This document shows, piece after piece, positions 1 to 64,000 of a stretch of DNA of 64,000 nt. Both the position numbers and the translations under genes were made by a program. Source of the stretch: Octopus bimaculoides (lineage: Eukaryota); NCBI RefSeq assembly GCF_001194135.2, contig NC_068989.1:10580111-10644110 (forward strand). Reading direction: 5' to 3'. The notes beneath the pieces were generated by a model. The model was given only the letters and a program-made list of their open reading frames with translations, ran no database searches and was not told the origin of the DNA. Within the stretch, counting starts at the first letter, position 1. Each line of letters opens with the position of its first letter.

Positions 1-175
1 GCACAAGAGCCAGCCCAGGGGCACCAGCAACGATCCCGCTCGAAAAATCCCAGAACCCCACACAAGAGCCAGTTCAGGGGCACCGGCAACGATCTCGCTC
101 GAAGAAATTTCATGTGTCACCAGCACGAGCCAGTCCAGGGGCACTGGCAACGATCTCGCTCGAAAAACCTCATTT
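1..175. repeat. GC-rich minisatellite, about 60-bp unit x3 (cut by the window edge)
   Basis: GAGCCAG(C/T)(C/T)CAGGGGCAC..GCAACGATC.CGCTCGAA recurs near positions 7, 66 and 127. Confidence 0.85.
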
Positions 176-1144
176 GGAAACACATAAATGATGAACCACA
201 TATAAATGCAACATCTAATCAAAAGAAATAAAAGAAACCAATATTTTCGTAAGAATAAATATTTTATTCATTTATAAAACACTTTGGATATCATCGAATC
301 ATTTTCCGTTTATAGACAGATTAGCACCCACTTAGATATTAAATCTTACCTGTATTGCAACACACTCCCACAAAAATCATATAAATCAGACCGGGACTTT
401 GTTTATTAATCATTTCCAAAAATATATGAAATATCTCTTATTTTTTTTTTTTCATTTTTTTTTTAATATCAGTATTAGCGTTAAAATTTAGTGAAAACCA
501 TATGAAAATAAAACAATCCCCCCAAACCATAAGATATATGTTTTCCAGAGCCTCAAAACTTGATGGAGTAGAGGACCACCACCCCAAACATCAAAGTCTT
601 GTGTGTTATCATTAGTGTTGAACTGAAACAACGGTCAAAGTGAAATTTAAATTGATAAAAATTTCGTTGGCATCCAGGGCCTGTGTGGTGCATTTTTTCT
701 CAAGAGGGTTATTGAGTTTGGGTCAGAAATCTACCTTTATAAAATACACAAGGACAACAAGCCAGTGAGGGAGTATTTAGATCATTGGTTTGCTACCATT
801 TTTTACTAATGGACCCAGGTGATCCTATTTTCCTCAGGTGGATCCTCATAGCCATACAATGTTTAAAAATCTTGCTATATTTTTATAATTAAATATTATT
901 AGGAAATGTATAAAAAAAAGATTGTTAAAGCATTTTGTGTATTGTAAAAAAGTATGACCAATTTATTGCACATGCAAAAAAAATCTTATATCGATCCCAA
1001 AGGTCATATGTACGGACCCTAGTTGAGAACCACTGGTTTAGATGGTTGCTAGATCTGCAAGAAATAGCAGCCAAACCTCTCTCAATTCACACTTTAGTTA
1101 AGCACACTTTAGTTAAGCACACTTTAGAAAAATGTCTAAGACAT

Positions 1145-1220
1145 AAAAAAGGGATAACACAGAAAATAGCACTGTTTGGCACTGCACACATATTACAGAG
1201 TAGTTTCAATTCAATAAAAG
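1145..1220 (+). mobile_element. Extreme 3' end of an R4/Dong-like LINE ORF
   Basis: Translates ITQKIALFGTAHILQ, matching the GTAHIL motif of the copies at 22.1, 28.6 and 29.5 kb. Confidence 0.55.
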
Positions 1221-1338
1221 AAAAATTGCAAAACAAATCACTTGTCTATACCCAAGGCACACGGTGCTGCACATGGTAGTACATTGAAAGACACCTAATT
1301 AATTACAGAAAGACAACTAATTAATAATGATAATAATA

Positions 1339-1558
1339 ACCCTTTCTGCTATAGGCATATGGCCTGGAGTTTTGGGAGAAGAGGTAAGTTGATTACATCA
1401 ACCCCAGTGTTCAGCAGGTACTTATTTTAATCAACCCTGAAAGAATGAAAAGCAAAATCGTCCTTAATGGAATTTGAACTCAGAATGCAAAGAGACAGAA
1501 GAAATGCTGCTAAGAATTTTGTTCGATGTACTAACAGTTCTGTCAGCTCACTGCCATA

Positions 1559-1593
<35 letters not shown>

Positions 1594-2025
1594 CCTTTTG
1601 ACTAAAGGCACAAGGCCTGAAATTTGGGGAGAGGGGACTAGTCGATTACATTGACTCCAGTGTTTCACTGGTAATTAAATTATTGACCCCGAAAGGATGA
1701 AAGGCAAAGTTGATATTGGCAGAATTTGAACTCAGAACGTAGCAACAGGTGAAATGCTGCTAAGCTTTTCGTCCAGCGGACTTACCATTCTGCCAGCTCA
1801 CTGCCTTAACGATAATGATAATAATAATAATAATAATAATAATAAGAAGAAGAATGGCTTTAAATTTTGGCACAAGGCCAACAATTTCGAGGGGAGGAGG
1901 TAAGTCAATTTCATTGACCCCCAGTAGTCAACTGGTACTTATTTTATCGATCTCGAAAGGATGAAAGGTAAGGTCAACCTTGGCGGAATTTGAACTCCAA
2001 CAATAATATAATAATGATATTATAT

Positions 2026-2076
<51 letters not shown>

Positions 2077-2310
2077 ATAATAATAATAATAACAATAATA
2101 ATTTTCAAATTTTAGCACAAGGCCAGCAATTTTTAAGGATGGGGTTTTTTCCTCAATTCAGTCAAGCCCAGTATTTGGGTGGTATTTTATTTTATTGATC
2201 CTGAAAGAATGAGAGGCAAAGCTGATCTCGTCAGGATTTGAATTCAAAATTTAAAGATCTGTGACAAAATACTACTATATATTTTGTCTGATGCTCTAAC
2301 GGTTCTCCTA
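1339..2310 (-). mobile_element. Cluster of four tRNA-headed SINE copies (family A) separated by (AAT)n/(CTA)n
   Basis: The module GCACAAGGCC...ACTGGTACTTATTTTATCGACCCC..AAGGATGAAAGG..GAATTTGAACTC recurs four times. Its reverse complement carries the B-box GAGTTCAAATTC. Confidence 0.85.
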
Positions 2311-2386
2311 GATGATGATAATGATGGTAATGATGCTGATGATGATAATGATGGCAGTTATATGTGAAATGAAGGAGAACATAATT

Positions 2387-2773
2387 TCAGGGCCATTTTT
2401 TAAAAAAAGCAGCACATTCTTCAATACTGGGTCGCATTTTAGGGTCTGCGTTCCAGCATTTCTGCACCAAAGTTTTGTAATCGTCTGGAGGTTTTTCGGC
2501 CAATTGGAAAGATGGTCGAAGTCCACTCTTTACAGATTCTTCGATTCCTTTCTGGATAAGTGGCTTTATATATGTAACCACATCCATTCCGTACCACATT
2601 TCCCATAGTATAATAGACAAACTATAGATGTCGGCTTTTTTACCATAGATGAATTTCCTTTCAAAGATTTCTGGGGCCATAAAACAAGGACTTCCTGCAA
2701 TTGATCCAGCAATATCACGTTCGAGTTTAGAAAGACCAACATCAATAAGCTTTATGATGTTTTCTTCTGTTAC
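2387..2773 (-). CDS. Exon 13 (terminal): DVG, APE, DIYS, RPS motifs and TGA stop
   Basis: Acceptor TTTTTAG. Reads [16 protein letters not shown]...FFKKWP*. Confidence 0.95.
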   Translation of the reverse strand, partial: VTEENIIKLIDVGLSKLERDIAGSIAGSPCFMAPEIFERKFIYGKKADIYSLSIILWEMWYGMDVVTYIKPLIQKGIEESVKSGLRPSFQLAEKPPDDYKTLVQKCWNADPKMRPSIEECAAFFKKWP

Positions 2774-3179
2774 CTAAAAATTGTGAGAAAGAACATATGT
2801 ATATATATGTAGTAAAGACAAAAAAAAGGTAAGATTCCTTTACAGCAATAATATTATGCTGATACATGTTTCAAACAGTCCAGTAAATTATATCCATTGC
2901 ACATTCAAGTTTGCATGCTTAATTGATCCATCTGTTGATCAATTAATTAACCAAATATACAGAGCTCTTTACTCTTTACTCTTTTACTTGTTTCAGTCAT
3001 TTGACTGTGGCCATGCTGGAGCACCGCCTTTAGTCGAGCAAATCGACCCCAGGACTTATTCTTTGTAAGCATAGTACTTATTCTATCGATCTCTTTTGCC
3101 GAACCGATAAGTTACGGGGATGTAAACACACCAGCATCGGTTGTCAAGCGATGTTGGGGGGACAAACACAGACACACAA

Positions 3180-3232
<53 letters not shown>

Positions 3233-5552
3233 CGACGGTCTTCTTTCAGTTTCCGTCTACCAAATCCACTCACAAGGCTTTGGTTGGCCTGAGGCTATAG
3301 TAGAAGACACTTGCCCAAAGTGCCATGCAGTGGGATTGAACCTGGAACCATGTGGTTGGTAAGCAAGCTACTTACCACACAGCCACTCCTGCGCCTAATA
3401 GCTACTCTGTTTATTGAACATCCTCTTTTTGTGCGATATCCTAAAAACAGATTTTACTCTGAAACCCTAGCTTCTAGAAATGATCCTTAAAAAAGAATAT
3501 AAATATATTAAAATAAAAGAGAACTTACTAAAATGTTTTCCATTTTCAGATCACGATGGACCAAGTTTTTGTGGTGTAAGTATGCAATTGCTTCACACAG
3601 TTGTTGAACGTAATGGCAAAGATGTTTCATCACTTTTTTCTGCTTCTCTGGAATTGAATATTTCCCTGGATTCACTTGGTATTTATCATCGTCTCTTACG
3701 AAGATACTTTTTAGAGTTGTATGACAATATTCTAAAATCATCAACCACTGCAACGAACCATCTTGAAGTTTGCGATAGTTAGAACCATAATAATGAATAA
3801 TATTTTTGTGTTTGATTTCTCTGCAAAAAGATTTGAGATATATTTAGAAACATTGGAACCATAAATATATTCTTATATTCCAAATAAACTTCATTTATTG
3901 AAAATGTAGGGTACTACTTAAATACAGGCGTTACATACAAAACACTTTAAATGTACACTGTGACTGTGTAATGACACCCTAACCGTAACTGTGACCCTAA
4001 AAACTAACCTTCCCCTTTATATCATTACGTAGATGAACCGAGACCACTGTATTTAAGCAGGACCTTTGTATTTAAGTAGTGCCAAATGTAGCCTGCAAAA
4101 TGAAGCAGTAGTGTCACTTAGACAATACACTAGAGTCACAATCTTATTTTATACCCTCTTTCTGAGGGAAGGAAAATGTAGGATATGAAAACGCTTGGGC
4201 TTCTTTTGTAAAGGGAAAAGAATACGTGCGGGAATAAAATCCAGAGGATGGTGTGTATTATGCAGGTCTCACTTATAATATAACTAATAGTATGGATTTA
4301 CTGATGACTAGTCAATGTGAGAAGATGCTTGAGCCTATACTGTACACTGCTAAAAATACAGAGGTGGGTTGAGTAAGCAATTATTATTTTTAGCTACTAA
4401 TTAGAGTTCAAATTCTGTCGCAATTGACCTTGTCATGTATCATTGCATTCCTCCACCTCCTCCTTGTCGTTATTATCATCACTGTTGCCATCATCATCAT
4501 CATCATCATCATCCTCATCATCATTCTTTAAAGTCTACTTTTTAAATATGTAACTCATCTGAAGTTACATAAAAAATTGCATTGCTAGGTTGTAACAATC
4601 TCAAAAATATGCGATTGGAACAATCACAACTTCTTAAAAAAAAAAATTTTTTAAATTGAAGTTTTTGTATAGCTTATCTCTGTCTCTTGGAATATGAACA
4701 GCTTCAAACTCATTCGTCTCAGAGGGCCTGCAATGCTCATCAGCTATACTTTTTTTCACAAGACTCAACAGGTAACCCCCAACCCCACCAACCTGCTACA
4801 CAAATGAAATGCATATGAATGCTTTGATAAAACAGCAGATTTTCTGGGCGTACCTGAGGATACTGTCTTCTAGAAGCGTATCAGATACATTAGCAGTACT
4901 CAGCCTCTCAGACCATGCTTTCACTGCAGCTTTTTTGGCAGTATTATTTATTCTTAGCTGACAGAAATACACAGTTGCAAAACTTCCCGTTCCAAGTGGT
5001 GGTTCACCAGGCATCATTTCAATTTGCTTTAGGTCAATATCAGGAACAAATAATTCTTTCACGTAGAACATGTCGAGGCTTCCTAAATAAAACAATAAAT
5101 AAAAAGGGATGTATTTAAAAATATTTGTTGGGAGTAGTGTCGAATTTTCACCTAGTTGAAGGGAGAAATTGAGAAAACCTGTGAAACCCCCACCCCCTGA
5201 AAATACATCTTCATTTATTACGAGGAGTAAATAAAATCATAACATAAACAATTAAATATAAGGAATAATAATTTCTTAAAGTATGCGTTAATCCCCATGT
5301 GGGTACATGGAGTAAATGAAATCATAACATAAACAATTAAATATAAGAAATAATAATTTCTTAAAGTATGTGTTAATCCCCATGTGGGTACATGGAGTAA
5401 ATAAAATCATAACATAAACAATTAAATATAAGAAATGATAATTTCTTAAAGTATGTGTTAATCCCCATGTACCCAGAGTTTGTGGACACCCTGTATATGG
5501 GGGCACTAAAATCTTTTAAGGGCTTAGGGCCCCTATGGGTCTTAATCTGGCC

Positions 5553-5593
<41 letters not shown>

Positions 5594-8500
5594 TTACATA
5601 CTAACCTTGGAGTCTGTTACATTCTGTGATGAAGTCTGGCAACCGTTCTGAAAAGTTCTGTTCATTCTTCATAAATTCTCGTTCTATATTATCCAATAAA
5701 GCCTGATCAGCTTTGAGGAATTCAGGGAGTCTGGAACCAAGCATGTCAATATCTCTAAAGACTTTGTTGAAAAACTTGGCCAGTGTATTTTGTAGCTTCT
5801 CATGTTCCACAATACTAATGACATAATATTTAGAAACGTCTTGTAATAGTTCTTTGGTTTTAGGTTTTGATGAACCTAATATTGACTTTAATTTTTTTTT
5901 TATATCTTTTTTCTCAAGAGACACATGCCCTAAGGAACTGATATTAAATCCAATAATGGCAGTGTAAGCTTGAGAGTTGTGCTCACCCCCTCTTTTGTAA
6001 GAAAAAAAAGAAAGAGAAAATAGAAAATAGGTGAAAAATTCATAGAAGACATAAGAAACAGTAAATAAATTATACTGTTAAGCACAGTCATATTTAACAT
6101 GTTCGTGTACATCTGGACATTGAAAGACAATGCACTGCGCAAGTTGTCCTCATAGACAACACTTCTTGACCATCAATGATATCACTGGACCATAGAAAAC
6201 ATGTATTTCTGTATTATTATGTTTCATCAGTTATGTATACTGAGCCATCTCTCTTGGCCACTAACAATTGGTTGCTCTTATATTAGAATAGCAAAAGGCA
6301 CAATGGCTGGTGTGTGAAGAGTTACATCAAACTTAAATTAAATTAATTAGCAGTGTACTATAAGTATTTTTAAGTGAAATATATCTGATGAATATTAAAT
6401 ACTTTTCAAGCAAACTCAAAAACCTCTATTTTAGAGGATTGGAGAAATAAGAATTTTGTGATGTTTAAGACGTTTATGACGTTATGAATGTTGCAACTTT
6501 TACTCCCAAGCCCAGAAAGATGTATTTTTCTTTGTAACTATTTAAAATGAACCATTATTATAAAACAGTGACAGGCACCATAGAGCAAAAGGTAAGTTCT
6601 TGGCTAAGCAATTCTATAACCTGATTTTCACATCTGATTGTAACGATTTTTTCTTTTGCTGACATCACTAAAATGCAAACATGGCTATACATAGATGCAA
6701 GCATGGATTTATGGTTAAGAAGCTCGCTTAGCAACCAAGTGGTTTTGGACTCTTACTCACTTCGTGGCACCTATTATAGCTTCTAGCCAACCAATACCTT
6801 GTGAGTGGTTTCTCTAGAAACTGTGTGGAAGCCTGTCGTATATATGTGTGTCTTTGTGTTTGTGCTTGTCCCCACTATCATTTGACACACGGTGTTGGTT
6901 TGTTTAAGTCTTCATAACTCAGCAGATCAGCAAAGTAGACTGATATAATAAGTACCAGACTTAAGGATAAATACTGGGGAAATAAAAATAAAAACCATTG
7001 CACCAGGATTTCTTTCCTCCTATGTAAGCATGTAGAATTTATATCTCTCTTTCCTTAGACAATCCATGTCAACGTATAAGTCTGTGGGATTCTATACTAA
7101 TGGTTGATGTTCAATTTAGCATTTTGCGCCATTGACAATATTGTTTACATCATAGAATCATACTATGGTCCAGTTACACGTACAAAACGGTATGGGTACT
7201 GTGTTTTATCCCTAGGTACTGTGCAAGAGGGGGGGGGGGAAGAATGCAAATCACTGGCTTCTCGTGAATTGCATTTCTGACATCAAATTGTAACATGTAT
7301 AAGGGTTTGATGAAAAAATCATAGGCTGACTATGAAGGAGTGATGCTAGAACTGTGAAATCCTGCATGCATTAGATTCAGTTCTTCTTATTAATAACTGC
7401 ATTCTTTCTTTGCAGGTAAACTGATATTTGACCATTCAAAGAAGACTTGTAACTGAAAATCTACAAAATTTGGTATTGTGGTGTTAACAAGTTCCTGCAG
7501 AAAAAGGGTTTAACTCCCAAATACATTTATGCTGATATGCTTGCTGCATTGGGCAATGACGATCCAGTTTTATAAACAGTGCAAAAGCGGGCAGCTGAAT
7601 TTGGGCGGAGAAGAGAGTCTTGAAGATGACCCGAGATCTCGATGCCCTGAAACTGTCACCACCGAGGAAGACATTGATTGTGTTCACGACATGTCGTCGT
7701 TGGTCTCAATGGATGCTGTGTGTGACTGTAGCTTTGAACTGTTTGATCACCCTCCTTATTCTCCTGATTTGCCCCCCCCCCCACCATTTGATATCAGCTG
7801 TTCTCCAGCATGGAAAAAAATACTTGGCTGGGGACCATTAGCCCAGTGATAATCTGACGACCCGCCTAAGAAGTCAAGGCACACCACTGATACACATGTC
7901 GTATATATATGCCAAATCCCTCACAAGGCTTTGGTCAAGCTGGTGCAATAATAGAAGATATTTATCCAAGGTGCCCCACTTATACAAATACACTCCCAGT
8001 TATTTTTTTAGCAATGAATGTCATTTACCTTTGAAATATATTAGTGATTCCTTTTGGCTTGAAAGGTTTCTTCAAAGACTGCTGCAACTTCCTCGCCTCT
8101 TTGTCTCCAGCTAATGTACCTGTGGGGAAAAAAATGAAGCTTGGTATTGATATCTTCCCTCTGAGTGTCCTATAATCATTCAGAAGTCACTTATTAAACA
8201 ACAAAAATAAAGATAAAGACGTCGAATAAATTAGGATCTCACAAGATCTACAGAGTTAGGAGGAACTTCTCAAGAAGCAAATACCCATCCCTACAAATTA
8301 TTACTGTGTGCTAATATTCCACATGGCTTTTGAACTATTGTAGAATACATTGCATGCCAAACTCCAGTTTCTGGCCTACATACTCACTGTATTTTCTGTT
8401 TTTCCTCATTCAGAAGCTAGTTGGCTTTGTGTTGCAGGCACCCCCAATTCACTCATTTCTGTTCCTCACTAAACTCATATTGCATCCACTGCACAATATG

Positions 8501-11471
8501 TCCAGTCCTCCCTTCACCGGAACAGTTCCTCCACCTCTGGAATTACCTCCACCTCTGGAATTACCTCCATGTCTATGTCTTTTTCTTACCATCAACTTGC
8601 GTTTATTCAAGAGGAACATTGTGTTGATTTCACTTGTCCCTGATAGACTGGGATGGCTATGGGCCCAGCTTCTTTCTTCAGACCAAACAAATAAAATTGC
8701 ATACCAACAGACATGTTTACATTGATATGTAACTCAGAAAATGATATTAGCATCGATTGGGAATGTAGCTCTACTTGGTCTTGAGATTATTATATCTTAT
8801 TTTCAAGAATATGCTATCAGAATATTCTTTTCTACTCTAGGCACAAGGCCCCAAATTTTTTAAGGAGGGGCCTAGTCGATTAGATCAACCTCAATATGCC
8901 TGCTCGTGAAATTAGCATGCAAGTGACTGAGCAATTCACAGACACGTGTACCCCCAACGTATTTCTCAGGGAGACTCAGTGTGACACAGAGTATGACAAG
9001 GCTGGCCCTTTGAAATACAGGTACTACTCATTTTTGCCATCTGAGTAGACTGGAGCAACATGAAATAAAGTATCTTGCTCAAGGGCACAACGCGCCGCCG
9101 GGAATCAAACTCACGATCGTGAGCCGAATGCCCTAACCACTAAGCCACACGCCCTCACACGAATGTTTACAATACATACATAAGGTATATGAGTAAATAA
9201 TCCCAAATAGAATTTTAGACAATTAAGCCAGTGCTGCTGTGAATAATTTAGTTTGCATATCTGTGTTTTTGATGGTTTTTCATTAAGTAAACAGGTCAAT
9301 GTTTACATCTTTCATTCACAACATATTGTGAATAAGAAATTCTGTAACAAAAACTTATATATTACTAAGCCTTAGAAAAAGTTCTTATACAGTTATTTAT
9401 CACAACTAAATTTCGGAGTGTAAGGGTAAATATCCAATCTCTTTCTCTGCTATTCTTAGTTTTATTGCACCCAAATTTACTGTAAGGTACCAACTACATT
9501 TGACACTTTCAAAGTTTGTTTATAAGATGTTGTCACATTCGAAAAGCTATAATTTAGCATTAAAATTAAGAGCATTTTTTTTTATGTCAGGGGCCATTTA
9601 GCATAATGGTAGAACACTCAGCTGGTATCTAAGGGGTACAGGTTCAATTCCCATAGCCACCACCTGGCTACTTTTTTTCCCATTAGGTAAATACCTAATT
9701 TTCTCTGTTGTTCTTTACTGCATTCGAAATTTACTTTCTTGTGTGTGTGTGTGTGTGTGTGTGTTGAGAGAGATAGAGGGAAAGAAAAAGGTAGAGAGAT
9801 AGAGGGAATAATAAAATTTTGAAAGCCTTACTTTCAACATTATATATCTGCATTTCCAAATCGTCAAAACGATCCTTGAATTTTTCCACCATACGAGTGT
9901 TTAAGCTGTTTACAATGTTTTGTTCGATTTCCCAGTCATTGATCAAACTCATGATTTTAGCACCAACCAAATCAATAGTTTGCTGACCAAGTTCCCGCCA
10001 ATGGCTTGCAGTAGAAGATAAAGTAGTAGATGAACTCCATTTAGTAAGTTCTGTTTTTACCTGGACACAGAAGGATGAATTTTATGTTAGCTAAAATATA
10101 TTTGGAAAATTATAAAGTTTTAAAGAGTTACAAAAAAAAAAAAGGACTTGTTCCGAGGTTAAAAAAGCAATTCATTTTATTGAGTGTATTTGTGCAAATT
10201 ATATTGAGTGGAAGAATTTTCTACTAAATAGCATATTCAAAATCACAACAAAGTTTTTGAGGAATGCAAATCTTGGAAATACAATTCTAACAACTCAGCA
10301 TTCTTATAATGCTCTTGATATTCATAATCAAGTATTTCTGATGAGAATATTTTCCAGATTTAAACTTTGTCTTCAGATTGATGTATAATTTATTAGTCAA
10401 TGACAAACAAGGACGAAACAATATGTTGGTGTTTATACTTGTGTGGCAAGTAACTTGATCTGAAACTATGTGTTGGCTTGATCTGACATCAGCGTCAGTG
10501 AACAGGTTGCAGTGGGTCGACAAATATTTTTGTGCCTTTTGAAGTATATTAAAAGTGATTGTAACAACTTTTGTGTGAAGTAAGATGGCTAATGCAGCTC
10601 TTCCACCATGTAGCAATTAAGCAGTTCATTGATTTAATATTGTATTACCAACTGTGTTTGTGGAATCAACTGGCAAAGAAAGGATTAGTTTTAAACTTTG
10701 AAAAAACTGGTTTAGATACAATATTAGTAAGCAAGCTTTTTTGTCATGTGAATGGATTAACAATATATGTAACAGAGAGCTGTGTATTTATCACTATCAG
10801 AAATTATATATCTAGGATCAAGCCATGTAATAAAACTAAAAAAAAGATTTGGTCTCTTATCACTACGAGATAATAGATTGTTTATTCAGTTGGGATTCTG
10901 TTCAACTCATAGATCTTATCCCGAGTTGATTGAAATGTATCATTGAAACTGAACTGTACTCTATTTGTGTCACTTTATACAATGATGGGTGAGTCTGTGA
11001 GTTGAATGATAATACCAGGTAGTATCATTACTAGCTTATACTGGTTTCAATTAATTCCAAGATCGACTTATCTGCTTTCTGTTGTCTATGGATATTAGAA
11101 TCATTGCACCAGTAGCTTTTGTAAACCATAACACTTTATTGTGGTTGAAATCTACCTAGAGCAGTAGTTCCCAAACTTTTTCATGCTCCTGCCCCCTTGG
11201 CACCCAGGACACATTCCTAGCACCCCCTCACCCTCCTTACCACATATATAGACCATTTTTGCAGCAAATTCAAAACAACTGGAGTTCACAAATAAAACTT
11301 AAACCTAATTTACCTACTGATATATTTTCTAACATCTATCACCCCATTTTGGCCACCCCACTTTTATCATACCACTTTTCTTCAATGCCGCCTAGATCTT
11401 TCCACTGCTTCCAAGTGGGCAGTACTACCCACTTTGGGAACCACTGATCTAGAGTTGTGTGATAATTGTCT

Positions 11472-11504
<33 letters not shown>

Positions 11505-14500
11505 TTTAATTCCATATTTTCCCACGAAATTAGTAGAAATAGACCTGACCTGAATGTTTGCAACAGAGTGAACTCTTTGAAGGGACACATGGGCCAGCTG
11601 GTGATGTTAAATGAAACAACTCCCTTATAAACCTAGGCCCACATTTAAGCATAAAGAATATGAAAGTGCTATGTGCTAGCAAGTAGTTTCAAATGTTGCC
11701 TCATGGTTTTAAACCAATCAAAATCAACTTGCTTAAATTTTGAGAATACTGATTTCAAATTTTGGCACAAGGCCAGCAAATTTGGGGGTGGGGTCTAGTT
11801 GATTACATCGATTCCAAATTTCAGCTGTTACTTACTTTATTGACCCCGAGGGGATGAATGGCAAAGTCAACCTCGGTGGAATTTGAACTCAGAACATGAA
11901 GACAGACGAAATACCTCTAAGCATTTTGCCCGGTGTGCTAACTATTCTGCTTGCTTGCTGCCTTGCATTTTTGAGAATATTAGTACTAGTTTCTTCATAT
12001 CAAAAGAAACAAGAGCACCCAGAGAGTGCAAACCTCCACCAAGGCAACACCAACGTCCTCTCAACGATTAGCTAGAAACGATTTTTAAAATGAGAATATC
12101 TGAAATAAACTCGACTGCTCTCACAAACGAGAATACTAAAAATGAACCCGACTGCTCTCAAAAGTTAAGTAAAAGAACAGGAAAAATAACCCAGAATCCT
12201 TGTCCGGTACTGGATTAATCCCAAAATCTAATCAGTTTGCGCTAGTCATGAGGCCAAACATCCCTGAAAGCTCCATCTGAATCCATCCAGTAGTTCCTGA
12301 GATATCTTGTCCATTGACAAACAAACATGACTGAAAGCAACACCTCCACCTTCGTTAAGGCAGAGGTAATAATGTAGGAAGTTTTATTGTTGTTGATTCT
12401 AATGAGAAACCTGAAAATACATGCTTTTATACATAGACTTAGTACTTTAATCAGAAATTAGAAAAGAAGTCTTGTTACCGCTTCACTTTTCAGATACGAA
12501 ATAAATTCAGATTTGATTATGGCCAGCTCCTGTTGTATTTGACTTCGCATCTCATTAATAAAAGCGATAGATTTTTTTTCTAATGTTGAAATCTGTCTTC
12601 GCAATGTAGAATATAGTTCAGATTTGTTGACTAAATTACGATTTCCAGCATGAGTTTTAACTTTTAATGAATATACTGATCTCTTCAAAAGACTGCTCAG
12701 CCATCTAAAGCAAACAGTAACAATAATAGTCATTACAACAATGATCATTGTGCCACATTAAATATAATTATTGCAACAACAATAAAAAAAAAAAAAACTA
12801 TGTTAACGACTGCAAATATCTGTAAATTCTTTTATTCTTTTACTGCCTTCAGACATTGGAGTGCGATTGTCTAGGGGCATCATATTTCAAAGATTTTTAG
12901 TTCAATATGTCGCCTCCAGTTTGACTAAGTTTATATTTTAGGTCAATAAGGGTTGCATGACAATCTACGATTTACAATAGTACTGGGATCGATTTGTTTA
13001 ACTAAAGCCTTTTAAGGCATTGCCCCATCATTGCTCCTGTCCAATAACTCAAACCAGTAAAAGTAGAAATTAATATATNNNNNNNNNNNNNNNNNNNNNN
13101 NNNNNNNNNNNNNNNNNNNNNNNNNNNNNNNNNNNNNNNNNNNNNNNNNNNNNNNNNNNNNNNNNNNNNNNNNNNNNNNNNNNNNNNNNNNNNNNNNNNN
13201 NNNNNNNNNNNNNNNNNNNNNNNNNNNNNNNNNNNNNNNNNNNNNNNNNNNNNNNNNNNNNNNNNNNNNNNNNNNNNNNNNNNNNNNNNNNNNNNNNNNN
13301 NNNNNNNNNNNNNNNNNNNNNNNNNNNNNNNNNNNNNNNNNNNNNNNNNNNNNNNNNNNNNNNNNNNNNNNNNNNNNNNNNNNNNNNNNNNNNNNNNNNN
13401 NNNNNNNNNNNNNNNNNNNNNNNNNNNNNNNNNNNNNNNNNNNNNNNNNNNNNNNNNNNNNNNNNNNNNNNNNNNNNNNNNNNNNNNNNNNNNNNNNNNN
13501 NNNNNNNNNNNNNNNNNNNNNNNNNNNNNNNNNNNNNNNNNNNNNNNNNNNNNNNNNNNNNNNNNNNNNNNNNNNNNNNNNNNNNNNNNNNNNNNNNNNN
13601 NNNNNNNNNNNNNNNNNNNNNNNNNNNNNNNNNNNNNNNNNNNNNNNNNNNNNNNNNNNNNNNNNNNNNNNNNNNNNNNNNNNNNNNNNNNNNNNNNNNN
13701 NNNNNNNNNNNNNNNNNNNNNNNNNNNNNNNNNNNNNNNNNNNNNNNNNNNNNNNNNNNNNNNNNNNNNNNNNNNNNNNNNNNNNNNNNNNNNNNNNNNN
13801 NNNNNNNNNNNNNNNNNNNNNNNNNNNNNNNNNNNNNNNNNNNNNNNNNNNNNNNNNNNNNNNNNNNNNNNNNNNNNNNNNNNNNNNNNNNNNNNNNNNN
13901 NNNNNCACAAACACATACATATATATATATATATATACATATATACGACGGGCTTCTTTTCAGTTTCCGTCTACCAAATCCACTCACAAGGCTTTGGTCG
14001 GCCCGAGACTATAGTAGAAGACACTTGCCCAAGGTGCCACACAGTGGGAATGAACCCGGAACCATGCGGTTGGTAAGCAAGCTACTTACCACACAGCCAC
14101 TCCTGCACCTAAAGTAATGTTCACCTCAGCGGGATTTGAACTCAGAATGTAGAGAGTCGAAAGAATTACCCCCAAAACATTTTGTCAGACTATCTAACGA
14201 GTCTGTCAGCTTATGTATAAATTGAATAAAGTTAAAACATAATTTTGAATAACCTAAAATGAAAACAAAGCGACAAAGGCTTAACATCGATCCAAACTCT
14301 CTTTGAATATCATTTCACATCCTTTCGGCAACATTTTTTTAATCACCAAGTGATGGATAAGGAAAAAAGTATTAAAAATCAAAAAATACAGTAAAAAAAA
14401 AAGAATAAAAGAACATATGTATATAATATTTACTTGTAACTTCTAAGGATTTTGTTTTTCATTGTAGCTGGAATTAATGTTTTCATGGCTGTATAGAAAA

Positions 14501-28938: not shown

Positions 28939-29059
28939 TAATGCAATACACTCCCAACAGCAGAAAAGAACACACAATGCTGGGCACACGTCAGCAACAC
29001 AGGTGTAGCAGGTGATGCAATAGATTTTACCAAATGTTGAACAGTTATATAATAATAAC

Positions 29060-29099
<40 letters not shown>

Positions 29100-32000
29100 C
29101 TGGTGGGAACACAAATCACCTCCAGTGCTCGAAAATGACCACATCTCACTCCTCTGGAACTTCACTGTTCAAACTGACAGAAAGACAGATGCGAATAGGC
29201 CAAACATTATATTGAAGGACTTCAGACAAAAATCATACCTCTTCATTGACATAAGTGTATCCAATCGACATAAATATATCTTTCAAGACCTACCAAAAAC
29301 TGAGCAGCTATAAAGATCTTGAAATAGAAATTGGCAAAATGTGGAACCTCAAGACTAAAACAATACTTGTTGTCATAAGTGCATTAACAATGATAGCAAA
29401 AGGAACTGGTCACTACCTAGCTCATATACCAGGAAATCGAAAAATAGCATAAATTAAAAAAAAAAATGCTCGTGGGAACTGCCCATATCCTACGTAAAAT
29501 ACTATGTAATCTCAAATTTTAAAACAAACCTATAATTTTCTTATGTTTTCTTAAACATTCTTTAGAACAATATTTTGTGCAAAACCAAATATATGGCACC
29601 CTAGTCATAACACCAACTTGAACTTTGAACTTGTCTCTTGTGGTCTCTGGGCGAGATTTGCAGTTAACTTGTACAAATACAAAACAAAAGTCAAACATGC
29701 CCAGATGCAGTAGCTCTCGCTTTTGATCTTAGCTGATTGGAAGTGTTATCTTGTACATATTGTTTTGTCTTGGTATAAAAGATGGGTTACAGCAAATATT
29801 CTGCTCAATATCACAGATTTGCTTGTCAGTTGTTTGACCTTAACCAGTTGAGCTTGTCCCTTAGTGACTGACGATATGTGCATCTCTGATCATGAGCAGA
29901 AGTAGTTGGGGAGCATCATAGCCATGTGTTGAGAGGAATTTTTTGGGGTTTGAATACTTCACCTATGGAAACATGGATGTTTCGTTCAATATCCTTAAAA
30001 CAAACCTTATTCAAGGGCCTTTTGAGCGGGAAGGGTTACTCGACCTGAAGAAAGCTCTAACTGGGCCCCCATCTGCAAGGTCACGCGCTGTTTATCTTGA
30101 TATGAGATCACCATGTTTGTGCACATATGGTTGTGATGCATGTGCCTGGCGTACTCTTATCAGACGGGTAGTCATGATGGGTATATTGGGCTTCGTATAT
30201 TTGTACCCTAATGTCACTTTGATGGCATGCACTGCTCTCTTACTCAATAATAATGATGATCATGATGATAATAGTAATCTTTTCTAGCATTTTGCAATGC
30301 AGAAATGGTCGAGGGCCATTCTGGACCCCAGCTCATCAGTGGCAATGCTTTTTGTAATGGACTCTTCTAATCTGTGTACTAACTCCAGTCAATCTCCCTG
30401 TCTGTCGTTATTACTTTGCCAAATGCTATCGGTCCAGTTCTGACTTTTTTTTAGATTACTCCACCACTAATTGTTTAACGTTTAACAAATTCGTTAAATC
30501 AGTCTCTATAGGATTTGCACGTAGGAAAAGACACATTTAATTTCCAGTAACCGTGTTTCTGTTAGTTCATCCCTTCTAGGACGATCGTGCAGACCATAGA
30601 TTTGTGACCCGTGTAGTCAAACAGTTGAAAATGTGGAATCCTTCAATATCTCTATCCAGTGACCTAACAAATATTTCATTTAGTTACGGGCTGGTTGATC
30701 GGACGCGTTTGCTCCGTCTCCATACTGGTGCATTCAGGAAGTATAACCGCTGTCTGTTAAGCATCTGGAACTTCTGAATAAGTTTATGAAGCCTTCACAC
30801 CCTACTCTCCTCTTGGCTAATAGCACAAAATCTCAACGGGTGCCTAAAAGTCATTCCAGTCTTCCACTTGCATTAAAGAACAGGCTGTTACCAATAAAGT
30901 CTCCAGACATCTGAAGATATCTGGACAGCTTGACGTAGATGCGTGCATGTGTGCTTCAGAAATCTTGGTCAAGCTGATGGATATCATATATATGTCTAGT
31001 GATTTAAGGTCGCTCAGTAAGTGAATTTGCTTTCAAGCTGATTTGAAAGCATGTACATTTTTGTGTCCTAATGTAAAGGCTGTCATGCTGGGCGGGAAAA
31101 ATAGTAAAGTGAGAGAGTTTACTTAGTTTTAGAGAAAGATTGATGATCCAGTTTTCTAGTGGAAGAATGTTCTTGCAAGTACCTACTAACGAATGGTTCC
31201 TCTTTGCTCTATCTCGGAACATTCTCCTGTTACTTAAAATTGTTTCCCCTCCAGCCCTAGCAAGATCTATTTTGTTTTGGGAATGAGCTTCTCAAAGACT
31301 TCCTCTTTCAACTGTATTTTTTGCGCGTTTTTCTGTTTAGCTCAACTCCTTCATGCTTCTATTTACAGCAAGTGATATCCATGTGAAGTGGTTCGTGTGT
31401 ATTTCGTTTTTATGTTATTGTTATTAATATTGTTTCTGATGTTGATGTTGTTACAGACATTGTGTTTTCTAATCCGTTTACTTTAGTTTATATATTTATA
31501 TTTCTTCCTGTTATTACTTTTGTTGTTGGTGTAGTTTCATTGTTATTATTGTGGTGACAGTGGTTGTCGCGATGGCGGGTGTTTTGCCGTTAGGCTTTCT
31601 GTCGCCCCATTGAAGATTCCACTTTTGATCTTAGGGCGGCCAGTTTTTGTTTTCCCAACAAAAAGGTGTCTTGTTGAAATTGTCTCGATCTTGTCGGACG
31701 GCGAGGTTTCAAAGACAAAGAGATCAAGGACAGAGGGAGCAGGTATGCATGCATATATAAATAAATGCATGTGTGTTTGGCAAAGTTGTAAAGTGAGGCC
31801 TTCTTTTGTTTGTGGTGGTAGTTAGAGAGTTGTCCTTTTGAAATGTGATGTTAATCTCGACTACTGTAACTGTTGTAGATTTGGGCTTTCTATTGCTGTT
31901 GTTGCTGGCGCTTTCACAGCTGTTGTTACTGTTGGTGTTGCTATTGTTGTTGCTACAGCTACTGATATTGTTGTTAGTGTTGCTCTGATTGTGGTGTTGG

Positions 32001-34027
32001 TAGTAGTGGTGACGTTTCTTTAGTTGCTCTCTACTGAAGACTAAAAAACAAAAAGGGACCCTCAGGCGGTCGGTGTTTTCATATGTGTGACTCATAGCCC
32101 TATTTTCAATCACTAAGTACACTTGGATGCTGTTTTTGGAATATTATCTCCCTCTATGGTTTATTACCACAATAAGAACATACAGGCCGAAATTAACATT
32201 TTTACTTCGCATGCTCTACGATTTCATCACCTGCCCGTCGAGGTAAGGTATTGTATAATGTAACGGTACAATAAATATTTTCTTTAAAACTTCAATCACT
32301 GTTCTTTCATCTTTACATAATGGCAATCAACGAAGACCCAATCCTTACAAACTGATTACGACTCCAACATTCCATCCTACTGTGTATCAACTATCGTTTC
32401 CATTCTATTGTTTACCATATTATTGTTTACAAACGTAAACTTTCGTTTCCATACCATTGTTTACCTAAATTAATTTCAACCGATACAAAATAATCTTCAT
32501 CGTTGCAACTGGTGACCAACCGTTACAACTGGTAACCTTTAACCGTTACATATATATTCAATTACAAATTAAAAACAGCGCCAGTGTTGTAAACATTATT
32601 GACCGCACATACTTAATGTATGTGTTGTGCTTGCTAGCCTGTTCGCTGCGGCACACCGCTTTGATGATTATTCCAGCACAGCACTGGGTGTTAAAGCACC
32701 TGAAAATTATAGACAGGCGAAACAACTCATCTCTAATCCTATCCAGCAGTAATGGATGCCGATATTTCGCCATTTTTGTGGCTTATAAACACTACGTACC
32801 TGAATCGAAACAGAGATAAACTGAATCACTAGTCTATGACTCTAAACAAATAGCGTAAGAACTATTTACTGGTATTCCACGGCGATGAATGCGTAAGATT
32901 AAATCTAATTACGAATTTTAAAAAAATAAGCAGCGTTAGTGTTGTAAACATTATCGACCGCACATACTCAAAGTATGCGTTGTCTCACTTGACTATGAGT
33001 TTCAGGTCTTTTAACATCCAGTGCTATGAATGAATCGTCCATAAAGGGCTGTATGTAGCAAGGTACGTACAGTATGAGTGGTTGATGACGTTTACAACAC
33101 TAGCGATGCTTTTAATTCATAATTGAATTTAATCTTACGTTACATTGTCGTGGTGTACCAGCAAATGGTTCTTACACTATTTGTATATAGTTAAAGCTTG
33201 GCGATTCAGTTTGCCCTCGGTTCCATTCAGGTATGTAATATTGATAAACCCCAAAAAGGGCGAAGTATCGGTCTCCACACACACATTTATATATGCACAC
33301 ACACACATCCACACCCAAGCCGCGTAGTTTAAAAGTTCGCTTCGCAATCATGTACTTTCTCTGATTCGATTTCTCTGCTCTACAAAAAGTTTCTTGTTAT
33401 TAGCCTCGCTTTGACTCTCACGCTGTGAGAATTTTTTTGTCAGGAAGCGTGAGAAAGCTCGTTGTATATGCATGTGTGTATATGTGTATTTTGTACTCCA
33501 GCATAAACCGGTGTATCAAGTGGCGTCTCTATTGTTAGAAGTTAATTAAGTCATGTGTAAAGTAAATTACAAGACGGAAAGTTCGAGAAACCATACAGCA
33601 GTAGTAGTATGGAGGAATGTATTGTAATAACGCGTCGATGCGTCCACCATTTATTAGTGATACTCTACTACGCTTTGTGGATAATACCTTCGCACCACTT
33701 AGGCGACAACCTTCCAAATCACGTGTCGGTTTGGGTAGTCTTGCTGGTGAGGGTGTTACGAGGTCGGAGTATAGATTCTACCCCCAACTACTTTCCGTCG
33801 CCTTTTACGACACACAGAGGAAAAGTTGGATCTGTTCTTTGACATACCGTTTTCCATACAGCACTAGAATAGCGTGAAATGAAGTGTTTTGCTCAAAAAC
33901 ACAAAACGCCGCCCAGTCGAACCCACGATCGTCAGATCGTGGGTTCAACACCTTAACCACTAGGTCGTGCGCCTTCATGTGATCAACTAAAACCTTTAAT
34001 GACGTATTACAGCATAGCAGCATTCCA

Positions 34028-34103
<76 letters not shown>

Positions 34104-34114
34104 GGTTAGCTAGC

Positions 34115-34160
<46 letters not shown>

Positions 34161-35512
34161 NNNNNNNNNNNNNNNNNNNNNNNNNNNNNNNNNNNNNNNN
34201 NNNNNNNNNNNNNNNNNNNNNNNNNNNNNNNNNNNNNNNNNNNNNNNNNNNNNNNNNNNNNNNNNNNNNNNNNNNNNNNNNNNNNNNNNNNNNNNNNNNN
34301 NNNNNNNNNNNNNNNNNNNNNNNNNNNNNNNNNNNNNNNNNNNNNNNNNNNNNNNNNNNNNNNNNNNNNNNNNNNNNNNNNNNNNNNNNNNNNNNNNNNN
34401 NNNNNNNNNNNNNNNNNNNNNNNNNNNNNNNNNNNNNNNNNNNNNNNNNNNNNNNNNNNNNNNNNNNNNNNNNNNNNNNNNNNNNNNNNNNNNNNNNNNN
34501 NNNNNNNNNNNNNNNNNNNNNNNNNNNNNNNNNNNNNNNNNNNNNNNNNNNNNNNNNNNNNNNNNNNNNNNNNNNNNNNNNNNNNNNNNNNNNNNNNNNN
34601 NNNNNNNNNNNNNNNNNNNNNNNNNNNNNNNNNNNNNNNNNNNNNNNNNNNNNNNNNNNNNNNNNNNNNNNNNNNNNNNNNNNNNNNNNNNNNNNNNNNN
34701 NNNNNNNNNNNNNNNNNNNNNNNNNNNNNNNNNNNNNNNNNNNNNNNNNNNNNNNNNNNNNNNNNNNNNNNNNNNNNNNNNNNNNNNNNNNNNNNNNNNN
34801 NNNNNNNNNNNNNNNNNNNNNNNNNNNNNNNNNNNNNNNNNNNNNNNNNNNNNNNNNNNNNNNNNNNNNNNNNNNNNNNNNNNNNNNNNNNNNNNNNNNN
34901 NNNNNNNNNNNNNNNNNNNNNNNNNNNNNNNNNNNNNNNNNNNNNNNNNNNNNNNNNNNNNNNNNNNNNNNNNNNNNNNNNNNNNNNNNNNNNNNNNNNN
35001 NNNNNNNNNNNNNNNNNNNNNNNNNNNNNNNNNNNNNNNNNNNNNNNNNNNNNATATATATATATATATATATATATAGTAAATCCCCCAAAAGAAGAAT
35101 AACAAACACGCAAGGACGTGGTACATGTAAAGTATTAGCAGACGCTCAGGGAAGGAAAGAATGATGGTTCGACGTTTCGAGCAGACGCTCTTTTTCAGAA
35201 ACAGAGGAAAGTCCAATAGAAAAGAAGACGGAAGAAGAAAAGCGCCAACGATTCACATGGGGTTACATTTTGAAATGTATATATACATATTATAATATAT
35301 TATTAATAATATCAGGAAATCAATATTAGAAAATTCATCAGAAAGATATATACAAGTGTATCAATATTGGAAAATTCATCATATATAAATATACACCCCA
35401 ACACATATCAATTAAATAATAATATAAATAATACATATGTGCATGTATATATCACCTTCCCGAGCGTCCTATCTCCGTCTTTTGTTTTCCTGTAAATTTC
35501 AACTATATCTAT

Positions 35513-35580
<68 letters not shown>

Positions 35581-36277
35581 TTATCTATTTATCTTTCTAT
35601 CTATCTATCTATCTCTCTATCTATCTCTCTATCTCTCTATCTATTTATCTATCTATCTCTCTATATATATGCATATATGGGTACAGGACACCACCAACAG
35701 TAAATAACATGAAATACGAAAGCAAATGAGTTAAATACGCAAATAACGAGAGAAAAAAAAATGGAAAACAGGAGAAATAATACAAAGATTACAAAGAACA
35801 ACCCTTCATCAGTTGTCGGCTGTCTATCTTCTCCCCATTTCGAGCAATCAACGATTTGCGTATTTAGCTCATTTGTTTTCGTAATTCAGGTTTTTACTGT
35901 TGGTGACGTCCTGTACTCATATATGCATACATACATACATANNNNNNNNNNNNNNNNNNNNNNNNNNNNNNNNNNNNNNNNNNNNNNNNNNNNNNNNNNN
36001 NNNNNNNNNNNNNNNNNNNNNNNNNNNNNNNNNNNNNNNNNNNNNNNNNNNNNNNNNNNNNNNNNNNNNNNNNNNNNNNNNNNNNNNNNNNNNNNNNNNN
36101 NNNNNNNNNNNNNNNNNNNNNNNNNNNNNNNNNNNNNNNNNNNNNNNNNNNNNNNNNNNNNNNNNNNNNNNNNNNNNNNNNNNNNNNNNNNNNATATACA
36201 CACACACGCACACACACACACACACATATATATATATACATATACATATATAGATATATAAGTACGCATACACATGC

Positions 36278-36312
<35 letters not shown>

Positions 36313-36700
36313 CACACACGCACACACACACGAAGATGTGCTGAAAAGTTCCTGACTTTGGGTAAAAGAAAATATAGGAAGATCAGTTAATTATGATTTT
36401 ATTTATATTTATCTCTCAGAGTGACACACTTATTGCAGTTTTTCTAAACACTGTAAAAAAAAAAAAACTCGGAAGGTCGGGGCCTCCAGCCAGGTTTTTT
36501 GCACCTCTATATATGTACTTTGCACCCCTCCTATATATGTACTTTAGTCTACCTTTGCTATTCGAGTACTATTTTTTTTTCACATTCTTTCGTTGTAACT
36601 ATGTCCTTACTTCTGTGTGAGTGTATATATGCATTTGTATGTATGTATGTATGTATGTATGTATGTATGTATGTATGTATGTATGTATATACAAATGCGC

Positions 36701-36750
<50 letters not shown>

Positions 36751-38445
36751 GCACACACATGTATATACATATGCATATATACTCATGTGTGCAGAGGAGT
36801 CTAATGACATGGACATACCAGGCTGTTGTCAAGGTTTCACATGAGTTTAGTGGTCCTGATGCTAAACTATATATATGCACAGTCATGGCTGTGTGGTTAC
36901 GGAGATAGCTTTACAACCATGTGGTTTCAGGTTCGGTCCCAATGCCTCGTAAGTGAATTTGGTAAATAGAAATTGTGTGAGAGCTCGTCGTACACACATG
37001 CACACACCCACACATACAGACACACGCACATACATACATACAAATGCATATACACACTCATATACACGCACACACACGCAAGTAAGGACATAGTTACAGC
37101 GAAAGAATGTGAAAAGAAATAGTACTCGAATACCAAAAGAAGACTAAAACACTATATTACTGAAGCTGAAAATATCTCTAGAAACTGTTACTCTTGTGTG
37201 TGTGTGTGTGTGTGTGTATGTGTGTGTGTGTATGTGTGTGTATGTGTGTGTGTGATGCGTGCGTGCACGTCTGAATGTATGTATGTATGCGCATATGCTT
37301 GTATGTACACATCGATATAAATCCGTGTGTCGAGCACCTGCCCTTTTTGTTAAAACGTAATTTAGCCTTTTGGTTAATAATCCATTCTACTAAAGGCACA
37401 AGGCCTGAAATTTAGTGGGAAGGGCCAGTCGATTACATCGATCTCAATANNNNNNNNNNNNNNNNNNNNNNNNNNNNNNNNNNNNNNNNNNNNNNNNNNN
37501 NNNNNNNNNNNNNNNNNNNNNNNNNNNNNNNNNNNNNNNNNNNNNNNNNNNNNNNNNNNNNNNNNNNNNNNNNNNNNNNNNNNNNNNNNNNNNNNNNNNN
37601 NNNNNNNNNNNNNNNNNNNNNNNNNNNNNNNNNNNNNNNNNNNNNNNNNNNNNNNNNNNNNNNNNNNNNNNNNNNNNNNNNNNNNNNNNNNNNNNNNNNN
37701 NNNNNNNNNNNNNNNNNNNNNNNNNNNNNNNNNNNNNNNNNNNNNNNNNNNNNNNNNNNNNNNNNNNNNNNNNNNNNNNNNNNNNNNNNNNNNNNNNNNN
37801 NNNNNNNNNNNNNNNNNNNNNNNNNNNNNNNNNNNNNNNNNNNNNNNNNNNNNNNNNNNNNNNNNNNNNNNNNNNNNNNNNNNNNNNNNNNNNNNNNNNN
37901 NNNNNNNNNNNNNNNNNNNNNNNNNNNNNNNNNNNNNNNNNNNNNNNNNNNNNNNNNNNNNNNNNNNNNNNNNNNNNNNNNNNNNNNNNNNNNNNNNNNN
38001 NNNNNNNNNNNNNNNNNNNNNNNNNNNNNNNNNNNNNNNNNNNNNNNTATATATATGTGTGTGTGTGTGTTTGTGTGTCTGTGTTAGTCCCACCACCATC
38101 GCTTGACATCCGATGCTGGTGTGTTTACGTCCCCGTAACTTAGCGGTTCGGCAAAACGGACCGATAGAATAAGTACTAGGCTTTCAAAGAATAAGTCCTG
38201 GGGTCGATTTGCTCGACTAAAGGCGGTGCTCCAGCATGGCCGCTGTCAAATGACTGAAACAAGTAAAAGAGAGTAAGTTCATTTAGTCTACTTACAGGAT
38301 TATTTATGTAAAAGCGAAGCCTTTCTTTGGCATTTTCTAAAGAAGTCAGTCCACCAAGACTCAAACCAAGATCTGTTAGCATCGTAATTGCTTCCCGAAG
38401 ATCCTTTAGGGAATCAATTTCTTTCAGTTTCGGTAACGTCGCCAT
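2387..38445 (-). CDS. DSTYK-like: 13-exon gene, 984 aa: dynamin-like GTPase + helical region + protein kinase (DSTYK-like family)
   Basis: CDS join (minus): 38296-38445, 23312-23531, 20769-21061, 19221-19361, 17036-17236, 14434-14543, 12479-12704, 9832-10060, 8029-8119, 5606-5991, 4854-5082, 3529-3820, 2387-2773. Total 2955 nt. Every intron is GT..AG and every junction phase matches. The activation segment [28 protein letters not shown] resembles DSTYK (xxxDLGFCK...GSIVGTPIHMAPE, from recall). Orthology not tested. Confidence 0.88.
2965..3395 (-). mobile_element. SINE family B, full length (tRNA head, internal (TA)n(CA)n, AGTAAAAG-repeat tail)
   Basis: Near-identical to the copies at 14847-15235, 18655-19101 and 52476-52912. 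Box-like GTGGCTGTGTGG and GGTTCAATCCC. Confidence 0.9.
3529..3820 (-). CDS. Exon 12: kinase hinge and catalytic loop (HRDLKMEN)
   Basis: Acceptor TTTTGCAG, donor GTAAGT, 292 nt. Confidence 0.95.
4854..5082 (-). CDS. Exon 11: kinase N-lobe ([14 protein letters not shown], alphaC Glu)
   Basis: Acceptor TATTTAG, donor GTACG. Gly-rich loop and catalytic Lys present. Confidence 0.94.
5224..5492. repeat. 85-bp tandem repeat x3 next to a Tc1/mariner-like TIR end
   Basis: Units start at 5224, 5309 and 5394. They end at GTGGACACCCTGTATA, the reverse complement of TATACAGGGTGTCCAC. Confidence 0.8.
5606..5991 (-). CDS. Exon 10 ([10 protein letters not shown]...CNRLQ), helical region before the kinase
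   Basis: Pyrimidine tract followed by ACAAAAG acceptor (the only phase-compatible AG), donor GTTAGT, 386 nt. Confidence 0.85.
7410..7860 (+). mobile_element. Internally deleted mariner remnant
   Basis: 5' HTH part ([15 protein letters not shown]) is joined directly to the 3' part ([13 protein letters not shown]). Same family as 50470-51493. Confidence 0.8.
8029..8119 (-). CDS. Exon 9 ([30 protein letters not shown])
   Basis: Not in the ORF track. Strong acceptor TTTTTTTCCCCACAG, donor GTAAAT. Phases 1/2 bridge exons 8 and 10. Confidence 0.82.
8895..9158 (-). mobile_element. SINE family D (tRNA head, CCCTTGAGCAAG middle, 3' module shared with family C)
   Basis: Head GTGGCTTAGTGGTTAGGGC...GAGTTTGATTCC. 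The 3' part aligns with 19970-20100. Confidence 0.75.
9586..9670 (+). other. tRNA-like sequence (probable pseudogene or short SINE head)
   Basis: TAGCATAATGGTA A-box, GGTTCAATTCC B-box and a partial cloverleaf with 5/7 acceptor pairs. Followed by the hairpin TAGCCA-CCACC-TGGCTA and a T7 run. Confidence 0.45.
9832..10060 (-). CDS. Exon 8 ([10 protein letters not shown]...MQIYNVE)
   Basis: Acceptor TGTCCAG, donor GTAAGG, 229 nt. Confidence 0.88.
11162..11446. mobile_element. hAT (Charlie/Buster-type) MITE
   Basis: TIRs CAGTAGTTCCCAAA / TTTGGGAACCACTG. 8-bp TSD ACCTAGAG/ATCTAGAG. Confidence 0.85.
11755..11965 (-). mobile_element. SINE family A copy
   Basis: Same module as 1339-2310. Further copies or fragments at about 22860-23230, 23885-24030, 37385-37449 and 51960-52165 (-), and 40290-40505, 53435-53570 and 62270-62470 (+). 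Confidence 0.85.
12010..12372 (-). mobile_element. Helentron-type non-autonomous element (HINE/DINE-1-like)
   Basis: On the minus strand it starts TTACCTCTGCC and ends CTTGGTGGAGGT + hairpin GCACTCTCTGGGTGC. Confidence 0.65.
12479..12704 (-). CDS. Exon 7 ([10 protein letters not shown]...YLKSEA), helical/coiled-coil-like
   Basis: Acceptor CTTTAG, donor GTAAC, 226 nt. Confidence 0.88.
13907..14109 (-). mobile_element. SINE family B, 5' half (remainder in the N gap)
   Basis: Matches 3200-3395. Confidence 0.88.
14434..14543 (-). CDS. Exon 6 ([36 protein letters not shown])
   Basis: Not in the ORF track. Acceptor TGTATAG, donor GTAAAT. The phase-2 end AA joins A of exon 7 (Lys). Confidence 0.85.
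14847..15235 (+). mobile_element. SINE family B, full length
   Basis: GGCGCAGGAGTGGCTGTGTGG...GACTGAAACAAGTAAATGAGTAA. Confidence 0.9.
15434..15978 (+). mobile_element. Helentron-type non-autonomous element (HINE/DINE-1-like)
   Basis: Subterminal IRs ACCTCCGCCAAG (15437-15448) / CTTGGCGGAGGT (15940-15951). The 5' motif is repeated internally near 15860. Degenerate 3' hairpin and T-rich flanks. Confidence 0.7.
17036..17236 (-). CDS. Exon 5: G4 region (TIFVSNKWE)
   Basis: Acceptor ATCACAG, donor GTAAGT, 201 nt, phase 0/0. Confidence 0.92.
18655..19101 (-). mobile_element. SINE family B, full length
   Basis: Homologous to 2965-3395. Contains a 10-N gap with a duplicated overlap. Confidence 0.9.
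19221..19361 (-). CDS. Exon 4: G3 motif ([10 protein letters not shown]...FIYVINA)
   Basis: Acceptor CAACACAG, donor GTAATG, 141 nt, phase 0/0. DTPG is typical of dynamin-like GTPases. Confidence 0.93.
19762..20154 (+). mobile_element. SINE family C, full length with TSD
   Basis: tRNA head TGGCCCAGTGGTTAGAGC...GGTTTCGATT, (AAC)n tail, 10-bp TSD TAGTACATGT (19752-19761 / 20155-20164). Confidence 0.9.
20769..21061 (-). CDS. Exon 3: P-loop G1 (GETGSGKS) and G2 region ([10 protein letters not shown])
   Basis: Acceptor CCTTTAG, donor GTAAC. Split codon G|GA restores [17 protein letters not shown]. Confidence 0.93.
22040..22320 (-). mobile_element. R4/Dong-clade (RLE) LINE 3' fragment abutting (AAT)n
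   Basis: [33 protein letters not shown]...TAHILRK. Confidence 0.8.
23312..23531 (-). CDS. Exon 2 ([15 protein letters not shown]...RECLIMLAG)
   Basis: Acceptor TTTTACAG, donor GTGAG, 220 nt. Ends in the beta strand leading into the P-loop. Confidence 0.9.
24844..25226. repeat. Foldback element, about 155-bp arms (24844-24999 / 25072-25226)
   Basis: The arms are reverse complements with few mismatches. Each carries a degenerate hammerhead-like core. Confidence 0.9.
25278..25430. repeat. Near-perfect hairpin, about 65-bp arms
   Basis: ...TATAATTATATTAAGG.GCAAG.GCGAAAACGACCT / AGGTCGTTTTCGC.CTTGC..CCTTAATATAATTATA... Confidence 0.88.
25813..25897 (-). ncRNA. Putative minimal type-I hammerhead ribozyme
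   Basis: GCAG-CUGAAGA-(UUGC..long loop..GCAU)-GAA-ACGAUCGU-A-CUGC. Stem I GCAG/CUGC, palindromic stem III, GUA triplet. Stem II closing pair is non-canonical. Confidence 0.55.
25999..26083 (+). ncRNA. Putative minimal hammerhead ribozyme (mirror copy)
   Basis: GCAG-CUGAGGA-...-GAA-ACGAACGU-A-CUGC, with one mismatch in the palindrome. Confidence 0.5.
27729..27804 (-). ncRNA. Putative minimal type-I hammerhead ribozyme
   Basis: UCGUA-CUGAAGA-(AUCA..UGGC)-GAA-ACCUGGU-C-UACGA. 5-bp stem I, GUC triplet, partly decayed stem II. Confidence 0.55.
28030..28760 (+). mobile_element. R4/Dong-clade RLE LINE 3' fragment (CCHC knuckle + PD-D/ExK endonuclease)
   Basis: [59 protein letters not shown]. Frameshifted. 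Confidence 0.88.
29099..29700 (+). mobile_element. 5'-truncated R4/Dong-like LINE directly after (AAT)n
   Basis: [48 protein letters not shown]. Confidence 0.85.
30290..30960 (-). mobile_element. Degenerate L1/Tx1-clade LINE ORF2 remnant (end of the APE domain)
   Basis: Minus-strand translation [10 protein letters not shown]...[10 protein letters not shown]...[10 protein letters not shown]. Stops and frameshifts present. Confidence 0.6.
32780..33245. repeat. Old degenerate inverted repeat, about 190-bp arms
   Basis: 32780-32975 aligns to the reverse complement of 33065-33245 at roughly 75-80% by eye. A partial third copy lies at 32570-32620. Confidence 0.75.
35167..35202 (-). ncRNA. Minimal hammerhead-like motif, probably inactive (G8->A)
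   Basis: GUUU-CUGAAAA-A-GAGC-GUCU-GCUC-GAA-ACGU-C-GAAC. Confidence 0.5.
35678..35920. repeat. Foldback element, about 70-bp arms
   Basis: ATGGGTACAGGACACCACCAACAGTAAA...ATACGCAAAT / ATTTGCGTATT...TTTACTGTTGGTGACGTCCTGTACTCAT. Confidence 0.8.
36330..36535 (-). mobile_element. Mariner-derived MITE (degenerate)
   Basis: CGAAGATGTGCTGAAAAGTTCCTGACTTTGGGTAAAAGAAAAT is the reverse complement of the right end of 57982-58203. Confidence 0.7.
36550..37135. repeat. Local inverted duplication, about 100-bp arms
   Basis: ATTCGAGTACTATT..TTCACATTCTTTCG.TGTAACTATGTCCTTACTT (36561-) versus its reverse complement at 37080-37132. Confidence 0.75.
38048..38276 (+). mobile_element. SINE family B, 3' half, ending about 20 bp from the exon-1 donor
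   Basis: Matches 15050-15235. Confidence 0.88.
38296..38445 (-). CDS. Exon 1 (start codon): [50 protein letters not shown]
   Basis: ATG in a strong context (AAGATGG). 150 nt ending at a GTAAGT donor in phase 0, which reads in frame into exon 2 ([11 protein letters not shown]). It lies 14.8 kb from exon 2 across several N-gaps. Confidence 0.72.
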
Positions 38446-39824
38446 CTTGTCTTCCGTTTCCCAATTATTAGATTTCTTGGTCTTTTTTCTTCTTTATGTT
38501 ATATGAATTTCTCTATATTCAACTTTTTACGTCTTATCTGCACCAGTAGCTCACAGAAGCTACCCCATTTATCAATTAAATAATATGCTCTGTAAAATTC
38601 CTTAAACATCACATCCTGTCTCTCCTCAGTGTGCGCATTATTGTAATTTTCCTTTATTGCATGCTTGATCACCCGTAACGTATGTCTCAATGGAATAACC
38701 ACATGTGTCGATATATATATAGATATATGTAAATATCCTAATTTCTAATTTGTTGTTATCTTTGTTTCTGTCGTATCTATTTCTTTTACGTGTGTCTCTG
38801 TATGTGTGTGTTATATTTCTGTTTATGCTGTTGTTATCGATGACTGCCTGTTTAATAGGTTATGTTATTAGTTCAACAGTCGAATAATACTGTTAGAGGG
38901 GAAAAAAAACTTCGACCAGAGCAACAATAATCACAACGACAACAGGTTTACAAGTTAAGACAGACAGTATATATATAGGTGTGTGTGTGTGTGTGTGTGT
39001 GTTGCATAAGGAAAACAGGTTGTCAAAATAATAAAAAAGTTAGTTGTGTTACATTGTAAGTGTGAAGGTGTGGGTGTCTAAGCGTGTATAAATTTGGAAA
39101 TATATGTGCGTCTAGATATTTAAAACATGAGTGTTAGGAGATTTGCATGTATGTGTGTTATATTTGCATGTTCTTTATAAAATATGTTAACGAAAGTGTG
39201 AGAGAGCACATGGGTGCCGATTAGTTTTCAGACATACACAAAAGAAGGCTGAAACACATGATCATATACATATACACACACTTCTCACACAAGGATACAT
39301 ATTAAGATACACAACCATACATCCAGACGCACATACGTAGTCACACAAACCCATACATATAGAGACACTCAACATGCACACACAAGGAGACAGGTACACA
39401 CACACACACATGAACACACAAACACATGGAGACATGAATATGCAGAATACATACATACAAACGTACACACACACACACACACATATGCATACACACTCAT
39501 ACATACATACACACACATACATACGTACGTACATACATACATACATACATACATACATAATTACGTACGTACGTACATACATACATGCATACATGCATAC
39601 ACATACATATGTGTATACACATGCACACTGACGCATACACATACACACACACAAACAAACAAACAAAAGGAATGCAGCCCCGACAACAGAGTCAACGACT
39701 ACTGAAAAAGTTGCAAGAAGCAGCGAAAATTTTGGAAATAATAAATAAGTAAATGAGTGGAAATCGAGCCGGTGCGTGTGTTAAATAACAAGCCATTAAA
39801 ACAGAATGGCTCTCCCCAGACAGA

Positions 39825-39860
<36 letters not shown>

Positions 39861-40605
39861 TATATATATAAAAGATAATAGGAGTGAAAAAACTACAGAA
39901 GGCTTGTGTTACATGGTTAAAGTATATATTTACATTATGTCAGAAAAATGTTAGAAAAATGTTATAAAATCTTTTTGGTATATAAACATTGTATTTTGAG
40001 AAATAACCGGTTTCGTGTTGTCTTTTCAAATTTCTCTACTTCATTGTAACGTGTTCGCTCCAGTCATATATATTAGACATACACCTATATGTATACATAT
40101 ACATACATATCTACACCCATATATACATCCATCGTTCCGTCTGTCTTTTTAAGTATTTTGAATGTATTTTTAAATGTAAGTACTGCAAACTCACTTTTCA
40201 GACGCGTGTTCTATAGAGTTACTTCCCTTGCACGAAAGACGCTGAAAGATATCACAAAAATAATCTTTCATAAAGATTATATAGTTGTTAAAGCGGCGAG
40301 CTGGCAGAATCGTTAGCACGCCGGGCGAAATGCTTAGCGGTATTTCGTCTGCCTCTACGTTCTCAGTTCAAATTCCGCCGAGGCCGACTTTGCTTTTCAT
40401 CCTTTCGGGGTCGATAAATTAAGTACCAGTTACGCACTGTGGTCGATGTAATCTGCTTAATTCCTTTGTCTGTCTTTGTTTGTCCCCTCTATGTTTAGCC
40501 CCTTGNNNNNNNNNNNNNNNNNNNNNNNNNNNNNNNNNNNNNNNNNNNNNNNNNNNNNNNNNNNNNNNNNNNNNNNNNNNNNNNNNNNNNNNNNNNNNNN
40601 NNNNN

Positions 40606-40636
<31 letters not shown>

Positions 40637-41026
40637 GACGGGCTTCTTTCCGTTTATAGTGTGTGTGTGTGTGTGTGTGTGTATTCGTAGTTCAATAGCT
40701 CTACGTACACAGTAGATAACATGGTCTACGATATTAATTCAAAAACTGCTTTTAGGCGAGGGACTCACAACAGAGTCACGATTTGTAAACACCTGTTAAT
40801 TCATATGCGTCTACCACAAAAGCTATTTCTAATCATTTTGTGGTAATATTACCACTTTAAGGATTAGATGCATATAAATTAATAGGTGTTTACAAATCGT
40901 GTCTCTGTTGTAAGACACACACACACACTCACGTATATGTATGATTCATGTAATAATGCCTCAACGAGTAGAAAAAACTTTCGATCATCTAAGAGAGTAA
41001 AGATAATTTTATGATAAAAATACGCG

Positions 41027-41081
<55 letters not shown>

Positions 41082-42875
41082 NNNNNNNNNNNNNNNNNNN
41101 NNNNNNNNNNNNNNNNNNNNNNNNNNNNNNNNNNNNNNNNNNNNNNNNNNNNNNNNNNNNNNNNNNNNNNNNNNNNNNNNNNNNNNNNNNNNNNNNNNNN
41201 NNNNNNNNNNNNNNNNNNNNNNNNNNNNNNNNNNNNNNNNNNNNNNNNNNNNNNNNNNNNNNNNNNNNNNNNNNNNNNNNNNNNNNNNNNNNNNNNNNNN
41301 NNNNNNNNNNNNNNNNNNNNNNNNNNNNNNNNNNNNNNNNNNNNNNNNNNNNNNNNNNNNNNNNNNNNNNNNNNNNNNNNNNNNNNNNNNNNNNNNNNNN
41401 NNNNNNNNNNNNNNNNNNNNNNNNNNNNNNNNNNNNNNNNNNNNNNNNNNNNNNNNNNNNNNNNNNNNNNNNNNNNNNNNNNNNNNNNNNNNNNNNNNNN
41501 NNNNNNNNNNNNNNNNNNNNNNNNNNNNNNNNNNNNNNNNNNNNNNNNNNNNNNNNNNNNNNNACACACACACACAATACACACAGATACACAGATACAC
41601 AACATGTGTATTAATATTGGCTTGTCAACACTTTCATTTATCAATCTCTTGAATTTATCAACATTGCATGCATGACAAGAGTGCGTATGCTTTGTGAAAT
41701 TGCTTTCTATATAATCTTTAGTACGTACCTGGTGACGTATCAAAAGTAATAGTTAAATTTACTGTTCTGTGTATGTGTGCCTGTGTGTGTGTGTATTTGA
41801 GTGTGTGTGTGGCTATGTTTGCGTATCTGTGTACCTGTAAAAAATGTAAACATCTTAACAAGTGGCGCTTGTTTTGTTGTTGCTGTCATTTGAGTTTAAT
41901 CTCAGTCAACCGTGAACGGGTAGACATTATGACCAATGTGTTCCATATTCAAAGCAATGGTTGTGATTTAAGGTATGTTTAGCTACTATTTCAGCTTATC
42001 TAGCTATCAGCAATGGCTCTCTTCTATCTATATGTACTTGGTATGGAAATAATTCTTGCTACAACTATGATAGCCTCCAACACTATTATCTCGAGGGCCT
42101 CGAGGACCAGTGGGAAGGGGGGAAGGATGGAATCCACAACCCGAAGTCCAGCTCCAATGTGTGCAACTGCTCGGGCCCCACTAAAGACACTGACGGTGCC
42201 AGGTGGTGGTCGTACACTGTACCACGGATTAAATCTATCACCCAAGTAAGCCACGGCGGAATTTGAACTCAGGACGCTAATAACCGAAATAAATATTGCA
42301 AGGAATCCACTCTAAAGTTCTTACAGCGTCACCATTCAAATGCTCAGTGTTGCTGCGTTATTTTTTATCAACTTAGAATGAATGAGAGACGACGTTAACC
42401 TCGGCAGAATTTGAACTCAGAGCGACTACTATCAGAACAAATAACACAAGCCTCGCTAAACTAAATTTCAGCATTTGTTGTTGCTGCTGTTGTTTCTGTT
42501 GTTCTTATGTTTTAGTTTCAGGTCAACACTCTTCATGGCGGACTTTGATGAAAGCCGCTCCGGTCTTTGTTTTATGTATATTAAAGCCAATGTTGTCCAA
42601 CAAATTGTTGTTTTGTTTAAAACGTTATGTTGCCATAAATAGCAATCATGTATACCACAAAACACAAGGCGCAATTATAAATAAAGGACTATTTATTAGA
42701 CAATATAGATCCTGATATACTTAAAACAAACGATAGGATGGTCAAAACTAGAACAGCCTTGTTCATTGATACCCTCGGAGAGTGTGAACCGGAAACTAAA
42801 CAAGAAAAGTACATTGCTTACATTATTTACATTATTTACATTCGACGTATATTTGTCATCATCTTGTTTGTTGTT

Positions 42876-42921
42876 AACACAACGTTTCGGCTGATATACC
42901 CTCCAGCCTTCTTCAGGTGTC
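42876..42921 (-). ncRNA. Putative minimal type-I hammerhead ribozyme (core intact)
   Basis: GACAC-CUGAAGA-A-GGCUG..CAGCC-GAA-ACGU-U-GUGUU. Stem I, 5-bp stem II, ACGU palindrome, GUU triplet. Confidence 0.65.
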
Positions 42922-43156
42922 TTGGGGAAATTTCGAACCTGGGTTCTCATTCCTAAGGTATGCCCGTGGGCATATGGCGTAGTGGTTAAGAGCGCGGGCT
43001 ACTAACCCGAAGATTCCGAGTTCGATTGCAAGCAGTGACCTGAACAATAACAATCACAACAACAACAACAACAACAACAACAATAATAATAATAATAATA
43101 ATAATAACATCGAAAAATACCTTAGGAATGAGAACCCAGGTTCGAAATTTCCCCAA

Positions 43157-43202
43157 GACACCTGATGAAGGCTGGGGGGTATATCAGCCGAAACGCTGTG
43201 TT
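43157..43202 (+). ncRNA. Putative minimal hammerhead ribozyme (U16.1->C)
   Basis: GACAC-CUGAUGA-A-GGCUG..CAGCC-GAA-ACGC-U-GUGUU. Confidence 0.55.
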
Positions 43203-44728
43203 ATCAACAAACAAGATGAGGACAAATATCCGTCAAATGTAAATAATGTACATAATTCCGCATCTCTTAAATATAGAACTGTAAGAAAAGTACAACAACA
43301 ACAACAACAACAAATATAACAACAGCGTCAACAAATGCGGTGAATTGGCTTAATCGTTAGAGTTGCCATAAGGCCCCTGCCGAGATTCGAAACACCGCCC
43401 GAGTTGTTACAAAGCACACGCACACACACACACACGCATACACACACACACGTACGCGCGCGCGCTCACTCGCACAAGTGGAAGCCACCATAAGCACTCC
43501 ACCCTGTGGTCGGGCTATTAGGTTACAAAGTCATGTGATTAACTGAACTCATGCAAGTGTGCGCATTGGAATATCTATGTATAAATCAAACAGGTTATCT
43601 GTTAACGTGAACATGTAAGAGCGTTCGTGTGTGGCTTTATTCAACTTGGTGTGAATCACGACCTGTAAAGAGGCGTAAAGACGCAATTGATACCCGATCG
43701 TTTTGTGAGCATCAATAGGTGTGAGTTTTAGAACTTATATGTTGAGTGCCTGTCAACAGTGTGTATACCTCGCTGAAATTTTTCCTATCATGCCTGTATT
43801 AATTTTGTGACTATTCCGTGGCATAGAAGTATAGGTGATCGCTCTATAAATAACAAGCAAGACTTCCACAAACCACGACTCATTATTTTAAGCAAAAGAA
43901 CAATTTGTTGGACTCATTGGCTTTGATATACTTAAAACAAACGACGGGATGGTCAAGACCGGAGCGGATTTCCTTATTGACTGTCTCGAAGCTAAACAAG
44001 AACAATGCAGCAAATTAGTCTAGCAGTTAAAGTTGTAGCGAGGCTTGTGTTATTTGTTCTGATATTAGTCGCTCTGAGTTCAAATTCTGCCGAGGTTAAC
44101 TTCGTCTTTCATTCATTCGGAGTTGATAAAAAATAACGCAGCAACACTGAGCATTTGAATGGTGACGCTGTAAGAACTTTAGAGTGGATTCCTTGCAATA
44201 TTTATTTCGGTTATTAGCGTCCTGAGTTCAAATTCCGCCGTTGCCTACTTGGGTGGTAGATTTAATCCGTGGTATAGTGCACGACCACCACCTGGCACCG
44301 TCAGTGTCTTTAGTGGGGCCCGAGCAGTTGCACACATTGGAGCTGGACTTCGGGTTGTAGATTCCATCCTTTCCCCCTTCCCACTGGTCTTCGAGGCTCT
44401 CGAGACACTAGTGTTGGAGGCAGTCGTAGTTGTAGCAAGGATTATTTCCACACCAAGTACATACAGATAGAAGAGAGCCATTGCTGATAGCTAGACAAGC
44501 TGAAATAGTAGCTAAACATACCTTAAATCACAACCATAGAGTTGAATCTATATATATAAAACATATTTGTGTCTGTGCATCTGTGTGTCTGTGTGTGTGT
44601 GTGTATGGTCGTCATGCATTTCCACATTTCAACCGATTTCTCTCAATCTTGACACACTGATAGCTTATGCTCCAAGGGTGGTCATGGCATACTTTATATT
44701 TTCCAGACGCCTCGCGTATAACCAAAAA

Positions 44729-45240
44729 CCGCGAATAACTGTACAGAAAACCAGTTTTTTGCCTATAACTCTCTGGTTTTTCGAGCGATTTCCTCGAAAT
44801 TTGACACGAATATTACGCATAATATAAGAATTGCTTTGCTTAAAATTTTTCGTCAAAGTCATCTGCGTTAATTGTAAAAAATCCGCGAATAACTGCGTTA
44901 AATCGTTTTTTTTTTACTAATAACTTCCGCAGTTTCCAACTGATTCGCTCCAAATTTGGTATAAACATTACTCATGCTTTAAGAATTGTTTTAAACTTAT
45001 GTTTTTGTAAAGAGAATCCGCATTGAGTGGAAAAAGTCTGCGAATAATTAACGTAAAATTCGTATTTTTTTTGCCAATAACTTCCGCAGTTCCAAAACCG
45101 ATCCGCTCCAAATTTGGCAATAATATTACTCATGCTTAATTGACTGTTTTAGACGAATGTTTTGTCAAGTTCATTCGCATTAAATTTGCAATTTACTGGA
45201 TTAAACTTGGTTTTTTACTTACAACTTCTGCCGTTTACTC
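44729..45240. repeat. About 155-bp tandem subrepeat x3.3 inside the Helitron
   Basis: (C/T)GCGAATAA(C/T)T at 44729, 44883 and 45039, each followed by ATAACT...GAT..(C)AAATTTG. Confidence 0.75.
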
Positions 45241-45686
45241 ACGCGCCAAGGATTGTGGGGCAGTTTTACCTCGCTGATTTGATCTGTGTACATTAGTGTT
45301 TACTTACCCCCTGCCTATTATCACCCCATTATCCCTCCCCGACTTCAGCATAAATTTTCTTTAATTACCCTCCGCTCATGGTATGATAACACGGGGTGGA
45401 CTGCGAGTATGACCTCTGACCTATGCGCGTGAACATTATTGATTGCCCGCTGTAATGAGGCCTTCCAATTAATTCTTTGACTGATTTTCATTGGTAGAAT
45501 ACTGTTCCTTTGATCATGCCAGTGTCAAATCGTAATTACTGATGCGCTTTTGTACACATCTGATACGTGTTTCAGCTTACAGGCTAGGCCTACTATTTGA
45601 CGTACATTATTACTTTAACTTCATACTTCCTGTTGAAATTTTTCGTTGTTCCCATACTCAAGTTAACTCCTTTATAATGTTGCCGC

Positions 45687-46202
45687 GGATCTAGTTCAAA
45701 ACGGGGGCACCAGTTTTCATTTATGTTTTATGTAGTGTTTTTGGTACCGAAAGACTTTCAAACTTCGTATACTTATCTATTTTGTGTTATAGAACAGAAA
45801 AAAATTTTTGTATTCGAATTAATTTCATGTAAAAAATTGTCTTATTTCGATAATTTCAACCAATCACTGACAAGTATTCAACTGTTTACAGTTATTCCTT
45901 TGGCAGTTTAAGCGGTGTAAAGCGTATTTAATCTCCATTNNNNNNNNNNTATCACCGCCAGAATCGTTTGAGAATCGTTTGTTTACGTAGTCAGCACTTA
46001 CTGTATTCGGCTGAATGGACGTCAGTCATTGGTTGAAATTACAGAAATACGACAACTTTAACATGAAATAAATTGCAATATAATAATTTTTCTTAAGAAG
46101 ACTAAGAGAAAAAGATGTTTTATATGACACATTCTACCAGTGTCCCAAGTTTCAAAGTGTTTCGTTAAGAAAATACTGGTGCCCCCGTTTTGAACTAGAT
46201 CC
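45687..46202. mobile_element. Merlin-like MITE, copy 1
   Basis: Perfect 28-bp TIR GGATCTAGTTCAAAACGGGGGCACCAGT, 8-bp TSD GTTGCCGC. GG termini with an 8-bp TSD fit the Merlin superfamily. Confidence 0.85.
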
Positions 46203-46422
46203 GTTGCCGCCTATCAGCTTTTAGCTTACGTGTCGTTAAAAAATAAATATTGTATTCAGTGTCTTTGTTTCCACATAGATAACTGTCTGCACCTGCTGCC
46301 ACCTTTTTTGAATAATGTTTAATAGGTTCACTTTTTGTATATCCTGCCAAATTTGTTTTTCAGTCTCACCTTTTGCCCGTTTTATAAAACTCGCAATTTA
46401 AATATAGTCCAATACTATCGCC

Positions 46423-46620
46423 ATGCCGCCTGCCTAAGAAAAAACGAGCCTTGGTCGTAAAACAGAGTCTGCTTCGGCTATCACAAGAAGGAGGGCGAGC
46501 CATGTTTCTCTAATGGCCAGTTATACTTCGTATGTGCTAGAGTTGGAAGCAAACAAAATCTATTCGTACTTGCCCCTAATGGCAAAACGAAAAATGTGGT
46601 CTACAGAGAAGTGTTGTTAG
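46423..46620 (+). pseudogene. Helitron RepHel remnant: N-terminal stub fused to the PIF1 helicase C-terminus
   Basis: EPCFSNGQLYFVCARVGSKQNLFVLAPNGKTKNVVYREVL (46497-46620) matches the recalled Helitron helicase end (FSHGQLYVA.SRV...T.N.VY.EVL). It is preceded, out of frame, by KTSLGRKTESASAITRRRA. Confidence 0.82.
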
Positions 46621-47032
46621 CACTTCACGCGCCAACTGCTTTCAAATTCGTGAACCTCTGTGCCTCCACTACACCAGTAAAACCTTGCAGACCTGATATG
46701 TGGTAAGTGAGTGCTACTGTAGTCATGCTTTCACAGTTAATAACTTTCTTCAACCATGTTTCTTTTCCTTTGTCCAGCCTAAGTTTGTCATCTGTTTTCA
46801 CAGAGTTTCACATTTCCCAGCAATAGTTCCGTTGCTTTCAGTGTAAACGAAAAAAAAAAAATCCCTTTTCAGGGCCACTTTACATACGATCATTACACCA
46901 CCCGAGAACGCATTACAGCCCTTTTCAGGGCTTCTCATCAAATTGTTACTGCTGTGAGAACGACAAAAAAGCCCTTTGCAGGGCTACTTCACCCGTGATT
47001 GTTACACCCCCTGAGAACGCATTAAAGCCCTT

Positions 47033-47601
47033 GGATCTTTTTTAAAACGGGGGCCACATTTTTCATTAACGAAACACTTTGAAACTTGGAACACTGGTAG
47101 AATGTGTCATATAAAACATCTTTTTCTCTTAGTCTTCTTAAAAAAAAAGAAATCCATAAGTTATTCCATGTGAAAGTTGTCGTATTTCTGTAATTTCAAC
47201 CAATCACTGACGTCCATTCAGCCGATATACATTAAGTGCCGACTACATAAACAGACGATTCTGAAACAATTAACCCTAACCCTAACCCTAGGGTTAGGGT
47301 TAGGGTTAGGGTTAAAGCAAATTTAAAATGAAAAAAAGCAAATAAAACGAAGGTATGGAGATTAAATACGCTTTACATCGCTTAATCAGCCAAAGAAGTA
47401 AATATAAACAACTGAATACAGTGATTGGTTGAAATTATCGAAATAAGACAATTTTTTACATGAAATAAATTCGAATACAAAAATATTTTTCTGTTCTATA
47501 ATACAAAATAGATAAGTATACGAAGTTTGAAAGTCTTTCGGTCCCAAAAACACTACGTAAAACATTAATGAAAAATGTGGCCCCCGTTTTAAAATAGATC
47601 C
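47033..47601. mobile_element. Merlin-like MITE, copy 2 (opposite orientation) with a central telomeric palindrome
   Basis: TIR GGATCT.TTTTAAAACGGGGGCCACATTTTTCATTAA, 8-bp TSD AAGCCCTT, and (TAACCC)3TA(GGGTTA)4 at 47271-47314. Confidence 0.87.
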
Positions 47602-48720
47602 AAGCCCTTTTCAGGATTTCGTATCAGACTGTTACCGTTCGGATTGAGCGGTACCCGACGACCAATTTTGTTACAATTTGCGACAATTTTGTTACAATTT
47701 TTTTACAATAAGCGATCAATTTTGTTACAATTTGGTGTTAGCGTTATTTATGCCAGGAAATTTACTAAGTGTCAAAAACGTAGTATTTGAACCCCGAGCG
47801 ACGCCGGGTACTTCTGCTAGTATGGAATACATCATAATCATACAATCATAATCTCTGCCAATTCACGGATGACTGAGATTAAACTCAAATGACAGCAACA
47901 AAAGCAACTGCAAAACAAGTACCAACAGTTAGGTTGTTTACAACATTTTTCAGAGGCACGTATATACACAAACATAGCCACACACGCACTCAAATACACA
48001 AACACAGAGCAGTAAATTTAACTATTACTTTTGACTTCTCACCTGGTACGTACTAAAGATTATATAGAAAGCAATTTCACAAAACATATACACTCTTGAC
48101 ATGCATGCAATGTTGATATATTCAAGCGATTGATAAATGAAAGTGTTGGAACGCCTATTGTTATGTAATTAACATAACGACACTATTAATAAACATATGT
48201 CGTATAAACACTGTGGCTCTGCTATAAGTTTATATGCACTCAATTCTTGTGTTTGTGTGTGTGTATGTTTATCTATCTATATATTTTAAAATTCTTTAAA
48301 TTTATTTATTTATTTTATTTACGTTTTATTATTATTATTACTTATGTTTTATATTTTTAGAATTAAAAATTTTTTTAAATGTAAAAAGTTCTTTAATTTG
48401 CCTAAATTTTAATTTCTTTAAGTTTTATTTTTAATCCTTAATTTGTTTTAATGTTTTAATTTTCTAAAATTCTTTTAATTTAATTTAATTTAAAATTATA
48501 TTTGGCCTTCAATTTTAATTGGCTTTTAAAATAACTCTGATTTGATTTCATTATCGGAGTAATGGGCATTCAAAAAGTATAGAAATGTATGAATGAAGAG
48601 ATTCAAATTAAGGAAGTCCAATAATAATGTTTAGCAGTTCAAAACTGTGAGTAGTGAAATGCAGAATTAGGTCGGCTGATCGTGAGAATCAAATATTGAT
48701 CGCTTCGCTAAAAACTGAAG

Positions 48721-49150
48721 GTGGTATGGGTTATTTCCTTTGGGTTGTTTAAATAAAATATTAGTAATATGTAGTAGATAGGAGGACCCTATTACCGATT
48801 TTTTTCAACAATCTAAATATGTCACAATGTTTCCAGACATGAGTTCTACTCACATGTCAAATAAAGTAAAAAAGTGATATTGTCTGCAAAAATTAGAAAT
48901 TGGACACACAAAAAATCAATATTCAAAGTAATCGAACATAAACAATGAAATGCGTTATTTCTCTTGAGTGTTTAAAAATATTGTGCAAGTGGTATGGGTT
49001 ATTTCCCTTGGATGTTTTTTTTAAATTAGTTATATGAGGTAGATATAAAGGTCCCTTCTAGGGGCCGTATTATGGGCTTTTTCAACAACCTAAGTATGTC
49101 ACGAGGTTTCCAGACATGAGTTCTACTCACGTGTCAAGTTTCATCAAAAT
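48721..49150. repeat. About 270-bp direct repeat x2
   Basis: GTGGTATGGGTTATTTCC...GTTTCCAGACATGAGTTCTACTCAC.TGTCAA at about 48721 and 48990. Confidence 0.75.
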
Positions 49151-49199
49151 CAATAAAACAATATCACCACTACTACTTATCGACTTATCGATCGTAAGT

Positions 49200-49620
49200 T
49201 CATTCCGGGATCATCATCACAATTCAAATTCTGGAGTCGTGCAGGTTTGCTTTGCCATGTAGGAAAACCTCGCACTCACACCTCACCACTCCAATTAGAT
49301 CCAACGGCTGGCTCTCTCAACTGTCACTTCGGTTTCTTTCAAGATGGTGTTTGCTTGACAATCTCAATCTGGTACCAAATCTTTTACATCCAACTTCTAC
49401 AGGAAAGTATACTACACTCTAACCAGCATGTTTAGAATCTTCTAATTGTGTCTCATAACGCTTGTCTTTCCTAGCCGGAACAGCATCAATATTGTCCCCA
49501 TGTGGGACAGTTAATTCAACAAGGTATATCATCTTGCGTTCTTCACACCAGGTTACCATATCAGGCTTCTTTTTTGGTATTGGAAAGAGATGTTCATAGC
49601 CTAAAAGATGTCATCTCACA
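49200..49620 (-). mobile_element. RLE-type LINE 3' fragment (HERO/NeSL-like endonuclease)
   Basis: KKPDMVTWCEERKMIYLVELTVPHGDNIDAVPARKDKRYE...*SVVYFPVEVGCKRF. Confidence 0.75.
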
Positions 49621-50469
49621 AACTTCATCTCAGTTCTCGTTGTCCACAGTTTTCTCCTGTTTTAGGTAACTCTCGTTTTTGATTCAATCCCTCATATATA
49701 ATCTCTTATGTTATGCAGAAGAGTTATTTCAGCATCAACTAGAATTCTTCGCGGTATTTGTTCTGATACGTAATTAGATAGTAGTTTGTTTACCATTTCT
49801 AGCAAGACGAGACATCCTATTTGCTTCCTAGTACATTCTGGACTATTAGCCGTGAATATCAAGATAAGAATAAAAAGCAAAAGAACTACGACCAACGAAA
49901 AAGCGACAAAGGGACCAAAAAGAACGTAAAGGTAAATAAAATAAAAATGTTATAAGTGAAAACTCAAACCATTGCGAAGCAATCTAAATTTTAAAATTAT
50001 TTTGTCAACGTTTTTTGTTATAGACATTTTTTATTGAATTATTCTCAAAAAAACCCATTCAAGTGGTGTAAATTCCGATTGTTCGTATATGTTTGCTTCT
50101 AAATAAGGTATGTTTTACATTCAATATTTTTCCTTTGTTGATAGTTAAATATTATGAAAGTGGGACAGCTTGAGGCTTTGTGTATGGATAGTTTAGTAGC
50201 TAAGTAAGAATTTTTGTTCAAACCCGCTTTCCAGCTCACGTCTTGAGGCAACCAATCAAATGCTCATTTGAACACGGAAGTTATTTAGCTCTTTGTTTGC
50301 CGATGCATAGCAGACGCTGCATGGTGAGAAGTAAGCGCCTGATAAATGAAGGTCAGGTAGCAGTTTCCATTTGCATATACCGGGGTGGACTGAATAATCC
50401 ACAGGATGACCATGAAGGTGTAATGCTAGTGCTGCGATATCTTGAATGCATTCATTTTAACCCTTTTTA

Positions 50470-51493
50470 TTAATAACTGGCGTTTGAGTGTTCAAAGGAG
50501 TCTTCAAAACTAACTAGTAGCGATCTCTCGTGAAAAATGGATAAAATTTGGTATCGTGTTGTTATCAAGTACTGCAAAAAAAAAAAAAAAAGTTTAACTC
50601 CTAACAACATACATGCTGACATGGTTGCTACATTAGGGGATGACGCTCCAGTTTTATCAATAGTGAAAAAGAGGGCAGCTGAATTTAGGAATAAAAGGGA
50701 GAGTCTTGAAGATAATCCAAGGTCTGGACGTCCTGCAACTGCCACCACCGTAGAAAACATTGGTCGTGTTCAGCACATGCTGATGGATGACAGGCGATTG
50801 ACTATAAATCAAATAACCGATGCAATTAGCATACTCCATGAGAGTTGAGAATATTCTATACAATGAAACTGGTACGACGAATGTTTCTGCTTGATGGGTG
50901 CCACGTCTTCTGACACCTGATCAAAAGCACATCAGGCTGATCCCATCACGGGAAAATTTGACATTGTTTGAAGCAGACCCAGCTGGTTTCTTAGAACATT
51001 TCCTAACCCAGGATGAGTCAGAGACAGACAATCGAATGCAAAAGGCATTTACCGGATATCTTCAAAAGAGCTACATCAACCTTTTGCGGTAGTTACGCAA
51101 AGCTGTCAAGATCAAGCACCCAGGAAAATTGACGAAAGGGGGTCTTGTTTCACCAGGACGATGCTCCACCACACAAGACCTTAGTTTCAATGGGTGCTGT
51201 ACGCGACTGTAGCTTTGAATTAGTTGATCACACCCCCTATTCTCCTGATTTGGTCCTATCTGACTTCCATCTGTTCCCCAACATAAAAAAAACTCACTTG
51301 ACTGGGAACCAATATCACAGTGATGATGACGTCATATCTGCTGTTGACTTTTTGACCAATGGGATCCAAGCATTGCAACACCGATGGTAGAAGTGTGTGG
51401 AGAGCAAAGGAGATGATGTTGAGAAATAAATCTCATTAGTTTACATACCATGAGAGTTTTGGTCAGCTTATGAACTGTTTAGTCGACTCTTAT
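50470..51493 (+). mobile_element. Decayed mariner (DD34D) transposase with 3' TIR
   Basis: ESLEDNPRSGRP, WVPRLLTPDQK, FLTQDE, HQDDAPPH, TPYSPDL..SDFHLFP. Frameshifts, stops and an internal deletion. Confidence 0.92.
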
Positions 51494-52475
51494 AAAGCCA
51501 ATGATAATTCCACTAGGAAAGGTAAAGAGGATTTATCATGCATCTGTTTAACGTAGATACAATCATCTATCTGTCTCTCCCAAATACATTCCTAGTAAGA
51601 AAGTTCTTGTGCATAATAAATCTTTTGTGTTTATTAGAGATGCAATTGCATTGTGGAAGAGTCATTTTAGCCATCTAAAACACACACACAAAAATCATTA
51701 ATGTTTCCATTATTAAATGAAATGTTGAAGTTTTCATCACACCATTACGACGCGGTCACTAACACAGTTTCGCGGTGACTGCTGTGGAACTGTGCTAGTC
51801 ACAGACGAGCAAGGAAAACTTTTGACAACTTATAAAAATAAACAAAAAGTGAATTTAACAATTATATGTAAAACGTTAAACCCTTTCTATAATAGGAACA
51901 AGGTCTGGGGAGATAAAAATAAACGAAAAGTGAATTTAACAATTATGTGTAAAACGTAAACCCCTTTCTATAATAGGAACAGGGCCTGGGGAAGTGGTGG
52001 TGGGACTAGTCGATTTCATCGACTCAAGTGCTCAACTGGTATTTATTTTACCGACTCCAAACATAAATACGGGTAAAAATTTGAACGCAGAATGTAAAAA
52101 CGGACAAAATACCGCTAAGCATTTTGTCTGACGTGCCAACAATTCTGTAAGTTCGCCACCTTAGCATGATAAGTAATATCCTTTCTAGTATAGGTATAAG
52201 TCCTGAAGTTTTGGAGAAGGAGGACAATTAATTACGTCGACTATCCCCCTCCCCCAATATAATAGAAAATGACTAAAACGGTTTTTCCACGATGTAATTA
52301 CTTTGGTTTTTACATTCGGTTTCAAATCTAGTGCTTTCTAGACAAACTGGCCTCTACAAAATCATTAGAGTGTCGATTGGAAATGTCTTAATGGTATCTT
52401 TCTGAGTTTAAATATTGTGGAGATTAACGTTGCTTTTCATTCTTCCAGGGGCCGATAAAATAAGAAGTGACCTTT

Positions 52476-52912
<437 letters not shown>

Positions 52913-55900
52913 CTAATGTAATTTAGTAAAATAGTTTTATTAAGCATATATATATTATGCGCGTGGGCTTGTTTGCATAAATGTACATAGTCTTTGGTCG
53001 TATGCAAACATTAACACGTACTGAATATAATGTATGATGAATTCAGTCCAACTTTAGATATTCTAAAATATAACTTTTAAGTATAACAACAACAATGGCA
53101 ACACAAACGGTATTAAGCTGGAAACTGTGTACAGATAGTTTCTTAGCCAAGCAGTGATCATTGTTCGTTCGATTTGACGTCAACTTACGTCATGATACGA
53201 TTAATCAGATATTTGAATGCTAAAACTATGATGCTCTTCATCTGTCAATTTTGACATCATGCATATCGGACGCTTTAAATGTCAATGCATGATATATACA
53301 AAGACCCGGAAGTTATTAGAATCTGTGTATAATCCATAGAAAATAAGGGATACACATTCCATATACTTTCCCCCATAGTAAGAAAGTTAAAATATATTAT
53401 TTGTCGTGTGTTTTATTATTTGTATAGGTTCGGAAGGCGGTGAGCTGGTAGAATCGTTAGCACGCTGGTAAATTCTTAAATGCATTTCGTCCGTTTTCAC
53501 GTTCTGAGTTCAAATTCCGCCGAAGTTCACTTTGTTACCTTTCGAGGTCGATAAAATAAGTACCTGTAGAGCACTGTGTGCTGAAACAAAAACAATTGTA
53601 GCGTGGAAGACGTTTGTAAGCCATTCAAAACCACACAAAAACAGTTTAATTTCATTTGTATCAAAATATTTTCGTCGCTTTGAAACCGCAACCTCTTCAC
53701 TGACAAAACTTCATAAAAGTGATGCAGCACAAAGTTTTATCAGTGAACAGGTCGCGGTTTCAAAGCGACGGTGGGTGTAAAAATTTAGATTACAATTTAT
53801 TTTGTTGTTTTTCTTCTACTAATGGACCACGCGTGTGTTACTTCAGCATCATCATTCTATGAAATGTATTTAATGGGAGGAAAAAACATCAAGATATGTG
53901 AGAATGAAAAGGGAGGGTGGTTTGGGTTGTGCTAGAAACAACAACGAAACTTCCCTTGAATTGTTCGCCATTTCTTCTGAAAATATTTACAATTTTTTTT
54001 TTTTTTACCGAAAAGGCTCCTCCCATGGTTTTTAAGTTAAGAAAGGAAAATAGCCAAAATCGGTCCGGATAGTTATTATTGTAAGGCTTGTAGCATTCCA
54101 AATAACCATAACAAAAATTATACGGGCATTAAAAAAAATTTCATTCAATAGATAATGTTTTTACATTACGTATACATTGATCGAATAAACTGTAGGTTTT
54201 GTAAATAGCGAGTTAAACTTGAAATGAAAACATTAAATGAGAAAGTAAGACTTTGCAAATGAAAATGGAATACTCCACAGTGAATGCAATGAATATTTAA
54301 ATTTGTGAAGAATTGGACGCCGTGAATGCAATGAATATTTATATATGCGAGAAATTAGAGTTTAAAAACAATAAACTTGAGAAACCGAAATTATAGGATA
54401 TTTCTTAGAACAATGAATTTATAAGAATATTTCCAGACAGTCAGCCCTTTAATAATTGCTTTCTTTTAGTAATTTTAGTAATTGTCGCATACCTAATTAA
54501 TAAGCAGCTTTATAGTATAGATATTAACGTTTCCTCAAATCATTTAAAATCTATCGTTAACAGTTTAGTCTCGGCTATATCGATAAATATTTCCAATCTT
54601 TCGGCTAGTGAGGAAATATTCAATGCGCACGTACCTATCTATAATCAAGCCTTAAAATTAAGCGGATTTAGCAACCAAATTTATTATATACTCGATACTA
54701 AACTTAAAACCAAAACTATCTAACAACTCTAATTCTAACTTTGAATCAACTAAAATGGACGCCTCACTGGAAAATATAAGTAAAATTAAGCCTTTAGGTA
54801 ATTATATTAAGATAGGCTCCAACAATAAACGCAAATCTTCTGGTTTCAGTCAATCACATTCTGACCAGGGAAACATTGGTCAACCCGAGGTTATGGTAGA
54901 GGTAGATACTAGTCCATGGTGTCAAAATTGTGGGGTTTATGAGCCGAACAACCTAACCACTTAGACATTTCTGTGTCTTAAAAGCACAGTTTCACATAGA
55001 CAAAGAAAGAATATAGCAAAAGAATTCTGTCCTAAAGCACACCTTCTTAAATTGAACGCATTACAGGGAAGTATTTCTATACGCCAGTAATAGTTGTGGT
55101 TTTGCATTAGCTTGGCTGTGATTGAGCATACCTAGGATAAAGTGTGTTCAAACGGCGACCTGTTACTTCCTTTTACAAATTTTAAGATTTTTTTAGGAGA
55201 GACAGTTGCAGCTGTCCTAGATTACTATTCTAATGACTGAAACAAGTTAAAGAAATAAGAGTTCAGACTGAACACAAATTTTGTTACTCATTCATTTAAA
55301 TACAAAAATATAATTTACTTCGGATACTCTCGGATTAGAAGGAATTTTGTGTTGTTAAACTAGCCACATGTGTGTGGTTGGAGAGAAAACAGCCAAATCA
55401 TGAAATAATATACAATGGAACATGACTTCAGGGTGTATGTTTCCTTGAAACTTCGAGAAAAGAGACATAACATATCGAAAGACCGTCGTATTAAGAATAA
55501 ATTCATCGTTTCGCATCAGGAAGTTCACTGAGCATATAACGATGAATTATCGATTGATAAATAACAATAAGTATCACTGAAATTATAAAAAAGACCATTG
55601 GTACTTGTTAGATCAATGCTCCCTCCCCGGGGGGTACTCACGTGCTCACTGACGAGTCACAACATGTTGAATTACTTGTTCTAATGAATCGAGCGCGTTA
55701 TGAATACGTAATCGTCGTAAAAGAGACGCTATTATGAAACGTAGACATCTGCGAATAGCATATTTATGTTCGAATCAGCCGGAGCGTATTAAATAGTAAA
55801 CATGCAAGATATCGTTGTAGGAAAGATACTCCTCGTTATAGCTTGTTGAGAGATATGAAACCCCTAAATTATTGAAATAAGATGCTAATATATTCATAAA

Positions 55901-56435
55901 GAAGTCACTTTAACTATAGAAAATTTTAAGACACAATACATCTCTTATAATCAAATGAACAAAACGTGTTTAATGCTGTCCCACACATAAATTATATTAT
56001 TTTCTTTATTCACAGGTTAAATAGGTTAAATGTATTCATCCAAACACACACACGTATTCGCAGCTCGTTGACTCTCCTTTTAACTGAAATTTGCTGGAAT
56101 CTAAACACTCCCTCTGCTGGCTTGCAAAGCTTTGTTTCCTATACAACTGCGTTTCTTCCCTCTATGGTCAAATAAAACTCTATTTCTTGCGTACCAGAAA
56201 TAGTGGGAAGATGAGTGGGGAAAAAAAATCTTAGGGATAAGCGCGCACGCACACGCACACCTAGTTAGAGAGCGCGGCAGACAAAGAGAACTAAAATAGA
56301 GTTCAAGCTGTTGCCGGCATGCAGGCCGTTGCATTTCCGGTTTTAAAACTACGGTATGAAAAATATATTTGGATTCTGGGCTATATATTCTCACAATCCA
56401 GAATACTCAGAATACTTTCTTAAACGCTAACACGC

Positions 56436-56525
<90 letters not shown>

Positions 56526-56922
56526 CAGCCTTCTGGTTAAATTTGAAAATTTTCATAAAAAGAAAAGGAAGCACAATATCCCATCCAAAAATGAAAAATA
56601 TCAAATAAAAAATATAAAGTAAATTATGGCTAGAAGTAGCTGCTGTCATCTTCCACCACAGCTTCAAAGACGGCTCCGGAACCCCTGCGCACACGTTCAT
56701 CACTGTGTTCCTGGAAAGATCTTCGAACACCTTGATCTTGACCATCAGTTCGACCTTGATGTTGCAGGTAGAGCGGTGAAAGTCCTTGTCGACTGCGCCA
56801 CACACACAGTAATCCGTGAGAAGCTTTGACTGAGGAAATACATAATAACGTTGAAATACCACGATTTCAAAGTTCTCTTACATCAACGAATCACAAGTAT
56901 TATTAACAACCATCGTCTAGAG

Positions 56923-57236
56923 CAGGAGTTTTCAAACTGTGGTCCACGGACCACAGGGGGTCCGCAAGGACAAGACAGGGGGTCCGTGGACAGCAAATAC
57001 TTTTTATGGGCAATTTGATTTTATAGATGTTTTTTTAATCGAAATCTTTTAATTGACAATAAACCTATTTGTTAAATACTGTTAAATAAATAAATGTAAA
57101 AATATATGTTATTTTAAGCAAATATCTATGTATAAATTTCATAAGCGTTTATAAGGGTTAGGGTTAGGGTTAGGGCCCCTAAGGTAAAGCCTGAAATATA
57201 AAGGGGTCCGCAAGTCAAAAAGTTTGAAAACCTCTG
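56923..57236. mobile_element. hAT (Charlie/Buster-type) MITE with internal (GGGTTA)3
   Basis: TIR CAGGAGTTTTCAAACT / AGTTTGAAAACCTCTG. Perfect TSD GTCTAGAG. Confidence 0.9.
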
Positions 57237-57399
57237 GTCTAGAGGAGATAGATGTTTTCTGATAATAAAAAACAATACCGATCATCATATTCACGTTCGA
57301 ATTTGCTAAAAGGTAGTAAGAATGAACAGATACGCTATTGTTTGAATTCTCGATATTCTGCATCTACCTCATCGCACGCGTACACACAAACACACACAC

Positions 57400-57432
<33 letters not shown>

Positions 57433-57464
57433 TATATGTATATAAATATGTATATATATAAGTA

Positions 57465-57512
<48 letters not shown>

Positions 57513-57895
57513 GTGGAGGCGCAATAGCCCAGTGGTTAGGGCAGCGGACTCGCAGTCGTAGGTTCGTGGTTTCGATTCCCGGACCGGGCATTGTGAGTGT
57601 TTATTGGGCGAAAACACTTAAAGCTCCACGAAGCTCCGGCAGGAGGTGGTGGCGAACCCTGGTGTACTCTTTCACCACAACTTTCTCTCACTCTTTCTTC
57701 CTGTTTCTGTTGTACCTGTATTTCAAAGGGCCAGCTTTGTCACACTGTGTCACGCTGAATATCCCTGAGAACTACGTTAAGAGTACACGTGTCTGTGGAG
57801 TGGCTCAGCCACTGGCACGTTAATTTCACGAGCGAGCTGTTCCGTTGATTGGATCAACTGGTACCCCCGTCATCGTAGCCGACGGAGTGCCGTGA
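57513..57895 (+). mobile_element. SINE family C inserted in a (TATC)n array
   Basis: About 85% identical by eye to 19762-20154. Confidence 0.9.
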
Positions 57896-57903
57896 TAGTA
57901 ATC

Positions 57904-57951
<48 letters not shown>

Positions 57952-57981
57952 AATCTATCTATCTATCTATCTATCTATCTG

Positions 57982-58203
57982 TACGTAGGGTTGCTGAAAA
58001 GTTCCTGGCTTTAAGGGTGTCGCGAAACGCCTGATTGGAAGCCCAACATTCCAAGTTCTTTTACAGGGCTTAAAAAAGTTGAACGACCGCTACAATAAGT
58101 GTGTGAATCTGAGGAAGGAATATGTTGAATAAAATCATAATTAACTGATCCTCCTGTATTTTCTTTTACCCAAAGACTGGAAATATTCAGCACCCACCTC
58201 GTA
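57982..58203 (+). mobile_element. Mariner-derived MITE (about 220 bp)
   Basis: TA flanks, TIR CG.AGGG.TGCTGAAAAGTTCCTGGCTTT. Retains the transposase end QGLKKLNDRYNKCVNLRKEYVE*. Confidence 0.85.
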
Positions 58204-59640
58204 TATAAGTATGTATGTGTATACATGGTTGGCCAGAAGTCACCTGACAGTAAATCAAAACCCATTTAATTCCAAAATTAAAAACAAAAAATTATTTTAT
58301 ATGAGACTTCGCTAATAAATAGACAATCTATCTATATATATATAGATTGAAAAAAGATTAGGGACCTATACAAATTAAATATTTATATATAAGAAATGGA
58401 GGTGGAAATAGCACAGAAGTAAGTCTACGATATTTCTATTTAAGAGGGAATTTAATTAAAAAAATGATTAAAAAAACATTATTATATAAAGAAAATATTA
58501 CCGGTTCAATGAATTTCATCTTATCAAATATCAGTAAAAATTTGAAGCAAAAACAGTTTATCTTCTGTCGGTGTGTGTGTGTGTGTTTTTTTTTTTNNNN
58601 NNNNNNNNNNNNNNNNNNNNNNNNNNNNNNNNNNNNNNNNNNNNNNNNNNNNNNNNNNNNNNNNNNNNNNNNNNNNNNNNNNNNNNNNNNNNNNNNNNNN
58701 NNNNNNNNNNNNNNNNNNNNNNNNNNNNNNNNNNNNNNNNNNNNNNNNNNNNNNNNNNNNNNNNNNNNNNNNNNNNNNNNNNNNNNNNNNNNNNNNNNNN
58801 NNNNNNNNNNNNNNNNNNNNNNNNNNNNNNNNNNNNNNNNNNNNNNNNNNNNNNNNNNNNNNNNNNNNNNNNNNNNNNNNNNNNNNNNNNNNNNNNNNNN
58901 NNNNNNNNNNNNNNNNNNNNNNNNNNNNNNNNNNNNNNNNNNNNNNNNNNNNNNNNNNNNNNNNNNNNNNNNNNNNNNNNNNNNNNNNNNNNNNNNNNNN
59001 NNNNNNNNNNNNNNNNNNNNNNNNNNNNNNNNNNNNNNNNNNNNNNNNNNNNNNNNNNNNNNNNNNNNNNNNNNNNNNNNNNNNNNNNNNNNNNNNNNNN
59101 NNNNNNNNNNNNNNNNNNNNNNNNNNNNNNNNNNNNNNNNNNNNNNNNNNNNNNNNNNNNNNNNNNNNNNNNNNNNNNNNNNNNNNNNNNNNNNNNNNNN
59201 NNNNNNNNNNNNNNNNNNNNNNNNNNNNNNNNNNNNNNNNNNNNNNNNNNNNNNNNNNNNNNNNNNNNNNNNNNNNNNNNNNNNNNNNNNNNNNNNNNNN
59301 NNNNNNNNNNNNNNNNNNNNNNNNNNNNNNNNNNNNNNNNNNNNNNNNNNNNNNNNNNNNNNNNNNNNNNNNNNNNNNNNNNNNNNNNNNNNNNNNNNNN
59401 NNNNNNNNNNNNNNNNNNNNNNNNNNNNNNNNNNNNNNNNNNNNNNNNNNNNNNNNNNNNNNNNNNNNNNNNNNNNNNNNNNNNNNNNNNNNNNNNNNNN
59501 NNNNNNNNNNNNNNNNNNNNNNNNNNNNNNNNNNNNNNNNNNNNNNNNNNNNNNNNNNNNNNNNNNNNNNNNNNNNNAACACCAAATATACAGTGCGTGT
59601 GTTTTTATTGGCTAAACTGGCAATATGACCATCCCCAAGT

Positions 59641-59672
<32 letters not shown>

Positions 59673-60670
59673 GAAAAATAAGCTGAAAGAATGCCTGCTA
59701 CAATTTGTTTGAGCAATGAAGAGGAACAAATATATATTAAATATCATGAAAGAAAAATTCGCGATATATTTAAATTATCTTCTAGGTAAGGTAAAACAAT
59801 TGCTTGGTGGCAATTAGGTGCGACTCAAAATGACAAGGGAAAAATAGTGTGAAATATCAATGATTTACCAAAATTGTTTGTCAGTTAATTAGGAAGTGAA
59901 GAGAGAAAGAATTCTCGAAAAAAATCGAGGAACGGAGAAAGCTCGAGAAAAAAGAAGGAAAAATGACATGAGGTGAAAGAAAGAAAAAGAAAACCAGCGG
60001 AAGAGAGTAAAAAGAAGGTGTGAGAGGGAAAATGGAAAAGAGCAGGTAAGAATAGTAAACGAGAGAAAGAGTGAGAAAGAAAGAGGTGGAAGTGTATGTG
60101 TATATGTACGTGTGCGTGTGTATGTGTATGTGTGAGTGTGAGACAGAGAGAGATATGGTAAGAGAGAGAGAGATATGGTGAGAGAGAATGAGGGCGAGTT
60201 AGTAGAAGAGAAAAGGTGAAGGTAAGAGTGAGCGAGCAGGAGAAAAAGAAGAAAGACAGGTGAGCAATGTATAGGAGGAAAGGAAAGTGAAGTGCGAGGG
60301 TTAGTGTGATGACTATGAGAAAATGTGCGATTGGCTAAACAAAAGTACTGAACAAAGAAAAACGAAAACTAACCAATGAGAAGTTACTTCAATGGAGATC
60401 AAGTGAAGCTTGCAGCATATCTTTGTGTCAGTCTTGCTCCAGGTGGAAGATCATACGTATGCAACAGGTAGGTAAGTCTGTTCTTACATATATAGGTCAG
60501 CTTAAGGCAAAACAACACCACACACACACACACACACACATACACATACACACACACATTCACATGTACTTTTTAACACTATGTATGTAACATTAACATA
60601 AATTACTAATTATTTGCAATCTTGATTATTATGAAGTATCAAATTAATTTCGTAATACCAAGAATACACA

Positions 60671-60708
<38 letters not shown>

Positions 60709-60750
60709 TATTTATGTATACATACATGTGTTTGTGCTTATTTGTACCTT

Positions 60751-60807
<57 letters not shown>

Positions 60808-60866
60808 ATGTCTGTCTATCTATCTATCTATCTATATGTCTGTCTATCTATCTATCTATATGTCTG

Positions 60867-60897
<31 letters not shown>

Positions 60898-60931
60898 GTA
60901 AATCTCGCTGATGCACACGTACGGACACGCG

Positions 60932-60978
<47 letters not shown>

Positions 60979-61470
60979 ATTGATGAGAAACTTTGACTGA
61001 AGTTTCAACTTTTAAGCCAGAGCACTCATCTAATTGAACCAGAATCGAAGATTACATCAAATTTTACAGGGAAACAATTTGATGCAACTTTTGTATCTGA
61101 TTCAGCTTGATAAGTGTTCTAGCACGAAACTATACGGGTTTCAGTAACTGGTTTACTTTCTTGACGACAAATAAGGCAAGATTAATACTTTATGTATTGA
61201 GGTTATATGGTTGGTTAAATAAATTTCTTTGATAGAACATATTACATACATATATATATATATCATCGTCGCCGTCGTCGTCGTCGTCGNNNNNNNNNNN
61301 NNNNNNNNNNNNNNNNNNNNNNNNNNNNNNNNNNNNNNNNNNNNNNNNNNNNNNNNNNNNNNNNNNNNNNNNNNNNNNNNNNNNNNNNNNNNNNNNNNNN
61401 NNNNNNNNNNNNNNNNNNNNNNNNNNNNNNNNNNNNNNNNNNNNNNNNNNNNNNNNNNNNNNNNNNNNNN

Positions 61471-61900
61471 TCGTGTGTCCGATAATTTATTCGGTTTCTT
61501 CTTGACCACTTCTTCCCCTCTGTCCGTGTTCATGCCTCTGATGACTAATGAGACCGATTCTTGCATGGAAGTGTCTGTTGGAAAGTTCATTAGGGATCCG
61601 TGGTAGAGGCTTTGGTTGTTGCAGCCTCCATTTTCTTTCTTGTCGTTTCTCTCCCTTTTTCCTCTGGCGTTCAGCTTCAAAATGATTTGTCACAGTCGAA
61701 ATGGAATGATGCTAGCCGGGCCTGTCTTGAGCTTCGATGTCCCAGGCTTTGGGATCGATTCCAGTAAGAGATAAATAACATTTAATGTATACAATGTAAA
61801 GGTACGAGCTACCGATAGTTTCATACATTGGAGATGCATTCTTGGTAGGTATTTATAACACGCCTTGTGTCTCCTGAAGATTGCTTGGAGATACAAGGAT
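61471..61900 (-). mobile_element. RTE-clade LINE 3' fragment
   Basis: WDIEAQDRP.*, FEAERQRKKGEKRQERK and RHFHARIGLISHQRHEH (decayed C2H2 tail). Confidence 0.75.
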
Positions 61901-63225
61901 CAGCTGAAGCAAAGCATAAAGCATATTCTTTTATTCTTTCATTCATTTACTTGCTTCAGTCGTTTAACTGCAGCCATGCTGGAACACCGCCAGAACTTAT
62001 TCTTTGTAAGCCTAATACTTATTCTATCAGTTTCTTTTGTCGAACAGCTAGATTACGGGGTTGGGGTGCTAGATTCGAACAAGAGTGGGGGTGCTAGATT
62101 CCCTTGTTCGAAAATATAAGGACACAGATCGTGTCGTATAGCCAGTTGGAGACGATGTCTCCTGGGGCTAAATTACAGCAACATTCGTCCTAAACCAGGA
62201 CTGCTAAGTTATGTTGGCAATCAATCTTTACTCCATCTTACATATATAAGGTGGCGAGCTGGCAGAATCGTTTAGCATGCTGGACAAAATACTTAGCGGC
62301 ATTTCGTCCGTCTTTAAGTTTTGAGTAAGAATTCTGCCGAGGTTGACTTGGCCTTTCATTCTGTCGAGGTCGATAAAATAAGTACCAATTGAACACTGGG
62401 TTCGATGTAATCGACTGACCATCTTCCTTGAAATTGCAGTGTCTGTGCCAAAATTTTAAACCATTATTACCTTACATACGTTAGTATTCACATTTATCTA
62501 TATATGTTGTAACTCTATCGTTATGTGGATGTAGCATTACCGGGTGGTTAAGAAGTTCTCATCGAAATCACAGACTATAGTCTGGAGCCCTCGGAGTGAA
62601 ATCGGTTAGATGGAAAGTGTGTGTGTGTGTGTGTGTGTGTGTGACGCTGATGATTGTATATATACTTTAAAGCAAACATGGGCCAAATACACTGTCGTAT
62701 CACGCTGACTTAATCTGAGAATTACGTTAAGAGTACACGTATAAGTGGAATGTTATCACTTTAAGCCCATTCAATGAGTAGGATGTACAGTTGATCACAC
62801 AACTGAATAAGCTTTGTTGACACTAAAGGAGACATACTTTTAATTATATTATTAAAAGTACAAGTTTGGTGTAGACCGTTTACCTTCTTCCACATTTCTA
62901 AAGAATATCTAACTCCAGTGAAATAAAGCTTGGCTGGTAATTAAAAGGTATTGGTTGTGGTTATACTGGGCTCCGCAATCTACAGTTTCATGACTTTGCT
63001 GATAGGTGAACATATCTATATGTCTCTGTTGGTCACTATTCATGAATATATGGGTGAAAATTATTTTAGTATCACAGATATTGTTTCTTTTATTGCCTCA
63101 GATCAACCTGTGATTGAGTGCACCTTAGTTTAAACGCACATAACCGTCCCGTTCTTTTTTTCTGTTGAGCACACTTAACCAGGGAACACATTATCCAACT
63201 CTCGTTTTTGTCTTTTCTAAGAAAG

Positions 63226-63448
63226 TACGAGGGGGGTACTGAAAAATTCCTAGCTTTAAGAGTATCGCGAAAGGCCTTGTTAGAAGCCCAACATTCCGAG
63301 TTCCTTTACAGGGCTTAGAAAACCCGAAGGACTGCTACAATAAGTGTGTCAATCTAAAAGGAGAACATGTTGAATAGAACCATAATTAACTGATCCTCCT
63401 GTATTTTCTTTTACCCAAAGCCAGGAACTTTTTCAGCACCCCCTCGTA
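63226..63448 (+). mobile_element. Mariner-derived MITE
   Basis: TA flanks. TACGAGGGGGGTACTGAAAAATTCC / GGAACTTTTTCAGCACCCCCTCGTA. Same family as 57982-58203. Confidence 0.88.
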
Positions 63449-63632
63449 AAGAGTATTTTTTTCTGCACCTATTACACATTTTAATTTTTTTCTTGATATA
63501 TACATACTCAGGTTGACACTCACGGAGATTACCAATTCTACTGTGATTTTCGGAGTTCTTATACCATTGAATTATACATCTCGGATTACACTGACTAAAA
63601 TTTTCCCTTTAATCTTTCTTTCTTTCTCTCTG

Positions 63633-63664
<32 letters not shown>

Positions 63665-64000
63665 TGTATGTATGTATGTATGTATGCATGTATGTATGTA
63701 TGTATTATGTATGCATGTAATTGTTCAATTTTATTTCAAGATCTCTTGCCAATACAGAAAGTGCCGGTTTCTAACCTAGATTCAAGACTCTTTCATTGGA
63801 ATTTCAACATCAGCAACAGGCTATTTTTGTTTGTATTTATGTATATGTGCAGATTTGTATGTTTGCTCTATGTATGTATTCTCATGCATATCTAGACATG
63901 AGCATATCTAGACATGAGCATATCTAGACACACTCATATATATTTAAGTGATAAGCTTCTGTAAAGTTTTACAGACTTTTACAGTTCCAGTGAAGGACTG

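Follow-up and report, generated by a model that had tools for sequence, protein, structure and literature searches.

In humans, DSTYK has been linked to malformations of the urinary tract and to the spastic paraplegia SPG23, and the zebrafish gene has been linked to vacuole fusion and scoliosis, yet two thirds of the protein are without an assigned fold or function. The kinase activity of zebrafish Dstyk is needed for the fusion of pre-vacuolar membranes with the notochord vacuole (PMC7012607). Dynamin-like proteins (DLPs) such as mitofusin/Fzo1, BDLP, DynA, IniA, and SynDLP, on the other hand, carry no protein kinase. A GTPase and a kinase on one polypeptide are found in the ROCO proteins (LRRK1/2), in which nucleotide state and dimerization are thought to govern kinase output. 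The Octopus bimaculoides locus described here, which lies in a window (the whole stretch of DNA analyzed) of 64,000 nucleotides, shares with ROCO proteins the presence of both enzymes on one polypeptide, but the Ras-like Roc and the COR dimerization domain of ROCO stand against a dynamin-type GTPase and a helical stalk in octopus. A Pfam search of the octopus protein gave no match to Roc or COR domains, its GTPase being Dynamin_N, and GTPase-kinase coupling of the octopus type would be an invention independent of ROCO.

Results

Structure of the octopus gene

The gene was rebuilt on the minus strand at positions 2387-38445 of the window as 13 coding exons, all with GT-AG junctions and consistent phases (Table 1). 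The spliced translation of 984 aa is identical, residue for residue, to P0001, the product of O. bimaculoides LOC106883634, which is named "uncharacterized protein" at NCBI. The gene spans the same 36,059 bases in the NCBI record, with the CDS starting at 38445 and stopping at 2387, which are also the limits given in the original prediction, and every element which that prediction had listed for the spliced protein was recovered in its place. Because the donor of exon 2 is in phase 1, the P-loop codon for Gly124 is divided across the exon 2/3 junction. Exon 1 encodes a short N-terminal helical motif that is kept in hemichordate, coral, and amphioxus members of the family; a SAP/HeH-like reading of residues 10-48, based on a single sub-threshold Pfam match (13.7 bits), was rejected. 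A Pfam search of transposon-like ORFs returned no significant match.

Intron 1 is 14.8 kb long with five assembly gaps, and the evidence from octopus itself consists of a computed gene model only, both of which would fit an annotation artifact where adjoining dynamin-like and kinase genes were merged or an exon hidden in a gap breaks the frame. However, all gaps are intronic, none touches or abuts an exon, and the exon edge closest to any gap is 249 bases away. No gap-hidden exon seems to be present, judging from end-to-end alignment with the Argonauta ortholog (67% identity, residues 1-984 aligned to 1-985) and with a transcript-derived relative (57% identity, a single segment, 8-983 aligned to 17-996), and the orthologs aligned have no extra segments at the relevant exon junctions. 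The same colinear GTPase and kinase architecture occurs in 111 of the 172 family sequences fetched, across many phyla; in a related species, a transcript-like contig of 3,495 bases encodes both domains within a single uninterrupted ORF of 1000 aa; and in the predicted model a helix at residues 629-693 continues over the exon 10/11 junction, so that the stalk runs unbroken into the kinase. An artifact is therefore largely refuted and, in our judgment, very improbable, and the architecture of the relatives together with the single-ORF contig upholds the earlier view that GTPase and kinase belong to one protein.

Table 1. Coding exons, sequence motifs, and assembly gaps of the octopus gene, in window coordinates
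Feature	Position	Strand	Content
Exon 1	38296..38445	-	aa 1-50, ATG at 38445; exact P0001 match, GT donor
Exon 2	23312..23531	-	aa 51-123 and first base of Gly124; helices into GTPase strand beta-1; AG/GT
Exon 3	20769..21061	-	aa 124-221; Pfam Dynamin_N; aligns with Mitofusin-1 P-loop and Thr109
G1 GETGSGKS	21039-21061 and base 23312	-	exon 3 (first base from exon 2)
G2 Thr151	20979-20981	-	exon 3
Exon 4	19221..19361	-	aa 222-268; G3 DTPG at 19332-19343
Exon 5	17036..17236	-	aa 269-335; G4 NKWE at 17147-17158 and end of GTPase domain
Exon 6	14434..14543	-	aa 336-372; long stalk helix begins; detected only via P0001 mapping; AG/GT
Exon 7	12479..12704	-	aa 372-447; stalk helix
Exon 8	9832..10060	-	aa 448-524; helical bundle
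Exon 9	8029..8119	-	aa 524-554; first part of loop replacing BDLP paddle/mitofusin membrane hairpin
Exon 10	5606..5991	-	aa 554-683; remaining paddle-equivalent loop, then returning stalk helices
Exon 11	4854..5082	-	aa 683-759; end of last stalk helix into kinase N-lobe; Pfam Pkinase
GTGSF	4976-4993	-	exon 11
Lys737	4919-4921	-	exon 11
Exon 12	3529..3820	-	aa 759-856; HRDLKMEN at 3535-3558
Exon 13	2387..2773	-	aa 857-984 and stop codon 2387-2389; kinase C-lobe
DVG	2735-2743	-	exon 13
APE	2669-2677	-	exon 13
Assembly gaps, intron 1	26649-27391, 28818-28890, 34161-35053, 35942-36193, 37450-38047		
Assembly gap, intron 4	18768-18777		
Assembly gap, intron 6	13079-13905		

GTPase domain and stalk

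By sequence and predicted fold, residues 116-690 make up an entire dynamin-like protein that falls in the BDLP/mitofusin branch. Residues 120-296 match Pfam Dynamin_N with 78 bits (cut-off 27), and the solved sequences nearest to the N-terminus are Mitofusin-1 (E 2e-12), MFN2, BDLP (1e-7), and Fzo1. G1 (GETGSGKS, residues 124-131), G2 (Thr151 in CCTAC), and G3 (DTPG, 228-231) are intact and aligned to the P-loop, Thr109, and DSPG of Mitofusin-1; G1-G4 also align with those of mitofusin/Fzo1 and bacterial DLPs, including the mitofusin-type N-[KR]-W-D G4, although sequence identity to these proteins is only 15-20%. By hhalign, the family matches bacterial DynA-type proteins at 99.3% (E 1e-20). 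AlphaFold2 models of the octopus protein (pLDDT 81 and 79; pTM 0.63 for the former) predict that a large GTPase domain precedes two helical bundles, the neck and the trunk, as in the BDLP/mitofusin branch, with a helical region at 346-693 that includes a helix at 346-443. The best Foldseek matches in the PDB were BDLP 2j69 (E 4e-16) and 2j68 (E 3e-15) over ~707-740 columns, followed by MFN1 (target TM-score 0.61), Fzo1, and MFN2 (0.5-0.6), and also by SynDLP, IniA, and a Campylobacter DLP; in the predicted model, the 680-aa N-terminal part superimposes on BDLP in topology, GTPase domain and two helical bundles alike. The comparison with BDLP and mitofusin structures proposed in the original prediction thus agrees with the dynamin/mitofusin-like N-terminus that it had described.

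The fourth motif, which in its usual form [NT][KR]xD confers guanine specificity, reads NKWE (295-298), with Asn, Lys, and Trp kept and Glu in place of Asp. Among 97 relatives, Asp is found in at least 80 (NKWD in 49, NRWD in 19), and of the cephalopods examined only O. bimaculoides and O. vulgaris have NKWE rather than N[KR]WD. As far as sequence can tell, the Glu could weaken guanine binding by the octopus protein. Because of this change, the GTPase domain might be envisaged as a scaffold, nucleotide-binding or nucleotide-free, that is no enzyme, which would make the protein a constitutive dimeric kinase; the restriction of NKWE to two species would fit such a role, and DSTYK provides a precedent for loss of GTPase function in the lineage. 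G1, G2, and G3 are perfect, however, the domain is ~91% identical between the two Octopus species, and Asp to Glu is a conservative change, so that we consider a scaffold improbable.

Many family members have a Pro-containing hydrophobic hairpin at the position held by the paddle in BDLP and by the membrane anchor in mitofusin. In the octopus protein, on the other hand, the hydropathy of the equivalent loop revealed no membrane-inserting paddle or transmembrane hairpin at the trunk tip: the loop is Lys-rich, not hydrophobic, with Ser, Thr, and Lys abundant over 539-600 and pLDDT below 50 over 539-562, and its maximum 19-residue Kyte-Doolittle value is 0.86, whereas 35 of 90 long relatives reach at least 1.6. 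Without a hydrophobic paddle, the octopus protein is probably cytosolic or merely peripheral at the membrane, and its membrane role is uncertain for the same reason. The membrane association originally proposed is therefore weakened for this protein, although those 35 relatives do have a paddle.

Kinase domain and gene family

Residues 705-980 form a kinase in which no catalytic residue is missing and which is predicted to be active. Pfam Pkinase matches residues 711-976 with 146.6 bits (cut-off 31.7), and GTGSF (714-718), Lys737, the alpha-C Glu754, HRDLKMEN (847-854), DVG (867-869), and APE (889-891) are all present; the kinase had rightly been called intact, and the HMMER check suggested at the time places both Pfam domains above their cut-offs. 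Foldseek matched the kinase part to RET and FGFR2 (target TM-score about 0.76). In phmmer searches the domain scored 74-85 bits against DSTYK and 90 bits against a JAK structure; with DSTYK no closer than JAK, EGFR, or Nek7, a specifically DSTYK-like kinase was ruled out on scores. When the kinase domain alone served as query, a word-index search returned no DSTYK.

The family comprises 389 representatives at E<=1e-30, mostly of about 1000 aa, from molluscs, nemerteans, hemichordates, amphioxus, corals, and one amoebozoan, which in size and taxa bears out the notion of an invertebrate-expanded family. The GTPase-intact family has no vertebrate among its named members. The database names of its members are inconsistent (Fer-like, MAP3K12, shkA, STE20-like, CSK-like), and a search of the accessible literature found no paper on the GTPase-kinase family or its link to DSTYK. 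Among 97 long members, 90 have G1, G2, and G3 intact and 50 have all four kinase catalytic residues. An invariably conserved GTPase next to a dead kinase in half of the family, the hydrophobic paddle kept by many relatives, and the Ser-, Thr-, and Lys-rich loop would all be in line with reversed control, with the dynamin-like machine under the control of the kinase, for example through phosphorylation of the Lys/Ser-rich paddle-equivalent loop or the stalk that governs assembly, and with membrane tethering or remodeling, not signaling, as the main output. However, the octopus member is paddle-less and yet its kinase is fully intact, which suggests that kinase output matters, and in DSTYK the kinase is the part still essential (PMC7012607). 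We regard reversed control as unlikely, though a genuine competitor to control by the GTPase.

Comparison with DSTYK

DSTYK (human reference sequence NP_056190.1, Q6XUX3) resembles the octopus protein in size and layout: ~100 helical aa precede an alpha/beta domain (~105-300), which is followed by ~350 further helical aa and a C-terminal kinase at ~650-900 (705-980 in octopus). In place of DFG, DSTYK has DLG and the octopus protein DVG, and their activation segments are similar (GSIxG[ST]PxxMAPE). The overall layout and the shared D-[LV]-G motif might suggest that this is simply the octopus ortholog of DSTYK, but the kinase domains are 28% identical, whereas true mollusc and arthropod orthologs are 65-77% identical to human DSTYK in this domain. 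Moreover, a distinct DSTYK-like protein is encoded in Octopus sinensis (P0197; identity of 45% with human DSTYK and 25% with the octopus GTPase-kinase), and both Mytilus and Mya carry the two kinds of gene, DSTYK and the GTPase-intact family, as separate genes. Orthology was thus ruled out and retains hardly any credence. The two proteins also differ in that Pfam finds nothing but the kinase in DSTYK, where G1 reads GQDCNVKC, GSKSWAKA, GQNCNAKA, or GTNPLAKA (GETGSGKS in octopus), G3 reads VAPC, VAPS, or VPPD (DTPG in octopus), and no G4 is left.

A bait search for DSTYK gave fragments of at most 441 aa only. The family profile gave a weak hhalign match to human DSTYK alone (30%, E 5.5e-4), so DSTYK N-termini were rebuilt from four further genomic or transcript contigs (one mite, two Logan, one ENA), with approximate exon joins; the Rotaria locus L003 was without the N-terminal part, and a further locus, L007, without usable upstream exons. 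The profile of the family N-terminus matched the profile of DSTYK N-termini at 94.1% (E 1.2e-7, 149 columns), family residues 110-270 being aligned to human DSTYK 104-266, compared with E 0.03-0.8 for reversed or shuffled controls; with a fifth DSTYK sequence added, the match was 92% (E 6e-7). The DSTYK N-terminal profile also had a direct match (67%, E 5e-5) to GTPase domains of the bacterial DynA type. The significant stretch is the GTPase-domain core only, the colinear stalk extension not being significant alone; a greedy alignment of DSTYK and the family is colinear as far as the kinase start. HMMER alone missed the link, scoring about 10 bits with the family profile and finding no match in the PDB. 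The profile-profile comparison indicates that the N-terminal alpha/beta domain of DSTYK is homologous to the family GTPase domain, with its nucleotide-binding motifs lost. With a C-terminal kinase in both, the two groups fit a DSTYK superfamily in which the architecture as a whole has a common ancestry. The DSTYK-like architecture with a retained P-loop proposed from the locus therefore stands as regards N-terminal homology but not as regards orthology, and the original interpretation as a whole is partly supported.

Discussion

The explanation we consider likely is that one gene encodes one three-part protein, belonging to a large family without a name that is paralogous to DSTYK, in which GTP-driven dimerization would switch the kinase. 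In this explanation the GTPase forms the core that the family conserves, and the kinase has become a pseudokinase in about half of the members. The octopus kinase is catalytically complete and TKL/TK-like, with a Ser/Thr-type HRDLKxxN loop, and is joined directly to the last stalk helix. The three parts would be N-terminal helices (residues 1-115), a dynamin-like part of the "fusion DLP" type, whose GTPase domain (116-340) is followed by two helical bundles (346-693), and the kinase (705-980). By analogy with mitofusin and BDLP, GTP binding would cause the GTPase domains to dimerize head to head and the helical bundles to rearrange. Because the helix that carries the kinase runs back to the GTPase-proximal bundle, dimerization would pair two kinase domains, or release them, and this may turn on trans-autophosphorylation and substrate phosphorylation. 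The kinase would be an output or regulatory module of the family. We infer the direction of coupling, from GTPase to kinase, from the same kind of analogy.

The octopus gene also hints that the unexplained front half of human DSTYK may be a dead copy of a mitofusin/BDLP-type GTPase. The requirement for zebrafish Dstyk in membrane fusion (PMC7012607) is consistent with descent from a fusion-type dynamin-like protein. Taken together, these points allow a joint reading that we put forward tentatively, as a serious possibility rather than an expectation, in which the family is the form of the DSTYK lineage that has survived with its enzymes complete and acts as a GTP-gated kinase, and the DSTYK N-terminus is a relic. 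The ancestor may have been a fusion GTPase of the mitofusin/BDLP type coupled to a kinase, and it would be older than animals because the same layout is found in one amoebozoan transcript. If the DSTYK N-terminus is indeed a pseudo-GTPase relic, this would explain why vertebrate Dstyk is needed in a membrane fusion step, that of vacuole and lysosome-related organelle biogenesis. The joint reading, if true, would also provide a second, independent answer to GTPase-kinase coupling besides ROCO/LRRK2.

The octopus gene and its family thus form a bridge, being clearly mitofusin/BDLP-like and at the same time detectably homologous to the DSTYK N-terminus, and they turn the "unknown N-terminus" of DSTYK into a testable hypothesis, that of a dead fusion-type dynamin domain. 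From an evolutionary point of view, the family and DSTYK together would represent a natural experiment in GTPase-kinase coupling, with proteins predicted to have both activities, the GTPase only (about half of the family), or the kinase only (DSTYK).

Results

GTPase and kinase are encoded by a single gene

The window lies in chromosome record CM046609.1 of assembly GCA_001194135.2, is AT-rich (36% G+C), and contains 12 N runs. Minus-strand ORFs across the gene encode recognisable parts of a dynamin-type GTPase and a protein kinase, and a protein search returned a database protein identical to its product, P0001 (984 aa; NCBI "uncharacterized protein LOC106883634 [Octopus bimaculoides]"). Mapped onto the window, P0001 resolves into 13 coding exons with AG...GT boundaries throughout, the translation of which is P0001 exactly. 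All seven gaps within the gene are intronic, five in intron 1 (14.8 kb) and one each in introns 4 and 6, the shortest distance from a gap to an exon edge being 249 bases. The Argonauta orthologue aligns with P0001 end to end (67%), residues 8-983 align in a single segment (57%) with P0004, a more distant cephalopod-like relative, and the Octopus vulgaris orthologue is ~91% identical wherever its gene model is complete. P0004 derives from Logan contig SRR6517992_53240 (3,495 bases), a transcript-like molecule carrying GTPase and kinase together in one unbroken 1000-aa ORF with untranslated flanks. Because of these alignments, the single ORF of P0004, and the O. vulgaris match, no exon appears to be hidden within a gap. 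The gene model is sound and the feature is real, as the original prediction of both domains in one protein had it. The O. vulgaris gene model P0002 (782 aa) lacks segments equivalent to O. bimaculoides residues 337-434 and 595-682 and bears the misleading Dictyostelium-derived name "Dual specificity kinase shkA", both probably annotation errors.

Most N runs are bordered by (CA)n/(TG)n and (TA)n microsatellites, visible as HTHTHT, CVCVCV, and YIYIYI pseudo-ORFs, and the assembly gaps are probably unresolved simple repeats, not absent unique sequence. A dispersed SINE-like repeat of ~120 bases is also present in copies 93-94% identical; the raw ORF overruns exon 1 because one copy begins 25 bases past the donor of that exon, and another copy adjoins a 10-base gap. 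Short plus-strand ORFs look, from the appearance of their peptides, like mariner/Tc1-type transposase remnants and one retroelement fragment; Pfam returned a sub-threshold HTH_32 for the first of those tabulated and nothing for the remaining ones.

Coordinates of the gene and of accompanying features in the window
Feature	Position	Strand	Remark
Gene encoding P0001	2387-38445	minus	13 coding exons
Exon 1	38296-38445	minus	encodes residues 10-48 motif
G4 codons	17147-17158	minus	NKWE
Microsatellite gap flanks (examples)	26481-26648, 27392-27460, 34090-34160, 35900-35941, 36194-36330		
SINE-like repeat copies	38150-38271, 2979-3100, 18651-18767, 15144-15229		
SINE-like repeat, weaker copies	61943-62039, 52474-52522		
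Gap adjoining a SINE-like copy	18768-18777		10 bases
Transposon-like ORFs	50537-50848, 51145-51390	plus	
Transposon-like ORF	7529-7849	plus	inside intron 9
Transposon-like ORF	28045-28338	plus	intron 1

A mitofusin/BDLP-type GTPase joined to a kinase

Both Pfam domains score above cut-off in P0001, Dynamin_N at 78 bits (cut-off 27) over residues 120-296 and Pkinase at 146.6 bits over residues 711-976. The nearest solved sequences to residues 1-683 are Mitofusin-1 (E 2e-12), Mitofusin-2, Nostoc BDLP (1e-7), yeast Fzo1, and IniA; the GTPase motifs G1, G2 Thr, and G3 align with those of Mitofusin-1, and so does the mitofusin-style G4, NRWD in Mitofusin-1 and NKWE in P0001. An AlphaFold2 model made from a family alignment of 21 sequences (mean pLDDT 81, pTM 0.63) comprises an alpha/beta domain (118-330), very long helices (346-693), and a kinase fold, with the last stalk helix (629-693) running continuously into the kinase N-lobe. 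Against the PDB, Foldseek ranked BDLP first (2j69_A, E 4e-16, 707 aligned columns), then Mitofusin-1, Fzo1, and SynDLP, in line with the predicted dynamin/mitofusin-like fold; a separate model of the N-terminal 683 residues matched BDLP, MFN1, Fzo1, MFN2, IniA, the Campylobacter DLP pair, and SynDLP, with Drp1, OPA1, EHD, and classical dynamin ranked lower. The rmsd to BDLP is large (>40 Å) owing to bundles opened differently, with no difference in topology. Residues 10-48 carry a conserved motif, I..L.DL..A......GI...G......K.RL, resembling a SAP/HeH helix-extended-helix, for which Pfam gave a sub-threshold SAP (13.7 bits) in one relative and a weak Ish1 in another.

In the position of the BDLP paddle, the membrane-inserting loop, P0001 has a Lys-rich loop of low model confidence (maximum hydropathy 0.86); this position is strongly hydrophobic and Pro-containing in 35 of 90 long family members, e.g. 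ILVPLALVASVVLVPAAGF. G4 reads NKWE in O. bimaculoides and O. vulgaris, and N[KR]WD in Argonauta, P0004, P0005 (another distant cephalopod-like relative), and most of the 97 family members of at least 850 aa, the Asp-to-Glu replacement at the guanine-specificity residue being lineage-specific to Octopus. Together with paddle loss, this replacement points to a soluble or peripheral octopus protein, possibly with altered nucleotide affinity.

The kinase has GTGSF, Lys737, Glu754, HRDLKMEN, DVG, and APE, HRDLKxxN being a catalytic loop of Ser/Thr type. Its model superimposes on RET and FGFR2 (Foldseek target TM-score ~0.76), and with sequence scores of 90 bits to JAK, 80 to EGFR, and 78 to Nek7 it is generic by sequence.

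The GTPase is the conserved core of a widespread family

Proteins of ~1000 aa with Dynamin_N and Pkinase are widespread across phyla, including cephalopods (Octopus, Argonauta), bivalves (Pinctada, Mercenaria, Mytilus, Mizuhopecten, Dreissena, Mya, Potamilus, Pecten, Saccostrea, Ylistrum), gastropods (Biomphalaria, Bulinus, Nucella), nemerteans (Lineus, Tubulanus), hemichordates (Glandiceps, Ptychodera), amphioxus, corals (Stylophora, Pocillopora), and one amoebozoan transcriptome (Luapelamoeba). When a profile built from the N-terminal 683 residues was searched exhaustively with HMMER, 389 representatives, counted as 50%-identity clusters, matched at E<=1e-30. Named members are in all cases "uncharacterized" or inconsistently named by automatic annotation; none of them is from vertebrates, arthropods, or nematodes, most hits being without a name.

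Among the 97 members of at least 850 aa, G1, G2, and G3 are intact in 90, the other seven looking mostly like truncated gene models, whereas the kinase Lys, HRD Asp, catalytic Asn, and DFG Asp are all kept in only 50. By these counts, the GTPase is the conserved core of the family, and the kinase is a module that can be dispensed with or converted. Of the long members, about half are pseudokinases (P0016-P0027 and many of P0225-P0371), with HME or SFE in place of HRD, GAC in place of DFG, and perfect GTPase motifs. Kinase-less versions of ~610-650 aa also occur, e.g. Ylistrum P0321 and Saccostrea P0333.

The amphioxus proteins P0290 (Branchiostoma, 1790 aa) and P0308 (B. belcheri, 1194 aa) carry a C-terminal Trypsin_2 peptidase domain beyond the kinase, scoring 43.7 and 57.2 bits in Pfam, respectively; they are either genuinely three-domain or the outcome of merging gene models. 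The amoebozoan P0371 (Luapelamoeba hula transcriptome, 1155 aa) has the family layout and a hydrophobic paddle, its Dynamin_N scoring 74 bits and its kinase-like domain, which lacks HRD, 97 bits; either the fusion is older than animals, or this sequence reflects contamination or gene transfer. Expansion of the family in bivalves and amphioxus, and the trypsin-like domain of two amphioxus members, are only suggestive of an immune or stress role.

DSTYK probably shares the N-terminal domain in degenerate form

True DSTYK orthologues are 65-77% identical in the kinase between human and arthropods or molluscs, and DSTYK coexists with the family in molluscs (Mytilus P0154, Mya P0134, Octopus sinensis P0197). 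The P0001 kinase is 28% identical to that of DSTYK, and its 74-85 bits against DSTYK sequences are no better than its scores to other kinases; P0001 is therefore not an orthologue of DSTYK, and its kinase by itself does not prove a special relationship.

A special relationship does show in the N-terminus. On human DSTYK (exact database entry NP_056190.1, Q6XUX3), Pfam recognised the kinase and no other domain, and a HMMER profile of DSTYK N-termini had no matches in the PDB. DSTYK N-termini were rebuilt from the genome of a mite (Halotydeus), from two Logan contigs, and from an ENA contig. In profile-profile comparison, the family N-terminus matched four DSTYK N-termini with a probability of 94.1% (E 1.2e-7, score 69.6), aligning family residues 110-270 with human DSTYK 104-266, a stretch reaching from strand 1 and the P-loop to the strand after G3. 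The reversed DSTYK alignment scored 27.4 (E 0.033) and eight column shuffles 14-23 (E 0.1-0.8); with a fifth DSTYK sequence, the values were 92% and E 6e-7. Independently of the family, the DSTYK profile matched bacterial DynA-type proteins at their first GTPase domain (67%, E 5e-5); the family matches them at 99.3% (E 1e-20). With a greedier setting the family-DSTYK alignment was colinear to the kinase start, an extension not significant by itself. The motif positions are degenerate in DSTYK: GQDCNVKC, GSKSWAKA, GQNCNAKA, GTNPLAKA, or GNRPNVKA for GETGSGKS at G1, VAPC, VAPS, VPPD, or LPAY for DTPG at G3, and FFFKVPK for FVSNKWE at the G4 strand. We read the DSTYK N-terminus as a putative pseudo-GTPase descended from the same dynamin-like domain as the family. 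The original prediction's wording, "DSTYK-like architecture with a retained P-loop", is apt. ENA contig ctg317743 (L004; 10,482 bases, metagenome, 60% G+C) bears the DSTYK gene twice, head-to-head inverted with identical proteins, and looks like a palindromic assembly artefact.

Discussion

P0001 has a complete fusion-type dynamin-like part and an intact kinase, connected by a continuous helix. In mitofusin and BDLP, GTP binding makes the GTPase domains dimerise across the nucleotide pocket and the helical bundles swing, and in proteins of this type the C-terminal helix comes back to the bundle adjoining the GTPase domain. By analogy, GTP would dimerise the GTPase domains of P0001 and swing its bundles, and because of this returning helix the dimer would set two kinase domains side by side, favouring trans-autophosphorylation. 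Control may also run in reverse, the kinase tuning assembly of the dynamin-like part; the pseudokinase members speak for this alternative.

Databases already list the product of this gene as an uncharacterised protein bearing the two Pfam domains, so their pairing is not hidden. We found no paper on the family or on a dynamin-like fold in DSTYK, in a literature search with thin coverage of subscription journals. Reviews describe DSTYK as poorly understood and as no genuine RIP kinase (PMC9573974, PMC10492769). Bagwell et al. showed that the zebrafish notochord vacuole needs Dstyk kinase activity for fusion with pre-vacuolar membranes, and they could not name an effector (PMC7012607). A fusion-dynamin ancestry would place this phenotype in a structural context.

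P0001 belongs to the dynamin superfamily, with a kinase as its putative output, and just as much to the DSTYK superfamily, as a member whose GTPase is predicted to be live. The value of these analyses lies in the recognition of the family, in the way predicted dead and live enzymes alternate within it, and in the bridge to DSTYK.
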